Shown here: piece after piece, positions 1 to 64,000 of the stretch
How positions within the stretch are numbered: the first letter of the stretch is position 1
Layout of the letters: each line of letters begins with the position of its first letter
Program-made: the position numbers and the translations under genes
Source: an uncultured Gammaproteobacteria bacterium
Lineage (GTDB): Bacteria; Patescibacteriota; Patescibacteriia; Magasanikbacterales; UBA922
Direction of reading: 5' to 3'
DNA: 64,000 bases
NCBI GenBank assembly: GCA_964597575.1
Contig: CAZQXB010000001.1
Location: 964-64,963, forward strand
The notes under the pieces: generated by a model
The model's database searches: none
What the model was told of the DNA's origin: nothing
What the model saw: only the letters and a program-made list of their open reading frames with translations

Positions 1-7909: not shown

Positions 7910-8110
7910 TTACCCTCCAGTATACTGACTAAAAAGCCCAAAGACGTAATCTAAGAAACTTCCTCCGAAATAGACGGTCAATACCAGCAAAAGAAGGCTA
8001 AGAAAAACACACCCGCCACACCCCGAAGACTCCAGGATCGCCTTACGATCTTCATCTGTTACACCAAGATCTTTTAATACCTTATCTTCGATAATTCCTG
8101 GAGGGGTCAT
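7910..8110 (-). CDS. Small membrane protein (66 aa, 1 TM, CGGC motif)
   Basis: Its ATG overlaps the stop of the upstream gene (ATGA), indicating translational coupling. Confidence 0.4.
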   Translation of the reverse strand: MTPPGIIEDKVLKDLGVTDEDRKAILESSGCGGCVFLSLLLLVLTVYFGGSFLDYVFGLFSQYTGG

Positions 8111-8403
8111 ATAATATGGCCTCCTCTAAAAAAACGAAAGCATCGCGATAGCACTAATCCGCAAAAGAGAAAAATAAGGACTAGACCAATAAGGGATGTA
8201 TCAAAAAAATTCCATTGAATAACCCTCCATATTGTCACACAAGAGAGAAGGGCAATGTATGTATATACCGCAAATGTAACACTCGCCAAAAGGCGGACAG
8301 GAAGTGCCTCACCCCAGGCGAGAAGCGCGCGAATAAGCTGCCAAAACGTGGCACGTACTCCTATCCAGGCAGTATTTCCCTTAAATAAAACGGGCTGATC
8401 CAT
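8107..8403 (-). CDS. Small membrane protein (98 aa, 2 TM)
   Basis: ORF track. It lies directly downstream of the YjdF-like gene with a short spacer and a partial Shine-Dalgarno sequence. Confidence 0.45.
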   Translation of the reverse strand: MDQPVLFKGNTAWIGVRATFWQLIRALLAWGEALPVRLLASVTFAVYTYIALLSCVTIWRVIQWNFFDTSLIGLVLIFLFCGLVLSRCFRFFRGGHII

Positions 8404-8429
8404 ATACCTTCATCCTACTTAAAAAGCAT

Positions 8430-9074
8430 TTATTTGACAAGAGAGGCCTCACCTTTGTTTGGAAGAAATTTGGTGAGCATTTGATCGTGCATCCTCGACA
8501 AGAAAAGAAAGGCCGTAGTCGCACCAATGAGGCACAGGAGCATATCTGACTGGGTATCCCAGACATAGCCCTGGGTTCCAAGGAAATCAGTAGTCGCTTC
8601 CCCACCAGTAACAGCCCCAAACCATTCAATAAATTCGTATACCGCACTCATCGCTAAACAAACTGAGACGACAATAAAAGGCAGCCATCTTTTTTTCGCC
8701 ACCACCCCGAGACGAATAAACACTTCTCGAATAGCTAATGCCGGCACAAACCCCTGCATGAAGTGCCCCACTTTATCATAGTTATTTCTCTCAAATACCC
8801 CCCACTCCTTCAACCACTCGAATGCAGGGACTTTCGCATAGGTGTACTTCGCCCCGATCATCAGAACAATGGTGTGGAGGGCAATAAAGCAATACAAAAA
8901 TGGTGTAAGGGGAAATCGTTTTCGTGTAACAAAAAGAACAATAAACGCGATGGCCGCTGGGGCCACCTCTAGCACCCAAGTAAAGTAATCATGGGGTTTG
9001 TACGCCGACCATCCAAGAACAAAAAGACAGATGGCAACAAGAATCTTTTTATAATGCGTCTCCAAAAATGACAT
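8430..9074 (-). CDS. Polytopic inner-membrane protein, YjdF/DUF2238-like
   Basis: It is 214 aa with ~5-6 hydrophobic helices. The family assignment rests on length, topology and remembered motifs only. Confidence 0.45.
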   Translation of the reverse strand: MSFLETHYKKILVAICLFVLGWSAYKPHDYFTWVLEVAPAAIAFIVLFVTRKRFPLTPFLYCFIALHTIVLMIGAKYTYAKVPAFEWLKEWGVFERNNYDKVGHFMQGFVPALAIREVFIRLGVVAKKRWLPFIVVSVCLAMSAVYEFIEWFGAVTGGEATTDFLGTQGYVWDTQSDMLLCLIGATTAFLFLSRMHDQMLTKFLPNKGEASLVK

Positions 9075-9077
9075 AGC

Positions 9078-10001
9078 TTATGAAGAAGCGCTCCAACGCG
9101 CAAAAATACCACAGGGAAGTAATCGACCGCTTTCTTTTTCTGCAATGGTAAGCTCACCCATTTCAACCGACCCACCAAATGATTTCATAAAATGGTCGAG
9201 GTTATTTTTGTAGGCAATTGCCGAATATCCTGAGGCATACCCATTCACGAGGAAAAAAAGAGCTTCTTCAGAAAACAATTGTTGGCACAGGCCAAAAAGA
9301 GGAAGTAAACTTTCTTCAATCTTCCACACCTCCCCATCGGGCCCATGCCCAAAGGCTGGTGGGTCCATTATTACCCCCTCGTATTTGTTGCCGCGTTTGA
9401 TTTCTCGTTTTACAAACGCCACGGCATCATCCAAAATCCAGCGGATGGGTTTCTCTTTCAGTCCTGAGAGTTCAGCATTATCTCGACCCCACCCAATCGC
9501 GACTTTTGAACCATCGACATGCACCACTTTCGCTCCCGCTTGTGCCGCAGCTAAACTTGCACCACCAGTATAGCCGAACAAATTCAGCACCCGAACCTCT
9601 TTTCCCTCGCGTCGCTTCACTTGCTCACGAATAAAATCCCAGTTCGTGGCTTGTTCAGGAAAAAGACCGGTGTGTTTAAAACTTGATGGTTTAATATAAA
9701 AAGAAAGGCCTGCAAAATTGATCGGCCACCGTTCTGGAACAACACCACGAAATTCCCAACCTGCATTTTTACTTTCACGAGTAAAATGCGCCTGGGCGGC
9801 TTGCCACTCTTTTTCACTAAGGCGTTTCGGCCAAAGCGCTTGTGGATCCGGGCGAGATACCACAACATCACCATACCGTTCTAATTTTTCACCATCTCCA
9901 GAATCGAGGAGTTCGTAATCCTTTGAAGGAGTGACTATAAGAAGAGAGATCATAGAAGAAGTAATTTCCCCTATCATACGGGAGAAATCGGTTTCAGGCA
10001 A
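9078..10001 (-). CDS. Class I SAM-dependent RNA methyltransferase, RlmI/YccW-like
   Basis: Motifs VLNLFGYTGGASLAAAQAGA (SAM-binding motif I) and IMDPPAFG (motif IV). The true start may be the internal Met near 9953. Confidence 0.65.
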   Translation of the reverse strand: MPETDFSRMIGEITSSMISLLIVTPSKDYELLDSGDGEKLERYGDVVVSRPDPQALWPKRLSEKEWQAAQAHFTRESKNAGWEFRGVVPERWPINFAGLSFYIKPSSFKHTGLFPEQATNWDFIREQVKRREGKEVRVLNLFGYTGGASLAAAQAGAKVVHVDGSKVAIGWGRDNAELSGLKEKPIRWILDDAVAFVKREIKRGNKYEGVIMDPPAFGHGPDGEVWKIEESLLPLFGLCQQLFSEEALFFLVNGYASGYSAIAYKNNLDHFMKSFGGSVEMGELTIAEKESGRLLPCGIFARWSASS

Positions 10002-10012
10002 CGGGTTTTTCT

Positions 10013-10996
10013 TTAGGGATAGATAAGGCTATGAAGTGCCTTCCCTAACCTCTCTGGATCATGTCGGACTAAACTTCTGGTCAAAACATCGCCAGTATCA
10101 CGCACAACCTCTTCCCGAGCAGCAAGGTCTTCCCGCACCACCTTGTAGTGAGTATCATCACTAAAATCATCTATGATAGGATGCTCACCCTTCTCAATAT
10201 ACGCTTGGGTTGCCTTTTCTGGAAGTGTACCACGATGAAGTAAAACAACATCAGGCTCTCGCCCAGTATACTTTGCTAACTCTGTCACCATATGTGCTCC
10301 ACCCATCCAATGGGTCTGGCCTTTTTTAGTCATTAAATTCGTCACGAATACCAGCTTAGCCTTCGAGCTTTGAATTGCTTCTTTCATTCCGGGTACGAGA
10401 AGAGCGGCAATGATTGTGGTATACAGGTCTCCGGGCCCCACAATGATAACATCCGACGAGAGAATCGCTTCAATAGCGCGCTCATAGGGTTTTGGTTTGG
10501 GCTCAAGCGTCACTTTAACAATTTTTTTATCTTTCGGGTGTTCTGGCTCATCAATAGCATGTTCGCCTTTTACCACAGCACCGTCATCATATGTAGCCAC
10601 CAGGGTGGTTTTTGTAAGTGAGGCAGGAAGAACATTTCCCTTCACATGAAAAAGCGTCCGCATTGCTTCAATAGCCTCGACTTCACCCCCACGCATTTCG
10701 GAAAGGCCGATCATGACAAGGTTTCCGAGTGTGTGCCCTTTTAACCCACGGCCTTTTGAAAAACGAAACGTAAATAGCTGTCGCAAAATATCGTTTCCAC
10801 TTGGGGCGAGCGCGATAATTGATTTCCGCAAATCAGACAGTGGGAGAAGTCCAAACTCATCGCGCACCACACGATTACTTCCCCCGTCGTCAACCATATT
10901 TACAATAACTGACAAGTCGATGTCCTCGTAGGTTCGCAATCCAGAAAGAGTAACGGTTGTACCGGTCCCTCCCCCAATAACAACAACGCGTTTCAT
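10013..10996 (-). CDS. yvcK: YvcK/UPF0052 gluconeogenesis-factor family protein (CofD-like)
   Basis: MKRVVVIGGGTGTTVTLSGLR N-terminal glycine-rich motif. Length and overall conservation match the YvcK family. Confidence 0.75.
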   Translation of the reverse strand: MKRVVVIGGGTGTTVTLSGLRTYEDIDLSVIVNMVDDGGSNRVVRDEFGLLPLSDLRKSIIALAPSGNDILRQLFTFRFSKGRGLKGHTLGNLVMIGLSEMRGGEVEAIEAMRTLFHVKGNVLPASLTKTTLVATYDDGAVVKGEHAIDEPEHPKDKKIVKVTLEPKPKPYERAIEAILSSDVIIVGPGDLYTTIIAALLVPGMKEAIQSSKAKLVFVTNLMTKKGQTHWMGGAHMVTELAKYTGREPDVVLLHRGTLPEKATQAYIEKGEHPIIDDFSDDTHYKVVREDLAAREEVVRDTGDVLTRSLVRHDPERLGKALHSLIYP

Positions 10997-11658
10997 ACAG
11001 GGAGTGATAAAGCGACGCGAAACTTTGGATCATTAAAGCCGGTACAAATAACGTCCGCGATATCAAATGCCCCATGGCTCCACCGTGGATCCGGAACAGC
11101 AATGCAGGTCATACCAGCTGCCTTTGCCGATCGCACTCCGTTTTCAGAATCCTCAATCACAACACATTCCTCAGGTTCTACCCCAAGCACCTTCGCCGCA
11201 TGAAGATACACATCGGGTGCCGGCTTCCCCACTCCCCCCACATGATCAACGGAAATAAGTGCATCAAAATAGGGTTGCCACAAAAAACGTTCAACAATTT
11301 TTTCAATACGGGGTAATGTGGCGGCCGAAGCAATCGCTGTTTTATACTGATGCTCTTTTGCCAAACGGAGCACTTCTGCTACCCCCGGAAGGGGGGTAGC
11401 GTGTGTTTCATACACTACTTCACTCTGTGCTGCGTACTCTTCAACTAACGCCTCAATTGGCTCATTCCAACCATACACAATCTTCGCCCACTCCATATTT
11501 TGTTTGAATCCTTTTCCGGATAAATTTCTTTTTAATTCTTTGGAATATGGTACACCTCGCGATTCAAAAAACATGGAAATAGCCGTATCCCAGTGAATCT
11601 CGCTATCAACCAAGACTCCGTCCATATCATAAAGAACTGCCGCAAATGATGATTTCAT
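10993..11658 (-). CDS. HAD-IA family hydrolase (beta-phosphoglucomutase-like)
   Basis: DMDGVLVDSE motif I. S/T motif II and K...D motifs at typical spacing. 4-nt overlap with yvcK. Confidence 0.7.
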   Translation of the reverse strand: MKSSFAAVLYDMDGVLVDSEIHWDTAISMFFESRGVPYSKELKRNLSGKGFKQNMEWAKIVYGWNEPIEALVEEYAAQSEVVYETHATPLPGVAEVLRLAKEHQYKTAIASAATLPRIEKIVERFLWQPYFDALISVDHVGGVGKPAPDVYLHAAKVLGVEPEECVVIEDSENGVRSAKAAGMTCIAVPDPRWSHGAFDIADVICTGFNDPKFRVALSLPV

Positions 11659-11675
11659 AAAAAATGTAATCTATA

Positions 11676-12431
11676 CTACCTCTCCCGTTTCCGCTCTTTG
11701 GCAACGCGAAGTTCTTCCGGAGTATTTACCCCGCACCATTCTTTTGGATTCTTGAGAGGAATCACCTGGTACAACTTTCCATCTGCTTTGGCAATCTCAA
11801 GAGTTTGTGGTAAACCCAATTCACCCAAATTCTTGATCGGTGTAATACGGGGAAAGATAGACTCAAACCACACTCGGTCAAACACGAAAGTTCCTGTGCT
11901 AATTTCAGAAATAACCCGCTGCTCTTCGGTAAGGTTCTCTTTTTCCACAATCGAAACCTCTCCGTTTCCCCCTCGTACCACCCGGCCAAGAGTTGTGAGT
12001 CCGGGAATATCCGCCGAGAGTAAAGAAAGAGTGAATCCCCCAGCAATATGACTTTCTACCAATTGACGCAATGTCTCCGGACGATAAAAAGCGCTATCGT
12101 CTCCACCCATCACGAGTACATGGGAAATTTCTTGGGACAGGGCACGTATGCCCGTATATGCTGCATGGGCAGTCCCCTTTCGCTCTTTTTGCTCAGCATA
12201 CACCACTTGAGCACCAAAATGGGCCTGAATGGTTTCCCCATGAAAGCCAATGACCAGAACTATCCTCTCAGGGGTGAAACCGACGTCCCCCAACGTTTGA
12301 ACAGTATATTCAATCATTGGCTTACCTTCTAAAGGAAGCATGACTTTTGGTATGTCGGTACAGCCAAGTCGGGTGCCTTGACCCGCTGCCATAACCACAG
12401 CACCACAGGTTTGAGGGAACATAGAGGACAT
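11676..12431 (-). CDS. Sugar-phosphate nucleotidyltransferase (NTP_transferase family)
   Basis: AAGQGTRLG...KVMLPL motif near the N-terminus. Confidence 0.65.
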   Translation of the reverse strand: MSSMFPQTCGAVVMAAGQGTRLGCTDIPKVMLPLEGKPMIEYTVQTLGDVGFTPERIVLVIGFHGETIQAHFGAQVVYAEQKERKGTAHAAYTGIRALSQEISHVLVMGGDDSAFYRPETLRQLVESHIAGGFTLSLLSADIPGLTTLGRVVRGGNGEVSIVEKENLTEEQRVISEISTGTFVFDRVWFESIFPRITPIKNLGELGLPQTLEIAKADGKLYQVIPLKNPKEWCGVNTPEELRVAKERKRER

Positions 12432-12455
12432 AGAAAATAAGCGCTCCCTCTTTTT

Positions 12456-13397
12456 TTAAAAACGGTTTGCACTTCCAAACAAATGTATTTTACGCGCCAC
12501 CACCTCGCTCATCTTGTCTCGATCAGCACCAAGGTAGGTGCGCATATCAATCACATCGGGTTTGGTATCAAGCGTCTCTCGAATACCTGCAAGCATTGCC
12601 AAACGCAAATCAGTGTCAACATTAATTTTAACAACACCGTGCGCAATCGCTAAACGAATCATCTCATCAGACACCCCGTGCGCTTCTTCAATCTCTCCAC
12701 CATGGGCATTAATTGTCTCTACTAAATCTGATAAAACTCCTGAAGCGCCATGAAGAACCAGTGGCACATTAGGGAGGAGCGCATGAATTTCTTTGAGGCG
12801 CTCAATATCTAAATGCGCCTCACCCTTAAACTTGTGCGCCCCGTGTGAAGTACCGATAGAAACGGCCAATGAATCACAACCCGTTCTTTCAACGAACTCT
12901 TTAGCTTTGGCAGGGTCCGTGTATGCACCACCACTCATTTTTCCGCCTTCCCCTGCATCAAACTGCTCACCCACCAATTCACCGAGTTCCGCCTCAACCG
13001 TCACGCCCTGCGGATGCGCATATTCAACTACTTTTTTTGTCAGCGCAATGTTTTCTTCAAATGATTTTGCTGAGGCATCGATCATAACCGACGAAGCTCC
13101 GGCTTCCATCGCGGTGCGGCACGTATCATAATCTGGCCCGTGATCTTGATGAATCACAAGTGGCACATCAGGATGTTCTTTCGATGCGGTTTGAAGAAGG
13201 GCAATGAGATATTCTGTTCCGGCAAACTCACGAGCACCTTTACTAAACTGAGCAATAACGGGTGAATGAAGTTTCGCAGCCGTTCGCACAACCGCCTGCA
13301 CCATTTCCATGGAATTTACATTGAACGCTGGGATCGCGTACCCATGCTGCATGGCGTCTTTAAATAATTCTTTGGTGGTCACTATGGGCATACACAA
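12456..13397 (-). CDS. fba: Class II fructose-bisphosphate aldolase
   Basis: AIPAFNVNSMEMVQAVV, IHQDHG and the metal-binding His motifs. Confidence 0.85.
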   Translation of the reverse strand: MCMPIVTTKELFKDAMQHGYAIPAFNVNSMEMVQAVVRTAAKLHSPVIAQFSKGAREFAGTEYLIALLQTASKEHPDVPLVIHQDHGPDYDTCRTAMEAGASSVMIDASAKSFEENIALTKKVVEYAHPQGVTVEAELGELVGEQFDAGEGGKMSGGAYTDPAKAKEFVERTGCDSLAVSIGTSHGAHKFKGEAHLDIERLKEIHALLPNVPLVLHGASGVLSDLVETINAHGGEIEEAHGVSDEMIRLAIAHGVVKINVDTDLRLAMLAGIRETLDTKPDVIDMRTYLGADRDKMSEVVARKIHLFGSANRF

Positions 13398-13467
13398 AAA
13401 GATGAAACGTTTGCCATTACTCTACCAGTCGCTGATGCAAAATACAACTCAACTGGAGCCAGAAGGA

Positions 13468-13500
13468 GGTTTTAAAAAGGCACCCTGCGGTGCCTTTTTC
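13468..13500 (-). terminator. Rho-independent terminator downstream of the 13507-13851 gene
   Basis: aaaaaggcaccc-tgc-gggtgccttttt(c) forms a perfect hairpin followed by a T-run on the minus strand. Confidence 0.6.
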
Positions 13501-13506
13501 TTGATT

Positions 13507-13851
13507 CTATTCTTCAACTGCAGTTGTGGCCTGCTCCCAAAGTTCTTGTACCTCTTGCTCAAATTGCAAATCTTCAGAGTGATCAGAATACCACTGCTCA
13601 AAAGCAACGCGGAGCTCATCAACGTCAGTCGCATTTTCAAATAAATCTTCAAGAAGGGCGTACTTTTCTTGATGCGACATCACCATGTCTTCTTCCATCT
13701 CTTTAAACAATTGCTCAATATGAGTAAGCACTGCTCGTTTTGTTTGTTGATAGCGTTCTTCGTGCATAAAAAAGAGAAAAAAGAAGAAAGAGATAAAAGA
13801 TGAACATGATGAATATAACACATTATAGAAACTGTGCAACAGTCTCGACAT
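13507..13851 (-). CDS. Hypothetical acidic helical protein
   Basis: ORF followed by a terminator. The N-terminal part of the ORF-track protein is low complexity, so the real start is probably MHEERYQQTK. No recognisable domain. Confidence 0.35.
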   Translation of the reverse strand: MSRLLHSFYNVLYSSCSSFISFFFFLFFMHEERYQQTKRAVLTHIEQLFKEMEEDMVMSHQEKYALLEDLFENATDVDELRVAFEQWYSDHSEDLQFEQEVQELWEQATTAVEE

Positions 13852-14077
13852 GTGGACAAAAAGAAAAGCGTCGACAAAAGTGGAACGCGGGAAAAAAACT
13901 TCTCATTTCATCTTATGTACCGCCAGAGATGAGAGGGGGCTCGGATGATATGTCTCACTTTTTGTAAAAAATTAAGAATCTAAAAACCGGACCAGATTAG
14001 AGAGGGGAACAAAGTTGCTCGACACCTTCTAACCTAGCCCGGCCGGTGCGCGAATGCGCGTTTCGCTCGAGCGTATA

Positions 14078-14599
14078 TTACGCGAGCAATTTCGTGAGTT
14101 CGAGCTTCGCCTGGTGCACGAGCCCCTTCACGGCAAGTACCGTGGTCTGGAGTTCTTCGGCGATCTCTTCGAGAGACTTTCCGATGAGGTAAAGCCTGAT
14201 GGCACTTTGCCGCTTCGGAGTAAGCTTGCTGATTGCCCAATTCAGAGCATAGGCTTGGCGACGCTTCTCGAGCACAGAGTCAGGAGACTCGTCGTTGTCG
14301 GCCGCGGCCACCTCTTCGTCGAGCTCGTCAGTCACGCGATGCTTCCTTCTACGCAACTCATCGAGGGACAGGTTGCGAACGATCTGGAAAAACCACGTGG
14401 ATGGTTTGGCCCGGCCGTTGAACTTCGAACGGTTTGCGTAAGCCTGCATGAAAGCCCTTTGCGCAACGTCCTCTGCAACCTCAGGATTCCGAAGAATCTT
14501 TTCTGCCACTCCGCAAGCTGATCCGCGATATCTGCGGAAGAGCTCCACGAAGCTCGCATCATTGAGCACGTTTGTAGTTGCCACTGTTCCGCTGTTCAT
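14078..14599 (-). CDS. ECF-type RNA polymerase sigma-70 factor, located in a GC-rich island
   Basis: Region 2 (FMQAYANRSKFNGRAKPSTWFFQIVRNL) and region 4 HTH (LTPKRQSAIRLYLIGKSLEEIAEELQTTVLAVKGLVHQAK). About 58% GC versus ~43% in the flanks. Confidence 0.75.
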   Translation of the reverse strand: MNSGTVATTNVLNDASFVELFRRYRGSACGVAEKILRNPEVAEDVAQRAFMQAYANRSKFNGRAKPSTWFFQIVRNLSLDELRRRKHRVTDELDEEVAAADNDESPDSVLEKRRQAYALNWAISKLTPKRQSAIRLYLIGKSLEEIAEELQTTVLAVKGLVHQAKLELTKLLA

Positions 14600-14794
14600 G
14601 ATTCCCTCTCCCCGTTCTCAGGCGAATTTGCCCGCATGTTTGTCTCAACTGTTTCTCTAAAAAAATAATACTGCCATCTGGCAATAGGTACAAGCAAGTA
14701 CCAGAATGACCAATCACAGTATCACAGAAGCACTCTTTTGTCAATGTGATTGTGCCAATACTATATATAAAAATATCTAAAATAAGCTAAAAAA

Positions 14795-14812
14795 CAACAA
14801 AACCACGATAAA
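14795..14812 (-). terminator. Terminator after the 5S rRNA
   Basis: The minus strand reads ccacg-tttat-cgtgg followed by ttttgttgtttttt. Confidence 0.5.
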
Positions 14813-14845
14813 CGTGGCATGTAGGAAATTGATCGTGAAGTATAT

Positions 14846-14960
14846 AGTTCCTGGCACTGGCCTACTCTTGCCTTGCGACTACCATTGGCGCTGACAGGCT
14901 TAACTGCCGAGTTCGAGATGGGATCGGGTGTGGCCCTGTCGCTCATAGCACCAGGAACAA
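14846..14960 (-). rRNA. rrf: 5S rRNA
   Basis: The reverse complement contains canonical 5S segments (ccgatcccatctcgaactcggcagttaagc...). Ends are approximate, +/-5 nt. Confidence 0.85.
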
Positions 14961-15007
14961 TATACTCCATGATTTGTACCCAACAAAAAAATGTATTCAA
15001 GCACGTG

Positions 15008-18400
<3,393 letters not shown>

Positions 18401-18736
18401 AAAACACAAAATTGTACTTCCGCCTATTTTATATACTCTATAAAATAGATGTGTTGCTTACATTTGTTGGTTGGTACGTCAATTGTAATGGGCAATACTC
18501 CAGCACAGTCAGTCTGTCAGCATCGAAACAGTCACACGACTTTCCAAAATGTTTTTGGACAATCGTGTATTTATTTCACGAAAAAAACCGCGTCGTCGCG
18601 GCCTATGGGTCGCACGTCTGACGTCTTGGTTTGGTCACTGGTTTTACCCAGTGGTTAGTTGTAACACGGAGAAGCGAATGTTACTGTGCCAAACCCAGAG
18701 GTCTAGAGGCTTTTCAGCCAGACGTGGTCCTTTTGA

Positions 18737-18766
18737 GGGAAACTTGCACATTTCATTTGTGTTGAC
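18737..18766 (-). promoter_or_regulatory. Sigma-70-like promoter upstream of the 23S-5S operon
   Basis: The minus strand reads TTGACA-cccctcaagaaggcgtg-TATCAT with a 17-nt spacer, embedded in a near-palindrome. Confidence 0.4.
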
Positions 18767-18949
18767 ATGATACACGCCTTCTTGAGGGGTGTCAAGGGGA
18801 AGAAATACGTCCAAACTGTGGAAAAGTGTGGATAGGTGTGGATAAGTAAGCGAGGCCACTCAAATGAATTGAAAACAGCGCAGATTCCGAGAGTTATGGA
18901 TTCTGCGCTGCCCTTGAAAAAATAAGATGGGCTCTCCCCGCCATCTTCC

Positions 18950-19474
18950 CTACTTTCCGGGCCTCGATCGTGGTCGGACTGCGGCGTCCCCCGGACCAAC
19001 AGCACGAGAACGGTGTCGCCACGGCTCTGCGATAGGTGGCATGGGGTCGACCTCGACGTCTTCGGGGTTCCCTTGCTCGCGCTCACACACCTGCTTCAGC
19101 TTTCTCCGAAACGCTGCGATACACCGAGTGGTCACGATGGCGTGGTTGTCCCCAAACAAAGGGGCGGCGGCCAACGCGAGCGCCTCATCCCGTTCACCAC
19201 TCAGAATATCCGCAGCCGAACTTTTTTCGAGCTCTGCCACAAATACGGCGAACAATTGGTCGAGGCTGGGGATCTCGGGGGACGTTCCGGAAGGTGCACG
19301 CTCCCTCCTTCTTGTGGCCGAACTCGATAGATGGGCGTAGAGCCCAATAACCTCGTTATCGAGATTGCCCACACCCGTTTTTTCGACGAGCACTCTTCGC
19401 AGGATTTCGTCGAGAGAAGCTTGCCTGAATCCGGTCATTTTTGTGTAAACCTCCGGCACATATCGTGCGCTCAA
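18950..19474 (-). CDS. Hypothetical protein in a GC-rich island (174 aa)
   Basis: ORF with ~60% GC and a downstream imperfect hairpin at 18877-18915. No recognisable domain. Confidence 0.35.
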   Translation of the reverse strand: MSARYVPEVYTKMTGFRQASLDEILRRVLVEKTGVGNLDNEVIGLYAHLSSSATRRRERAPSGTSPEIPSLDQLFAVFVAELEKSSAADILSGERDEALALAAAPLFGDNHAIVTTRCIAAFRRKLKQVCEREQGNPEDVEVDPMPPIAEPWRHRSRAVGPGDAAVRPRSRPGK

Positions 19475-19547
19475 TTGCCGCTTTTGTCAATACTTCCTTC
19501 AGTTGAAACTTCCCTCTTTTTCTTCTATACTCACCGTACATTCCTCT

Positions 19548-20027
19548 ATGTTATCTATTCATATTATTGTTGTTGGGAGCCACAAAGAATCGTATTTTAA
19601 AGAAGCTGAAGCAGAATACCTGAAACGACTCACTCCGTATGCAAAAATAAAAATAACACAAATACCCGAACACTCTTTTCGAGCAGATGAACCCCGAGAA
19701 AAAAGCCAAGAAGTTGAGGCCGAAAAAATCATGAAATATCTTTTGGGAGATGCAGGGAATACCTATATTATAGTGCTCGATGAAAAAGGAAAGCTGAAAG
19801 ATTCCGTTGCACTGAGCAAGCACCTTCAAGAAATCGGCCAAAATGGCACGCCGCTTACGATTATTATTGGAGGGCCTCGCGGACTCTCCCCTTCACTTGT
19901 GAAAAAAGCCAACCTGGTGCTCTCCCTATCTCCTCTTACATTTCCTCATCAGCTTGTTCGTGTTATACTCGCGGAACAACTGTACCGAGCGGGAACCATT
20001 GCCGCCGGTAAAACCTACCATTATTAA
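19548..20027 (+). CDS. rlmH: 23S rRNA (pseudouridine1915-N3)-methyltransferase RlmH (SPOUT)
   Basis: IIVVGSHKESYF...GGPRGLS...LSLSPLTFPHQLVRVILAEQLYRA. The start was chosen at MLSIHII. Confidence 0.8.
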   Translation: MLSIHIIVVGSHKESYFKEAEAEYLKRLTPYAKIKITQIPEHSFRADEPREKSQEVEAEKIMKYLLGDAGNTYIIVLDEKGKLKDSVALSKHLQEIGQNGTPLTIIIGGPRGLSPSLVKKANLVLSLSPLTFPHQLVRVILAEQLYRAGTIAAGKTYHY

Positions 20028-20028
20028 T

Positions 20029-21099
20029 ATGTCTCAAGCAAAATCACGTTCTTGGCTTCTCCCACTTTCCATTCTTCTCAGCGGCGCGCTTATTGCTGGA
20101 ACTATTCTATATACGCAAAAAAATCCGAGTGAAGAAAAACAAAGAGAAACAAAAGCTATTCCGGAATGTACCGGTGCCGCGAGTCAACAATTTTCCTGCT
20201 TGAAAGATCGCTACCATGAACTGGTCATGCAACGCTCCACAAAAGAAGCGTTTGACGAACTGAAAACGACCTACAACACGAACACATTTGTGCAATCAAG
20301 CTGCCACCAACTTACTCATATTATTGGCCGCGCAGCTGCTGAGCGCTACGGGGATGTTCCGACTGCTTTTGGCCAAGGCGATAGTTTTTGCTGGAGTGGA
20401 CATTACCATGGAGTCATGGAATTTGTGGCGGCAAAAATCGGTTTAGAAAACCTAACAAAAGAATTACCGAATATTTGCAAAAGCATCGCCGAAAAAGACA
20501 CGTACTCATTCGACCACTATAACTGCGTGCACGGTTTGGGTCACGGGGTTATGGGGGTAAATAGTAATGAATTATTTGTAGCACTTGAAAGCTGTAACGC
20601 GCTGACCGATTGGTGGGAACGCGAATCATGTTACGGCGGAGTATTCATGGAAAATGTGATGGTGGATTTTAACAATGAAACCACAACAAAATATTTGAAA
20701 CCAGAAGACCCGATGTACCCATGCAACGCGGTTGAAGAAAAATACAAACAACAGTGCTACCTCATGCAAACATCGTATGCGCTCAAAGTGCAGGGCTATA
20801 ACTTCAAAACCGTGTTTGGCTTATGTGATGCAACAGAAGAAAAATTCCGTGATACCTGCTACCAAAGCTTAGGCCGCGACGCTTCTGGCAACACGGTCAG
20901 TAACTTGCAAGGCACCAAAGAGCGTTGCTTACTTGGGAAAGACTATCGTGCACAGTCAAACTGTGTTATCGGGGCCGTGAAAGATTTTGTTTCGTATCAT
21001 CACAGCGATGTTCAGGCGAAAGAACTCTGTAATGCTTTTGAACCAAAGATTGCTGAGCTGTGCCACGCGACGATAACCGAATACTACAAATCCTTCTAA
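20029..21099 (+). CDS. Cys/His-rich secreted or membrane-anchored protein of unknown function
   Basis: N-terminal TM/signal segment (WLLPLSILLSGALIAGTILY). Many Cys residues and repeated HG.GHG motifs (CVHGLGHGVMG, CWSGHYHGVMEF). Confidence 0.5.
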   Translation: MSQAKSRSWLLPLSILLSGALIAGTILYTQKNPSEEKQRETKAIPECTGAASQQFSCLKDRYHELVMQRSTKEAFDELKTTYNTNTFVQSSCHQLTHIIGRAAAERYGDVPTAFGQGDSFCWSGHYHGVMEFVAAKIGLENLTKELPNICKSIAEKDTYSFDHYNCVHGLGHGVMGVNSNELFVALESCNALTDWWERESCYGGVFMENVMVDFNNETTTKYLKPEDPMYPCNAVEEKYKQQCYLMQTSYALKVQGYNFKTVFGLCDATEEKFRDTCYQSLGRDASGNTVSNLQGTKERCLLGKDYRAQSNCVIGAVKDFVSYHHSDVQAKELCNAFEPKIAELCHATITEYYKSF

Positions 21100-21107
21100 A
21101 CTTTTTT

Positions 21108-21470
21108 ATGAAGAAAAACATTCTTGTAAGCATTGCCGGAGCCGTACTTCTCGTGGGTGGAGCACTTTTTGTAGCCGCACAAAATAAATCTTCTACGGAA
21201 GAAGTACCAGAAATTACTTCGGCAGAAAAGAGAGTGGTCACCAGGGCCGAACTTAGCGCAGGCACGGGTGTTGATGGGAACCCGTGCTATACCGCAGTCG
21301 ATGGAGTGGTATATGAAATTCGCGATTCCATTTTGTGGGTCATGGGCCTCCACACTCCAACGAAAGGAAAAATAAAATGTGGAGACGACCATTCAGAGAG
21401 CATTCTAAACTCTCCTCACGGCAAAAGTAAATTAAAATATCTTGATGTTGTGGGAACCCTCGAACCATAA
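21108..21470 (+). CDS. Small secreted protein with a cytochrome b5-like heme/steroid-binding-type domain
   Basis: Signal peptide MKKNILVSIAGAVLLVGGALFVAAQ, then RAELSAGTGVDGNPCYTAVDGVVYEI. The domain assignment is from memory of the family consensus. Confidence 0.45.
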   Translation: MKKNILVSIAGAVLLVGGALFVAAQNKSSTEEVPEITSAEKRVVTRAELSAGTGVDGNPCYTAVDGVVYEIRDSILWVMGLHTPTKGKIKCGDDHSESILNSPHGKSKLKYLDVVGTLEP

Positions 21471-21481
21471 TTACACTCACC

Positions 21482-22237
21482 ATGCCCCGACGCGCATCTT
21501 TTATTTTCTTCTCTCTCACGGCGCTCATCGCCGTGAGTCTTTTTCTTTCTTTAAAAAATTCTCGTGTTTTCTTTTTTCCTCAGTATGAATATGCGCACAT
21601 CCGACTGCGTGTTTTTGTGGAAGGTACCGAGATCGATGTGGGGAATAACCCAAACGGCACGCGACTATTTCAAGGGGCGTGTAGTGCAGTGCTTCAAAAA
21701 GAACCTCTCGCCACGATCTTAAAAGACCCGCACAGTATTCGCTTGATGTGGAAAGGGGTAAAATTGCAGGATGTTTTCACCTATCTTGGTCTTCGCGACA
21801 CTGATTTTTTCGGCTACGTTTTTTCTCCGTCTTTTGGGGTTAAAAAAATTCCTCTTGAAGCAAAGTCGATTATTGTAGCACCAGAAGCTACTCCCCGCTT
21901 TTTATTTATTCGAACGGGTGAAGGGTACATTGAACGAGAAATTTCGGACTGGTTTGGAAAGTCGATCGAGGATGTATTTGGCCGAAGCAGTCAGATTCGC
22001 CTCAGCTGGTACACCCCCAATATTGCTTCAGCCCACGAAGAGGAAGGGGAAATAAATACGTCGAGTACCGACCCTCTGGTTATTCTTCAAGAACAAGAAG
22101 AAGCTCGGCGGTTAAATAATGTTTTGGGAGAAGGAGTCCTTTTTATCCAACATTCCAGACCAGAAAACGATCAAATTCAGCGAGCATTCGACACCTTCCC
22201 TCTTCTTTCAGGAAGTTTGTGCGATGAAGCCAGTTAA
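21482..22237 (+). CDS. Hypothetical membrane-anchored protein
   Basis: ORF with an N-terminal TM segment. No recognisable motif. Confidence 0.45.
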   Translation: MPRRASFIFFSLTALIAVSLFLSLKNSRVFFFPQYEYAHIRLRVFVEGTEIDVGNNPNGTRLFQGACSAVLQKEPLATILKDPHSIRLMWKGVKLQDVFTYLGLRDTDFFGYVFSPSFGVKKIPLEAKSIIVAPEATPRFLFIRTGEGYIEREISDWFGKSIEDVFGRSSQIRLSWYTPNIASAHEEEGEINTSSTDPLVILQEQEEARRLNNVLGEGVLFIQHSRPENDQIQRAFDTFPLLSGSLCDEAS

Positions 22238-22243
22238 AATGAG

Positions 22244-22272
22244 TTGACAAAACGAACAAAATGTGCTACACT
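22244..22272 (+). promoter_or_regulatory. Strong sigma-70 promoter for the metzincin gene
   Basis: TTGACA (22244-22249), a 17-nt spacer, then TACACT (22267-22272). An AAGGAG RBS sits 5 nt before the GTG start at 22344. Confidence 0.5.
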
Positions 22273-22343
22273 CAGCATAGTTCGTTTTTGTTTCTTTTCA
22301 CAATCAACGGCCGCTGCTCGCGGTTAAGAGCAAGGAGTGACAG

Positions 22344-23039
22344 GTGCGTACCATTACGCTTCTCGTGTTTGCAGTCATGCTCCTTGGATTCGTCCAGAAG
22401 CAAGACTCGCACAACACGCCCGTTCGCATGGAGTCGGATGTGATCCCGCTCTACGTGATCGGCGACGACTTTCCCATTCCGGAGCACCGCATTCGCGAGG
22501 CCCTCAGCACGTGGACCGCCACGTGTTCGAACCTCGAAGTGGTGCTGACCGAGACCCCGGCCGATGGCGTGATCCCTGAGGGGTCGATCACGGTCCAGTG
22601 GGACATGGTGTGGACGAGGAAGCCAGGCCTACCCGCTGAAACCGACACAGAGATCAGCGGAGGAAGAATCATCGGGGCTCACATCTTCATGAACGGAACC
22701 CAGAAGGATCTCTCCCCGACACCGCCCGACTGCTCGTCAGGCAAGTATGATGCAGCCCGAGTGTTTGCCCACGAAGTCGGGCACGCAATCGGCTTCGATC
22801 ACGCCGAGGGTGATCCCGGGCGTCGAATGTTCGCGACTGCGCTGAAAAACAAACTTCTTGACCCTCTCGACCAAGACGGTCGAAATGGAATCTGCGCCGT
22901 CTATCCCGTTCGGGAAGTTCCACCAGAAGTTGGTTGCTCGTGCACCGCTATCCCAGGAGGTCGTGTCGGTCTTGCGACCATCCTTCTCGTCATAGCACTC
23001 CTCCTTCTCCGAGTGAACAGCTTTTGGGAAGGAAAGTGA
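22344..23039 (+). CDS. Secreted zinc metalloprotease of the metzincin type (HEVGHAIGFDH) with a C-terminal hydrophobic anchor; in a GC-rich island
   Basis: HExxHxxGxxH motif, N-terminal signal peptide and C-terminal TM (LATILLVIALLLL). GTG start with a good RBS. ~59% GC. Confidence 0.6.
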   Translation: MRTITLLVFAVMLLGFVQKQDSHNTPVRMESDVIPLYVIGDDFPIPEHRIREALSTWTATCSNLEVVLTETPADGVIPEGSITVQWDMVWTRKPGLPAETDTEISGGRIIGAHIFMNGTQKDLSPTPPDCSSGKYDAARVFAHEVGHAIGFDHAEGDPGRRMFATALKNKLLDPLDQDGRNGICAVYPVREVPPEVGCSCTAIPGGRVGLATILLVIALLLLRVNSFWEGK

Positions 23040-23115
23040 CTACCCACCCCAAGGCAGATACTTCGAGGACATCTGCCAACTACCTTTACTGCGAATGAAT
23101 TCGCGAGAAAGGCAG

Positions 23116-23382
23116 TTACAATCCGATAATCGCACTTCCCCCACTTACTTCTTCTTGAATACCACGTACCAACGGGTGTTTTTTTAATTCTTGCAGAACC
23201 GCCGCACGCATTTTCCCCTCTCCAATACCATAAATCACTCGGCACGCGCTCACATGTCGAAGTGATAAGCGAGCAAGTTCTTGATCAAGAGTTATAAGCG
23301 CGTCCGTAATCGTGCCCGAAATATGCAAATCAATCACAGGGAGATCCGCTCCAATTGACGCTAAAAGTTCAAGGTCTTTCAT
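23116..23382 (-). CDS. Smr-domain protein (small MutS-related)
   Basis: IDLHISGTITDA...IYGIGEGKMRAAVLQELKKHPLV matches the Smr consensus. Confidence 0.6.
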   Translation of the reverse strand: MKDLELLASIGADLPVIDLHISGTITDALITLDQELARLSLRHVSACRVIYGIGEGKMRAAVLQELKKHPLVRGIQEEVSGGSAIIGL

Positions 23383-24638
23383 AGGGGTCGTTCATCTGGG
23401 TACACCTCCCATGCATGGGTGATGTCTGAAAAAAAACGAATGACAGCCTCTTTTTTTCCTTCTCTTTCAACAACATCTTCATAAAAATTCTCACCCATTG
23501 ATGTGGGAATCATTTGTTTTCCTTTGTGAAATGAAAGTTCGTACTGTGGCAAGGCTCCACGGAATTCTTTTTTCTCGCGAAGCTCTTTCAGTATTTCTTG
23601 ACCCAGGCGAACTGAGGTGCGAAAATGTTTTGTTCCGGGAACCGGCATAGCATGAGAAAAATAATGAAGTTCAACTCCTTCCTTTCGGAGGACATGCCAA
23701 AGATCTCCAATAATTTCGGCTGAATCATTTATACCTTTCAAAAGCACTGTTTGATTATACAACGAAACACCTACACGGCGCATGCGGCGAAATACAAGAA
23801 CAGCTTCATCTGTTATTTCTTGGGGATGATTTGCATGCACACCAAATCGAAGAGAGATACCTTGTGGTTTTTTTGTCCACGCTTCTTCAATTATTTTTTG
23901 ACATGAACTTATAAAGTGTTCAGTAAAACGAAATGGATTATGGAGCCACGCACGGGTGTTTACCCGCACAATTGTGATATTGGGTAAAAGTGCAATGTCA
24001 CGAAGACGAGAAAAGAAAACTTCATCCGTGAGTACCAAAGGGTCACCTCCACTTAAAAGTACTTGGTACGCGGTTTGGCTTTCAGAAATTATTTTAAGTG
24101 CATTCTTCCACTCAGCCTCACTCGTATCTGTTGGCACATTCTGAAGCAATGTTCTTTCTTTCTCAAAACAAAACCGGCAGAAGCTATGACAGGTGCTGGT
24201 CAAGCGAAGTAAAATAATATCCGGATATTTTTGCTGGATGAATCGATTTTGATTATGGAAAAAATCTTCTGGCTGTTCCCATACTTCTGTATATGAAAAG
24301 GTATCCAAAATATTTTCTTCACGTTGTGGAAGATGCTGTAGAAGAATAGGGTCTTTTGAATCTTCCCAATGAATAAGAGAAGCAAGAAATGGAGTGAGTC
24401 GAAATGAAGAGATGGTTTCCTTCGAAAATGTTTCTAGGTGTTCTTGGATGTACGGCGGAATCAAAAAAAACCGCGAGAGATGTTCGGGTTTCCGAATACT
24501 ATTGGCAAGCTGCCACTGCCAATTTGTCCAGCATTCTTTTTGCTGGATATCTTTTTTCATAGAAATGGACAGTGTAGTAGCAAAAGAGATAGATATAGCA
24601 ATGAAACGACGATATGAGCCTCCGCTGCGTTTGTCCAA
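23379..24638 (-). CDS. KamA-family radical SAM protein (lysine 2,3-aminomutase / EpmB-like)
   Basis: The CxxxCxxC cluster is in TSTCHSFCRFCFEKERT. The KamA-like N-terminus reads W.NW.WQLANSI. The true start is probably the internal Met (MKKDIQQ, about 24560). Confidence 0.8.
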   Translation of the reverse strand: MDKRSGGSYRRFIAISISFATTLSISMKKDIQQKECWTNWQWQLANSIRKPEHLSRFFLIPPYIQEHLETFSKETISSFRLTPFLASLIHWEDSKDPILLQHLPQREENILDTFSYTEVWEQPEDFFHNQNRFIQQKYPDIILLRLTSTCHSFCRFCFEKERTLLQNVPTDTSEAEWKNALKIISESQTAYQVLLSGGDPLVLTDEVFFSRLRDIALLPNITIVRVNTRAWLHNPFRFTEHFISSCQKIIEEAWTKKPQGISLRFGVHANHPQEITDEAVLVFRRMRRVGVSLYNQTVLLKGINDSAEIIGDLWHVLRKEGVELHYFSHAMPVPGTKHFRTSVRLGQEILKELREKKEFRGALPQYELSFHKGKQMIPTSMGENFYEDVVEREGKKEAVIRFFSDITHAWEVYPDERPL

Positions 24639-24774
24639 TAAACAAAAGAATTGTATTAGTCAGTAATTTCATCTTAATCCCCTTTGCTGTTTTTGTAACT
24701 CTCTCAGTTTGGCATAAAATTAGGAAAGAATCAAGATAAGAGAGGGATGAAATTTCGGTTGCGAATACGAACAC

Positions 24775-24987
24775 AATTATAAAACCCCTCAAAAGAAGGG
24801 TTTTATAATTGTGCCGCGAGAGAGACATCTCACTCGTCGCTTCACTCCTCTTGGGAACACCTTCAGGTTTTCCCAACCTTTCCTCGGCAAGTGAAACCTC
24901 ACGGTTTCACCCTTCCCTAGTTCGAGTCTCTCACTCCACCGTAAATCATAAAAAAAGATCCCACAAATGGGATCTTTTTTTATGATG
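24775..24987 (-). repeat. tRNA-3'-linked structured module, copy B (same family as 4614-4835)
   Basis: Read on the minus strand after tRNA-Leu: a 17-bp perfect hairpin (24946-24986); a segment antisense to the T-arm (gagagactcgaact); a core gaggaaaggttgggaaaacctgaaggtgttcccaagaggag; cgagtgagat; a direct repeat tctctctcgcggcaca of the tRNA 3' end; and a terminator (24781-24806). Confidence 0.5.
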
Positions 24988-25069
24988 TGCCGCGAGAGAG
25001 ACTCGAACTCTCACGCCCGAAGGTGCCTGCTCCTAAGGCAGGTGCGTCTACCAATTCCGCCATCGCGGC
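24988..25069 (-). tRNA. tRNA-Leu (anticodon UAG) with a long variable arm
   Basis: The reverse complement reads GCCGCGA-TG-GCGG-AATTGGTAGA-CGC-A-CCTGC-CTTAGGA-GCAGG-var-GAGAG-TTCGAGT-CTCTC-TCGCGGC-A. No CCA is encoded. Confidence 0.85.
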
Positions 25070-25118
25070 ATATGCACGATAGTTAACCAGAAAAACGCAT
25101 CTTGGTCAATAATCCCTC

Positions 25119-26516
25119 TTAGGGATATTCGACTCTTTTTTCAGAAATTTCTTTATAGAGCATCTTTGCTTTTGCACTTTCTGCCTTATGGTCGATGATC
25201 GGTGATGGATAGTCTGTGGAAAATAAAGTTCCCTTTGGTTTATACCATTCATGAATTTCTTTCGCTGAAACATCTCTTAGCTCAGGAATCCATTTTTTAA
25301 TATATACAGCATCTGGATCATACGTTTTTTGTTGTAGCCACGGATTAAAAATACGAAAGTATGGTTGCGCATCGCACCCGGTTGAGGCTGCCCACTGCCA
25401 GTTTCCATTATTGACCGACGGATCATAATCCACCAATTTTTGCGCAAAATATTTCTCCCCTTCTCGCCAGTCAATATGTAAATCTTTTACCAAAAAGGAA
25501 GCTGTGATCATGCGTGCTCGATTATGCATGTATCCAGTGGTGTTTAATTCACGCATACCAGCGTCGACAATAGGGAACCCGGTTACGCCATTTTTCCAAG
25601 CAGTAAGGTGTTGAGTATCTTTCGACCACACGAGATCGTCATATCTGTCATGAAATGATCGACCAAACACCTGCGGAAAAAACCAGGCGATGTGCGTAAA
25701 AAAATCTCGCCAATATAATTCATTAATAAACGTGTGATCAACCCCCAATGCCTCGGCGATGTGATGATATGATTCACGAATAGAGACCGTGCCAAATTTG
25801 TGATGGGCAGATAATAGACTTGTCCCCTGCACACCCGGAATATTTCGAATTTCACTATAATTTTTCAACTGACATGCCTCACGTAAAAGTTTTAACCCTT
25901 CTTTGCGACCACCCTGAACTCGAAGTTCTGGAAGTTTTGGAGGCAGAAGTGAATCCAAAAAAGAAAGTGATGTTTCACCAGAAAAAAGAGTACCTGAAAA
26001 AGTACCCGGACCGTACTCGGCAGGTGCATCGACACTCAGCGTTCTCGACTTTCTCATGAATGGAGTAAATACCGTATATGGTTTTCCATCATCCTTATGT
26101 ACAGTTCCAGGGGGATGAAGCAGTGTATCATGAGAGGCATAAAAAGAGATACCTCTTTTTTCGCAGAGTTTTTTTATACCTTCATCTCGCTTTCTACTAA
26201 ATGGGGTGTAGTCACTATTTACAAAAACTGCCTCTGCTCCAGTTTCCCTTAAAATACCCTCGAGCACTTCTTCTGCAACCCCAGACCACAGAGCAAGATG
26301 GCTTTTTTTCTGACGCAAATTACGATCCAGTTCTTTGAGCGAGGTATACAGAAAATGAAGTCCTGGCTCACTTCGGTAGGGATGTGCTTTTACTTGGCGT
26401 GTATCAAAAATAAATGCTGGGATAACTTTTTCCGATTTTTCGAATGCCTGAATAAGCCCGGTATTGTCGACCAGTCGCAAGTCACGACGAAAAAGAAAAA
26501 GGACTTTTTTATACAT
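25119..26516 (-). CDS. phrB: Deoxyribodipyrimidine photolyase/cryptochrome family protein
   Basis: N-terminal LFRRDLRLVDNTGL. C-terminal FAD-binding region reads W...GNWQWAASTG...YFRIFNP. Confidence 0.85.
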   Translation of the reverse strand: MYKKVLFLFRRDLRLVDNTGLIQAFEKSEKVIPAFIFDTRQVKAHPYRSEPGLHFLYTSLKELDRNLRQKKSHLALWSGVAEEVLEGILRETGAEAVFVNSDYTPFSRKRDEGIKKLCEKRGISFYASHDTLLHPPGTVHKDDGKPYTVFTPFMRKSRTLSVDAPAEYGPGTFSGTLFSGETSLSFLDSLLPPKLPELRVQGGRKEGLKLLREACQLKNYSEIRNIPGVQGTSLLSAHHKFGTVSIRESYHHIAEALGVDHTFINELYWRDFFTHIAWFFPQVFGRSFHDRYDDLVWSKDTQHLTAWKNGVTGFPIVDAGMRELNTTGYMHNRARMITASFLVKDLHIDWREGEKYFAQKLVDYDPSVNNGNWQWAASTGCDAQPYFRIFNPWLQQKTYDPDAVYIKKWIPELRDVSAKEIHEWYKPKGTLFSTDYPSPIIDHKAESAKAKMLYKEISEKRVEYP

Positions 26517-26631
26517 AGACTGCTCTATTTTACGAAAAAAGACGCTTCACTGCAAATTGATAAAAAGAAAAAGCCGTGATTCCTCCAGATCACGAGCTGA
26601 TTCCCTCCCGAGCGAAGCCGTACGGAAACCT

Positions 26632-27045
26632 TCATCTACGCCTCTTCTTCATCCGACGGGCCCGTTCTTGTCGAACACCCTCATAGCGCGCTTGAACGAA
26701 GCTCGCATACGGCAGGGTGACGCCTCTTGTGAGGCACTGAGGCGCACCCACCGCTTCTTCCTTAGCACACTCGTACGCCTTGGTGAACCACTTCTCGGGA
26801 AGGAGACGAAGAAGGGTGCACGGTGGCCACACGAACAGAAAGAACCTGACGGGGGAAGCGAAGAAGAGTCCAGACAGAGCGAGCGTTACCGCTCCCATGG
26901 CTGCGCCGGACGTTCTGGCCGGAGCGTGAGCTCCGAGCCGCAGAAGCAGGCCGACCAACGACCAGCCGAGAAGAAGCAGGAGCACCATACAGAGGAAGAG
27001 CCGGTGAATCATGACCCACCGGTAGACCTTTTTGCTGTATCTCAT
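26632..27045 (-). CDS. Hypothetical 2-TM membrane protein in a GC-rich island; paralog of the upstream gene
   Basis: Shares architecture and a FLFxxPPxxxxRLP motif with 27042..27452. Confidence 0.45.
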   Translation of the reverse strand: MRYSKKVYRWVMIHRLFLCMVLLLLLGWSLVGLLLRLGAHAPARTSGAAMGAVTLALSGLFFASPVRFFLFVWPPCTLLRLLPEKWFTKAYECAKEEAVGAPQCLTRGVTLPYASFVQARYEGVRQERARRMKKRRR

Positions 27046-27452
27046 ATAGCTCTCCTTTTCCCATGAGGTGAACTCACGATGCCTCGACTCTGCATCTCGA
27101 GGCGCAAGTGCGCGCGACGAATACGCAATGCTTCGATTTTTTTCGGGTTTACAGCGGCATTATAATCCGCATCAACCTTCCTGTAGAGAAGCCTCAGGTT
27201 TGTCGTCGGCAGGCGACGAATGAACCAAGCTGGCGGATTGAGAAACAGCAGCACCTCAACTGGTCGAGAGAAATACGAAATCGCAAAGGCGATAGGTAAG
27301 ACGAGAATCCCCATGGCAACTCCCAAAATCCACTGGGGCACCCGCACTCCAAGTTCGGCCAAGAGCAAAACGATAACTCCGACCAGAAGTGGCAAGTAGA
27401 TACAGAGAAAAAACTTCCAGTGGCACTGGGTGGGCACACTTGCTTTGTTCAT
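27042..27452 (-). CDS. Hypothetical 2-TM membrane protein in a GC-rich island; paralog of the downstream gene
   Basis: The two genes are a tandem pair with a 4-nt overlap. The motif here reads LLFLNPPAWFIRRLP. Confidence 0.45.
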   Translation of the reverse strand: MNKASVPTQCHWKFFLCIYLPLLVGVIVLLLAELGVRVPQWILGVAMGILVLPIAFAISYFSRPVEVLLFLNPPAWFIRRLPTTNLRLLYRKVDADYNAAVNPKKIEALRIRRAHLRLEMQSRGIVSSPHGKRRAI

Positions 27453-27546
27453 TTCACCATCCTCCTACCAAGAACCCTACCATTCTCTATTTCTTGGGTC
27501 AAGAAAACCCGATCGAGTGACCGGGTTATTCTTGTTTTTTGTGTTC

Positions 27547-29778
27547 TTAGTTTGAGCGAGGGCCATTAAATGGCTTACGCGGAGGGCGAGCCATTGGCGG
27601 CTGCTCTACATATCCTTCTGGCTTCGGTAGCAGTGCTTTCATCGAAAGATTTACTCGACCGAGGTTATCAATTTCTTTTACTTTCACCTTTGCCTTATCT
27701 CCAATTTTAAGTACGTCGGCAGGGCGACCAATGCGAGCCCAAGCAATTTCACTCACATGCACCAAACCATCTTTATTTGGGGTAAGTTGAACAAAGGCGC
27801 CGAAATCTTCTAAACGAACTACAGTTCCTTCAAAAATTTCTCCGACTTCAGGTTCATGAGTTAAATCGCGTACCATTTGAATTGCCTTCTTCATCGCTTC
27901 CCCATCGCTTGAAGTAATCATAACACGACCATCTTGTTCAATATCAATCTGCACTCCCGTGTCTGCAATAATTTTATTGATTACTTTTCCACCAGGACCA
28001 ATAACATCACGGATCTTTTCTGGATTAATTTGAAGCGTTTCAATACGAGGAGCGTATGGGGAAAGATCAGGACGAGGCGCTGAAATGGTTTGCTTCATCA
28101 CTTCCAAAAGCTGCATGCGGGCATCTTTGGCCTGAGTGAGAGTCTGCTGCACGGTTTCCCAAGTCAACCCATGCGTCTTTGTATCCATTTGCATGGCCGT
28201 AATACCAGTATCTGTTCCGGTAATTTTGAAATCCATTCCACCAGGACCGTCTTCTACATCTTGCAAATCCGTAAGGACGGTTGCGCGACCAGTATCATCA
28301 GATGCCAAACCCATCGCAATTCCGGCTACTGGTTTCTTGATTGGTACACCGGCTGCCATGAGTGACAGAGTTGAGCCACATGTTGAAGCCATCGAACTTG
28401 AACCGTTTGAGCTCATCACTTCAGACACCACACGAATGGCGTAAGGAAACTCGCTCTCTGGAGGAAGAACCGGAAAAAGAGCGCGTTCTGCAAGTGCACC
28501 ATGTCCAATCGCTCGGCGACCTGGACCGCGGAGTGGCCCTGCTTCTCCGTAACTATATGGAGCATCGTTGTAGTGATGCATATAGCGCTTGGTACCATCC
28601 TCTTCCATGGAATCGAGCGTTTGCACGTCCCCTGGGGCTCCGAGAGTAACAACCGAAAGCACATGCGTATCTCCGCGCATAAATAATCCAGAACCGTGCA
28701 CACGTGGAAGGAGGTCAACTTCCGTATGAAGTTCACGAATATCGGTAATGCTTCGTCCATCAAGGCGTTGTTTTTTATCTAAGATGCGTTTCGTAATTTC
28801 ATGCTCAACGTAGAGTTTAATATTTTTGAGACCAGCATCAAACGCTTTTTCCTCGAGCCCTAAGCTGATCAGGTTTTCTTTCGCCTTCGCGCTAATGGCA
28901 TCAAGCATTTCGTTGCGTTCTTTTTTGCCAATTTTTGGAGCATTAAAGATCATGCTCTCAGCCACACTTGAGACAAATGCCTTTGTGGCTTCTTCTACCT
29001 GACCTTCTGGAGTTTGCTTACGCTCTTCATTTGTTGGAAGAATCCACTTGGTCTGTCCAGCGTCACTTTGAATTTTTTTAATGAATGCAATCACTGGCTG
29101 AAGAGAATCTGCACCCCACTTCATGAGGTCGTACATGTCAGATTCGCTCACTTGATTTGCGCCAGCTTCTACCATAATTAATTTCTCCGGTGTACCTGCC
29201 ACAACCAAGTTCAAATCACTTGTTTCAAGTTCCGAAGTACGGATATTCAATTTTTTCTCTCCCGCTACACGACCCACGCGTGCCGCCGCAATTGGCCCTG
29301 ACCATGGAATTGGAGAAAGAGAAACAGCAATGCTTGCCGCTACAAGTGCTGTAATCGCTGCATCGTTTTCACCGTCAACCGAAAGAGCGGTGACGATCAC
29401 CTGTACATCATTACGAATTCGCTCATCAAAAAGAGGGCGAATCGCACGATCAACTAAGCGACCGGAAAGAATCGCCTCATCACTTGGACGACCTTCTCGT
29501 TTAATAAAACGAGAGCCTTTAATTTTTCCAGCGGCGTACAACTTTTCTTCGAAATCCACCATGAGTGGAAAGAAGTCAATTCCTGGACGAGTATTCTTAC
29601 TCTGGACCACCGTCGCCATGATCATGGTGTCGCCATACTGCACGACACACGACCCATGCGCTTGCTGCGCAAATTTACCTGTTTCTACACGCAAGGTTCG
29701 GCCACCCCAATCGAGGGACCATTCTTTTTTTTCAAACAACATACATGTGTTTTGTCTGACCCGAATACGATAGACCAA
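27547..29778 (-). CDS. pnp: Polynucleotide phosphorylase (two RNase PH domains, KH and S1)
   Basis: Full-length conservation. The C-terminal S1 domain reads [20 protein letters not shown]. The start is possibly the internal MLFEKKEW. Confidence 0.9.
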
Positions 29779-29886
29779 CGTTTCCCTAAAAAAGAGAAAC
29801 AGATCTAGGTGTCTTCGGACCAGAAATGAATAAATGGATATGCTCCAGAAGAAAGAGAAACATTTCTCTTTCCGAAGAACAAATCA

Positions 29887-30465
29887 TTATACTGCCCCAC
29901 CTTTTTGTTCAGGGGCACGGCGATTCTGCGCTTTCCGCTTATCGTAAATAAGAAAATTTCCTTCGTTTTGACTCAAATCAAGAAAATCATCCGCCTCATC
30001 ACGAAGACGGCTTGAGGTCGTTTCTCCAAAAGCGACAACTTCTACCTGCTTTCCAAATCCTTTCTGAAGGTACTCAACCAGTGGCAAATAATCTCCGTCA
30101 CCTGAGACAATCACAATCGCATCGAGGCTTGTGGCCATGCGAATAGCGTCAACGGTCAAACCCACATCCCAGTCGGCTTTTTTATTTCCGCCTTGAAAAA
30201 TCTGGAGATCCTTTTCTCGGGTTTCGATTCCCAAATTATAGAGCGCTTCAAAAAAAGGTTGCTCTTCCTGTGTTTCGGTTCGAACCACGTACGCAATCGC
30301 GCGGACGAGTTTTCGACCGGCCACAGCTTCTTTTACAATATTTCCAAAGTGTACTTTTCGGTTGTGCACATACCGTGCACTGTAGTACAGGTTCTGCACA
30401 TCAATAAACACCCCTACGCGCTGGTCGGGGTGTTTAATCGGGTTGCGTTTAGGCTGTAATGGCAT
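29887..30465 (-). CDS. NYN-domain (LabA-like) protein, predicted RNase-like
   Basis: VGVFIDVQNLYYS...IVSGDGDY motifs. The start is taken at MPLQPKRN. It overlaps the 3' end of rpsO. Confidence 0.6.
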   Translation of the reverse strand: MPLQPKRNPIKHPDQRVGVFIDVQNLYYSARYVHNRKVHFGNIVKEAVAGRKLVRAIAYVVRTETQEEQPFFEALYNLGIETREKDLQIFQGGNKKADWDVGLTVDAIRMATSLDAIVIVSGDGDYLPLVEYLQKGFGKQVEVVAFGETTSSRLRDEADDFLDLSQNEGNFLIYDKRKAQNRRAPEQKGGAV

Positions 30466-30787
30466 GCTCTTCAATTTCTTCAGGAAGATCGATCGCATCT
30501 TCGGTCTTCATGAGAGGCTTAGCCTGCTTCAATTTAAGCTTCGCAATGAGGTCTTCATACGAAGCTGCGTTTTCTTTTTTCAAGAAACGGAGCAAGCGGC
30601 GGCGTTCCCCTACCTTACGCAGAAGCCCGCGGCGTGATGAATGATCTTTATGGTGTGCTTTTAAATGTTCCGAAAGCTCTTCAATCTCTGCGGTCAAAAT
30701 AGCAATCTGGACTTCAGCTGAACCAGTATCGCCGTCGTGCAGGCGGAACTTCTTAATGACGTTTTGTTTCTTTTGCTTGCTTAACAT
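30449..30787 (-). CDS. rpsO: Ribosomal protein S15 with a ~23-aa C-terminal extension
   Basis: DTGSAEVQIAILTAEIEELSEHLKAHHKDHSSRRGLLRKVGERRRLLRFLK matches the S15 core. Confidence 0.8.
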   Translation of the reverse strand: MLSKQKKQNVIKKFRLHDGDTGSAEVQIAILTAEIEELSEHLKAHHKDHSSRRGLLRKVGERRRLLRFLKKENAASYEDLIAKLKLKQAKPLMKTEDAIDLPEEIEEHAITA

Positions 30788-30910
30788 ACAACATGCTTAG
30801 GTTATCGGGCCATAAGGCGAGCATGGCGCCAAGGTCCGGGATGAATGACGTTTAGGAGTGTAGCATGGAGCCAAAAAAGTGTCAAGGGGAAAATGCCGTT
30901 TCTTCTCTTA

Positions 30911-31423
30911 CTATAGAGCATTTCTCGCCATTGCGGCAGTCGTTATAGCGACCGCAAAACCATCAGCTGCGTCGTCCTGTAGGCGCTTGTTTTTAAGACC
31001 AAGATGCATAGAAACAACCGCCTGAACTTGAATTTTATCCGCCTTTCCGTACCCAGTCACGGCTTGTTTAACCTCAAGCGGGGTACATTCATGTATAGGA
31101 AGTCCGGCCTCGGCCAAAATAAGCATCATTACCCCCCGTGCATGGCCCACATCAATACCAGTCGTCACGTTTTTGGCAAAATACAGCGTTTCCATGCCGG
31201 CAATAGCTGGAGCATGCTTTTTAATGATTCTTCGAAGTTCAATGGCAATATCTTTCAGTCGCCCAGCTAAGGGGGAATTTGGGGTGGTCTCAATACACCC
31301 ACATGCAATCGGGACAAGGCTATGGGCGCGAGCCTCGATAACCCCCCACCCCACACGCCCAAAACCAGGGTCAAGCCCGATGATTCGCACCGATGGCGGC
31401 GTCAAAGGAGTCTTTTTTTTCAT
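30911..31423 (-). CDS. ruvC: Holliday junction resolvase RuvC
   Basis: IIGLDPGFGRVGWGVIE motif plus the catalytic acidic residues. Confidence 0.8.
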   Translation of the reverse strand: MKKKTPLTPPSVRIIGLDPGFGRVGWGVIEARAHSLVPIACGCIETTPNSPLAGRLKDIAIELRRIIKKHAPAIAGMETLYFAKNVTTGIDVGHARGVMMLILAEAGLPIHECTPLEVKQAVTGYGKADKIQVQAVVSMHLGLKNKRLQDDAADGFAVAITTAAMARNAL

Positions 31424-32523
31424 AATGAAGCAATAACGCTCTTCATGCGATTAAGAAACTTTTCCGTAGAAAATTCACTTGCTTCCCGAATACACGCCTC
31501 TTTCATTTCCAAAGCTCGCTCTTTGGTTAGATGATTTACTGCATCACAAATATCCTGAATGGTATACGCTGAAGACAGAAGAATTCCGGTTTTTTCTGGA
31601 AGGATCGTTTCACGAAGCCCTCCTTCTGCAACCCCAATACATGGCTTCCCGGCAGCCATGCTTTCAACGGATGACATGCCGAAATCTTCCTGACGCGGAA
31701 TATACACTGTGGCAATACAGTTACCAACTAGCCGAGCCAACTCCTCATTGCTTAACCACCCTCGAAGGGTAATATTTCCGGCTCCTTTCGCTAAATAAGC
31801 TACTTCGTGTTCCGCTTCTCCACCGGAACAGATGATTAATTTTTTTTCTGGCATACGACGAAACGCACGCACAATATCATCAACTCGTTTCAGTGGGTCG
31901 AGCCGTGCAAATGAAAGATAGTAATCGCCTTGCGAAAGCCACTGAAATCTTTTGGTATCAATTGGTGGGTACACTACCACAGAGTCCCGATGGCAAAATG
32001 TTTTTAACCGTTCCTGAATGGTTCGAGAATTGGTTACCACATGTTCCATGCCACGAAGACCCCACTCATAGATAAGCGACATCGGAATACGGCCAATTGT
32101 ATAGAGAACGATTCTTTTGAGAAAATTCCGTTCTTCCCCTCGATGGAAGTCGAACAGATCATACACATGCCGTGGCGGGGTATGGCAGTAGAGCACGGTC
32201 TTGGTACGTTTCGGCACATGTACTCTCGCGCTCAAGCAATTATTCCCAGAAAAAATAATAAGGTCGTAATTCCGAAATATCTTCCGAGTCTTCGTCAAAA
32301 AATTCCATTGCGCTCGAAAATACCGCCACACCATTCTCTTTGGATGCCCCGCATCAAGGACAAATACTTTTCCCGATGCTTCAGAACGATCGTATGTTTT
32401 TTCACCCCAAAACTCGGTAAGAATATCGGCGTTTAGTCCATTGGCTAATTCCAATACCAGCCGCTCTGCGCCGCCTTTAAAAAGAAACCGGTCGTGAACA
32501 ATAAGAATGTGTTTAGGTGACAT
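31420..32523 (-). CDS. GT4-family glycosyltransferase
   Basis: The GT-B C-terminal domain carries an E..ESMAAGKPCIG...GG..E motif. The start is taken at MSPKHILIVHD, since the ORF-track N-terminal extension overlaps yebC. Confidence 0.7.
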   Translation of the reverse strand: MSPKHILIVHDRFLFKGGAERLVLELANGLNADILTEFWGEKTYDRSEASGKVFVLDAGHPKRMVWRYFRAQWNFLTKTRKIFRNYDLIIFSGNNCLSARVHVPKRTKTVLYCHTPPRHVYDLFDFHRGEERNFLKRIVLYTIGRIPMSLIYEWGLRGMEHVVTNSRTIQERLKTFCHRDSVVVYPPIDTKRFQWLSQGDYYLSFARLDPLKRVDDIVRAFRRMPEKKLIICSGGEAEHEVAYLAKGAGNITLRGWLSNEELARLVGNCIATVYIPRQEDFGMSSVESMAAGKPCIGVAEGGLRETILPEKTGILLSSAYTIQDICDAVNHLTKERALEMKEACIREASEFSTEKFLNRMKSVIASL

Positions 32524-33253
32524 GCAAATTGGTATATACCGCACGAACATCATCATGTTCATCAAATGCGTCGTAGAGCGCGAGTACTTTTTCCTCCTCT
32601 TCTTTTCCGACAGATATTGATTCTTTAGCAACCCACTCAAGCGCTGATTCTTTCGGCGGCATGTGCCATGACTCAAAGAGCTGAACGACTCTAGGGAAGC
32701 CGGCCACTGTTGTTACCACATGAAGCCCATGATCATTTTTTGAAATATCTTCAGCTCCAGCATCAATAAGCATTAACTCTTTTTCCTCGGTGTTTTGTTC
32801 GTATACAGAAAGAAACTCGTCCCCCACCTGAATTACTCCCTGGTGCACAAACTGCCACTCCGCGCTTCCGGGGCTCCCAAGAGAGCCTCCGTATTTCGTA
32901 AAAATATGTTTCATGTCTGAAGCAGTACGGTTTCGATTATCCGTTACGGTTTCAACTAAAAATGCCGTGCCGTTTGGACCAAACCCTTCATATTTAAGGG
33001 GCTCAAGCTGAACCCCATCGGCTAATTCTCCGGTGCCACGCTTAATCGCCCGATCAATATTATCTTTTGGAACATTGGCAGCCCGTGCTTTTTCTACTGC
33101 AAGGCGAAGCGAAAAATTCATGGTTTGATCTCCCCCACCTTGCATCGCTGCAACAGTAATGGCTCGACACAGTTTCGTAAACACGTTCGCCCGAGCAGCA
33201 TCGGTTTTCCCTTTTCTATTTTTGAGTTTATGCCATTTAGAATGCCCTGACAT
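32513..33253 (-). CDS. yebC: YebC/PmpR-family transcriptional regulator
   Basis: MSGHSKWHKLKNRKGKTDAARANVFTKL shows canonical N-terminal conservation. Confidence 0.85.
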   Translation of the reverse strand: MSGHSKWHKLKNRKGKTDAARANVFTKLCRAITVAAMQGGGDQTMNFSLRLAVEKARAANVPKDNIDRAIKRGTGELADGVQLEPLKYEGFGPNGTAFLVETVTDNRNRTASDMKHIFTKYGGSLGSPGSAEWQFVHQGVIQVGDEFLSVYEQNTEEKELMLIDAGAEDISKNDHGLHVVTTVAGFPRVVQLFESWHMPPKESALEWVAKESISVGKEEEEKVLALYDAFDEHDDVRAVYTNLHVT

Positions 33254-33482
33254 ACATTTGAGAGGAAGTAATATCTAAAAGGGTAGCAGACAGGCCCAAT
33301 ATTGACAAATAAAAAAAGGCATGCTACAGTATACTGTTATTTTTTTGCTTCACACAGATAAAATATGCCTCTGCACGAGTACCTCCAATTGCTTTTCACG
33401 ACGAAAAAATAACGACCGGCATGCGAAAAACTTTCGCTCCTCAATTCCCAGCTCTTCCAAAAGAACTGGGCGAGAGGAAAAA

Positions 33483-33932
33483 ATGAACAGCAAAATTAAC
33501 ATTTCCCACCTACTCCTCCCGGCTGTAAAGATCGTGGAGGACCTGAAAAGACGAGTGCCTGGTCTTAAAACCTGGCATGTGGAACTCACCTTCGTTGTGG
33601 TGTTTCACACGATTTTCAATCTTCTCATCTTGGGTAACTTTCGCGAGTTCTTCGTCGGAATCGGACCCATGGTCTCAGGCATCTGCCTTGACCAGGTTCA
33701 ATTCCGGCTCGATGAGCTCGAGCAAAAACGGAGTGAACGGGGCGAGGCTGTACTCCACTGTCATATGTGGAGAATGAGATACTACTGGCTCGGGCAACTG
33801 AGTTGGATTGTATACTACGTTGATCACGAGGCCTACACGGGTCTCGTGGCAATCGCAGTTCTCGGGTTCGGTTACCCGGCCTGGCGCAAAGCCTGGAGAG
33901 AACACCACCCAATCAAGCTCGATAGAGCTTAG
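33483..33932 (+). CDS. Hypothetical membrane protein in a GC-rich island
   Basis: An RBS gagg precedes ATG 33483. It has two hydrophobic segments and is followed by a terminator-like hairpin near 34063-34092. Confidence 0.4.
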   Translation: MNSKINISHLLLPAVKIVEDLKRRVPGLKTWHVELTFVVVFHTIFNLLILGNFREFFVGIGPMVSGICLDQVQFRLDELEQKRSERGEAVLHCHMWRMRYYWLGQLSWIVYYVDHEAYTGLVAIAVLGFGYPAWRKAWREHHPIKLDRA

Positions 33933-34264
33933 CTAAAGAGCGAATCGACCACCCTTCTGGCATTCTAGCTCCAGAGGAATGGAAGATGGACCCCGCTTGC
34001 CATCATCGATTCTTTTTTGAGGAATACATTTCTTTGAAGAAGAATGATGACAAGCGGAACGATCAAAAAACTGACCACACGGTCGGTTTTTTGTTTTCCT
34101 CCTGTGTGACTTTTTTGAATGTCTCGACAAGCAAAAGTTTACTCTCGATGCGCGCGCATCTGTACATCTATACACAAACCTTGACTTATTCACCGATTGG
34201 TGATGTTTTTGTCATGCTTTACCCAGACAAACCCATCGAGGTGTCTTGATGAAGCAAGGAGTCA

Positions 34265-34834
34265 GTGATGCAAAAAATGAAGGAAAGAGGGTGGATGGCC
34301 CTCATCGGCATCTTCCTCTCCGTTCTCGCCGCCGCGTGCGGCGGAACCGATGATGGGTTCGAGACCAGCGAGGCCGCAGTGGTCTCATGCAATCTCAGCT
34401 CTGTCCATGGCACGTCCCTTCTGCCGGCCACTGTGCCTGGTCTGCAGATGCACACCTGCCTCGCGAACGGATCGTGCACCCCGATCACGGAGTACAGCGA
34501 GGACGGATGCGTCCCCCTGAACGGTGATACCTGGCAGTTCTGGTTGGGCCTGAGCACGAACGGTAACAAGGTGCTCGTACGCCAAGGGGGTGTCACAGGT
34601 CGTGACTTCCGGGTCACGAACAATAGCCAGATCCGGAACATTCGCGTTGGGTTCGAGCAGGTGGCCGGCGTGTTTTACTCCACGCCGACCGTCATCCTAC
34701 CGGGGCAGACACGTGACGTGTACGGGCCCACAGGCGTCATACCCGTCGTTTCCAAGTTCCGCGCGGAGATCGTAACGCCCCCCGAGAACAACTGGAACGG
34801 ATTGTTGCCGATCCAGGTCCTTCTCATCGACTGA
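34265..34834 (+). CDS. Secreted lipoprotein (lipobox LAAAC) in a GC-rich island
   Basis: Signal peptide plus Cys (MALIGIFLSVLAAACGG). ~60% GC. Confidence 0.5.
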   Translation: MMQKMKERGWMALIGIFLSVLAAACGGTDDGFETSEAAVVSCNLSSVHGTSLLPATVPGLQMHTCLANGSCTPITEYSEDGCVPLNGDTWQFWLGLSTNGNKVLVRQGGVTGRDFRVTNNSQIRNIRVGFEQVAGVFYSTPTVILPGQTRDVYGPTGVIPVVSKFRAEIVTPPENNWNGLLPIQVLLID

Positions 34835-35042
34835 GGCAGCCTCTGTCGCCTAGACTGAGGCCATACACACAACCACCAAGTTCATAGCGCACCACCGGCT
34901 ACGCGCAGTCGAGACTATTTCATATTCGAAACAAGACTCCTAAAGAAAAGCTGGTTCCTATAAAAGAGCTTTTATAAAGGCTCTTTTTTGGTATAAAAAG
35001 AACCCGACCACGAGGCCGGATTCTTCTTTTATTATCTATCTT

Positions 35043-38000
35043 TTAAGCAGCCACTTCCTCAGATGCTACTACTTCTTTTGACAAGTCATTAATCGGTGCA
35101 TCAGCCGCTTCTTTGCGAAAGCCGGTTCCAACAGGAATCAAGCGTCCAATAATAACGTTTTCTTTCAACCCATCGAGGTAGTCCACTTTACCGGTAATCG
35201 CGGCATTAATGAGGACCTTCGAAGTTTCCTGGAATGATGCAGCCGAGAGGAAGCTCTGTGTTGAGAGCGATACCTTACTAATACCCAGGAAGAGTTCCCG
35301 TGCGAGCGCAGGCTTCTTTTTCGTTTTCTTCATTTCTAGGTTGGCCAAAAGGAACTGCGCTTTTTCAATGACTTCCCCTGGAAGAAGTTCCGTGTCCCCT
35401 GCGTCTTCCACGTAAACACGACTAAACATTTGTTTAATAATGATTTCTACATGCTTGTCGTTCAAGCGTTGACCTTGACCAGCGTAGATCGCCTGAATTT
35501 CAGCCAAGATATACCGCTGTACGGCATCGCGACCTTTCAGTTCAAAGAGTTCTTGTAAGTTTACACTTCCCTCTGTCAACTGATGACCACGTTCCACGGT
35601 CTCGCCTTCTTTCACCCAAATCTTATACCCAATTGGAATCACGTATTCTTTGGTCAGACTTCCAGGGAGAGAAACGACCATCTCTTTACCACCAGTACGA
35701 ACCGTTCCACCTTGGATTGCTTTCACCTCTTCACCGCTTCCGCGAATCATGAGAACATCACCCTTTTCAACAACCATACCGGTCTCCACTTTCACATCGT
35801 CAGCAGGAAGAACTTCATAGGTATCTTCCGCTGGGCCAGTACCAGTAATTTTAACAATCTTTTGCCCACGACGACCTTCAAAAATCTTGCGGCCAGTTGG
35901 GCCAGTAATTACCTTTCCATCAGCATCTTCAATCGTTACTTCACCGGCAATTTCTGAAAGTACGGCTGAACGCTTTGGCGCGCGTGCTTCAAACAATTCT
36001 TCAACACGAGGAAGACCTTGAGTAATATCGCTTCCGCCGGCCACACCTCCCGTATGGAAGGTACGCATCGTAAGCTGAGTACCCGGTTCACCGATAGACT
36101 GCGCTGCAATAATACCAACAGCCACACCATGCTTCACCGAGCCATTGTTACTCAAGTCGAAGCCGTAGCATTTCATACACACACCCTTCGGGAGCAAACA
36201 TTGAAGAACTGAGCGTACATGCATGTTGGTCACGCCGCGTTTTTCTACCTGACGCGCAAGTTCTTCGGTGACGACTTCTCCCGCAGAAACAAGAACCGAA
36301 CCATCTGACGCAAGTGCATCAGCCAATACATATCGACCCATCACACGCTCTGACAATTTTTCTCCGATCTTTTCTGAACCTTCTTTGGTTACGAGTTCAC
36401 CGACAGTGTCGCCACAGTCATCTTCCATGATCACTACGTCTTGCGCAACATCAACCAAACGACGAGTGAGGTACCCAGCGTTCGCAGTACGAAGCGCGGT
36501 ATCCGACAGACCTTTACGTACACCGTGACTTGAGATAAAGAACTCAAGCACATCGAACCCTTCTTTAAAGTTTCCCTTCACCGGAAGTTCGATAATTTCG
36601 CCCGATGGAGAAGCTACAAGCCCCTTCATACCGATCACCTGACCAATCTGTGCCCATGAACCACGGGCTTTCGAATCAATCATGGCAAATACTGAACCGT
36701 CACGGTTGAGGGCTTCTTTGTTTTTTGAAACCACACGATCTTTCACGCCAGTCCAGATTTCAAGTACCTTCGCATGGCGTTCTGAATCGGTCAGTAACCC
36801 TTCAGCAAATTGATCTTCAACAATACGAACTTCAGCATCACCCTCGGCCAAGAAGCCTGGTTTTTCAGGAATCGTTCCGAAGTTATCCATGCCAAGTGAG
36901 TACCCTGAACGAGTCACATAGCGGAACCCAAGACGTTTCATATCGTCGAGAACATGAGCGGTTTTTTCTTGTCCGTAAAACTCAAGCAATAATTGAATGA
37001 TGTTTCCGAGATGAGTCTTTGTAATTGACTCATTATAGTATGGCAATTTATTTGGCAAGATTTCATTGAAGAAGATACGGCCAATTGATGTTTCAATGAG
37101 ATGGCTTGTTCCGGCTGGAAACTTGCTCATGTCATCAAAGCGCACCTTGATACGTTCTTTCAGTTTAATTTTGCGCATCTTGTACGCAAACTGTGCTTCA
37201 GTAATGCTTGAGAAAAATTTCTTCACGTCTGCTTTGTCATCTTCGCGATACTTCGTGAGGTAGTAAGAACCAAGCGCAATATCTTGCTGTGGCGTAATTA
37301 CTGGCGCACCAGTCGCAGGTTTAAGCAAGTTCTTTTCTGAAGCCATGAGGTTTTCAGCTTCCCATTTTGCTTCTTTGGTCAGCGGCACATGAACGGCCAT
37401 CTGATCTCCGTCGAAGTCGGCGTTAAACGCTGGACATACCAGCGGATGAAGTTGGATCGCTTTTCCTTCTACAAGCTGTGGACGGAAGGCCTGAATACCC
37501 AAACGGTGAAGGGTCGGCGCACGGTTCAAAAGAACGCGGGTATTTTTGGTAATTTCTTCCAAAATATCCCACACTTCTGGGGCATTCGTTTCAATGAAAC
37601 GGCTTGCTGAACGAACGTTATGCGCCAGTTCGCGTTTAATAATCTGAGACATGACGAATGGCTTGAAGAGTTCCAAGGCCATGCGTTTTGGCAAACCACA
37701 TTCATCAATGTGAAGGTGAGGTCCAACCACGATAACCGAACGACCAGAGTAATCGACACGTTTTCCGAGCAAGTTCTGACGGAAACGACCTTGCTTCCCT
37801 TTCAAAATATCAGCAAGGGATCGAAGTTGGCGTTTCTGACCAGTGGATGCAGTAACGGTTTTCGCAGCACGTGCGTTGTTATCAATAAGCGCATCAACCG
37901 CTTCTTGGAGCATGCGTTTTTCGTTGCGGCAAATAACTTCCGGAGCATGTAAATCAAGCAAGCGCTCTAAGCGATTATTACGGTTAATGACACGGCGATA

Positions 38001-38975
38001 GAGATCGTTCAAATCTGACGTTGCAAAACGACCACCGTCGAGCGCGACCATTGGGCGAAGATCTGGAGGGATAACAGGAAGAGCGGTGAGGATCATCCAT
38101 TCTGGACGAATATTATTTTTTTCCAAACTCTTCAAGAGCTTGATACGGCGCACCAAACGTTCATGCTTCGCACCTTTGCTTTTCGCAAGTTCTGCTTCTA
38201 AACGAGTAATCGTTTCTTTCACATTGAGGCGTGTGAGAAGTTCGTGAATACCACCAGCACCAATGCTTGCTTCAAATAAATGACCATAGCGGAGAGCAAG
38301 TTCTTGGTACCGATTTTCACTCACAATCGACATGACGGCAATGTCTTTCAAATCGTCTGTTGCAGATGAGAATTCTTCATCGAGCGCTTCATATTTTTCC
38401 TGGCGCTCTTTTTCTAATGCAGAAACTACTTTCGCTTCGCCTTCTTTTTGTGCAATACGAGCTGCGTAGTCTTTTTCAATTTGCTTTTTCTTTGATTTAT
38501 ATTCTAACTTTAAGGCGGCTTCGGTCGCTTCTTTTTCTGCCTCGTCAACCGAGGTAATAATAAACGACGCAAAGTAAATCACTTTTTCTAATGCTTGAAT
38601 CGAAAGATCAAGCACAAGACCCACCTTTGATGGAATCGAACGGAGGAACCAAATATGGGACACCGGTGCAGCAAGCTCAATATGACCCATGCGTTCACGA
38701 CGAACAAGTGAGTGTGTTACCTCTACCCCACACTTGTCACACACAATTCCTTTATAGCGAATCTTTTTGTATTTTCCACAGTAACACTCCCAGTCTTTGG
38801 TCGGCCCAAAAATTTCCTCAGCAAAGAGCCCGCCTTTTTCTGGTTTTTGGGTACGATAGTTAATCGTTTCTGGTTTCACAACTTCACCGTGTGACCATTT
38901 GCGAATAACCTCAGGCGACGCAACTTTCAGTGCCAGAGCGTCGAATTCAATTGATGGAGCATGATTTCTCATCAT
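35043..38975 (-). CDS. rpoC: DNA-directed RNA polymerase subunit beta'
   Basis: NADFDGDQM catalytic motif, the zinc-binding N-terminus and full-length conservation. Confidence 0.95.
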   Translation of the reverse strand: MMRNHAPSIEFDALALKVASPEVIRKWSHGEVVKPETINYRTQKPEKGGLFAEEIFGPTKDWECYCGKYKKIRYKGIVCDKCGVEVTHSLVRRERMGHIELAAPVSHIWFLRSIPSKVGLVLDLSIQALEKVIYFASFIITSVDEAEKEATEAALKLEYKSKKKQIEKDYAARIAQKEGEAKVVSALEKERQEKYEALDEEFSSATDDLKDIAVMSIVSENRYQELALRYGHLFEASIGAGGIHELLTRLNVKETITRLEAELAKSKGAKHERLVRRIKLLKSLEKNNIRPEWMILTALPVIPPDLRPMVALDGGRFATSDLNDLYRRVINRNNRLERLLDLHAPEVICRNEKRMLQEAVDALIDNNARAAKTVTASTGQKRQLRSLADILKGKQGRFRQNLLGKRVDYSGRSVIVVGPHLHIDECGLPKRMALELFKPFVMSQIIKRELAHNVRSASRFIETNAPEVWDILEEITKNTRVLLNRAPTLHRLGIQAFRPQLVEGKAIQLHPLVCPAFNADFDGDQMAVHVPLTKEAKWEAENLMASEKNLLKPATGAPVITPQQDIALGSYYLTKYREDDKADVKKFFSSITEAQFAYKMRKIKLKERIKVRFDDMSKFPAGTSHLIETSIGRIFFNEILPNKLPYYNESITKTHLGNIIQLLLEFYGQEKTAHVLDDMKRLGFRYVTRSGYSLGMDNFGTIPEKPGFLAEGDAEVRIVEDQFAEGLLTDSERHAKVLEIWTGVKDRVVSKNKEALNRDGSVFAMIDSKARGSWAQIGQVIGMKGLVASPSGEIIELPVKGNFKEGFDVLEFFISSHGVRKGLSDTALRTANAGYLTRRLVDVAQDVVIMEDDCGDTVGELVTKEGSEKIGEKLSERVMGRYVLADALASDGSVLVSAGEVVTEELARQVEKRGVTNMHVRSVLQCLLPKGVCMKCYGFDLSNNGSVKHGVAVGIIAAQSIGEPGTQLTMRTFHTGGVAGGSDITQGLPRVEELFEARAPKRSAVLSEIAGEVTIEDADGKVITGPTGRKIFEGRRGQKIVKITGTGPAEDTYEVLPADDVKVETGMVVEKGDVLMIRGSGEEVKAIQGGTVRTGGKEMVVSLPGSLTKEYVIPIGYKIWVKEGETVERGHQLTEGSVNLQELFELKGRDAVQRYILAEIQAIYAGQGQRLNDKHVEIIIKQMFSRVYVEDAGDTELLPGEVIEKAQFLLANLEMKKTKKKPALARELFLGISKVSLSTQSFLSAASFQETSKVLINAAITGKVDYLDGLKENVIIGRLIPVGTGFRKEAADAPINDLSKEVVASEEVAA

Positions 38976-38993
38976 AAAGAGTGGCTAGAGAGA

Positions 38994-41900
38994 TTAGAAG
39001 CGTGAATCGGACTGAAGGCGACCGCCGTTGTCGCTGTCATCTTCTGACGGTTTTGGCATAACGCTTTCCGCTGAAACATATGCCCCATTATCCATGGCTT
39101 TTAAAAGCTCAACATCTAAACACAGACCCTTCAGCTCTCGGACCAAGACGTTAAACGATTCTGGTAAGTTCACGCGGGTAATCGGTTCACCCTTTATAAT
39201 AGCCTCGTATGCTTTTGAGCGGCCTGGAACATCGTCGGACTTGATGGTCAAAATTTCCTGCAAGGTATGAGCCGCTCCATAGGCTTGAAGCGCCCAGACT
39301 TCCATTTCTCCGAAACGCTGACCACCGAACTGCGCCTTACCTCCCAAAGGCTGTTGCGTAATCAAACTGTAGGAACCAATGGAGCGTTGATGAATTTTAT
39401 CTTCTACCATGTGGTTCAACTTGAGCATGTAAGAGTACCCAACCGTTGTCTTGTGATCAAAGGCTTCACCCGTACGGCCGTCAAACAACTGCAACTGACC
39501 ATCTACCGGAAGTCCGGCTTCAGTGAGGGCCCCCTTGATCTGTTCTTCGGTAATACCATTTAGTACTGGAGTAGCAACGCGGTATCCAAGAGCGTTCGCT
39601 GCCAAACCCATATGGGTTTCAAGCAGCTGCCCTAAGTTCATACGGGAAATAACCCCGAGCGGTGAAAGGATAATATCAACGGGTGTTCCGTCATCCAAAA
39701 ATGGCATGTCTTCAACAGGAACTACCTTTGAAATAACACCTTTGTTTCCATGGCGGCCGGCCATCTTATCTCCGACTTGAACCTTACGGAGGTCAGCAAC
39801 CGTAACCTGCACCTGCTTAATAACCCCTGGTTGGAGTTTATCCCCCTCTTCGGCCGAGAACACTTTAATATCAATGACCTTACCGTTTTCACCGCCTTGT
39901 AAATAAAGAGATGAGTCACGAACATCACGAGCTTTTTCACCGAAGATCGCACGAAGCAACCGTTCTTCTGGAGTGAGTTCGGTTTCACCTTTTGGCGTAA
40001 TCTTTCCTACCAAAATGTCACCGGAATGTACTTCAGCTCCGATACGAACGACACCTTCAGAATCCAAATTCTTTAACTTTTCTTCTGAGACGTTTGGAAT
40101 GTCGGCAGTCACTACTTCAGGTCCGAGTTTCGTTTCGCGAACGTCGGTCGAATAGTCTTCCACATGAATCGACGTGTAGCGATCTTGCTGTACGAGACGT
40201 TCAGAAATGATAATAGCATCTTCGTAGTTGTATCCATCCCATACCATGTAGGCAACTAAAACGTTTTGACCAAGCGCAAGTTCACCATTATCAATCGCAG
40301 GACCATCACAAATCACTTGGCCTTTTTTCACCTTGTCGCCCAATTTTACAATCGGACGCTGGTTGATACAGCTTGAGTTGTTCGAGCGAATAAACTTGTT
40401 CAATGGGTAGGTAACCACTTTTCCTTTCTTTGAGGTAATTTCAACATGCTCACTGTCAACCGCCGTAACTTCGCCCTCTTCTTCTGAAGTAATCGCGTGA
40501 CCACTGTCAGTTGCGGCACGTGCTTCAATACCAGTTCCAACAAATGGTGCGTCGGGTTTAATGCATGGAACAGCTTGGCGCTGCATGTTCGTACCCATAA
40601 GACCACGGGTCGCATCGTCGTGTTCAAGAAACGGAATCAAACTGGTTGCGATACTAATAATTTGATTTGAAGCAACATCGACGTAATCAATGTTCTCTGG
40701 AGTTGCCGTACCAGGTTTTCCTTTAATACGAGCTGGAACACGGTCAGCCAAGATCAAACCACGCTCACCCATAGCAATGGTAGCTGCAGCAGTGGTAGCG
40801 CGTTCTTCATCAAACGAATTGAGGTAGACAATTTCTTGTGACACGCGAGGTTGCACCAAAATGGTTTTGACATTTTTTGCGCCTTCCAATTTTTTAGCAA
40901 TCTCTTTTGTAATCTTTGTTCCAGCGGCCACACCAGCAACCTCATCGCGCAAAATTTCATCTTCGGTAAAGCGCGCTTCATTTGGCACTTCACGAATCAC
41001 TTTGCGATATGGCGTTTCAATAAATCCAAATTCATTTACTTTTGCGTAACTTGATAAATGGCCCACGAGACCGATGTTCGGACCTTCAGGTGTTGCAATC
41101 GGACAAATACGACCGTAGTGAGTCGTGTGTACGTCACGAACTTCGAACCCTGCGCGATCACGAGAAAGACCGCCAGGTCCAAGAGCAGACACACGGCGCT
41201 TATGTTCAAGTTCAGCGAGTGGGTTCACCTGATCCATGAATTGGGAAAGCTGGGAACTCATGAAGAACTCACGTACTGCTCCAATAACCGGACGAGCATT
41301 GATGAGTTTATTTGGCATGAGACCTTCTACTTCGTAGGTGCTCATGCGGTCTTTAATGATGCGCTCCATGCGGGCAAGACCAATGCGGAAACGGTTTTGA
41401 ACCAATTCTCCAACTGCGCGAACACGGCGGTTTCCAAGGTGATCAATATCATCAGGGTCTTCCTGAGTCACGTTCAAACGAATGACTTCACGAAGAACAT
41501 GCACTAATTTCTCTGGAGAAAGAATACGTTCTTCTTTTTTGTCGAAGTCGGTATTTTCAAGACCCAAATTAAATTTCGTTGAAAACTTATAGACACCCAC
41601 GCGACCAAGATCGTACCGATCGAAATTCGTAAACATGGCCTGAATCAAACCGCGTGCGTTTTCAGCCGTTGCCAAATCTCCTGGACGAATACGTTTATAC
41701 ACTTCAATCAAACCCTCGTCTTCATTTGTCGCCACATCTTTTTTAAGTGTGTTGTCGACAAAATCAATATTAGAATGTGTATTCACTTCGGTAAAAAGCT
41801 GCTTAATCTGATCATCATTTCCGTATCCAAAAGCACGCAAAAGTGATGTTGCTGCCACTTTGCGTTTTCGATCAACTTTAATCCAGATCACGTTGTTTTG

Positions 41901-42458
41901 ATCTGTTTCAATTTCAATCCACGCTCCGCGATTTGGAATGATTTTTGCTCCGTAAAAACGGCGACCACGAACAGTTTCCGCGGTAAAGAATGCTCCAGGA
42001 GAGCGAATCAACTGTGAAATCACCACACGTTCAATACCATTCACCACAAACGTTCCGCGTGGTGTCATGATTGGTACGTCGCCCAAATATATCTGTTGGC
42101 GATGTTCTGCACCAGTGCGTTTGTTGCGTAAACGAACCTGTACACGAAGCGGCGCCTCGAAGGTAATATTTTTTTCACGGCACGTTACTTCGTTAAACTT
42201 TGGCTCATCAAGCGTATACTCTTCAAAGTAAAGCTCTAAATCACGACCCGTAAAGTCAGTGATCGGAGAAATTTCATCAAACAATTCACGAATCCCGGCA
42301 TCGAAAAACCAGGCATACGAGGATTTCTGCACCTCAATGAGGTCAGGCAATTCAGCTGCACGGGCCGACTCCTTGAAAAACTTCCGTTCCGGCAACACCG
42401 TTTTTTGCCGCTTGTAGATGGGCATAAGGCAACGATTTGTATAAAAAACGTGAGACAC
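38994..42458 (-). CDS. rpoB: DNA-directed RNA polymerase subunit beta
   Basis: Full-length conservation, including GDKMAGRHGNKGV. Confidence 0.95.
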   Translation of the reverse strand: MSHVFYTNRCLMPIYKRQKTVLPERKFFKESARAAELPDLIEVQKSSYAWFFDAGIRELFDEISPITDFTGRDLELYFEEYTLDEPKFNEVTCREKNITFEAPLRVQVRLRNKRTGAEHRQQIYLGDVPIMTPRGTFVVNGIERVVISQLIRSPGAFFTAETVRGRRFYGAKIIPNRGAWIEIETDQNNVIWIKVDRKRKVAATSLLRAFGYGNDDQIKQLFTEVNTHSNIDFVDNTLKKDVATNEDEGLIEVYKRIRPGDLATAENARGLIQAMFTNFDRYDLGRVGVYKFSTKFNLGLENTDFDKKEERILSPEKLVHVLREVIRLNVTQEDPDDIDHLGNRRVRAVGELVQNRFRIGLARMERIIKDRMSTYEVEGLMPNKLINARPVIGAVREFFMSSQLSQFMDQVNPLAELEHKRRVSALGPGGLSRDRAGFEVRDVHTTHYGRICPIATPEGPNIGLVGHLSSYAKVNEFGFIETPYRKVIREVPNEARFTEDEILRDEVAGVAAGTKITKEIAKKLEGAKNVKTILVQPRVSQEIVYLNSFDEERATTAAATIAMGERGLILADRVPARIKGKPGTATPENIDYVDVASNQIISIATSLIPFLEHDDATRGLMGTNMQRQAVPCIKPDAPFVGTGIEARAATDSGHAITSEEEGEVTAVDSEHVEITSKKGKVVTYPLNKFIRSNNSSCINQRPIVKLGDKVKKGQVICDGPAIDNGELALGQNVLVAYMVWDGYNYEDAIIISERLVQQDRYTSIHVEDYSTDVRETKLGPEVVTADIPNVSEEKLKNLDSEGVVRIGAEVHSGDILVGKITPKGETELTPEERLLRAIFGEKARDVRDSSLYLQGGENGKVIDIKVFSAEEGDKLQPGVIKQVQVTVADLRKVQVGDKMAGRHGNKGVISKVVPVEDMPFLDDGTPVDIILSPLGVISRMNLGQLLETHMGLAANALGYRVATPVLNGITEEQIKGALTEAGLPVDGQLQLFDGRTGEAFDHKTTVGYSYMLKLNHMVEDKIHQRSIGSYSLITQQPLGGKAQFGGQRFGEMEVWALQAYGAAHTLQEILTIKSDDVPGRSKAYEAIIKGEPITRVNLPESFNVLVRELKGLCLDVELLKAMDNGAYVSAESVMPKPSEDDSDNGGRLQSDSRF

Positions 42459-42902
42459 AGTCCGCGCAGAGATATTATTCGAAAATAATTTCTGAGCAGG
42501 CCGCTGACTAGCGTTTACCCGTGACTACCGGAGACAACAAAAAATTCGGCGTATTGCCGCTTTCGATAAAACGTTTATTGTGTTGCCAAGTGGCGCATGG
42601 AGAGAATCCCTCTACGCTTTTTAAGCGCCCGAAGCACCCAAAAAGTGGTGTACTTCAGAAAGGTACTGTGCCTGGCTCTCCGACAAAGGACATATCAGCC
42701 GCAACTACTGGTCCTGGCACTAAAAAGAAACTGGGCCTAGTATAGAGATAAATTGGCTCTTTGTCAAATAGAACGCTGTGGATTTCTTCTGTCAAGGCAG
42801 AAAGGTATAATTTGCTCTACTCAGCAAAATAATTGAAATAAACAGTATATACACTTTTCTATATACACATATTTATCCACAGGGTGCTCTTTACAGAGCG
42901 AA

Positions 42903-42937
42903 ATATGTTGACAAATAACAGAGACAGTGGTATATTT
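42903..42937 (+). promoter_or_regulatory. Candidate sigma-70 promoter facing the GC-rich gene at 43214
   Basis: TTGACA-aataacagagacagtgg-TATATT with a 17-nt spacer. Confidence 0.35.
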
Positions 42938-43213
42938 TGTTGTTACTAGAGAAGGTGTCCTTCTTAGTACACATACTGTACCTCGCTTCAGCACACTGAG
43001 GCAAAGAGAGAAAGGAACATGACGTGGGTTTTCTACTCGCAACATGCCTCTTTCTCCCCTCTTACCCGGGCCGATATTTCGGCCAGGAACTAGAGGGCAC
43101 ATGTGCGGCCACGATGTGAAGAAAACTCATCACCTCGCGGCCGCACAAGTGGGGGAATCAGAGTACAAAAAAGACAACCAGCCCCTCATGAGGGTGCGGC
43201 AAGGAGCCGCACC

Positions 43214-43744
43214 ATGAAGACCAGTATCTTCTCTCTCATGAGCTACGTCGCTTATGTCTTTCTGTCCGTCGGGTTTGGGGTCGGTATCGGCCTCACCTGC
43301 TACGGAATGTCACTCTCGGAATTCTTGAAAAAAATTCCGATGGGTACCGCTGCCATGGCGGCGACCTACGAATTTCTCCGGATCAAGGAGACAGAAATCG
43401 TGCTTTCGGGCACGAACACCTCCTCGGTCAGTGCGCCAGAAATGCTCGAGCCAGTCGAGCCAGCAATCATCAGTGAACGGTCGGCACTTTCGCAACCCCT
43501 GAAGCGAGGATACTATATCCTCCCCAGTGGTCAGGAAGTGGCGGTAACCGGGCACATGCAGGTGCCGAAAACTGGCCTGCGACGCGCGGCGGTCAAGTTC
43601 TTCGAAAAAGGACTTGGTCACGCATCAAGCGAAGCAACAGAGGCGTGCAACGCGCCTCTCTCGGGAGAACCCAGAACGTACTGGCGTGAAAAACCAGACA
43701 AAACCCCCCGAATCATCAACATCTGTGTCTGGATCCGATCCTGA
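43214..43744 (+). CDS. Hypothetical membrane protein in a GC-rich island
   Basis: AAGGAG RBS. An N-terminal TM segment (VAYVFLSVGFGVGIGLTCYG). Confidence 0.4.
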   Translation: MKTSIFSLMSYVAYVFLSVGFGVGIGLTCYGMSLSEFLKKIPMGTAAMAATYEFLRIKETEIVLSGTNTSSVSAPEMLEPVEPAIISERSALSQPLKRGYYILPSGQEVAVTGHMQVPKTGLRRAAVKFFEKGLGHASSEATEACNAPLSGEPRTYWREKPDKTPRIINICVWIRS

Positions 43745-43885
43745 CGCAGCGCCCTCAGACAGAGGGTGATAACAGTTCGAAGGAGGTAAGAGTAGAGGAC
43801 AAGCCATTCATCACTTGTCCTCCCTATCCACAGTCGCATTACCTGTGCTACAGTGGGTGGGCAATACAGCCACCGAGGAGGGACA

Positions 43886-43999
43886 ATGAAGGAAACCATG
43901 AAGGCGGCCCTGGCCGTTTTTATCATTCTAGGCCTCCTTCTCGCCACGATTACCAAGGCGAACGGGTGCATGGAGGAGGAGATAAAAAAAGTAAAATAA
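43886..43999 (+). CDS. 37-aa small secreted peptide candidate (MKETMKAALAVFIILGLLLATITKANGCMEEEIKKVK)
   Basis: A GAGGAGGG RBS lies 6 nt upstream. It is a signal-peptide-like ORF with a single Cys. Confidence 0.3.
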   Translation: MKETMKAALAVFIILGLLLATITKANGCMEEEIKKVK

Positions 44000-44055
44000 A
44001 AAAAGAGAAGCTCTCGTCTTCGAAAATGAAGCGCTGAGACTACTGTACATCCGGA

Positions 44056-44376
44056 TTGACAAGGAATTGTACCGTGAAGAAATTTAGCCTCGGACTACTT
44101 GCCCTTGCGGCCACCCTCATCCCGCTCGGCTGCGGACCAGACTACGTAGAACCACTGTCGAGAGGAGACGTGCGCCTCACGAACTTCGGCAACTTCATGG
44201 ATTGTCGAGTGACTGAGAGGTATCTCCAAACGGACGAAGCGCGCAGAAGAGGCCTTACCCCGCCGAAGGGTCGGTGTGTCAACCTGAACGCCGACAATCA
44301 GTCCCCGTCGTCAACGTCGACGGCTACCCAAGCCCCTTCCGCAACAACCACCTCGGTCATTTCCAACCTCAACTAG
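44056..44376 (+). CDS. Small lipoprotein (GCGP lipobox) in a GC-rich island
   Basis: LLALAATLIPLGCGPDY, followed by a Ser/Thr-rich C-terminus. Confidence 0.45.
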   Translation: MTRNCTVKKFSLGLLALAATLIPLGCGPDYVEPLSRGDVRLTNFGNFMDCRVTERYLQTDEARRRGLTPPKGRCVNLNADNQSPSSTSTATQAPSATTTSVISNLN

Positions 44377-44515
44377 GATTCGCTTGACGCGCAGCCCTCT
44401 GCCTCGCGAATCCCCCAACTCATTTTATTGGTTTTAGACGAATAAAATGAACTGGGAACACCCGACCGCAAGACACGCGGATTTTTTTTTGCTACAATAG
44501 ACGCACCATGCTTCT

Positions 44516-46795
44516 ATGCGCAAAAACCAACGCGATCCTTCTCCTCTAGACGCTACCGTGTCTCGAGGCATTGCGGCGATCCTTCTCGTTATCGTCAGTC
44601 TCATTATTGTCCTTAGCTTTTTTGACCAAGCCGGGGCACTTGGATTTATTTTGAATACGACCGTACTCGCCTTCTTATTTGGCAGCATGCGTTTCGTCAC
44701 ACCACTCGTCCTTCTTGTTATTGCAGTTCTTTTGGTAAAAGATTTGGAATATGAATATCGCGCCACACATATTACGGGTGCGGTTCTTTTCTTTCTCACT
44801 ACTGCCGGATTTCTTCACATGAGCTTTGCTCCGGGTGAGATGTGGGACAGATCTCTCAACGGTTTTGGTGGAGGAGTTTTTGGAATGTTTGCCTGGCCTC
44901 TTCAAACCTACCTTGGACCTATCGCTTCTTGGATTCTTTTGATTGGTCTTTTCATTATTTCCCTCCTTCTCTTATTTAATACCGCCCTTCTCCATATTCT
45001 TTCTCTTCATAAAGAAGTATTTTCAGGGCTCACCAACATGGGGAACGGATGGTTCGCGGTGAAAAAACACACTGAAGAAGAGGATGAAGTCGAAGAAGAA
45101 GTTGATGAGTACTCGACCAAAGCTCCTGATGTGGATCGTACTTTTGCCAAACGCGATATAGAAACACCTGAGGAAACCGAAGAAGAAGAGGATGAAATCG
45201 AAGAAGAAGTTGATGAGGAAGAGACCAAGGAGGAGAATGACCAAAAATCCCCAACCAACTCCCCTGCAATTCCTGCAGGTCCTTGGGCACACCAACCTAT
45301 TATCCGCGAACTTCCCCCACTCTCGCTCCTGCAAAATAAACGCAGTAAACCAACGAGCGGAGATATCAAAGGAAACGCGGCAGTGATCCAAGGAACACTT
45401 GCAGAATTTGGAATTGAGGTCGATATGGGTGAAATCCGTGTCGGTCCAACCATTACCCAATATTCCTGCAAACCTCATAAAGGAATTAAAGTTTCACGCA
45501 TCACTTCCCTTTCAAACGATTTAGCGCTCGCATTAGCAGCTCACCCTATTCGTATTGAAGCTCCGATTCCAGGGCAATCCCTTATTGGTATCGAAGTGCC
45601 AAACGAAAAAACAGCCATGGTAACGGTACGCGAACTTCTTGAATCTGAAGAGTTTACCAAACGACAACACAACATGATGGTGGCACTTGGAAAGGACGTG
45701 GCTGGAAAAATTTGGTTTGCCGATCTTCCACGCATGCCCCACCTTCTTATTGCCGGGGCAACCGGAAGCGGAAAAACCGTCTGCATGAACACGATCATTT
45801 TAAGTTTGCTGTACCAAAATACTGCCGAAACTCTTCGCATGATTATGGTCGACCCGAAGCGGGTTGAGTTAACGCTCTATAATGGTATCCCTCATCTTCT
45901 TACCCCGGTCATCACCAACACTCACAAAACCGTGAATGCCTTAAAATGGACGATTGGGGAAATGGAACGTCGCTTTGAATTATTGTCTCAGGCAGGAAAC
46001 CGTGACATGCAGTCGTATAATGCGTCTCACCCTGAAGCAAAGCTACCGTACCTGGTATTTATCATCGACGAGTTGGCCGATCTTATGGCTCAAGCCGCAA
46101 ACGATGTAGAAGGCGGAATCATTCGCTTAGCGCAAATGGCTCGAGCGGTTGGTATTCATCTTATTGTCGCAACGCAGCGGCCGAGTGTCGATGTTATTAC
46201 TGGGCTCATGAAAGCAAACATTCCGGGTCGTATCGCCTTCTCCGTGGCCTCAGCTATTGATTCGCGCACCATTCTTGATAGCACGGGTGCCGAAAACTTA
46301 CTTGGCCGCGGCGACATGCTTTTGTCTACTGCTTCAATGTCAAAACCGGTTCGTATTCAGGGAGCCTACATTTCTGAGGAAGAATTAAAGAATGTTGTCG
46401 AATACCTAAAAGGTGATGAACCACCGACGTACGATGAATCGATTGTCGAAAAACAAAGTGGTGGTGGAAGCGGAACTCCAAGTATGTTTGGCGGGCCAAA
46501 TGATGGCCAGGATCCCCTATTTGACGAGGCTAAAGTTGAGGTTATTCGTGCAGGGAAAGCGAGTGCCTCATTTTTGCAGAGAAAACTAAAGGTTGGCTAC
46601 GCTCGTGCAGCACGATTGCTCGATGAATTAGAGTCGGCTGGAGTTATCGGCCCGGGTGACGGAGCAAAACCTCGAGATATCCTCATGACAGACGAGAGCT
46701 CAGATGCTACAATGGATTCCGGGGGAGATTTGAATGTTTTTGAAGAAGCTACGGAATTAGAAGAGGCAGAAGAAGAACCACCCCGTCAATCTTGA
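44516..46795 (+). CDS. ftsK: DNA translocase FtsK/SpoIIIE. It has N-terminal TM helices, an acidic repeat linker, a RecA-like motor and a gamma domain.
   Basis: Walker A reads AGATGSGKT. The gamma winged-helix is at the C-terminus. Confidence 0.9.
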   Translation: MRKNQRDPSPLDATVSRGIAAILLVIVSLIIVLSFFDQAGALGFILNTTVLAFLFGSMRFVTPLVLLVIAVLLVKDLEYEYRATHITGAVLFFLTTAGFLHMSFAPGEMWDRSLNGFGGGVFGMFAWPLQTYLGPIASWILLIGLFIISLLLLFNTALLHILSLHKEVFSGLTNMGNGWFAVKKHTEEEDEVEEEVDEYSTKAPDVDRTFAKRDIETPEETEEEEDEIEEEVDEEETKEENDQKSPTNSPAIPAGPWAHQPIIRELPPLSLLQNKRSKPTSGDIKGNAAVIQGTLAEFGIEVDMGEIRVGPTITQYSCKPHKGIKVSRITSLSNDLALALAAHPIRIEAPIPGQSLIGIEVPNEKTAMVTVRELLESEEFTKRQHNMMVALGKDVAGKIWFADLPRMPHLLIAGATGSGKTVCMNTIILSLLYQNTAETLRMIMVDPKRVELTLYNGIPHLLTPVITNTHKTVNALKWTIGEMERRFELLSQAGNRDMQSYNASHPEAKLPYLVFIIDELADLMAQAANDVEGGIIRLAQMARAVGIHLIVATQRPSVDVITGLMKANIPGRIAFSVASAIDSRTILDSTGAENLLGRGDMLLSTASMSKPVRIQGAYISEEELKNVVEYLKGDEPPTYDESIVEKQSGGGSGTPSMFGGPNDGQDPLFDEAKVEVIRAGKASASFLQRKLKVGYARAARLLDELESAGVIGPGDGAKPRDILMTDESSDATMDSGGDLNVFEEATELEEAEEEPPRQS

Positions 46796-46802
46796 GGTCT
46801 TT

Positions 46803-47492
46803 ATGAGCACACCATTCGCCAAAAAAACTCTGACTGAACCGAAACGAGTGTGTTTGCGTCTCAAAGAAGCTCGTGAGGCCAAGGGTATTTCATTAGAAGA
46901 TCTTGCGTTACAGACAAAAATAAATCCGCGCTATCTTCGCGCTATTGAGGAGTGTCATTTTGAGTCGATTCCTTGTGCGACGACCTACAAAAAAAACTTT
47001 GTGAAACGTTACGCCGCCACAGTCTCTTTAAACATTGACGAAATCGTACAGCAATTTACCGATGAAGAGTTAAAAAAAACTGACGGGGAAGCCCCCACGC
47101 TCACCAATCTTGAAACACGAGCTTTACCAAACATCCCTTCTCTTATTCGAACAGGTGTCATTGCAGTACTCATTATCCTGTGCGCCTCTTACCTTGGTCT
47201 TCAATTAGGAAATCTAGTGGCAGCACCCGCCCTTACTATTGGAAACCCGGCCGACGGCACTGTTACCAACAACAAAACAATGCAACTTACCGGAACTGCA
47301 AGCACAGCAGCCGATGTATACATTAATAATGAGCTCGTAACCGCTCGAAATGACAAAGCGTTTGAGGCGACTCTCACCCTTGCTCCGGGCACCAATACGG
47401 TTGTGGTACGAGCGCAAAAAAAACATGGAAAAACCTCAACAGAAACAATTCATATTATCTATAACGAACCAGCACAGGTATCCCTTCGCTAA
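46803..47492 (+). CDS. RodZ-like protein (XRE-type HTH, one TM, C-terminal domain)
   Basis: HTH segment LKEAREAKGISLEDLALQTKINPRYLRAIE, then a TM segment. Confidence 0.55.
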   Translation: MSTPFAKKTLTEPKRVCLRLKEAREAKGISLEDLALQTKINPRYLRAIEECHFESIPCATTYKKNFVKRYAATVSLNIDEIVQQFTDEELKKTDGEAPTLTNLETRALPNIPSLIRTGVIAVLIILCASYLGLQLGNLVAAPALTIGNPADGTVTNNKTMQLTGTASTAADVYINNELVTARNDKAFEATLTLAPGTNTVVVRAQKKHGKTSTETIHIIYNEPAQVSLR

Positions 47493-47528
47493 AAAGTTTG
47501 ACAGTAAAAAATGAGTCAGGTACGCTTT

Positions 47529-47560
47529 AGAGTGAGGTTTTTCCTCACTTTTTTTAACTG
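47529..47560 (+). terminator. Intrinsic terminator, or a leader hairpin between rodZ-like and recA
   Basis: agtgagg-ttttt-cctcact followed by ttttttt. Confidence 0.45.
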
Positions 47561-47584
47561 TTTCCCCTACCGCAACTCTGGTGA

Positions 47585-48679
47585 GTGCATCGGCAGGGCT
47601 ACGTATTTATTTATATGCCTAAAGCTTCTTCCTCGGGTGAGGCCGTCAAGTTTAAAGCGGCTCAAAGTGCGATCGATCAGATTAAAGAAAAATATGGGGA
47701 TAACGCCATTATGCGTTTTGGCGAAGCCCGCGCCATGCAAGTAGCAGCCGTCTCAACCGGATCGCTCTCTTTGGATATTGCCCTTGGCGTAGGCGGTGTT
47801 CCTCGTGGCCGCGTGATTGAAGTATTTGGACCTGAAGCCAGCGGAAAAACCACTCTCGCACAGCATATTATTGCCGAAGTGCAGAAGCTTGGCGGTATTG
47901 CGGCCTTTATTGATGCTGAACATGCCCTCGACCCAGACTACGCTAAAAAAATCGGCGTCGATGTTGATAACATGCTAATTTCACAGCCAGATACGGGCGA
48001 ACAAGCGCTTGAAATTTTAGAAACACTGGTTCGTTCTAATGCGGTTGATGTGGTGGTGGTCGACTCGGTGGCAGCGCTTGTTCCAAAAGCGGAAATTGAA
48101 GGTGAAATGGGCGATCAGCACATGGGTCTTCAGGCACGTCTCATGAGTCAGGCACTTCGTAAACTCACTGGTATTGTAAGCAAATCGAAAACGGTCGTCA
48201 TTTTCATTAACCAAATTCGTCAAAAAATTGGTGTCTTTTTTGGAAACCCTGAAACAACAACCGGAGGAAACGCCCTCAAATTTTATTCTTCTGTGCGTAT
48301 TGAAATTCGTCGCAGCGCCCAAATTAAACAAGCTGAAAAAGTCATTGGGAATCGCGTGAAAGTAAAAGTGGTAAAAAATAAAGTAGCGGCCCCATTTCGT
48401 ACGACAGAATTCGACATTATGTATAACGAGGGTATCTCAATTCCCGGAGACCTCCTTGATACCGCAGTTCTTCACCGAGTCGTTCAAAAAAGCGGAAATA
48501 GCTATGCCTTTGGTGAGGAAAAACTGGGCGTAGGTCGAGAAAAGGTAAAACAATACTTAAAAGAAAATCCGAAATTCATGGAGCAAATTCGAGCGAAAGT
48601 ATGGGAATCAGTAGCTCTTGGAGAAGCCCCTCCTGAAGAGGCAGGAGAACCGGGAGAAAAAGAAAACGTGGAAGAATAG
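47585..48679 (+). CDS. recA: Recombinase RecA
   Basis: Walker [11 protein letters not shown] and full-length conservation. The start is probably the internal MPKASSS. Confidence 0.95.
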
Positions 48680-48692
48680 AAGAGTGATGCAA

Positions 48693-48728
48693 AGGAAATA
48701 CAAAACCAACCCGAGTGGGTTGGTTTTG
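48693..48728. terminator. Bidirectional terminator between convergent recA and spoIID-like genes
   Basis: atacaaaaccaaccc-gagt-gggttggttttgtat forms a perfect 15-bp stem. Confidence 0.65.
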
Positions 48729-48740
48729 TATTGGAAGATA

Positions 48741-50705
48741 CTACTGATACAGCCGTTCAACGGTTGTGCCGGTATAGTAGTATTTGAGAAGCGAAACGAA
48801 ATCTAACCCTTCTTTCTCAGCTCGAATCGAAGCATCGATTTGACTCATACCGACACCGTGACCAAACAGGCGTGTACGGCGCTCTTTATCATAGTTAGCT
48901 ACAACCGATACAAGCCAAGGTCGAAGTGATCCACCCCATACCTCGGTCCAGGCTCTTGTACGACCATCGGTATTCGCAAAGTATGGAGTAATAACGACTT
49001 GGTTATTATAGAGGACCATATATCCCCGTGTAGCCCGGGCCGCCTCCACAAACCGCGGCATAATCACTTCATTTTCATATCCTAAATAGAGTTGGTCGCC
49101 GGTATTTGAAACCACATCAAAATTGCGCACATCATGTTTGTCACTTTGTACTGCAATGTAATATGCATACGTACGCTGTGCCACAGACTGTGCTTTCAAA
49201 TACTCCATGGGTGACCCATTGGCATTTTCACCAATTCCCATAGCATAATCCTCCATCAAAAGATCATTAATGACGTAAAGGGCTTTATCATCATTCGTAC
49301 GGCGAAATTCCATAGCCCCGCGGTACTTATTAAAATTCCTTGGACCTTTCCACGTAAGCTTTCGTTCAAAGTTCACCAACTCAAACACGGCGTGCACATT
49401 GTTCATGGGCTCTAAACGAATATACTCTTTTGACTCAACGTCGATCCCCAAACTCTTAAATGAATAGACACCATCTTTATACTTTAAAACACCGAGTTGA
49501 CCACGCAAGAGCACTCCTACGTTCGCCATCCCGACAAAAACGGTATAGTCATCTTCTTGGGAAAGAAACTGTACAAACTCTCCAGGATCTTTCCAAATAC
49601 CCACCTTAATTCTTGGCTCTTCCGTAAGTCGAAACGATTGCGGAGCAATATTTGTTGAATTCTGGCTCTGGTACGCTTGCCAGCTCGGATCGTGAAGTGG
49701 CGCATCTTCTGTTACGGTTACAATTACATCTACAGGAACTGGGGCTACCTCCGGAGCAACAGGAGCAAATTCGAAACGAACGGTATAGACGCCCGCCTTA
49801 GCCGGGGCTCGAAAATAAATATCTTCACGCAATGTGCCACCTGGTTTTATTTCTTTCGTTCGATCGACCGGTAATTCCTTACTCGCCCAGGTCTCGTCGG
49901 CAAAAACGCTCGGAGTAGCATTTTGCACCGAAGCTAAGTTTATTGTCTTTGGTAACGTTACTTTATATGATGGCCATGCCGTCGTACCAAGATTCTGAAA
50001 TCCAAGAACAAACCGGATTCGCTCGCCCCCTTTTGCATTCACACTTGAAAAGTTTTGCATGAATTTCTTCGCCGTTACTGTTTTTGGGGCCTCCGCACTC
50101 GTGGGAGGGACAGTGGTGGCAGGTGGGAGAGGAGCAGACGGCGAAGTAACGACTTTTTTAGGGGTAACCACGATATCAAGGTAAAAATCACTTCCTTTCA
50201 CCCACGAATAATTTTCTGCGGCCAGTAAAAAATGTTCCTGATATTTCCCTGGCTTTACATTGGCCGTAAGCGGAATGACCAGTTCACCTGTTTTCCCTGG
50301 CGCGACCGCTGCCTTCATAAAAGGTGTTTGTTTTTTGGAAATCCATCCTAAGGCAGAGAAAGAAGAAGCCCGATCACGAGACTTCATGGTGTACGCGGAA
50401 ATCGCTTTCGTTCCCTTAGCTGGCCATGTTGCGGTACCGGTATTCTTAAATTGAATCGTCACAGCCACAGTCTCACCCTCAGCAATCGTAATAGGATCTT
50501 TGGGAGCTTGAGAAACGTATTTTGCACTAAATGCAGCGGGGTCACGAAACTCTACCTCTTCTGTAGCAGCTTGAGCTGGCAAAGCCAAAAGAAAGAGTGC
50601 CGCGAAAATACCCAAAAAACGAGAAATGGTCATACAAAGATAAGTATACCAATTTTTGTCTCTTCGCTCAATTGCCCCGGGAGAAAGAAGCATGATATAG
50701 TTCAC
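48741..50705 (-). CDS. SpoIID/LytB-domain protein with an N-terminal signal/TM segment and repeated Ig-like domains
   Basis: The C-terminal SpoIID-like region reads ...YFANTDGRTRAWTEVWGG...GHGVGMSQ. The start is probably MTISRFLGIFAALF. Confidence 0.6.
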   Translation of the reverse strand: MNYIMLLSPGAIERRDKNWYTYLCMTISRFLGIFAALFLLALPAQAATEEVEFRDPAAFSAKYVSQAPKDPITIAEGETVAVTIQFKNTGTATWPAKGTKAISAYTMKSRDRASSFSALGWISKKQTPFMKAAVAPGKTGELVIPLTANVKPGKYQEHFLLAAENYSWVKGSDFYLDIVVTPKKVVTSPSAPLPPATTVPPTSAEAPKTVTAKKFMQNFSSVNAKGGERIRFVLGFQNLGTTAWPSYKVTLPKTINLASVQNATPSVFADETWASKELPVDRTKEIKPGGTLREDIYFRAPAKAGVYTVRFEFAPVAPEVAPVPVDVIVTVTEDAPLHDPSWQAYQSQNSTNIAPQSFRLTEEPRIKVGIWKDPGEFVQFLSQEDDYTVFVGMANVGVLLRGQLGVLKYKDGVYSFKSLGIDVESKEYIRLEPMNNVHAVFELVNFERKLTWKGPRNFNKYRGAMEFRRTNDDKALYVINDLLMEDYAMGIGENANGSPMEYLKAQSVAQRTYAYYIAVQSDKHDVRNFDVVSNTGDQLYLGYENEVIMPRFVEAARATRGYMVLYNNQVVITPYFANTDGRTRAWTEVWGGSLRPWLVSVVANYDKERRTRLFGHGVGMSQIDASIRAEKEGLDFVSLLKYYYTGTTVERLYQ

Positions 50706-50714
50706 GCATTATCT

Positions 50715-52139
50715 ATGAATACCGAACGATCCCTCGCTCTCAATACTATAGTACAAGTGGGAGGCAAAATTTGTTCCACTCTCCTCGGGCTTGTGAGTAT
50801 TGGGCTTATGACTCGCCACCTTGGAACTGAACAGTTTGGCTGGTACACCACCGCCATTTCTTTTTTGCAATTTGCTGGTATTTTAACCGATTTTGGACTT
50901 ATTCCGGTTACATCCCAAATGCTCTCTGACCCTCGTTTTGACCGAACGAAGCTCCTCAGTAACCTCCTTACATTCCGTCTGGTCACGGCCCTCCTTTGCT
51001 TTACCATTACCCCGTTCATCGCCCTTCTTTTTCCTTATCCTAAGGAAGTGCTTATCGCGATCTTTCTCTCGTCTATCTCGTTTGTCGCTGTCGCCCTCAA
51101 CCAAATCTTTATTGGATATTACCAAACAACGCTGCGTACCCATATTCACGCCCTCGGAGAACTCCTTGGCCGAGTTACACTCGTCATCGGACTTGTTCTC
51201 CTTACTACCTACGGAGCGACTTTTCTCCCTATCATGGCGCTCCTTGTTCTTGCGAACCTCGTATTTACCCTTGTCATGGCAGTAGACACCCTAAAACGCG
51301 AACACCTCGGCCTCACCTACGACTCCGTCCTCTGGAAGGAAATCAGCACACGCATGTGGCCGATCGCCATTTCTATTACCTGTAATGTGGTGTATCTCCG
51401 TGGTGACGCTCTTATCCTCCCATTCTTCCGCAACCAATCTGAAGTTGGTCTCTATGGCGCGGCCTACCGTGTTCTCGACATTGTCAGCCAAACCGGAATG
51501 CTTCTTATGGGCCTCCTTCTCCCTCTTCTCGCGGCAGCCTGGGCAGTCCGAGATCAAGCGAAGTTTCGTCTGTGGTATCAGCGCTCTTTTGACCTTATGC
51601 TTATGGCTGGCCTGCCTCTTTTGGTCGGCATCGCCCTTCTTGCTAAACCTATTATCGTGTTTGTCGCCGGAGAAGCGTTTCTTCCTGCTGCCACCCCACT
51701 TATTATCCTCTCGATCGCTATTTTTGGGGTATACCTTGGGGCCGTATTTGGGCACACCGCAGTTGCGATCGGGAAACAGAAGCAAACCATTTGGATATAC
51801 CTCACAAACGCTATTATCACACTTGTCGGATACCTCATCTTTATTCCGATCTACGGCATGAACGGAGCAGCAGGCCTCTCGGCATGGTCTGAAGTCTATG
51901 CAGGTGTCCTCTTATTCATCGTAGTCTCTCGATACACTGGAATAAAGCTGACCTATGCAACCCCACTTAAGGCGGTCTTAGCGGCCACGGCTATGGCCGG
52001 CACCATATGGCTTCTCCTACCGCTCTTGCCTTGGCCTGTTGTTGGTATGCTTGGTGTAGCCATGTACAGTCTTTTTCTTGTGATAACCCGGGCAATTCCT
52101 ATTGAATTTATCCGGGATCTTTTGCAAAAAAGGTCTTAG
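50715..52139 (+). CDS. Polysaccharide flippase (MOP/Wzx-like, ~12-14 TM)
   Basis: Polytopic hydrophobicity. The start was chosen at MNTERSLALNT. Confidence 0.65.
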   Translation: MNTERSLALNTIVQVGGKICSTLLGLVSIGLMTRHLGTEQFGWYTTAISFLQFAGILTDFGLIPVTSQMLSDPRFDRTKLLSNLLTFRLVTALLCFTITPFIALLFPYPKEVLIAIFLSSISFVAVALNQIFIGYYQTTLRTHIHALGELLGRVTLVIGLVLLTTYGATFLPIMALLVLANLVFTLVMAVDTLKREHLGLTYDSVLWKEISTRMWPIAISITCNVVYLRGDALILPFFRNQSEVGLYGAAYRVLDIVSQTGMLLMGLLLPLLAAAWAVRDQAKFRLWYQRSFDLMLMAGLPLLVGIALLAKPIIVFVAGEAFLPAATPLIILSIAIFGVYLGAVFGHTAVAIGKQKQTIWIYLTNAIITLVGYLIFIPIYGMNGAAGLSAWSEVYAGVLLFIVVSRYTGIKLTYATPLKAVLAATAMAGTIWLLLPLLPWPVVGMLGVAMYSLFLVITRAIPIEFIRDLLQKRS

Positions 52140-52143
52140 ACAT

Positions 52144-53433
52144 ATGAACCTTCTCCTCGTTCTTCTTTTCGTTCTCGGTTACAGCCTCCTTGCATATACA
52201 AAACCAAAATTTGCTCTTGCTGTTCTTTTTGGACTTCTTCCAACATACCTTATCCGCTTCCCCTTTCTCTCTCTCCCCTCAACCCTTCTTGAGGTGATGA
52301 TCGGCATTGTATCAGTGCGTACACTACTTTTTCTGTGCCTCGACACCTCATTTCGGATAGAAGCAAAAGAACGTATCCGTTTGCTTAAATACGAACCATG
52401 GCTTCTTTTCGTCACCGGCCTTTTTCTGCTCGGAGCCTCGCTCGGGGTCTACTATTCCATCGAAACTCGTGCTGCTCTTGGAGAATGGAAAGCCTTTTAT
52501 ATCGAACCTGTTATCGTAGCCTTTCTTACCTTTCTTTATACGAAAACGAAGAAAGACCTTATCCTTCTCTTTGATGCCTTTCTCCTGTGTGGTTTTTTTC
52601 TTGGACTGTACGCACTTCTTCAGCGATTAACGGGTTTTGGGGTGCCGTATGCATTCTGGGAAAATGGAGCATCGTATCGGGTTACAGGCTGGTATGGGTT
52701 TCCGAATGCTGTTGGCCACATTCTGTCAGCAGTTGCCATTCTGTCCCTTGGTCTATTTCAGACGATCTCCAAAGAGGAACCACGGGTGAATTTTAAACGT
52801 GGTCTTCTACTTATCGTTGGGGTTCTTGCCTTTCTTGGTATTCTTTTTGCAAAATCAACTGGCGGCCTTATGGCGGTTTTGGCTGGGGTTGGGGTGTACC
52901 TCTTGTTTAAAAAAAGAGCTCGCCTTCCTCTCCTTATCATTGTGGGAGCGAGTTTTATCTCTCTTCTCCTCCTTCCGAAACAAAACTCCCTGCGGCAGGA
53001 GCTTCTCGCAGAAAATCGCTCTGGGCAAATTCGTGTAGCAATGTGGAAAGAGACGCTTCACGTTATTGGGGACGACCCAGTGAGAGGGGCTGGGCTCGCT
53101 TCGTACAAATATCGCGTCCTGCCGTATCACGAACAAGTAAATGGACAAAATATTGAAATTTTTCACCACCCTCACAACATCTTTCTTACGATGTGGGTGA
53201 ACTTAGGCTTAATTGGACTTCTTGGATTCATTGGCATTATCGCATGGGTTACTGTACGCGGAATTCAACTTGCAAAAAAGAACATCCCGGAAGCAGCCGT
53301 TCTTCTAGCTATAGGTGCAGGGTTTATGATGGCCGGACTTGTTGATTCTCCATATATAAAAAATGATTTGAGTATTCTGTTTTGGGTATTACCCGCAAGC
53401 ATTCTTATTTTGAAATATGAGAGAACACTTTAA
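52144..53433 (+). CDS. O-antigen ligase (WaaL)-family polytopic membrane protein
   Basis: About 10 TM helices plus a periplasmic loop with YHPHNIFL (the conserved His of Wzy_C). Confidence 0.6.
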   Translation: MNLLLVLLFVLGYSLLAYTKPKFALAVLFGLLPTYLIRFPFLSLPSTLLEVMIGIVSVRTLLFLCLDTSFRIEAKERIRLLKYEPWLLFVTGLFLLGASLGVYYSIETRAALGEWKAFYIEPVIVAFLTFLYTKTKKDLILLFDAFLLCGFFLGLYALLQRLTGFGVPYAFWENGASYRVTGWYGFPNAVGHILSAVAILSLGLFQTISKEEPRVNFKRGLLLIVGVLAFLGILFAKSTGGLMAVLAGVGVYLLFKKRARLPLLIIVGASFISLLLLPKQNSLRQELLAENRSGQIRVAMWKETLHVIGDDPVRGAGLASYKYRVLPYHEQVNGQNIEIFHHPHNIFLTMWVNLGLIGLLGFIGIIAWVTVRGIQLAKKNIPEAAVLLAIGAGFMMAGLVDSPYIKNDLSILFWVLPASILILKYERTL

Positions 53434-53686
53434 TAAATTCCGCGAAATAATCGCACAACCTGAGCAACTCAACTTTGCAATCGGCGACCGAGTTCGTATT
53501 CCTCTTAGCAATGGTACAGAAGATGTGGGAATCATTCGTGAGTTTAAACCCAAGGTTAACGCTGAGGGAATCATGGAAACATTGGTAGTGGTCGAGATTC
53601 AAGGAAAAAATGCTATTTCAAAAATTGAGGTATTCACATTGAAAAAATTACAGGATGCTCAGGTTGACAATGACCCCACCCCCTGA
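53417..53686 (+). CDS. Hypothetical small protein (89 aa)
   Basis: ORF only. Its start overlaps the end of the ligase gene. Confidence 0.25.
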   Translation: MREHFNKFREIIAQPEQLNFAIGDRVRIPLSNGTEDVGIIREFKPKVNAEGIMETLVVVEIQGKNAISKIEVFTLKKLQDAQVDNDPTP

Positions 53687-53703
53687 TAAAGTGGTGCGCA
53701 TAT

Positions 53704-53790
53704 GGAAGAGTGGCTGAGTGGTTGAAGGCACCGCTCTCGAAAAGCGGCAGGCCCGCAAGGGCCTCGTGAGTTCAAATCTCACCTCTTCCG
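53704..53790 (+). tRNA. tRNA-Ser (anticodon CGA) with a long variable arm
   Basis: GGAAGAG-TG-GCTG-AGTGGTTGAA-GGC-A-CCGCT-CTCGAAA-AGCGG-var-GTGAG-TTCAAAT-CTCAC-CTCTTCC-G. No CCA is encoded. Confidence 0.85.
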
Positions 53791-54017
53791 CACAATAATA
53801 AAATGACCCATACGTTCGGGTCATTTTATTATTGTTGTGAGATGAAGAGGCGAGATTTGAACTGGGGAAAGTTTGAAAACCGGTAGGTTTTCACCTCTAT
53901 TGAGGGAAGGTTGGGAAGGGGTGGAAACCTCTTCCCAAAAGGAACGAAGTTCCGATGTTCAAATAGCGAAGCGCTCACCTCTTCCGCAAAAAGAACACCA
54001 ATCAGGTGTTCTTTTGT
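53791..54017 (+). repeat. tRNA-3'-linked structured module, copy C
   Basis: A 17-bp perfect hairpin (53793-53834). A 20-nt antisense match to the tRNA-Ser T-arm/acceptor (gaagaggcgagatttgaact, one mismatch). A core gagggaaggttgggaagg...ccttcccaaaagga. A direct repeat ctcacctcttccgca (53974-53988). A terminator aagaacacc-aatc-aggtgttctttt. Confidence 0.5.
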
Positions 54018-54066
54018 TTAAAAAAGATTGTTGCCGTACACCTCCTCAATTTTAGAAACCGGTATT

Positions 54067-56460
54067 CTACGACACCTCGTGATAGATATAGTTCCAAATT
54101 GCCTCAGCTACTGTTTGCAAGCTCTTCGCACTGCATTTATCAATCGTATCATTTTTGGTGGCGTAGTAGGGATACTCAAAATCAATCATAAGAAAACTAG
54201 GGATCCCTGCGTCGTTGAGTGGTGTATGGTCGTCGCGAATTTGTGAGCGAGTGTTATTCTGAAACACTTCTGGATTTCTTTTTCGAGCACTTTTCCAAAA
54301 TGCTTCTGTTTCGAGAGGAGCGTTTTTCACAGATGAAGCCTCTTTTTGAATTGCTAAATCTTTATCACACACCATATCAATCACTATTCCAGATACTGGT
54401 AGTGTGTCTCCGTAGAGGGTATTCAAATTTTTTCCAAAATGCACAGAACCGAGCGGCTCCCAGTTCGTAAAATCTCCCCCTTGGCTCTCCTCCCCTTCTT
54501 CGCCATCAAAAAATACAAAATCAATACCAACATTAGGGGGCACCTCAGCAGCTTGGAAGAGCCGTGCTAACTCAACCAACACCGCTACCCCAGATGCTGA
54601 ATTATTCGCGCCTGGTGATGGCTGATTCTGGTTTGAGGTATCGTTAAAAGAAATTTTTTGACTGTCGTAGTGGGTCCCAAGTATCACACGTTTTGTTTGC
54701 TCTGGGTTAAACCGTGCAATAATATTTTTTAGCTCATACGATGTGCCATTTGATTCTGTATGTTTCCATGTTTGTGTCTCGACTGTAAGTCCGAGTGCTC
54801 TCATTTCCGCAAGAAGAAACTCTTGCGCTCGCTTATGCCCAGGTGCAGTCGGATACCGTGGGCCGTACCGCAATTGCTGATCAATGAGGGCGAGCATTTC
54901 TTCTCCATCAAAAAAAACTTTTTTATTAAAATTTCTTTGTAGCACCTGGCCCGTCAGATACTCCACCGGTGAATAGTTATCGGTCATGATGGGATACGGA
55001 GAAACATCGAACCTGTCCAAATCAACAACCTTATCTCGAAGAGAACGAATAATTGAATTTGGATTCTGTATGATTTCAGGAGCATTGAGATCAACACGTC
55101 GATCGCTGTTATATCCTACAAAAATAATATTTTGGGATTCGGCTTTTATCGGAGACTTCACAGCAAAAAAATAACTGTTTGGGAAAACAGTTTGAAAGGT
55201 TTTCATTTCAGACATCATAAGCGACGGCTGTTGCCGTGATAAATCCCCGATCATGTTTGCGATAAAAACACCCTCGGTGTTTAACTTCTCTTTTGCCATG
55301 TGAAAAAACTCTTGCGTCGTAAAGTGAGCTGGAATAGAAAAAAGAGAATGATATACGTCGCTAAAAATAAAATCGTAATTTCTGTTTGAATCATGAAGAA
55401 GGCGGCGCCCATCATCCGTATAGTTGCGCAATCGCGGGTTATCTTGTAGACCAAAATATTTTTGAGAAAGATCATGCAGCGATGGTTCTATTTCAGAAAC
55501 ATCAATGGTTGCGTTTGGTAGATCGGCCAGGAGCGCTTTCGGAACAGAGTACACGCCACCACCGATCACGAGAGCGTTTTTAACGTCTGGATTAAATATC
55601 GTATAGAGGGAGTAGTACTTCGTGTAGTCGTACACCAGATCCTTGGGGTCAGAAGTATCGAGAAATTGAGCACCCGATCCACTTCGGTCTTGCCGAAAAA
55701 ATCTCGTAGGGCGACCAGCAAACTGACCATCGTAAATAGTAATTTTCTCATAAATCCCGTCCTTACTGTACACCACATTTTCTTTGGCCGTATAAGAAAT
55801 ATAGGTAAAAGCACCGAGAAAAATAAGAAGGGCCGCCAAAAAAATACGAAGATACTTTTTTTGACCGAGAACAAAAAGTGGGATAAATCCCAGGAAGAAA
55901 AGAACTACACCATTTGCAATGAGAATTTGATTTATCCCAAAATATGGAATGAGGATAAAACCAGCGAGTAAGCTCCCCACAATGCTTCCAAAGGTCGACC
56001 AAAAGAAAATGTTTCCAGCTACACTCCCAAGACCTTGATTGGGGAAATGAGCACTTTGCAGTTTAACCGCATACGGAGACAGCATGCCGAGAAGAAAAGC
56101 GGGAAAGAAAAATAAAAGAAAGGAGAAAACTAAAGGTCCGACTGAGATTGAAAATGTATACCCCCACTTCGGTAAAGTGATCGTGCCGAGAAAATGAAAA
56201 AAAAGTAAAACAAGTCCACTCAAAAGAATAATGCTAAAAAACCAGCGGAACGATGGGTAGCGATCGGCTAACTTCCCTCCCACGTAGTAGCCGACGCTAA
56301 GGGCGGCCAAAATAACACTGATAACGCTTGATACAGTAAAAATAGTGCTTCCGTAGAAAGGAGAAAGCACACGAGTGGCGACAATTTCTACAACGAGAAC
56401 GCACGCACCGGTCAGAAAAACCACAAACGGAAGCACCTGGTGTTTAAGAAATTTTAACAT
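54067..56460 (-). CDS. Fused polytopic membrane protein: N-terminal TM domain, a spermidine-synthase-like (SAM-MTase fold) domain, and a C-terminal M28-family peptidase-like domain
   Basis: About 7 N-terminal TM helices, then LVIGGGVYSVP (Rossmann-like). The C-terminal NNSASGVAVLVELARLF is M28 zinc-peptidase-like. Confidence 0.55.
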   Translation of the reverse strand: MLKFLKHQVLPFVVFLTGACVLVVEIVATRVLSPFYGSTIFTVSSVISVILAALSVGYYVGGKLADRYPSFRWFFSIILLSGLVLLFFHFLGTITLPKWGYTFSISVGPLVFSFLLFFFPAFLLGMLSPYAVKLQSAHFPNQGLGSVAGNIFFWSTFGSIVGSLLAGFILIPYFGINQILIANGVVLFFLGFIPLFVLGQKKYLRIFLAALLIFLGAFTYISYTAKENVVYSKDGIYEKITIYDGQFAGRPTRFFRQDRSGSGAQFLDTSDPKDLVYDYTKYYSLYTIFNPDVKNALVIGGGVYSVPKALLADLPNATIDVSEIEPSLHDLSQKYFGLQDNPRLRNYTDDGRRLLHDSNRNYDFIFSDVYHSLFSIPAHFTTQEFFHMAKEKLNTEGVFIANMIGDLSRQQPSLMMSEMKTFQTVFPNSYFFAVKSPIKAESQNIIFVGYNSDRRVDLNAPEIIQNPNSIIRSLRDKVVDLDRFDVSPYPIMTDNYSPVEYLTGQVLQRNFNKKVFFDGEEMLALIDQQLRYGPRYPTAPGHKRAQEFLLAEMRALGLTVETQTWKHTESNGTSYELKNIIARFNPEQTKRVILGTHYDSQKISFNDTSNQNQPSPGANNSASGVAVLVELARLFQAAEVPPNVGIDFVFFDGEEGEESQGGDFTNWEPLGSVHFGKNLNTLYGDTLPVSGIVIDMVCDKDLAIQKEASSVKNAPLETEAFWKSARKRNPEVFQNNTRSQIRDDHTPLNDAGIPSFLMIDFEYPYYATKNDTIDKCSAKSLQTVAEAIWNYIYHEVS

Positions 56461-56612
56461 GGAACTTTATTAAGTAAGCCAGAGTCAATGTAGCAAATTT
56501 TCATCCAAGCGTCTATTCTTTTTTAGTAAATTTGGCCAATAATAACAGCACAGTCGGTATACCCTATTTTTGAAACGACATATGTTATACTTGACCATAC
56601 TATATATTCTTT

Positions 56613-57173
56613 ATGAACATCCTCATTATCTGCGGCAGCCCAGCCGAAAAATCATATACCAAAGCCGGACTTCAATATATTGAAGGGCTTCTGAATGAAA
56701 GAGGCGCTTTCGTTCAATTTTGGGATTTACGCGAACAACCCCTTCCGATCGTAGCTCCAGAGTATCACAAAAACCCTTTTCTCAATCCGGAAAAAACCGT
56801 TCGAGACTTTTGCGAGACTGTTCGCGATGCTGATGGAATTATTCTCGGCACACCCCTTTATCACGGCTCGTACTCTGGTGTTTTAAAAAATGCTCTCGAT
56901 AACCTCGCAAGCGATGCTTTTCACAATAAACCCGTAGGCCTACTCAGTAACGGCACAGGCGGACGCGGGACGACGGTACCGTGTGAGCATCTGCGCGGCG
57001 TGGTTCGCGCCATGAGCGGATATACCACGCAAACACAAGTAGCAACTGGCACCCCTGATTTTCAAGAAAAGAATGGAACAATAGTTCTTATCGATGAACA
57101 GGTAAAAAAGCGATGTACTCGCTTTGTCGAAGAAATACTGCAGCTCATTCCCCTCCTTAAGAATCTTAAGTAA
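56613..57173 (+). CDS. NADPH-dependent FMN reductase family protein
   Basis: MNILIICGSPAEKSYT...LGTPLYHGSYSGVLKNALD. Confidence 0.75.
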   Translation: MNILIICGSPAEKSYTKAGLQYIEGLLNERGAFVQFWDLREQPLPIVAPEYHKNPFLNPEKTVRDFCETVRDADGIILGTPLYHGSYSGVLKNALDNLASDAFHNKPVGLLSNGTGGRGTTVPCEHLRGVVRAMSGYTTQTQVATGTPDFQEKNGTIVLIDEQVKKRCTRFVEEILQLIPLLKNLK

Positions 57174-57453
57174 AAAATCTCCTTAAAATAAGAAACCCGG
57201 GTGCTTGCGCGCCCGGAGGTCTCTCTCGTCCTCTCGCCGATCGCCTCCGTTGACGCGGAGGAGACGCCCACACGGGCAGAATTGGAGCCAACCGTGCAAG
57301 ATGACAGCGAAAAAACGAAAGATTCCAATTGAGAATTTAGCACAAATAGAGGTTTAGGTCAAGAATATACCACAAATCCCTCTTCTTAAACCGTTGACAT
57401 CTTTCCTTAATTCGTCTACTCTACCTATAACAATTCATACCTTTCATACTAAT

Positions 57454-57714
57454 ATGATACCGAATGCGTGTTCCCCGAACGACCCAAAACATGGGCACGA
57501 GTTCTATGGAGCAACAACGATTGACGAGCGAGGCCAAATCGTTATCCCAGCCGAGGCAAGAGATGCTCTTAACCTCCAAAAAGGCGAGAAATTACTCGTT
57601 TTTGGAATGGGGGGCGACATGATCGCTCTTACTAAAATCGAGGCCTTTGAAAAGTTCTCCACCCAAATCAAAGATCGGCTCGATTCGATAAAAAGAGGTC
57701 TTGAACAATCTTAA
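57454..57714 (+). CDS. AbrB/MazE/SpoVT-family DNA-binding protein
   Basis: The swapped-hairpin motif reads TIDERGQIVIPAEARDALNLQKGEKLLVF. The start was chosen at MIPNACS. Confidence 0.6.
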   Translation: MIPNACSPNDPKHGHEFYGATTIDERGQIVIPAEARDALNLQKGEKLLVFGMGGDMIALTKIEAFEKFSTQIKDRLDSIKRGLEQS

Positions 57715-57743
57715 TCATACATAAACACCTTTTCACCTTATAT

Positions 57744-59594
57744 ATGTCTTTTTTCACCTCAACAAAAACATTTATCGGTTCCCATAAAATCTTGTTCGCC
57801 CTTGGCACTATTCTCATTGTTGGGGGTGGGATCTCACTCGCTCGCAGTGGAAATTCAGGCCCTAAAGAATTCTCTACTGCTACTGTTGAGCGTATTCGCC
57901 TTGAGCAGTCGGTTGAAGAAACAGGCTCAGTTCAGGCTGAAACTGATCTCCAATATGGCTTTGAAACCAGCGGAAAAGTCGCAAAAGTACATAAAAAGGT
58001 GGGTGACCCACTGAAAACCGGAGATGTTATTGCTGAACTCGAGAATACCGTCCAGCTTCAATCACTTCGCCAAGCCCAGGCAATCTTGGCCGGGGCACAA
58101 GCAAACCTCAATAGTAAAGTGGTCGGCGTAAGTAATGAACAAATTCGCGAATCACTCGCAAGTGTTGAGCGTGCAAAAGCGACCCTCGCTCAGGCAAGTG
58201 CTGATGCAGAACGCACAAAACTTCAAGCGTCTGCGAAAGTACAGACAGCAAAAACCGCCCTTGATACTGCAGAATCAAATTTAAAACTGGTTCGCGACAA
58301 AGGTATCAGTCTTATTATTTCAAATGCCTACGCTGATGCACTGAACGCACTTCGCTCCACATATCCGGTCATGCAAGATGCGCTTCTTAGCAGTGATAAT
58401 GTGCTTGGAATTGATAACAGTTTTTCGAATGATGAATTTGAACGCAACCTCTCAACACGAAATATTCAAGCGCTCGCGAAAGCAAGTCAGCTGTACTCTT
58501 TAGCAAAAGAAGGTCGAAATCGCGCCCAAGCTGCCATCCAAACTATTCTAAATAGCACTGATCAAAATGCAATTGACACAGCCATCTCGCTCACCGAAGA
58601 TGTTCTTGATGATACGAATGAGCTTCTGAGCACCATGACGGTTGTGTTAAATGCCACCACCCCATTTGAAAACTTTACTCAGACAGAACTTGATGCTTTG
58701 AAAACCGGTATCACCACATCTCAAAGCGCATTGAATACCTCTATTAAGGCATTAACCGCAAGTGCTCAAGGCATTGAAACAGCAAAGACAAGTTTAGTGA
58801 ATACGGAACTTGCGTTTGCACAAGCAGAACGTGATTTGGCGAATGCAACGAAGGAGCAGGAAATCTCGATTCAGCTCGCAAATACGAATGTACAGATTCA
58901 GGAAGCTGCTCTCTCGCAGGCAGAAGCAGCACACGCTCGCCTTATTGCACCTCCACGCGAAGTGGATATTGCGAGCCTCCGTGCTGATGTTCTCCGCCAA
59001 GGAGCTGGTGTTATTTCTGCTCAAAAAGAATTTGATAAAACCAAACTCATCGCCGTGGCAGATGGAATTCTTGCGACCCTCGATATTGATCAAGGCGACA
59101 ACGTGAGTATAAATCAAGCCGTTGTAACCCTTCTGTCTTCCGGGCTCCACATTAAAGTGGACGTATCAGAATCGGACATTGCTAAATTATCAGTCGGAGA
59201 TGGTGCATCCATTACCTTTGATGCATTCGGCGATAGCGTTCCATTTACCGGAAAAGTAACAGCCATAGATCCAGCTCAAACTGAAATTTCAGGCGTTGTG
59301 TATTACAAAACAACGGTTATCTTCGACGCTAAAGAAGGCTACGATGTACGCCCAGGCATGACAGCAAACGTACGCATGATTACCGACACCAAAGAAAATG
59401 TGCTCGTCGTACCACAACGTGCCATTATTGAAAAGGATGGAGAAAGAATCATCCGCGTTGTAACGAATAAAGAAAAAGGGGAATTTAATGAACAGAAGGT
59501 CACAACCGGAATTCGTGGTGATGAAGGAAAAATTGAAATAACTTCAGGCCTCAATGAGGGGCAAGAAGTGATCACATTCCTTAAAGAGGAATAG
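57744..59594 (+). CDS. HlyD-family membrane-fusion/periplasmic adaptor protein with a long coiled coil
   Basis: N-terminal TM segment, extended Ala/Gln/Leu-rich coiled coil and C-terminal beta-barrel segments. Confidence 0.8.
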   Translation: MSFFTSTKTFIGSHKILFALGTILIVGGGISLARSGNSGPKEFSTATVERIRLEQSVEETGSVQAETDLQYGFETSGKVAKVHKKVGDPLKTGDVIAELENTVQLQSLRQAQAILAGAQANLNSKVVGVSNEQIRESLASVERAKATLAQASADAERTKLQASAKVQTAKTALDTAESNLKLVRDKGISLIISNAYADALNALRSTYPVMQDALLSSDNVLGIDNSFSNDEFERNLSTRNIQALAKASQLYSLAKEGRNRAQAAIQTILNSTDQNAIDTAISLTEDVLDDTNELLSTMTVVLNATTPFENFTQTELDALKTGITTSQSALNTSIKALTASAQGIETAKTSLVNTELAFAQAERDLANATKEQEISIQLANTNVQIQEAALSQAEAAHARLIAPPREVDIASLRADVLRQGAGVISAQKEFDKTKLIAVADGILATLDIDQGDNVSINQAVVTLLSSGLHIKVDVSESDIAKLSVGDGASITFDAFGDSVPFTGKVTAIDPAQTEISGVVYYKTTVIFDAKEGYDVRPGMTANVRMITDTKENVLVVPQRAIIEKDGERIIRVVTNKEKGEFNEQKVTTGIRGDEGKIEITSGLNEGQEVITFLKEE

Positions 59595-59663
59595 GCCGAC
59601 CGGCACTGCTTTGGATCGTTTGAGCTAAAGCGGGAGAAGAAAACTCTTCACACATACTTCTTT

Positions 59664-60383
59664 ATGGTCCTTATTGAGATTCAAAATATCACCAAGACCT
59701 ACACGACCGGAGATGTAGAAACGCCAATTCTTCATGGCATTTCACTTCAAATTTCCGAAGGTGAATTTGTGGCCATCATGGGGCCGTCCGGATCCGGAAA
59801 ATCTACACTCATGCACATTTTAAGCTTTCTTGATTCAGCGACGAGCGGAACCTACCTTTTCCGTGGGGATGATGTGAGCAAAAAGACCGACGACGAGCTC
59901 GCGGCTATCCGGAACACCTCTGTCGGATTTGTGTTTCAGTCATTTAATCTTTTACCCAGAACCAGTGTAAAAGAAAATGTCATTCTTCCCCTTCTTTATA
60001 GCGAAAAACCAAAAGGCGCTCCGAATGTTCTTGCAGAGAAAGCTATTGAAGCCGTCGGTTTAACCCATCGCACGAACCACCTTTCGAATCAGCTTTCTGG
60101 TGGTGAAAAACAACGCGTTGCTATTGCTCGTGCACTCGTCAATAATCCGGCTGTTCTTTTTGCCGATGAACCCACAGGAAACCTTGATTCGAAATCTGGT
60201 AATCAGATTCTTTCAATCCTTCAGGAGTTGAATAGCCTAGGGCACACCATTATTATGGTGACCCACGAACTGGATACCGCCAAACACGCGAAGCGTATTG
60301 TGCATTTGAAAGATGGGTTTATTATTCGTGATGAACCCGTAACCGATCGTCGTTTTGCAAAAGATGGAGAACTCAAAAAATAA
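59664..60383 (+). CDS. ABC transporter ATP-binding protein (MacB/LolD-like)
   Basis: Walker [10 protein letters not shown]. Signature [15 protein letters not shown]. Walker [12 protein letters not shown]. Confidence 0.9.
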
Positions 60384-60389
60384 CTCCGT

Positions 60390-61616
60390 ATGCGGCTTGA
60401 TCACACGCTCAAAATTGCCTGGGGGAGTTTACAGACGAATCGCCGCCGTTCACTCCTTACCATGCTTGGCCTTATTATTGGTATTGCCGCGGTCATTCTC
60501 GTCACTTCCCTTGGAGCCGGGGCCCAGAGTTTGATTACCTCCCAAATTCAAAAGCGCGGCACAAATCTTATTGCCATTCTTCCGGGGGCGTCCGAGGAGG
60601 ACGGTCCACCAGCCGCAGCCTTTGGTATTGTGATCACAACTCTCACCGAAGATGACATGAAAGCGATACGGGATTCTGGGAGTGTCCATCATGTAAAAAA
60701 TATTACGGCGTACAATTCAGGAAATGATCTTCTCACGTGGCAGAATTTTGAAAGAAATGTTACTTACACCGGAACGACCCATGAATACGATGAGGTGGAA
60801 AATGTGACTGTCGCGAACGGTCGTTTCTTTGATGAGGTCGAAACAGAAAATGGCGATGCGGTGATTGTGCTTGGAAGCCGTATTGCTGAAGAAATTTTTG
60901 GTAACCAAAACCCTGTCGGCCAAAATGTAAAAATTCGACGTAATCAATTTCGCGTTATCGGAGTACTTGAACCAAAAGGGTCGACAGGATTTGAAAACCC
61001 CGATGATGAGATTCTTCTCCCACTTCAAACTGTCCAACAAGATCTTTTAGGTATTTCTCACGTATCGTTTATCCGTCTTACGGTTGACGATGAAGCATAC
61101 CTCGACCAAACCATTGATGAAATCCGCGGATTACTCATCGAACGACATGATGATGAAGATTTTTCCATTCGAAATACCGCAGAGCTTCTCGATGTACTAA
61201 CTACAGTGACTAACGCAATCAAATTTTTTCTGGTCGCTATTGCCGGAGTATCGCTTTTTGTAGGTGGGGTAGGAATCATGAATATTATGCTGATTGCGGT
61301 AAAGGAAAAGACAAAAGAAGTCGGGCTTCGGAAGGCGGTCGGGGCGAAAAATACAGATGTCTCTCGGCAGTTTCTTTTGGAAAGCACCCTACTTGCCTTT
61401 GGCGGCGGCGCAATTGGAATTCTTCTTGGCACCCTTATTTCGTATATTATTTCCATCATTGTGAATTTCCTTGGTTACGAATACGCCTTCATTATTTCTC
61501 CACAATCGATCGGTGTGGCTGTCGCGGTTTCAGGCGCTATCGGCATCTTGTTTGGAACCGTTCCGGCCCGGGCCGCAGCCAAACTTTCCCCCATCGAAGC
61601 CCTGCGCTATGAGTAA
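60390..61616 (+). CDS. ABC transporter permease, FtsX/MacB family
   Basis: N-terminal TM segment, large periplasmic domain and a C-terminal FtsX 3-TM bundle. Confidence 0.85.
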   Translation: MRLDHTLKIAWGSLQTNRRRSLLTMLGLIIGIAAVILVTSLGAGAQSLITSQIQKRGTNLIAILPGASEEDGPPAAAFGIVITTLTEDDMKAIRDSGSVHHVKNITAYNSGNDLLTWQNFERNVTYTGTTHEYDEVENVTVANGRFFDEVETENGDAVIVLGSRIAEEIFGNQNPVGQNVKIRRNQFRVIGVLEPKGSTGFENPDDEILLPLQTVQQDLLGISHVSFIRLTVDDEAYLDQTIDEIRGLLIERHDDEDFSIRNTAELLDVLTTVTNAIKFFLVAIAGVSLFVGGVGIMNIMLIAVKEKTKEVGLRKAVGAKNTDVSRQFLLESTLLAFGGGAIGILLGTLISYIISIIVNFLGYEYAFIISPQSIGVAVAVSGAIGILFGTVPARAAAKLSPIEALRYE

Positions 61617-62859
61617 TATTCTCACCGCCATTCAAATTGCCCTCACGACCATGCGAAAAAATAAATCGCGCGTGGGCTTAACGATGTTTGGTATTGTGAT
61701 TGGGATTTCCATGGTGATTATCGTTTTGTCGGCAGGAGCCGGAGTCAAAGGTCTTGTTTTGGGGCAACTCTCCTCTTTTGGAAATGATTGGGTGAATATC
61801 GATGTTAAAATCCCCTCAACCGGAAAAAACTCTGGGCAAAATGCGAATGGACAAGCACGGGGAGTTACGATTACTACACTCACCTACGAAGATGCGCAGG
61901 CAGTAAAGAAAATACAAAATGTGGCGGCCGCATACGCTGCGGTAACGAACCAAGCGACCATTGCCTACGGCAACGAAACCGAGCGCCCTATTATTTTTGG
62001 CGTAACGGCAGATTACCCGAGCATTGATACGGGAAAAATTGCTGCTGGGCGATTCTTTACCGAAGATGAAGAACGAGGGGCCGCTGAAGTTATTGTGCTT
62101 GGAAGTGCGGTGGCTGAATCACTTTTCGGGAATGATGATGCGAATGAACGATTCGTTACTGTCAACAAAAAAAGTTATCGCGTTATTGGTGTCATGGAGG
62201 AACGAGGCGTAACCGGATTTTTCAATTTTGATGAAACCGTCTATATTCCTCTCCGCACAGTTCAAAAGAAAATCATGAACATTAACCACGTTCTCTGGAT
62301 TACAACAAAGGTAAAAGATAATACTCAAAGCGAATCCACGGCCGCTGAAATTCGAAGCGTACTTCGCGAACGCCACGACATTACTGATCCGGATAAAGAT
62401 GATTTCGGGGTAACCACAATGACGGAGTCGATCGCCATTGTTGATACGGTTTTTACTGGTATTACCTGGCTTCTTATTGCGCTAGCTGCGATCTCACTGC
62501 TTGTGGGTGGGGTCGGTATTATGAATGTGATGTACGTTTCAGTCGTAGAGCGTACCTTTGAAATTGGCCTTCGAAAAGCTGCTGGGGCCACACGCAAACA
62601 CATTCTTACTCAGTTTCTGACCGAAGCTGTGGGAATTACCTTTGTGGGAGGCATCTTAGGAATGATCATTGGAATCGCAATCTCATTTCTTATTTCGGTT
62701 ATTGCCCAAGCACTTGATTTTGACTGGAAATTCTATGTCTCCCCTTTTTCTGTGCTTTTGGCCGTGGGTTTTTCTTCAGGAGTAGGAATTCTCTTTGGAC
62801 TTTACCCGGCCAGAAAAGCAGCAGCGCTTGACCCTATGGTGGCAATTCGGCAGGAATAA
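61609..62859 (+). CDS. ABC transporter permease, FtsX/MacB family (second copy)
   Basis: Paralog of the preceding gene, with an ATGAGTAA overlap. The start was chosen at MSNILTAIQ. Confidence 0.85.
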   Translation: MSNILTAIQIALTTMRKNKSRVGLTMFGIVIGISMVIIVLSAGAGVKGLVLGQLSSFGNDWVNIDVKIPSTGKNSGQNANGQARGVTITTLTYEDAQAVKKIQNVAAAYAAVTNQATIAYGNETERPIIFGVTADYPSIDTGKIAAGRFFTEDEERGAAEVIVLGSAVAESLFGNDDANERFVTVNKKSYRVIGVMEERGVTGFFNFDETVYIPLRTVQKKIMNINHVLWITTKVKDNTQSESTAAEIRSVLRERHDITDPDKDDFGVTTMTESIAIVDTVFTGITWLLIALAAISLLVGGVGIMNVMYVSVVERTFEIGLRKAAGATRKHILTQFLTEAVGITFVGGILGMIIGIAISFLISVIAQALDFDWKFYVSPFSVLLAVGFSSGVGILFGLYPARKAAALDPMVAIRQE

Positions 62860-62929
62860 TATTCAGTCGCCGGCTTTCATATTTTACAAAAAAGTAAAGT
62901 ATGAACTTGTCTACTGAATAACCCCTTGT

Positions 62930-63520
62930 ATGCAACCAAACCCCAAACGCATCCTTATTATTAATGCCCACCCACGACCAGGGTCGTTTACCGATGCTAT
63001 TGTTCAAGCCTATGCCGAAGGTGCTGAATGCCGCAACCACGACACCACTATTGTTACTTTACGCGAACTTCGTTTTGACCCAAATTTAAAATCGGGATAC
63101 CGCGATAATGTTCTTGAGCCTGATCTCGTGGCCGGGCAGCAGTACATAAAAGACTGCACACACCTCGTTATCGTGACCCCGGTCTGGTGGCTTGGCCTTC
63201 CTGCCCTTTTAAAGGGGTACTTTGACCGTATCCTTACCCCGGGTTTTGCGTACAAATATGAAAAATCGATCCTTCCTTTTCCAAAACGCCTCCTCAAGGG
63301 CCGTTCCGCACGTGTGATCTACACCCAAGGAGGGCCGAAGTACCTTACCTTCACTTTAGGCTTTGACTCTTTCTGGAAAGCCTTAAAGTATGGTACGCTC
63401 ATCTTCTCAGGGTTTGGGCCGGTACGCCGTACCTATATGGGGAATGTGCCAAAATCCACCCTGGAGCAACGTACGAATTTTCTGAGGAAAGTCCGTCGTT
63501 TAGGAGAGATGGCCCGCTAA
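62930..63520 (+). CDS. Flavodoxin-like-fold NAD(P)H oxidoreductase (NQO1/azoreductase-like)
   Basis: ILIINAHPRPGSFTDAIVQAY...VIVTPVWW. Confidence 0.75.
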   Translation: MQPNPKRILIINAHPRPGSFTDAIVQAYAEGAECRNHDTTIVTLRELRFDPNLKSGYRDNVLEPDLVAGQQYIKDCTHLVIVTPVWWLGLPALLKGYFDRILTPGFAYKYEKSILPFPKRLLKGRSARVIYTQGGPKYLTFTLGFDSFWKALKYGTLIFSGFGPVRRTYMGNVPKSTLEQRTNFLRKVRRLGEMAR

Positions 63521-63545
63521 TATATACCTCTTTTTATGAAAAAAT

Positions 63546-64000
63546 CTCTCGTTATCTGGATTGTCCTTGGTCTTCTTATCGCAGCAGGGTTAGTGAGCAT
63601 CTTAGTCCGATCGGGCAAAGTCGAAACACTCCCTCTTGATCGAAGCACAACCGGAGACTGGGTCAAAGGATCTTCCTATGCTAATGTGACGCTTATTGAG
63701 TATGGGGACTTCCAATGCCCTGCTTGTGCGGCATACAGTGGGATGGTCGGCGAAATTGCTGAAACCTACGGTCCAAATATTACCATTGTTTTCCGCCACT
63801 TCCCTTTGACTCAAATCCACCGCAACGCCTTTCTCGGGGCACAGGCTGCTGAGGCTGCTGGCCGACAAGGGAAATTTTGGGAGATGCACGACAAGCTTTT
63901 TCTTGAACAAGGCCAGTGGAGTGAGGCAAGAAATGCTCGTGATCTTTTCCGCCAATACGCAGAACAACTTGGTTTGAATGCGGATACATTTGCTGCAGAC
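63546..64000 (+). CDS. DsbA-family thiol:disulfide oxidoreductase, with a TM anchor and CPAC active site; truncated at the window end
   Basis: The active-site region reads LIEYGDFQCPACAAY. Confidence 0.7.

Follow-up and report, generated by a model that had tools for sequence, protein, structure and literature searches.

The window, i.e., the whole stretch of 64 kb of a Candidatus Magasanikbacteria chromosome that was analysed, has a GC-content of 46.1%, with a standard deviation of 0.050 among windows of 200 bp. A two-state HMM divided it into a background of 45.2% GC and six GC-rich segments of 55–62% GC:

14037-14635, 56.4% GC
18929-19345, 62.1% GC
22308-23055, 59.0% GC
26573-27119, 59.0% GC
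34289-34911, 61.6% GC
43056-44416, 55.1% GC, merging the last two islands of the initial annotation

All six segments lie within 14-44.4 kb and none was called across the remaining 33.6 kb. They exceed the background by 5–8 standard deviations (binomial standard deviation of about 0.02 for 600 bp) and agree with ORF limits to about 20–80 bp, the promoters and leaders having a normal GC-content. Island ORFs exhibited a GC3 of 0.54–0.78 versus 0.31–0.51 (about 0.40) for other plausible genes. The compositional mosaic described in the initial annotation is thus confirmed by the HMM as well as by GC3. Seven of the eight islands listed there fall inside HMM segments, whereas the one at 33530-33930 has only about 53% GC and was not called, with an ORF GC3 of 0.62. 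Likewise, of two paralogues at 26600-27450 that had both been described as GC-rich, the one at 26632-27045 reaches 59% GC and the one at 27042-27452 only 51%.

Genes and features of the islands

The island ORFs, named I1 to I8, and the features associated with them are:

14078..14599, minus strand: I1, ECF-type sigma factor, 173 aa, GC 55%, GC3 0.65
18950..19438, minus strand: I2, soluble orphan protein, about 162 aa, GC 58%, GC3 0.61
22244..22272, plus strand: sigma-70-like promoter of I3, TTGACA-17-TACACT with extended -10 TG
22344..23039, plus strand: I3, secreted metzincin-like metalloprotease, 231 aa, GC 58.5%, GC3 0.66
26632..27045, minus strand: I4a, small basic membrane protein, 137 aa, GC 59%, GC3 0.67
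27042..27452, minus strand: I4b, tandem distant paralogue of I4a, 136 aa, GC 51%, GC3 0.56 (intermediate)
33483..33932, plus strand: I5, four-helix membrane protein, 149 aa, GC about 51–53%, GC3 0.62 (weakest island)
33945..34095, plus strand: structured non-coding element, conserved, with a bidirectional terminator hairpin at its end (34064-34093)
34268..34834, plus strand: I6, orphan lipoprotein with lipobox LAAAC, 188 aa, GC 60%, GC3 0.78 (strongest island)
43103..43744, plus strand: I7, secreted or membrane protein, N-terminally anchored, Cys-containing, GC 55.5%, GC3 0.60–0.65
43886..43999, plus strand: tentative small ORF of 37 aa, MKETMKAALAVFIILGLLLATITKANGC..., with a GGAGG SD site, inside the same GC-rich segment as I7 and I8
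44074..44376, plus strand: I8, signal-peptide protein of about 100 aa, MKKFSLGLLALAATLIPLGC..., with a Ser/Thr-rich tail, GC 57%, GC3 0.66

I1 lies directly downstream of the 5S rRNA gene in the same direction. Its earlier identification as an ECF sigma factor holds, as the protein contains sigma-2 and sigma-4 domains only (Pfam Sigma70_r2, E 2e-16, and r4_2) and reaches 96.7 bits for TIGR02937 (cutoff 42.9). At the downstream position where a co-transcribed anti-sigma factor might be expected, there is an acidic, AT-rich ORF (13507-13851) which matched no family and, in its likely form, lacks a transmembrane segment. I2 is located upstream of the 23S rRNA promoter; its start is assumed to be the ATG at 19438, with the frame being open to a TTG at 19474. 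Its coding periodicity is significant (p = 0.008), and searches of Pfam, PHROG, NCBIfam and PADLOC yielded no match.

I3 combines an N-terminal signal peptide, the motif HEVGHAIGFDH, which reads as the zinc site HExxHxxGxxH, and a C-terminal anchor of the type GCSC...TM. The metzincin identity assigned to it previously is carried by this motif, with the Pfam M10 match being borderline (E 3.8e-5, 24.1 bits versus a cutoff of 24) and comparison with the PDB yielding weak MMP matches from the active-site helix to the domain end, i.e., in the catalytic C-half (E 2e-3). The nearest named family, the myxobacterial MXAN_2677/2678 metalloproteases of NCBIfam, scored 36 bits, far under its cutoff, and a single-sequence AF2 model was too poor for use (pLDDT 39). 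The sigma-70-like promoter of I3 sits in a leader of normal GC-content (0.44). For I4a, which has two hydrophobic segments, and I4b, BLASTP revealed 39% identity over 49 aa (E 5e-7), which bears out the distant paralogy of the tandem pair.

I5 belongs to a widespread, uncharacterised family with about 80 distant cluster representatives, and its AF2 model (pLDDT 90) matched no known fold. The non-coding element which follows it is 85–95% identical in the relatives L084 and L090, although the flanking cassettes differ there. It thereby forms the fixed border of the variable slot occupied by I6; a consensus fold was obtained for it, and no Rfam family matched. I6 itself shows a strong periodicity (p = 4e-11) and is preceded by a leader (34094-34267) with a promoter and an SD site of normal GC-content. 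Depending on whether translation of I7 starts with the ATG at 43214 or the GTG at 43103, its product comprises 176 or 213 aa, and it shares the C-terminal motif ATEACNAP...YW...PD...N(I/V)C with its homologues; the promoter TTGACA-17-TATATT is located at 42908-42936. The 37-aa ORF encodes a hydrophobic segment.

Two of the proteins had been annotated as lipoproteins. This is correct for I6, whereas I8 has a signal peptide plus a Cys residue and not a canonical lipobox. Also the statement that the islands encode mostly secreted or membrane proteins or a regulator stands in part: eight of ten island ORFs contain a hydrophobic segment as compared to 16 of 36 other genes, a suggestive envelope enrichment only (Fisher p = 0.07), and the product of I2 is soluble.

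Island leaders have a GC-content of 39–45% and contain TTGACA/extended -10 promoters and SD sites. Ahead of I1 and I3–I7, both a consensus promoter and an SD site were found, and terminator-like hairpins lie near I5, I6 and I4a, all of these being pattern matches. It is therefore also predicted that most islands have their own sigma-70-like promoters and ribosome binding sites, as had been proposed.

Integrity of the assembly and coding capacity

Four independent single-run Logan contigs, each present in two to three samples, are 100% identical to the window over every junction, and the same island proteins are also found on a 914-kb NCBI contig. The islands are consequently not chimeric, and the mis-assembly that had been put forward as an alternative is excluded. 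About ten short island ORFs are genuine genes. They exhibit coding periodicity (G1/C3) together with a strong, frame-specific bias toward C- and G-ending codons, which sets them apart from the core genes (ATC 0.72 versus 0.23, TTC 0.67 versus 0.23, AAC 0.76 versus 0.38). With a GC3 of about 0.65, they use CTC as their main codon for Leu (CTC > CTG), and 32% of their Arg codons are AGA or AGG. The third-position pyrimidine/purine balance is equal in islands and core, so that the shift is one from W to S only. As rpoB, rpoC and the gene for S15 lack the codon preference of the islands, ordinary translational selection does not account for it.

High-GC DNA yields long ORFs on both strands, and the GC-rich stretches indeed also hold antisense ORFs of 100–200 aa. 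Moreover, I8 has a weak periodicity (p = 0.095), was not called by public gene callers and had no match in the protein collection, even to itself, and the 37-aa ORF is absent from all gene calls. Nevertheless, it is extremely improbable that the islands as a whole are an artefact, whether of chimeric assembly, of binning contamination or of chance ORFs in GC-rich non-coding DNA, given the identical junctions, the 914-kb contig and the frame-specific codon bias, the domain matches of I1 and I3, and the orthologs of I5, I7 and I4, which are under purifying selection or in conserved synteny.

Slot reuse and turnover in relatives

The islands occupy slots between conserved genes, namely aldolase|5S-23S|SPOUT methyltransferase, Smr|hypothetical proteins, PNPase|photolyase, yebC|rpoC and rpoB|ftsK. 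The rpoC|yebC gap comprises only 115–250 bp in L002, L005, L006 and L007, and unrelated GC-rich genes in L004, L008 and L090. It holds I5 and I6 in the window, and I5 together with an unrelated AT-rich lipoprotein gene (204 aa) at the place of I6 in L084. The I5 ortholog of L084 (P0009) is syntenic and 86–87% identical, with a dN/dS of about 0.11. In L090, a different orphan takes the place of I5, and I6 is absent from both L084 and L090. The ftsK|rpoB gap contains GC-rich orphans in L003 and homologues of I7 in L088 and L161, and unrelated GC-rich genes follow PNPase in L098, L102, L105, L108 and L146. A homologue of I4a (28% identity) with a GC3 of just 0.51 was found in the same slot of L090/L091. 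Most islands are missing at the syntenic slots of most relatives, including close ones.

[quoted passage not shown] Of 96 CPR loci, 19 contain GC3-outlier ORFs, 30 in total and with a median length of 200 aa, the GC3 of which is about 0.64–0.68, regardless of whether the background GC3 is 0.2 or 0.5. Islands of sister genomes include genes for a formyltransferase, a PfkB kinase and GGACT. The comparison with sister genomes suggested in the initial annotation thus revealed that genes are present sporadically and that in some relatives one gene has fully taken the place of another in a given slot. What the lineage as a whole carries is an accessory gene set with a fast turnover, and this does not prove that genes were stolen from a GC-rich host.

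Mobility features

As had been noted before, no transposase or integrase accompanies the islands: no such Pfam domain was found in the islands or in any neighbouring gene. Att-like, flanking or shared repeats were not found at the islands either, and the sole duplicate of a tRNA end in the window (24810/24986) is located away from any island. Features of integron cassettes are also missing, as the islands are dispersed and show no conserved inverted repeat at the cassette ends and no integrase. Their neighbours (rRNA genes, rpoBC, PNPase, ftsK, recA) are housekeeping genes and do not belong to a prophage. A PHROG scan of the islands matched the sigma factor only. No relative of any island protein was found among INPHARED phages and PLSDB plasmids, or among IMG/VR viral contigs, for which the scan covered I1, I5 and the I7 family.

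Search for a donor

Protein collections of 5.8 to 15 billion proteins, including NCBI genomes and metagenomes, and 1.84 billion representatives were searched. The best non-self homologues of I1 are 30–34% identical, I3 matched only itself in 5.8 billion proteins, and I2, I4a, I4b and I6 matched only their own cluster among the 1.84 billion representatives at the level of 50% identity, where orthologs of I2, I4 and I6 that are more than 50% identical could be concealed within these clusters.

A repeated recent transfer from a high-GC cellular donor, for example an actinobacterial host, with the GC excess being the signature of un-ameliorated import, appears very unlikely in view of these results. 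It would fit with the atypical composition and the sharp boundaries, with strain-specific genes such as I6, which has the highest GC3 and is missing from L084 and L090, with the myxobacterial family nearest to I3 and with the GC-rich contexts of I5-family relatives. However, the promoters and leaders are host-like, I7 and I4 predate species splits, and the Magasanikbacteria lineage has no known host. Actinobacteria in particular have a codon usage unlike the one described above for the islands, and the suggested actinobacterial donor is therefore not supported. The broader proposal of repeated acquisition from a high-GC donor fares better in so far as genes are replaced in the same slots and the I5 family occurs in a 66%-GC element; no close donor was found, the proposal is not demonstrated, and it fails for at least one island, I7.

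Composition of I7 in three species

The homologues of I7 in L088 and L161, two other Magasanikbacteria, occupy the same rpoB|ftsK slot and are 34–39% identical to it. In the comparison of the three species, amino-acid identity is 37–42% and synonymous divergence is saturated (dS 1.7–2.3), and yet GC3 of I7 is 0.64–0.68, also at codons for identical residues, whereas rpoB of the three genomes has a GC3 of 0.39–0.52. According to a simple decay model, GC3 of I7 should have dropped to at most about 0.53–0.57, even from an ancestral GC3 of 1.0. A fading import can therefore not explain I7, and something other than recent import maintains its composition. Relatives with the same GC excess, which the initial annotation had named as evidence against acquisition, thus exist for this gene, and I7 lends support to the alternative given there, a distinct regime for surface and regulatory genes. 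A GC excess conserved among orthologs was found for I7 only; I5, with a GC3 of 0.62/0.58 in two lineages at a dS of 0.75–1.2, is compatible with it, and the I4 family is not uniform (GC3 0.51 to 0.67).

It might be supposed that all islands are long-term resident genes, the synonymous sites of which are held GC-high by a gene-specific force. This force may be a selection that acts, for rarely expressed or secreted proteins, on the choice of codons or on properties of the mRNA, or else a GC-biased fixation at loci prone to recombination. In this case, a high GC-content would be the mark of a gene class and not of a foreign origin. Besides I7 and I5, the restriction of the excess to ORFs behind native promoters and the W-to-S shift at an unchanged pyrimidine/purine balance fit with this idea. 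We nevertheless consider it unlikely, though by no means far-fetched. The adjoining ends of rpoC, rpoB, ftsK and PNPase, where heteroduplex-based biased conversion should act, show no rise in GC3, and the codon preference is not found in rpoB, rpoC and the S15 gene. That the gene class can do without a high GC-content is shown by an AT-rich lipoprotein gene in L084 and an AT-rich ECF-like sigma factor in L111. The I4 family is heterogeneous, and close relatives lack most islands. To our knowledge, no such GC-maintaining mechanism has been established for bacteria.

A proposed flexible pool of single-gene cassettes

Genuine genes with a distinct codon usage, which reuse the same slots, replace one another among relatives and have no close donors, are best explained, if tentatively, as moron-like cassettes of one gene each, which stem from a flexible, GC-rich pool of genes and are swapped at fixed slots. 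A sigma-70-type promoter of its own, an SD site and a single short ORF, in most cases followed by a terminator, would make up each cassette, and the core operons of the Candidatus Magasanikbacteria chromosome would leave a small number of conserved gaps in which the cassettes are placed. Of the proteins which they encode, eight have a signal peptide or a lipid anchor or are membrane proteins, the metzincin-like protease among them, and the other two are the ECF sigma factor and a soluble orphan. This content points to a variable, fast-evolving surface and regulatory equipment which may serve the interaction with a host or the environment. The pool would have a composition of its own (GC3 about 0.65, C/G-ending codons), and Magasanikbacteria throughout the lineage would gain its genes, lose them and exchange them at the same slots. 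Given that no mobility gene or flanking repeat was found, we infer recombination in the conserved flanks as the likely route, and the pool is probably fed at least partly by GC-richer mobile elements or bacteria.

Several further observations touch on this proposed pool. One member of the I5 family resides in L160, a 66%-GC phage-like integrative element with an integrase, an excisionase-type HTH protein and a sigma factor, and I5-family proteins are mostly of a GC-rich amino-acid type; both speak in favour of a pool. The lack of mobility genes and repeats and of relatives in the viral and plasmid sets scanned counts against it, as does the retention of I7 in one slot of three species, un-ameliorated. 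A GC excess which is confined to ORFs behind native-looking promoters is odd for imported DNA. The variable GC3 of I4 also counts against a pool, as do the photolyase and radical-SAM genes, which are strain-variable (absent from L002) and yet not GC-rich.

Comparison with known systems

Flexible genomic islets, or hypervariable replacement islands, are found in streamlined bacteria. Prochlorococcus, SAR11 and Salinibacter, for example, have such variable slots among their conserved genes, and further examples are O-antigen-type loci with a persistently atypical GC-content. The Magasanikbacteria islands resemble them in their fixed positions between core genes, with unrelated genes there in close relatives, in their mostly envelope or surface products, in the lack of mobility genes and in an atypical composition which persists across species. 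They differ in being single genes of 100–230 aa, nearly all orphans, instead of multi-gene clusters, and in being GC-richer than the core and not AT-richer. Phage morons are autonomous promoter-gene-terminator units of deviant GC-content between conserved genes. Similarly, the islands have a deviant composition and, as predicted from pattern matches, would comprise their own promoter, one ORF and a terminator, and the I5 family also occurs in a phage-like element. Unlike morons, they are located among chromosomal housekeeping genes (rpoBC, PNPase, rRNA), with no prophage and no relatives in the viral sets scanned. The vls locus of Borrelia is a GC-elevated antigenic-variation locus in an AT-rich bacterium. 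I7 likewise appears as a surface gene that holds its GC-content far above that of the genome across species while the protein diverges fast, but these 64 kb of a genome of roughly 0.9 Mb contain neither an array of silent cassettes nor a repeat or a paralogous donor.

Genomic islands and gene transfer have been documented in Patescibacteria (PMC12455944). With classical genomic islands the loci described here share the atypical composition, the sporadic distribution and the enrichment in orphans. They differ from them by the single-gene scale and by the lack of an integrase, a tRNA target, a direct repeat or a donor, and from ameliorating islands by the unchanged composition of I7 over saturated synonymous divergence.

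Implications

In bacteria, the core genome is generally GC-richer than the accessory genome (PMC5303225). The short variable slot genes of the sampled Magasanikbacteria are, on the contrary, 10–16 points GC-richer, opposite to most bacteria (PMC5303225). The result is also a warning not to take GC-rich islets of CPR genomes for host-derived when donor evidence is missing. It is conceivable, if quite unlikely, that in Magasanikbacteria, and perhaps in other CPR, a gene-specific process holds fast-evolving envelope and regulatory genes at a GC3 of about 0.65 versus 0.25–0.5 in the core. Such a process may be a locus-specific bias in fixation or repair, or a codon-based translation control of surface genes. 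If true, this would mean a second stable compositional equilibrium in one small chromosome, as is seen in I7 across saturated synonymous divergence. As I7 retains its GC excess far past the expected amelioration, the pool would, if the pattern holds, also provide a natural test of what determines GC-content: import, selection or biased fixation. If the pattern holds, CPR genomes would carry a compositionally marked, rapidly exchanged pool of surface genes, and such a pool would be a practical handle to the genes mediating host contact in uncultivated episymbionts.

Extent and anatomy of the GC-rich islands

Judged by RpoC, the window belongs to Candidatus Magasanikbacteria (Patescibacteria/CPR), with the top species representatives being 76-78% identical. 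Nearer relatives come from metagenomes.

Metagenomic loci closest to the window (amino-acid identity)
L084: rpoC 88%
L090/L091: rpoC 86%, PNPase 80%
L088: rpoB 85%
L161: rpoB 83%

The GC content of the window is 46.1%, with a standard deviation of 0.050 among 200-bp windows. A two-state HMM run over the whole window separated a background of 45.2% GC from six GC-rich segments, all of them within 14-44.4 kb and none in the rest of the window.

GC-rich segments called by the HMM
14037-14635: 56% GC
18929-19345: 62% GC
22308-23055: 59% GC
26573-27119: 59% GC
34289-34911: 62% GC
43056-44416: 55% GC

The initial annotation had proposed eight GC-rich islands. These six segments bear out most of that picture, with the last segment fusing the last two islands, but the island at 33530-33930 has just ~53% GC and received no HMM call. 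Likewise, of the two paralogues at 26600-27450 described as GC-rich, one has 59% GC but the other 51%. A ninth candidate, 51291-51785, was dropped, as its GC is just 53% and a homologue adjoins the SpoIID-domain gene in the related locus L003. The island ORFs, numbered after the proposed islands, are:

I1, 14078..14599, minus strand, ECF-type sigma factor
I2, 18950..19438, minus strand, soluble orphan
I3, 22344..23039, plus strand, metzincin-like metalloprotease
I4a, 26632..27045, minus strand, membrane protein
I4b, 27042..27452, minus strand, membrane protein paralogous to I4a
I5, 33483..33932, plus strand, four-helix membrane protein
I6, 34268..34834, plus strand, lipoprotein
I7, 43103..43744, plus strand, N-terminally anchored protein
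I8, 44074..44376, plus strand, signal-peptide protein

GC3 of the island ORFs is 0.54-0.78, compared with 0.31-0.51 in all remaining plausible genes of the window. The edges of the GC-rich segments agree with the ORFs within ~20-80 bp, and the leaders 5′ of the ORFs have 39-45% GC. These leaders hold predicted promoters of the sigma-70 type, in many cases having an extended -10, as well as good SD sites, in keeping with the earlier suggestion that several islands have their own promoters and ribosome binding sites. As noted earlier, the islands are not accompanied by a transposase or integrase. Shared flanking repeats and REP-like or repeated hairpins were not found at the islands. The idea that the islands form an I1 regulon with a common ECF-type promoter motif was dropped in view of the sigma-70-type promoters upstream. 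Biased gene conversion spreading to the flanks was dropped too, as the ends of neighboring genes do not show a GC rise.

Coding evidence and predicted products

The chosen island frames exhibit a G1-rich and C3-rich periodicity (p = 4e-11 to 0.03), with I8 alone being weak, and the pooled codon usage of the islands is sharply unlike that of the core.

Codon fractions in islands and core
ATC: islands 0.72, core 0.23
TTC: islands 0.67, core 0.23
AAC: islands 0.76, core 0.38
CAC: islands 0.79, core 0.37
CTC: islands 0.47, core 0.19
AGA + AGG: islands 0.32, core 0.08

It is highly improbable that the islands are an artefact. Four independent single-run Logan contigs, each found in two to three samples, match the window at 100% identity and together span every island junction (4078-15178; 18064-24917; 24889-39327; 39300-48121). 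The island proteins were also found on a 914-kb NCBI contig. Together, these matches exclude chimerism as far as can be judged from sequence.

The functions of the island products are predicted from domain and signal-peptide content. I1 was assigned to the ECF-type sigma factors, I6 contains a lipobox, and I4a is a distant tandem paralogue of I4b. I3 exhibits the motif HEVGHAIGFDH and weak matches to M10/MMP and to a myxobacterial metalloprotease family; its top NCBIfam match, the myxosortase-dependent metalloprotease family, scores 36 bits, the cutoff being 250, and an AF2 model from the single sequence failed (pLDDT 39). The C-terminus of I3 (22944-23039) consists of GCSCTAIPGG, a transmembrane helix and a basic residue, and thereby resembles Cys-containing C-terminal sorting signals. 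Between I7 and I8, the GC-rich segment holds an uncalled 37-aa ORF (43886-43999) whose SD is strong and whose N-terminal segment is hydrophobic. Signal or transmembrane segments are present in I3, I4a, I4b, I5, I7, I8 and this ORF. I2 is soluble. A hydrophobic segment is present in eight of ten island ORFs and in 16 of 36 others (p = 0.07), which makes the predominance of secreted, lipid-anchored or membrane proteins noted earlier no more than suggestive. A PADLOC defense-system scan of the islands yielded nothing meaningful.

Search for a donor

I3 matched nothing but itself in 5.8 billion proteins, and the top non-self matches of I1 are 30-34% identical. An exhaustive HMMER scan covered 1.84 billion cluster representatives. 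For I2, I4a, I4b and I6 it returned self matches alone; as the representatives were clustered at 50% identity, closer orthologs of these proteins could be hidden. The same scan yielded zero matches for I8, three proteins at 38-45% identity for I7, and one ortholog at 87% plus ~80 distant members for I5, whose family consists of uncharacterized four-helix membrane proteins. The good model of the I5 fold (pLDDT 90) found no match in PDB or BFVD. JGI metagenome contigs contained no further I7 relatives, and profiles of I5, I7 and I4 against all fetched loci revealed no hidden members in the slots of more distant relatives.

A viral origin was rejected, with no relatives of I1, I5 or the I7 family in IMG/VR, as was a phage or plasmid origin, with no relatives of I2-I8 in INPHARED phages or PLSDB plasmids. 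Among PHROG families, the sigma factor was the sole island match.

Repeated acquisition from a high-GC donor, speculatively an actinobacterial host, had been the leading idea of the initial annotation. Direct transfer from such a host is improbable and currently unsupported: the searches revealed no donor, the islands differ in codon usage from what is generally known of Actinobacteria, their promoters look native, and two island families are older than the species splits.

Reuse of conserved slots across Magasanikbacteria

Several gaps between conserved core genes hold different genes in different relatives.

Occupants of conserved gaps
rpoC/yebC, L002, L005, L006, L007: gap of 115-250 bp
rpoC/yebC, L004: unrelated GC-rich formyltransferase-family gene, GC3 0.74
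rpoC/yebC, L008: unrelated GC-rich gene(s)
rpoC/yebC, L090: unrelated GC-rich 164-aa orphan, GC3 0.72
rpoC/yebC, L084: I5 ortholog and unrelated AT-rich lipoprotein gene
rpoC/yebC, window: I5 and I6
ftsK/rpoB, L003: GC-rich orphans
ftsK/rpoB, L088, L161: I7 homologues
After PNPase, at least five further relatives: unrelated GC-rich genes

A survey of 96 CPR loci revealed 30 GC3-outlier ORFs (median 200 aa) in 19 loci, with an outlier GC3 of ~0.64-0.68 at a core GC3 of 0.2 as well as of 0.5. The idea that island GC tracks host GC at a constant offset was weakened by this larger sample, in which outlier GC3 is roughly constant at ~0.65. High GC is not common to all variable genes: the genes for the photolyase and the radical-SAM protein, which L002 lacks, have 40-42% GC. 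As the accessory genome of bacteria is generally AT-richer than the core (PMC5303225), the GC-rich direction observed here is unusual.

The rpoC/yebC gap also contains a structured non-coding element of ~150 nt (window 33945-34095; L084 1150-1280; L090 1085-1275, reverse strand), which comprises two hairpins as well as an intrinsic terminator and matches no Rfam family. The three genomes share it at 85-95% identity, with a core-gene dS >1 and with unrelated cassettes next to it. It directly adjoins the stop codon of rpoC in L090; in the window and L084 it is separated from rpoC by a gene cassette, with a second terminator-like hairpin as boundary. Possible identities are a small RNA and a 3′ element of rpoC.

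Import signature or maintained composition

Syntenic relatives exist for three island families: I5, I4 and I7. Between window and L084, I5 has a dS of 0.75 and a dN/dS of ~0.11; its GC3 of 0.62 (window) and 0.58 (L084), compared with 0.37-0.43 in rpoC and yebC, is consistent with decay that began in a very GC-rich ancestor. Partial amelioration would likewise fit the heterogeneous GC3 of the I4 family (I4a 0.67, I4b 0.56, and 0.51 in the single L090 homologue, 28% identical and in the same slot).

I7 behaves differently. Its copies in three species are 37-42% identical with saturated dS (1.7-2.3), yet GC3 is 0.64-0.68 in all three, identical-residue codons included; rpoB of these genomes, also with saturated dS, has a GC3 of 0.39-0.52. 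In a simple two-rate decay model (equilibrium 0.40, ancestral GC3 up to 1.0) present GC3 cannot exceed 0.57 at dS 1.5 and 0.51 at dS 2.0. As this ceiling lies below the GC3 of I7, its composition is either actively maintained or repeatedly re-imported, which contradicts simple acquisition as first proposed. A gene-specific force holding GC3 high in place is needed for I7 at least; as an account of the islands it is a serious rival, albeit a rather unlikely one.

Hints of a foreign or mobile origin come from the I5 family, whose proteins are mostly of a GC-rich amino-acid type. One family member lies in L160 (1-12331; GCA_034680565.1, JAXOUH010052532.1), a phage-like element of 66% GC that consists of a series of short ORFs. 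These ORFs are co-directional and overlapping, and the element also encodes a tyrosine integrase, an excisionase-type HTH, T5orf172 and a Sigma70_r2 protein. In L085 (1500-8400; ENA CAOS20 scaffold_140), a ~7-kb block of 56-68% GC within a CPR-like contig of 42-45% consists almost throughout of orphan ORFs, with an I5-family gene at its end, likewise hinting at a foreign or mobile origin; this block is the same phenomenon in multi-gene form. An ECF-like sigma factor with 30% identity to I1 was found in the Magasanikbacteria relative L111 (9846-10250). Its gene lies in an AT-rich stretch (~28% GC; locus median 37%), so that in this lineage the sigma family is also present in native composition.

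Further features of the window

I1 and I2 border the 23S-5S rRNA genes, the only rRNA genes in the 64-kb window, which lacks a 16S gene (5S at 14849-14955). The 23S gene (15029-18401) has 3373 nt compared with a 2925-nt model and therefore carries ~450 nt of insertions, within which no sizeable ORF was found. A tRNA-Ile gene at 3640-3713 has the anticodon TAT (UAU), an uncommon bacterial way to read AUA. The 3′ end of tRNA-Leu is exactly duplicated over 17 nt (24810-24826 and 24986-25002, 176 nt apart), and each copy adjoins a perfect or near-perfect 19-bp hairpin. This layout resembles the remnant of an att-type duplication, and independent assemblies end at this region (24772-25002). Strong strand asymmetry (GC skew ~-0.29, AT skew ~-0.28) marks 50800-52000, where a minus-strand ORF of 164 aa, rich in Lys/Arg, adjoins the SpoIID-domain gene; no family match was found for it, and L003 holds a 27%-identical homologue in the same neighborhood. 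A 408-aa MacB-type permease gene is present at 60384-61470.

Biological interpretation

Genomic islands and gene exchange as such have already been documented in Patescibacteria (PMC12455944), and flexible islets of atypical composition are likewise a familiar type of feature. New are the GC-richer-than-core polarity, the single-gene scale, the reuse of slots throughout a CPR lineage and the lack of amelioration in I7. The best-supported reading, still a tentative one, is that of moron-like single-gene cassettes; it is compatible with, and does not exclude, in-place maintenance of high GC3. Such cassettes would be drawn from a flexible gene pool with a composition of its own and would turn over at conserved inter-operon slots throughout Magasanikbacteria, where their products may provide variable envelope and regulatory functions.

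Follow-up and report, generated by a model that had tools for sequence, protein, structure and literature searches.

A structured non-coding cassette with host-matched sense and antisense arms behind tRNA and tmRNA terminators in Patescibacteria

Introduction

The locus described here may bear on the question of why the 3′ ends of tRNA genes serve so universally as landing pads. In the 64-kb stretch of DNA analysed (64,000 nucleotides, hereafter the window), a tRNA-Leu(UAG) gene is followed on its own strand by a hairpin, an antisense copy of part of the tRNA and a structured core, after which the tRNA 3′ end is repeated in direct orientation and another hairpin follows. What is this module, is its fold under selection, and does it serve the tRNA, the next gene or itself? 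An earlier note on this DNA had described the same architecture, had taken base changes between copies as evidence for a selected RNA structure rather than a decaying duplication, and had proposed that the module might act as a leader or insulator of the downstream KamA-family gene. The window belongs to a lineage whose RpoB has its best named relatives in Candidatus Magasanikbacteria (78–82% identity). Genomes of this group of bacteria (Patescibacteria, CPR) are among the smallest known and have been regarded as poor in mobile DNA. Here, we describe the module behind tRNA-Leu(UAG), henceforth copy B, together with its relatives, and weigh the explanations for it.

Results

Anatomy of copy B and its two neighbours

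All elements described earlier are present behind tRNA-Leu(UAG) (Table 1), with the first hairpin being 18 rather than 17 bp and the direct repeat 17 rather than 16 nt long. The tRNA gene does not encode the CCA end, and its discriminator is the A at 24988. The first hairpin (hp1) carries an A-run on its 5′ side and a run of seven T residues on its 3′ side. Because it resembles both the single terminator at a module-free orthologous site (locus L070) and the hp1 of two further orthologous loci (L071 and L072), we infer that it is probably the native bidirectional intrinsic terminator of tRNA-Leu. It is followed by a spacer which, read by eye, has TGGAG in common with the matching position of one other copy (L042).

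The antisense arm (a′), 14 nt in length, is the exact reverse complement of the tRNA-Leu segment agttcgagtctctc, i.e. of tRNA positions ~52–65, comprising the T-loop and the 3′ strand of the T-stem, and terminates in GAAC(T) at the start of the conserved core. The sense arm spans tRNA-Leu from G59 to the discriminator plus CA; it pairs with a′ (gagagac with gtctctc), forming a duplex of −18.9 kcal/mol that closes the junction. The module ends in a second terminator-like hairpin, hp2, and the hp2 elements of copies A and B, both called by the terminator scan, are 79% alike despite their different hosts.

Table 1. Coordinates of the three modules of the window, and host genes of further copies (by locus)
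Feature	Position or locus	Strand	Basis
tRNA-Leu(UAG), host gene of copy B	24987..25069	-	ARAGORN; Rfam tRNA, 58.9 bits
Copy B hp1, 18-bp perfect palindrome tcataaaaaaagatccca/tgggatctttttttatga, 4-nt loop tttg	24946..24985	-	sequence
Copy B spacer tttacggtggagt, 13 nt, unlike host	24933..24945	-	sequence
Copy B antisense arm a′ gagagactcgaact	24919..24932	-	13/13 identity to tRNA, local alignment
Copy B conserved core, four-way junction	24827..24927	-	covariance model R1, 115.4 bits, E 3.7e-32
Copy B H1, GUGA loop	24891-24910	-	R1 model
Copy B purine-rich junction ttgccgaggaaagg	24877-24890	-	R1 alignment
Copy B H2 (core hairpin), ttgggaaaacc-tgaa-ggtgttcccaa	24851-24876	-	sequence and R1 model
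Copy B H3, with tandem G.A	24836-24848	-	R1 model
Copy B junction J4, gagtgagat (within cgagtgagat)	24827-24835	-	T-loop copy, T55C56 to GA
Copy B sense arm a gtctctctcgcggcaca, 17 nt	24810..24826	-	17/17 direct repeat of tRNA-Leu
Copy B hp2 aattataaaaccc...ggggttttataatt, second terminator-like hairpin	24775..24809	-	terminator scan; repeat family D3
Copy A, 3′ of tRNA-Arg(CCG) (4542-4614)	4615..4832	+	R1, 77.7 bits
Copy A hp1	4614-4656	+	
Copy A antisense arm a′ cgccaggagtcgaac	4669-4683	+	
Copy A core	4676-4778	+	
Copy A sense arm cctggcgaggacac	4781-4794	+	
Copy A hp2	4795-4832	+	
Copy C, 3′ of tRNA-Ser(CGA) (53704-53791)	53792..54016	+	R1, 60 bits
Copy C antisense arm a′ gaagaggcgagatttgaact	53844-53863	+	
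Copy C core	53856-53962	+	
Copy C intact T-loop copy gttcaaat	53957-53964	+	
Copy C 9-nt mini-hairpin agcgaagcg	53965-53973	+	
Copy C sense arm ctcacctcttccgca	53974-53988	+	
Copy C hp2	to ~54016	+	
tRNA-Phe host	L007, L012		ARAGORN
tRNA-Pro host	L007		ARAGORN
tRNA-Asp host	L042, L025		ARAGORN
tRNA-Glu host	L036/L068		ARAGORN
tRNA-Gln host	L021		ARAGORN
Intron-bearing tRNA host	L005		ARAGORN
tmRNA host	L025 (4121-4516)		ARAGORN

Copies A, B and C follow one plan, the arms of each being matched to its own tRNA. A 28-nt core pattern, allowing ≤3 mismatches, gave two matches in the window, compared to 0.00 expected from shuffles. With the covariance model, copies B, A and C reach 115, 78 and 60 bits, respectively (E 4e-32 to 2.5e-15), and the 64 kb contain no further match. 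The fourth tRNA gene of the window, tRNA-Ile(UAU), carries no module, so that three of the four tRNA genes have one. No ORF lies within the ~190-nt insert, and promoter scans found no convincing sigma-70 promoter inside the modules.

The cassette recurs behind many tRNA genes and a tmRNA gene of CPR bacteria

Pattern scans and the covariance model together yielded 12 further full copies, all of them in Patescibacteria (CPR) contigs, whose hosts are eight further tRNA genes and one tmRNA gene. An exact-pattern scan covering 185,579 species genomes hit 7 loci, 4 of which are true modules (L001, L004, L005 and L007) from three genomes; one metagenome scan returned 61 loci with 9 true modules, the remainder being chance matches. 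Two scans of viral contigs gave 0 matches, and a blastn search with the module gave none in collections of phages and plasmids. Every carrier that can be placed is a CPR bacterium, one of them (L005) belonging to Candidatus Nomurabacteria. Close relatives of the window are the MAGs CAZYEQ and CAZKAD (labelled 'uncultured Gammaproteobacteria') and the JACCDG/JACCDN metagenome contigs, which share 91% RpoB identity and are syntenic at S15–NYN–PNPase–photolyase.

The cassette measures ~160–190 nt plus its own terminator, and is always found on the strand of the host gene, directly 3′ of an intrinsic terminator. One copy (L065) stands behind a tRNA-like 3′ end that is not among the ARAGORN calls. 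At L025, two modules stand in tandem 3′ of tRNA-Asp; the arms of the tmRNA copy match the T-arm of the tmRNA, and behind this module lies the start of a second, truncated one.

The core is a selected, strand-specific fold

A covariance model (R1) was built from five copies; it comprises the three helices H1, H2 and H3 as well as the pairing of J4 with the T-loop reverse complement, and the 15 full copies were realigned to it. In this alignment, which was fitted to the model itself and holds near-duplicate rows (L001 with L042, and L012 with L007a), 88.0% of the pair cells are standard pairs compared to 72.5% after shuffling, with 0 of 500 shuffles reaching 88.0%; sliding the partners by 1–3 columns either way lowers pairing to 30–56%, and changes on both sides occur at 22 of the 29 pairs. 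The earlier note had suggested testing covariation over many copies, and these counts, with their clean shuffle and slide controls, bear it out. MAFFT alignments (A2–A5), in which H1 and the arms were mis-registered, were left out of the pair counts.

In H1, pairing reaches 100% and covariation is seen at all 8 pairs, the types being GUGAAACC, GAGAAAAC, UGGGAACC, GUAAGGGG and GUGGGGAA, with loops that are mostly GNRA. The apical half of H2 alternates between AACC-NGAA-GGUU and GGGG-UGGAAA-CCCY, while the basal 7 bp were set by the search patterns, which makes their invariance uninformative. H3 also covaries, its inner two pairs being a tandem G.A in 11 copies and Watson–Crick in 4; in copy A, the helix is Watson–Crick throughout. 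The G-C to A-T replacement in the core hairpin, on which the earlier note based its argument, does exist (ttaggaa/ttcctaa in copy A), as does the pairing that it gave for copy C (ttgggaag/cttcccaa), but it is a single event confined to copy A (GC in 14 and AU in 1 of the 15 copies), and stronger covariation is found in the other helices.

On the tRNA strand, G.U outnumber A.C pairs by 10 to 1, which indicates that the fold belongs to that strand. However, single-stranded DNA can likewise form stable G.T pairs, GNRA loops and GNA loops, and the fold alone therefore does not separate it from RNA. Our observations thus support a core that is a selected, strand-specific, single-stranded fold and that fits RNA and single-stranded DNA alike. 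Of the earlier claim, a selected structure instead of a decaying duplication stands, given the covariation in H1, apical H2 and H3, but the identification of the molecule as RNA does not follow, since single-stranded DNA fits too.

Arms matched to the host gene

Each copy has an antisense arm that is the reverse complement of its own host from G53 through the T-loop and the 3′ strand of the T-stem, plus 0–7 nt of the acceptor. This rule holds in 10 of 13 local alignments to the host; the arms always finish in ...GAAC, perfect matches measure 12–18 nt, and the longest run, 19 nt in copy C, includes a single mismatch. The sense arm is a direct copy of the host from position ~57–61 to the discriminator and 1–10 nt beyond, 15–37 nt in total. 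The junction GAGTGAGAT is a copy of the T-loop in which T55C56 appears as GA and host position 57 is retained; the pair at columns 4/130 is CG in 7 copies and UA in 6. In a second subtype (copy C, L005 and L021), the T-loop copy is intact, and a 9-nt mini-hairpin, agcgNagcg, stands between it and the T-stem strand.

Pairing of the two arms closes the four-way junction. The duplexes of cognate arms range from −11 to −27 kcal/mol, and that of each copy is more stable than the mean against the arms of the other copies, although in five copies a non-cognate arm pairs as well as or better than the cognate one. Both junctions between core and arms fall within G53-T54-T55-C56, the only stretch common to all tRNAs and tmRNA. 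Moreover, the tRNA 3′ end, hp1 and the antisense arm form a single long palindrome centred on the hp1 loop. The match to the host is not uniform along the arms: the acceptor portion of the sense arm has decayed in L021, L042 and the tmRNA copy, and in copy B and L042 the antisense side beyond the T-stem is not derived from the host. The closing helix was also considered as a mimic of a full acceptor/T-stem minihelix, i.e. a substrate for RNase P, RNase Z or aminoacylation; its acceptor part is unpaired in copy B and L036, and such mimicry is thus not a feature of the family.

Gain, loss and spread of the cassette

Orthologous loci were retrieved by means of photolyase and PNPase homologues. 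One of them (L070) contains photolyase, a near-identical tRNA-Leu(UAG), a single terminator and then KamA, with no module. Three others (L073, L074 and L075) have tRNA-Leu 3′ of PNPase with the module absent, and in the remaining two (L071 and L072) hp1 is followed by a truncated, diverged and decayed module of another subtype. Truncated copies retain their 5′ part, and a search of L071 and L072 for a distal second module half or a distal tRNA-Leu repeat found none. Behind tRNA-Pro, the module is present in L007 and absent from the otherwise near-identical L012. The cassette is thus gained, lost and subject to decay as a unit. Window and L070 share only ~70% protein identity, which leaves the intergenic DNA of L070 barely alignable, and no closely related pair of a filled and an empty site yielded exact insertion junctions.

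The cores of copy B (Leu), L042 (Asp) and L007a (Phe) are 92–95% identical, whereas the three cores of the window share only 42–65% with one another. Thus, several subfamilies exist side by side, and at least one of them has recently arrived at different tRNAs in sister genomes, with the arms matched to the host each time. In L001/L047 and L066, a larger insertion replaces the body of tRNA-Asp upstream of hp1 and the module; these are ordinary integrase-type events at tRNA-Asp, a phenomenon distinct from the cassette. The short-read contig that carries the copy B locus breaks inside the module, as expected for a repeat.

The same comparisons decide on the relation to the KamA-family ORF (23379–24638), which is the gene downstream of copy B. 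That the module could be its leader, riboswitch or insulator was suggested by its position upstream of this ORF and on the same strand. The data contradict this, and we consider it hardly credible: L070 keeps photolyase, tRNA-Leu and KamA without a module, copies A and C face convergent genes (a TIGR00375-family ORF and an MFS/spermidine synthase fusion, respectively), copies at other tRNAs and at tmRNA have unrelated neighbours, the terminator-like hp2 stands between module and ORF, and Rfam gives no riboswitch or T-box match up to E 10.

Discussion

A proposed selfish cassette, or one that serves its host

The reading that we favour, with confidence about evenly balanced, is that copy B is one member of a family of non-coding cassettes, not described before, which reside behind tRNA and tmRNA terminators and which would be non-autonomous, selfish and mobile. 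The main rival, which we hold to be unlikely, is a cis element that serves the expression of the host tRNA. In such a case, a′ would pair either with the T-arm and 3′ end of the tRNA or with the sense arm, and this three-segment switch would govern how read-through pre-tRNA is folded, processed at its 3′ end or degraded; alternatively, RNase Z or RNase P would release a stable trailer RNA. Indeed, in the minimum free energy fold of the whole transcript from tRNA to hp2, a′ reaches across hp1 to pair with the T-arm of the tRNA, so that the cloverleaf is lost, while the module alone (copies A and C) folds a′ onto the sense arm; the constant strand and position right behind the terminator, and a sense arm that stops exactly at the tRNA 3′ end, would also suit such a switch. 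Yet the cassette is missing from the orthologous tRNA-Leu of four relatives and decayed in two, which makes it dispensable, it is rare among the species genomes scanned (7 loci fitting the core pattern, with the 4 true modules), in three copies the sense arm shows a decayed acceptor portion, and the same core lies at different tRNAs in sister genomes. Still, the genome is very small (~0.9 Mb) and three of the four tRNA genes of the window are occupied, i.e. three copies within 64 kb, so that a host function has to be reckoned with.

Alternatively, the fold might act as single-stranded DNA, with the arms annealing into a T-arm duplex that mimics attB, with extrahelical bases and a branched tip, and with a tRNA-targeting tyrosine recombinase performing the insertion in the manner of attC or the CTX-phage attP(+). 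The arms are indeed inverted, with AAC...GTT pointing inward, the closing helix contains either a tandem G.A or a 9-nt bulge, and the GCGNAGC motif, a known ultra-stable DNA mini-hairpin, recurs. In addition, the 3′ ends of tRNA and tmRNA genes are classic integrase targets, integrase-type insertions adjoin the modules in L001 and L066, and the strand-specific G.T evidence suits DNA as much as RNA. Nevertheless, we regard this possibility as quite unlikely, because an exchange of the attC or CTX type leaves an antisense arm of donor type, whereas here the arm matches each new host; moreover, the core is conserved in sequence, unlike the variable tips of attC sites, and no recombinase lies nearby. 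A still simpler origin, as an integration scar (attL/attR remnants of a deleted island) or a decaying partial tRNA duplication, would explain the direct repeat of the tRNA 3′ end, as found at att sites, and the existence of truncated copies. It is largely refuted, and in our view very improbable, in light of a 100-nt core conserved with compensatory changes in 15 copies and found at more than 10 different host genes, antisense arms that match their own hosts, and the lack of an ORF; besides, a classical element moving between different tRNAs would leave chimeric tRNAs.

How a mobile cassette might rewrite its arms

If the cassette is a mobile element, its landing site would be a 'tRNA-like 3′ end plus terminator', a site that it would remake at its own 3′ end, which would account for the tandem copies. 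Its arms would be re-templated from the target at each insertion, by copy-choice or target-primed synthesis anchored both on the universal T-loop GTTC, at the two junctions, and on the terminator palindrome. Under such a scheme, the nascent strand would snap back at the terminator palindrome and copy the tRNA end backwards up to G53, then switch onto the donor core through GTTC microhomology, and, by a second GTTC switch, return to the target, so that 'position 57–73 plus trailer' would be duplicated. We conjecture that copy-choice is the simplest process that would write both arms from the target. Expression would plausibly come from read-through of the tRNA transcript into the cassette as a trailer, and the mobilizing enzyme would have to act in trans. 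Pfam and NCBIfam searches with 30 ORFs of the window, together with the module-bearing loci, revealed neither a reverse transcriptase nor a recombinase or HUH nuclease gene, and an all-against-all blastp of the ORFs from 10 loci found no mobility protein shared around the modules; this lack of a mobility gene counts against the mobile reading.

More tentatively, and with rather less than even confidence, we propose that the cassette is a self-retargeting element, i.e. a small structured RNA or single-stranded DNA that would settle behind any tRNA-like gene and write the sense and antisense versions of the target T-arm into its own closing helix at each insertion. This could occur through snap-back or template-switch synthesis anchored on the T-loop GTTC, or the element could guide an RNA-guided enzyme, either a recombinase or a reverse transcriptase, whose gene would lie at another place in CPR genomes. 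Several features are left unexplained by the copy-choice scheme, namely the non-host spacer of copy B and L042 and the retention of the 5′ part in truncated copies; likewise, the likeness of hp2 between copies A and B, whose hosts differ, is not predicted by a simple duplication of the target.

Comparison with known systems

At the gathering threshold, Rfam 15 reports only tRNA and rRNA in the window. Relaxing the threshold to E ≤ 10 for copy B, and to E ≤ 1 for copy C and the L025 variant, gives chance miRNA and sRNA matches only, which are caused by the long palindrome of tRNA 3′ end, hp1 and a′. Among the Rfam families that do not match the module are RtT, T-box, HEARO, ROOL/GOLLD, self-cleaving ribozymes and tRNA-like structures. 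Some resemblances, i.e. of GAGGAAAG to CR-I of RNase P and of AGGGUGAAACC to a T-box or to CR-II of RNase P, were dropped, as were hammerhead, hairpin-ribozyme and box C/D motifs at the junctions, for lack of a model match or conservation across copies.

In the tyrT operon of E. coli, RtT RNA and the 178-bp repeats form a non-coding unit that lies directly 3′ of a tRNA gene, ends in a direct repeat of its 3′ end and may be tandem. The cassette likewise trails a tRNA, ends in such a repeat and can occur in tandem, and tRNA-processing enzymes could free a trailer RNA from it. However, RtT has neither an antisense copy of the T-arm nor a four-way-junction core, and it is enterobacterial and tied to one tRNA, whereas the cassette is re-matched to many tRNAs and tmRNA. 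With integrative elements that use tRNA or tmRNA genes as att sites, the cassette shares the target from T-loop to 3′ end, the flanking direct repeat of the tRNA 3′ end (15–37 nt) and a tRNA that is left intact. It differs from them in its size of ~200 nt, the lack of an integrase and the extra inverted copy of the target; moreover, arms that change with each host around a core that is 92–95% identical are not a product of site-specific recombination.

Like attC sites and the attP(+) of CTX phage, the cassette combines a strand-specific fold of inverted repeats with inward AAC/GTT, extrahelical bases or a bulge, and a branched tip. The attC consensus R″/R′ is RYYYAAC ... GTTRRRY; inward ...GAAC and GT(T/G)... 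are present in the cassette, and its boxes deviate from RYYYAAC. In contrast to attC, the centre of the cassette is conserved in sequence (42–95% identity, with covariation), its arms are tRNA copies with an antisense arm of host type, and it comes with neither an integron integrase nor a cassette array or dif site, its neighbours being housekeeping genes. The msr-msd of retrons resembles the cassette in that a1/a2 inverted end repeats close a multi-hairpin RNA of similar size; yet no reverse transcriptase gene adjoins the cassette, the a1/a2 repeats of retrons are not tRNA-derived, and Rfam gives no match.

Eukaryotic SINEs and the Mauriceville retroplasmid of Neurospora are known for tRNA-like 3′ ends and for hybrid cDNAs between tRNA and plasmid. 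Like these and MITE/REP elements, the cassette is short, non-coding, multi-copy and patchy in distribution, would rely on enzymes supplied in trans, and has a tRNA-related 3′ end, with template switching onto tRNA being possible. Unlike elements of the MITE and SINE type, it is bacterial (CPR) and strict in its choice of target, and its terminal repeats differ per locus and are copied from the target; a MITE has fixed terminal inverted repeats, a short target-site duplication and many unrelated sites, whereas the cassette is found only after tRNA and tmRNA terminators. In contrast to T-box-type leaders, it shows no conserved linkage to a downstream gene, and, unlike the IS110 bridge RNA or the IS200/605 omega RNA, it has no cognate recombinase or TnpB/IscB gene adjoining any copy. 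The cassette lacks at least one defining feature of each of the systems compared, and none of them joins a structured, conserved core to a sense and an antisense arm that are rewritten for every host; we therefore rate the cassette as a putative new kind of element. The open-access literature yielded no description of such an element.

Implications

If our reading holds, CPR bacteria carry an unrecognized class of non-coding cassettes that target tRNA and tmRNA genes and re-program their arms for each target. An element without genes would then choose and copy its target in a new way, which could point to an as yet unknown reverse transcriptase, template-switching polymerase or guided recombinase. 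If, instead, the cassette serves its host, a three-way pairing switch made from the T-arm of the tRNA itself would be a new form of tRNA control. On the practical side, the repeats formed by the cassette break short-read assemblies at tRNA genes, and its palindromes mimic miRNA and sRNA matches in Rfam scans.

Structural variants of the module and its host tRNA genes

The module found 3′ of tRNA genes is not structurally uniform. At the L025 locus, the first module after tRNA-Asp carries the antisense arm, the core helix H1 and the sense arm as usual, with a different, longer set of hairpins in place of the second core helix, H2. Given this replacement and the low score by R1, a covariance model built from five module copies, the family includes structural variants that the core sequence patterns used in our genome scans would miss. 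The second terminator-like hairpins (hp2) of copies A and B, which follow tRNA-Arg(CCG) and tRNA-Leu(UAG) in the window, are alike (79% identity), despite the different host tRNAs and the different first hairpins (hp1).

The associated tRNA genes vary as well. At three loci (L001, L047 and L066), unrelated AT-rich DNA replaces the body of tRNA-Asp, and only a diverged 3′ fragment is left; it looks as though a larger element integrated in the T-loop region of this same gene. In a Candidatus Nomurabacteria locus (L005), a module of the copy C subtype follows a tRNA gene with a ~300-nt intron within the anticodon loop, which ARAGORN in intron mode calls Asn(gtt) and whose loop we read as cuGUAaa. 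The window also encodes tRNA-Ile(UAU), an anticodon rare in bacteria, with neither a terminator nor a module; the next gene begins a few bases downstream.

Coordinates of the tRNA, module and rRNA features
Feature	Location	Strand	Remark
tRNA-Ile(UAU)	window 3640-3713	(-)	
hp2, copy A	window 4795-4832		
hp2, copy B	window 24774-24811		
23S rRNA match	window 14849-18401	(-)	3373 nt spanned vs 2925-nt model
Intron-bearing tRNA	L005 2044-2418	(-)	
Diverged tRNA-Asp 3′ fragment	L001 2885-2910; L047; L066 1585-1607		upstream of hp1 and module
First module after tRNA-Asp	L025 7861-8010		R1 score only 17 bits

rRNA genes and taxonomic labels

From the length of the match relative to its model, the 23S rRNA gene carries insertion(s) totalling ~450 nt. 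It is followed by the 5S gene, and no 16S gene was found in the whole 64-kb window, the 16S therefore being unlinked. An insertion-bearing 23S together with an unlinked 16S is typical of CPR bacteria.

Two related MAGs, CAZYEQ01 (L004, L007 and L072) and CAZKAD01 (L001), are titled 'uncultured Gammaproteobacteria'. The nearest relatives of their PNPase and photolyase, and of RpoB on the near-identical metagenome contig JACCDG, are this window and Candidatus Magasanikbacteria, by which measure the label appears to be wrong.

Possible assembly breaks at modules

The only short-read contig with the window's photolyase (L069; Logan, SRR13355620) ends at 4628, equivalent to window ~24890, inside module B, which is consistent with the module being a multi-copy repeat that breaks assemblies. 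In the CAZYEQ MAG, tRNA-Leu is followed by a truncated module, and a 10-N run (L072 5590-5599), either an assembly gap or a masked stretch, lies exactly within it.

What the first reader, a model, noticed from the sequence alone, without database searches (positions are those of the whole stretch)
53704..54017. Copy C after tRNA-Ser(CGA): the longest antisense match to the host tRNA
This is the third member. Here the antisense segment matches 20 nt of the tRNA-Ser T-arm and acceptor 3' strand with one mismatch. The downstream direct repeat reproduces the T-loop-like gttcaaat plus ctcacctcttccgca, interrupted by a 9-nt insertion. Three different tRNAs (Arg, Leu, Ser) each carry a module with arms tailored to that tRNA. 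A plain site-specific integrase remnant would be specific to one tRNA. This pattern therefore points to a templated mechanism that copies target sequence during insertion, or to co-evolution of module and tRNA for RNA-RNA pairing. The fourth tRNA in the window, Ile-UAU at 3641-3713, has no module.
Basis: seen in the sequence. Interest (0 to 1): 0.8.

Follow-up and report, generated by a model that had tools for sequence, protein, structure and literature searches.

The report
tRNA-tail structured module with tRNA-copied arms
Behind three of the four tRNA genes in this window from a small-genome (Patescibacteria/CPR) bacterium sits a roughly 140-base structured non-coding module, flanked by a reverse-complement copy and a direct copy of that tRNA's last third; it matches no described RNA family or mobile element, and its function is not established.

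Summary
At 53844-53863 there is a 20-nt antisense match (one mismatch) to the tRNA-Ser T-loop, T-stem and acceptor 3' strand. At 53957-53988 the tRNA 3' end is repeated, split by a 9-nt insert. Neither match occurred in 2000 shuffles.

Copy C belongs to a family: three copies in the window and seven more in other CPR contigs, next to Arg, Leu, Ser, Asp, Phe, Pro and an intron-containing tRNA.

The layout is tRNA, native terminator T1, S', core, S*, terminator T2. S is the tRNA from G53 to the discriminator plus 1-2 nt. S' is its reverse complement. S* is a direct copy with a disabled T-loop (TTC to TGA, or a 9-nt mini-hairpin insert). The core has three covarying hairpins and conserved purine-rich linkers.

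There is no Rfam match, no integrase, transposase or reverse transcriptase in the window, and no phage or plasmid match. In relatives the orthologous tRNA-Leu site is empty (L015) or holds a decayed copy (L016).

My best reading is a previously undescribed, tRNA-linked structured RNA element. It is probably transcribed on the tRNA strand, and its arms are copied from, and can pair with, its own tRNA. It is gained, lost and moved between tRNAs. Its function, and how the arms are tailored, remain inferred.

The parts
53664..53692 (+). sigma-70-like promoter of tRNA-Ser (TTGACA-17-TAAAGT with a TG extension)
   Evidence: this is a consensus match only
53704..53791 (+). tRNA-Ser(CGA); CCA is not encoded. 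Segment S (G53 to the discriminator plus CA) is 53770-53792
53792..53835 (+). T1: a perfect 18-bp palindrome with an A-tract and a T-tract, i.e. a bidirectional intrinsic terminator-type hairpin. In copy B the equivalent T1 is orthologous to the terminator of relatives that lack the module
   Evidence: I2; for T1 orthology at copy B
53844..53863 (+). S' (5' arm): reverse complement of tRNA positions 52/53 to about 70 (T-loop, T-stem 3' strand and 6 nt of the acceptor 3' strand), with one mismatch at 53851
53864..53873 (+). J0: purine-rich linker GGGGAAAGTT
53874..53893 (+). P1 hairpin (TGAAAACC GGTA GGTTTTCA); it covaries between copies
53894..53910 (+). J12 linker containing the conserved GAGGRAAGG motif
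53911..53938 (+). P2 hairpin, 12 bp with a GGAA loop; it has a G.U pair that exists only on the + strand
53941..53953 (+). P3 hairpin GGAAC GAA GTTCC
53957..53988 (+). S* (3' arm): T-loop copy GTTCAAAT (53957-64), then the 9-nt mini-hairpin insert AGCGAAGCG (53965-73), then an exact copy of the T-stem 3' strand, acceptor 3' strand, discriminator and CA (53974-88)
53989..54019 (+). T2: second terminator-type hairpin (GAACACC aatca GGTGTTC followed by a T-run). It is homologous to the T2 of the L002 module
4664..4794 (+). Copy A after tRNA-Arg(CCG) 4542-4614: S' 4664-4683, core, S* 4772-4794. T1 is 4615-4657 and T2 is 4795-4832
24810..24940 (-). Copy B after tRNA-Leu(UAG) 24987-25069: S' 24940-24920, core, S* 24833-24810. 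T1 is 24986-24944 and T2 is 24809-24775

Best explanation
Copy C is a member of a previously undescribed family of roughly 135-150-nt structured non-coding modules attached to tRNA genes in Patescibacteria/CPR.

What is shown:
- Each module lies between the tRNA's own terminator (T1) and a second terminator (T2).
- Each has the form S' - core - S*. S is the neighbouring tRNA from G53 to the discriminator plus 1-2 nt. S' is its reverse complement. S* is a direct copy whose T-loop is disabled, either by TTC to TGA or by a 9-nt mini-hairpin insert.
- S' and S* pair and close a junction of three covarying hairpins: P1 with GNRA-type loops, P2 with an NGAA loop, and P3. Conserved purine-rich linkers join them.
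- The family is multicopy, has at least two subfamilies that coexist in one genome, sits on different tRNAs in different genomes, and is absent or decayed at an orthologous site in relatives.

What is inferred:
- The module is an RNA made on the tRNA's strand, by read-through of T1 or from an unrecognised promoter, and ended by T2.
- Its arms are copied from the adjacent tRNA by replication or recombination processes (template switching or short-patch conversion), not by an integrase crossover.
- The arms are then kept by selection, because they let the RNA adopt two states. In state 1 it is a self-closed hairpin (S' paired with S*). In state 2 S' pairs with the tRNA's T-loop and T-stem 3' strand while S* replaces the tRNA's own 3' strand opposite the 5' acceptor strand.
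- I therefore read it as a tRNA-specific, cis-acting (possibly also trans-acting) RNA element that spreads like a small non-autonomous repeat.

What the two-state pairing achieves is not known. Processing, quality control or titration of the tRNA precursor are possibilities.
For: - Family and anatomy.
- Arms versus chance: 0 of 2000 shuffles for A, B and C.
- Covariation: 92.5% of cells paired, 15 of 25 pairs changed on both sides, 0 of 500 shuffles, and paired cells fall to 68% or less (covariation score to 0.23 or less) when partners are slid.
- Strand-specific RNA features on the tRNA strand: GNRA loops GUGA and GUAA in P1; G.U pairs in P2 of copies C and L003-Pro; a tandem G.A/A.G in the S'/S* helix, created by the conserved TTC to TGA change, that would be pyrimidine mismatches on the other strand.
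- T2 follows S* with the same spacing as T1 follows the tRNA in 6 of 7 distinct copies.
- Thermodynamics: each module folds as a closed junction (z = -5.6 for copy C). For whole tRNA-T1-module transcripts the minimum-energy fold is state 2 in 5 of 6 cases.
- Orthologous tRNA-Leu locus: L015 has T1 but no module, and L016 has T1 plus a truncated, decayed copy.
- Core B is about 93% identical by eye to cores beside Phe and Asp tRNAs in other genomes, but clearly less like copy A of its own genome.
- No Rfam family.
- No recombinase or reverse transcriptase in the window.
Against: - There are no expression data.
- No consistent promoter was found, and T1 looks like a competent terminator, so the module may rarely be transcribed.
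- Strand evidence is moderate: 9 G.U against 5 A.C cells, and both strands fold well.
- The acceptor part of S' is often not complementary, so a full acceptor-like helix is not conserved.
- Patchy occurrence, presence/absence between near-identical strains (L003 versus L004) and decay in L016 fit a dispensable selfish repeat as well as they fit a functional RNA.
- State 2 as the minimum-energy fold partly restates the complementarity.
- Only 10 copies (8 distinct) were available.
- The covariation was counted on an alignment fitted to the model.
Confidence: 0.45

Rival explanations
1. A purely selfish, non-autonomous mobile DNA element (MITE-like or miniature integrative element) that targets the 'tRNA 3' end plus terminator' junction. 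Its insertion mechanism itself duplicates the target in inverted and direct orientation. The hairpins are protein-binding or ssDNA structures, and any RNA is incidental.
For: - It is multicopy with two subfamilies.
- The same subfamily sits on different tRNAs in different genomes.
- Presence/absence differs between close strains, at a synteny break.
- L001/L006 carry the same module as L005 but with tRNA-Asp replaced by a truncated S-like fragment, which looks like a tandem or rearranged arrangement.
- In L003-Pro the direct repeat extends about 60 bp through the terminator, so T1 resembles T2.
- In L002 the T2 terminator recurs 1775 bp downstream, flanking cargo.
- The GCGAAGC-type mini-hairpins are known from memory as very stable ssDNA hairpins.
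- tRNA 3' ends in this lineage are used by other elements, for example the serine-recombinase element in L007.
Against: - No transposase or integrase lies in the window or next to any copy.
- The terminal repeats are not conserved between copies, so a transposase would have no fixed ends to bind.
- S* is internal, lying between the core and an element-type T2, so it is not a simple target-site duplication.
- The single-stranded linkers (GAGGAAAGG, GGGAAGG) and RNA-type motifs (GNRA loops, tandem G.A) are conserved.
- S' is worst matched next to T1, which argues against fold-back copying from the T1 palindrome.
- There are no matches in viral, phage or plasmid collections.
Confidence: 0.3
2. 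A trans-acting guide or antisense RNA. The released module RNA opens and uses S' to pair with the T-loop and T-stem of its cognate (pre-)tRNA, and S* to pair with the 5' acceptor strand. It thereby directs a protein (a modification enzyme, nuclease or chaperone) to that tRNA, or sequesters the tRNA.
For: - Complementarity is tailored at the variable T-loop positions 57-60 and the T-stem in every copy.
- S* stays perfectly identical even where its partner in S' has diverged, as in copies B, L2 and L5.
- The conserved linkers could be a protein platform.
Against: - No candidate partner protein was found.
- Opening both a stable module helix and the tRNA's top half is energetically costly.
- One guide per tRNA is expensive for a 0.9-Mb genome.
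- Some tRNAs lack a module: Ile in the window, Ala in L003 and Gln in L002.
Confidence: 0.12
3. Scars of tyrosine- or serine-integrase-mediated integration into tRNA genes. The direct repeat would be attL/attR and the core a remnant of attP arms.
For: - The direct repeat runs from the T-loop to just past the tRNA 3' end, which is the classic extent of att identity blocks at tRNA genes (general knowledge, Williams 2002).
- tRNA-end fragments pile up in L001, L005 and L002.
Against: - There is no integrase.
- The same core lies behind seven or more different tRNAs.
- The proximal terminator T1 is the orthologous native one and the distal T2 is element-type, which is the opposite of the integrase prediction.
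- The inverted arm S' and the covarying hairpins are unexplained.
- The boundaries are identical in all copies.
Confidence: 0.08
4. Tandem duplication of each tRNA gene followed by decay, so that the core is degenerate tRNA.
For: Both arms derive from the tRNA sequence. L027 shows that truncated tRNA minigenes do occur in this lineage.
Against: - The cores behind Arg, Leu, Ser, Asp, Phe and Pro tRNAs are homologous to each other and not to their tRNAs.
- The tRNA covariance model does not hit the modules even at E up to 10.
- S' is in inverted orientation.
Confidence: 0.03

Closest known systems
att-site repeats of integrative elements and genomic islands in tRNA genes (T-loop sublocation class; from memory, Williams 2002 NAR)
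   Same: Both have a direct repeat of the tRNA segment from the T-loop to just beyond the 3' end. Both associate with synteny breaks and further tRNA-end fragments.
   Different: The module has no integrase and is only about 200 bp. One core serves many tRNAs. It carries an extra inverted copy (S'). The native terminator is proximal rather than distal. The core hairpins covary.
MITE-like structured repeats of small genomes (Correia/NEMIS, RUP, Rickettsia palindromic elements; from memory)
   Same: Both are short, multicopy, hairpin-forming and non-coding, with presence/absence polymorphism and some decayed copies.
   Different: The module's terminal inverted repeats differ in every copy and equal the neighbouring tRNA's sequence. 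Location is strictly after a tRNA terminator. The module carries its own terminator.
tRNA-like processing signals (plant mitochondrial t-elements, mascRNA-type minihelices; from memory)
   Same: In copies A and C the S'/S* helix reproduces the acceptor and T-stem stack with the discriminator. In principle it could be cut by RNase P or RNase Z.
   Different: The T-loop is base-paired or mutated. The acceptor part is unpaired in copies B, L2 and L5. The tRNA covariance model gives no hit.
sRNAs derived from tRNA 3' external transcribed spacers (E. coli 3'ETS-leuZ; from memory)
   Same: Both are non-coding RNAs encoded directly downstream of a tRNA, on its strand, within the tRNA transcription unit.
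   Different: The 3'ETS sRNAs lie before the terminator. They are not repeated behind many tRNAs and carry no copies of the tRNA.
Primer-binding sites of LTR retroelements
   Same: Both contain a segment antisense to the 3' part of a specific tRNA.
   Different: A primer-binding site pairs with the terminal 18 nt including CCA. Here pairing is best at the T-loop and T-stem, decays toward the 3' end, and has no TGG. No reverse transcriptase is present.

Membership tests
Integrase att scar at a tRNA gene | A recombinase gene within or next to the element | tested here: not met
   Pfam scans of 38 window ORFs found no integrase, transposase or reverse transcriptase. Neighbours of the other copies gave none either.
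Integrase att scar at a tRNA gene | A direct repeat of the tRNA 3' segment bounding the insert | tested here: met
   S and S* share 14-19 nt of identity.
Integrase att scar at a tRNA gene | The native 3' end and terminator are displaced to the distal side | tested here: not met
   The proximal T1 of copy B aligns with the terminators of L015 and L016. The distal T2 motif is shared only by modules A and B.
Integrase att scar at a tRNA gene | Specificity for one tRNA species | tested here: not met
   Modules lie behind Arg, Leu, Ser, Asp, Phe, Pro and an intron-bearing tRNA.
MITE / non-autonomous transposon | Conserved terminal inverted repeats shared by all copies | tested here: not met
   The arms differ per copy and equal the local tRNA. 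Only ...GAAC and GTGA... are constant.
MITE / non-autonomous transposon | Multicopy with presence/absence polymorphism | tested here: met
   Three copies in 64 kb. L003 versus L004 differ at tRNA-Pro. L015 is empty and L016 decayed.
MITE / non-autonomous transposon | A short target-site duplication directly flanking the element | tested here: not met
   The repeated segment S* is internal, lying between the core and an element-type T2.
Any Rfam 15 RNA family | A covariance-model score at or above the gathering threshold | tested here: not met
   Searches (gathering threshold; E up to 10) returned only chance-level hits on the module.
tRNA-like element (t-element, minihelix, tmRNA tRNA-like domain) | A 7-bp acceptor helix stacked on a T-stem, with a discriminator | tested here: inconclusive
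   Present in copy A (12 bp with one mismatch and one G.U) and copy C (11 bp). Absent in copies B, L2 and L5.
tRNA-like element (t-element, minihelix, tmRNA tRNA-like domain) | An intact, unpaired T-loop | tested here: not met
   The T-loop copy is changed from TTC to TGA, or is paired with S'.
Retroelement primer-binding site | Complementarity to the terminal ~18 nt of the tRNA including CCA | tested here: not met
   Complementarity is centred on G53 to the T-stem, the acceptor end is diverged, and there is no TGG.
Structured functional RNA (generic) | Compensatory base changes that maintain the helices | tested here: met
   15 of 25 pairs changed on both sides, with 0 of 500 shuffles reaching this. 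Caveat: the alignment was fitted to the model and holds only 8 sequences.
Structured functional RNA (generic) | Evidence of transcription | not testable with these tools
   No transcriptome data were available. The only evidence is indirect: the T2 terminator and the strand-specific motifs.
Recombinase guide RNA (IS110 bridge RNA type) | Encoded at the end of an element that carries the recombinase | tested here: not met
   No such gene lies nearby. Both arms also address the same segment, not adjacent half-sites.

The most novel reading that the evidence does not exclude
Each module is a programmable, tRNA-specific RNA. Two internal cassettes, S' and S*, sit within a conserved scaffold and are rewritten to match one tRNA. 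They let the RNA strand-exchange with the whole top half of that tRNA or its precursor. A compact-genome bacterium would thereby have a per-tRNA RNA-based control, quality-check or guide system, with a copying mechanism that installs the arms.
Probability: 0.25. Interest if true: 0.85.

Novelty: new variant of a known kind. Interest (0 to 1): 0.62.

Why it matters
If the module is an RNA that pairs with its own tRNA, it would be a new kind of tRNA-dedicated riboregulator or guide. It would occur in organisms known for extreme genome reduction, where about 200 bp behind many tRNA genes is a notable investment.

If it is instead a selfish repeat, it would show a way for a protein-less element to colonise tRNA gene tails while acquiring target-derived arms. 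That bears on how tRNA 3' ends become recombination hot spots.

Either way it is an unannotated, recognisable feature. The covariance model R1 built here can be used to annotate it in Patescibacteria genomes.

Tried and rejected
1. Rfam at gathering and permissive thresholds on three copies and seven loci gave nothing. The long tRNA-end/T1/S' hairpin only produced spurious miRNA-type hits.
2. An exact-pattern scan of genome contigs and metagenome contigs yielded only 3 + 3 contigs.
3. Three viral-contig scans, plus BLAST against phages and plasmids, found no real hit.
4. Searching the protein database with six-frame translations of the core, to catch spurious ORF calls, returned 0 hits.
5. The 913,817-bp source contig could not be retrieved, because exact-protein look-ups were not on record. 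No whole-genome census was therefore possible.
6. Neighbours of the 797-aa gene in relatives do not keep synteny with tRNA-Ser(CGA).
7. Fold-back copying from the T1 palindrome as the origin of S' is rejected, because S' is worst matched next to T1.
8. An RNase P-like reading of GAGGAAAG, a T-box-like reading of GGGUGNNACCG, a small peptide ORF and a K-turn were all considered. No model or consistent feature supports any of them.
9. I considered treating L016 as an independent insertion of another subtype, but the copy is too decayed to classify.
10. Literature searches found no description of the module.

Full report
OBSERVATION

ARAGORN and Rfam place tRNA-Ser(CGA) at 53704-53791 on the + strand. 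Downstream there is a 20-nt segment at 53844-53863, GAAGAGGCGAGATTTGAACT. It is the reverse complement of tRNA positions 53769-53788 with one mismatch. CTCACCTCTTCCGCA at 53974-53988 repeats the tRNA's T-stem 3' strand, acceptor 3' strand, discriminator and CA. It is preceded by GTTCAAAT and the 9-nt insert AGCGAAGCG. Neither match was reached in 2000 shuffles of the 300 nt downstream. The same test is equally significant for the Arg and Leu copies and negative for tRNA-Ile.

ANATOMY

All three window copies share one plan and even the same spacing: the antisense arm starts 53-55 nt after the tRNA end. The order is as follows.
- The tRNA.
- T1, a perfect palindrome with A- and T-tracts that starts right after the discriminator plus CA.
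- S'.
- The core.
- S*.
- T2, a second terminator-type hairpin that starts right after S*.

Aligning the arms to the tRNA shows that both arms are copies of one segment, S. S runs from G53 to the discriminator plus 1-2 nt.
- S' is the reverse complement of S and always ends in ...GAAC. It is perfect or nearly perfect over G53, the T-loop and the T-stem 3' strand. It is variably diverged over the acceptor part: near-complete in copies A and C, largely unmatched in B, L2 and L5.
- S* starts right after a conserved CGA. It is an exact copy of S from about position 57 to the end.
- The T-loop of S* is always disabled. In five of seven distinct copies TTC has become TGA, so GTTCGAGT becomes GTGAGA(T)GT. 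In copy C and L002 the loop is intact but is followed by a 9-nt GCGAAGC-type mini-hairpin.
- When S' pairs with S*, the TGA change yields a tandem G.A/A.G. That motif exists only on the tRNA strand.

The core has these parts.
- J0, a linker (GGGRARGG).
- P1, an 8-9-bp hairpin with loops GUGA, GUAA or GGUA.
- J12, a linker carrying GAGGAAAGG.
- P2, an 11-12-bp hairpin with an NGAA loop.
- P3, a 5-bp hairpin, either fully Watson-Crick or with a tandem G.A.

Each module folds as a closed multi-branch junction. For copy C the energy is -62.1 kcal/mol with z = -5.6.

THE FAMILY ELSEWHERE

A strict core pattern found three genome contigs, one labelled Candidatus Nomurabacteria, and three metagenome contigs. 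In these, modules follow the following tRNAs:
- tRNA-Phe and tRNA-Pro (L003);
- tRNA-Phe (L004);
- tRNA-Asp (L005);
- a tRNA interrupted by a group I intron (L002);
- a truncated tRNA-end-like fragment (L001/L006).

In every case the arms match the local tRNA. A covariance model built from nine copies (R1) recovers exactly these ten and nothing else in the window or in 27 loci. The window's source is a 913,817-bp NCBI contig of a Patescibacteria/Parcubacteria-type organism. I could not retrieve it.

IS IT A STRUCTURED RNA?

On the model-fitted alignment 92.5% of cells are paired and 15 of 25 pairs change on both sides. None of 500 shuffles reaches these values. Sliding the partners drops paired cells to 68% or less and the covariation score to 0.23 or less. 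P1 alone has five different, fully compensated sequences.

The evidence for which strand is read is moderate.
- G.U cells outnumber A.C cells 9 to 5, and some of the A.C cells come from misalignment.
- The GNRA loops and the tandem G.A motifs lie on the tRNA strand.
- Both strands fold well.

The position of T2 immediately after S* mirrors the position of T1 after the tRNA, which suggests a transcription unit on the tRNA strand. No consistent promoter precedes the module. tRNA-Ser itself has a good one at 53664-53692. Expression would therefore need read-through of T1 or an unrecognised promoter.

For full tRNA-T1-module transcripts, the minimum-energy structure in five of six cases has two features. 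The tRNA's 5' acceptor strand pairs with S*. The tRNA's T-loop and T-stem 3' strand pair with S', with T1 at the tip of the resulting hairpin. This is an alternative to the state of 'cloverleaf plus self-closed module'.

IS IT MOBILE OR VERTICALLY INHERITED?

Photolyase homologues led to two relatives with the same synteny as copy B: photolyase, tRNA-Leu(UAG), radical SAM gene. Their PNPase is about 80% identical to the window's.
- L015 has the nearly identical tRNA and a terminator that aligns with T1, but no module.
- L016 has T1, a recognisable S' and P1, and then unrelated sequence, so it is a decayed, truncated copy.

T1 is therefore the native terminator, and the module plus T2 lies beyond it.

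Other points bear on mobility.
- The T2 motif ATAAAACCC...GGGTTTTAT occurs in the window only at modules A and B.
- T2 of copy C shares its stem with T2 of the L002 module. The tailored S* is therefore internal, bracketed by element-type sequence.
- Core B is closer to the Phe and Asp modules of other genomes than to copy A of its own genome, by eye from the alignment.
- Two subfamilies coexist both in the window and in L003.
- L003 and L004 are near-identical through Ala, Phe and the Phe module. Only L003 has the Pro module, and synteny breaks there.
- In L003-Pro the direct repeat runs about 60 bp through the terminator.

Taken together, these points indicate gain, loss, decay and movement between tRNAs, with the arms re-tailored each time.

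WHAT IT IS NOT

- It matches no Rfam family.
- It is not a degenerate tRNA copy. The cores are mutually homologous and not tRNA-like.
- It is not a classical integrase scar. There is no recombinase, many tRNA species are involved, the terminator polarity is wrong, and S' is unexplained.
- It is not a classical MITE, because the terminal repeats differ per copy.
- It is not a primer-binding site, because pairing decays toward the tRNA 3' end.
- It is not carried by phages or plasmids in the collections searched.

INTERPRETATION

Shown: a new, conserved, covarying, multicopy module with tRNA-derived inverted and direct arms, variably present among relatives.

Inferred:
- It is an RNA on the tRNA strand.
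- Its arms are installed by copying from the adjacent tRNA and kept by selection for pairing, both with each other and alternatively with the tRNA's top half.
- It behaves as a small non-autonomous spreading element.

I cannot tell what the pairing accomplishes. The purely selfish-DNA reading remains a strong rival. The 'not a plain integrase remnant' part is supported.

VERDICT

This is a real and apparently undescribed feature of moderate to high interest. Its mechanism is unresolved with the data reachable here.

Noticed in passing
window 15029-18401 (- strand): The 23S rRNA match spans 3373 nt against a 2925-nt model, so it carries about 450 nt of insertions. 5S follows at 14849-14955. No 16S gene and no spacer tRNAs were reported anywhere in the window. 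This fits the CPR origin.
   Followed up: no
window 3640-3713 (- strand): tRNA-Ile with anticodon UAU, which is unusual for bacteria. It is followed directly by a co-directional gene, has no terminator, and is the only tRNA in the window without a module.
   Followed up: partly
window 54036-54064 and 53616-53630: Between T2 and the end of the convergent 797-aa gene lies a fragment resembling the P1 5' half and loop (AATTTTAGAAACCGGTA, 82% to 53869-53885). A 15-nt inverted repeat (53616-53630 and 54044-54058) brackets the whole tRNA-Ser and module unit. This could be a remnant of another copy or chance.
   Followed up: no
window 53927-53940: The 3' strand of P2 in copy C (ACCTCTTCCCAAAA) resembles the tRNA-Ser acceptor 3' strand (ACCTCTTCCGCACA). 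No such resemblance was apparent by eye in the other copy inspected (L003-Pro), so it is probably coincidence.
   Followed up: partly
L002 63-101 and 1838-1876; ORFs 713-1816 and 211-699 (- strand): The T2 terminator of the L002 module recurs 1775 bp downstream (39 nt, 85% identity). The second copy is preceded by GGGGAGCA, which resembles the end of S*. The two copies bracket two ORFs with no Pfam or PADLOC hit, which looks like an att-like duplication around a small cargo.
   Followed up: partly
L002 2091-2396 (- strand): A group I intron (Rfam, 94.9 bits) lies inside the tRNA that precedes the module, which is why ARAGORN missed that tRNA. This agrees with the report of group I introns in Patescibacteria tRNA genes (PMC13011429).
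   Followed up: partly
L007 2444-2563 and 4116-4235: Perfect 120-nt inverted repeats begin within the last 4 nt of tRNA-Ser(GGA) and flank a large serine recombinase gene (Resolvase, Recombinase and Zn-ribbon domains). In L027 the same tRNA-to-gene interval is only about 120 nt. The adjacent roughly 400-nt GC-rich segment has the opposite orientation relative to the 797-aa gene in L008. Together these suggest an inserted or invertible element at a tRNA 3' end.
   Followed up: partly
L027 4952-5020: Directly after tRNA-Ser(GGA) lies a truncated tRNA-Ser-like minigene. It keeps the acceptor 5' strand, the long variable arm, a T-arm (GTGAGTTCAAATCTTAC, close to that of the window's tRNA-Ser(CGA)) and the acceptor 3' strand. 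It has no D arm or anticodon arm.
   Followed up: no
L001 2860-2915 / L006 9110-9140: These contigs carry the same module as L005, but tRNA-Asp is replaced by GAGTTCGGAAATCGTCCCGTAGGCTCCGCA, preceded by a P3-like hairpin. This looks like the 3' end of a second, truncated module in tandem, or a rearrangement at the module.
   Followed up: partly
L005 1215-1260: This module lacks an obvious T2. Instead a further tRNA-end-like fragment (GGCCGAGTCCCGCCCGAATA) follows.
   Followed up: no
window 6702-7355 (- strand), 19503-20027 and 29887-30498 (- strand): RNA-related genes in the window include an RluA-type pseudouridine synthase, a SPOUT methyltransferase and a NYN-domain nuclease next to PNPase and S15. 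None is adjacent to a module. I list them only as conceivable partners.
   Followed up: no
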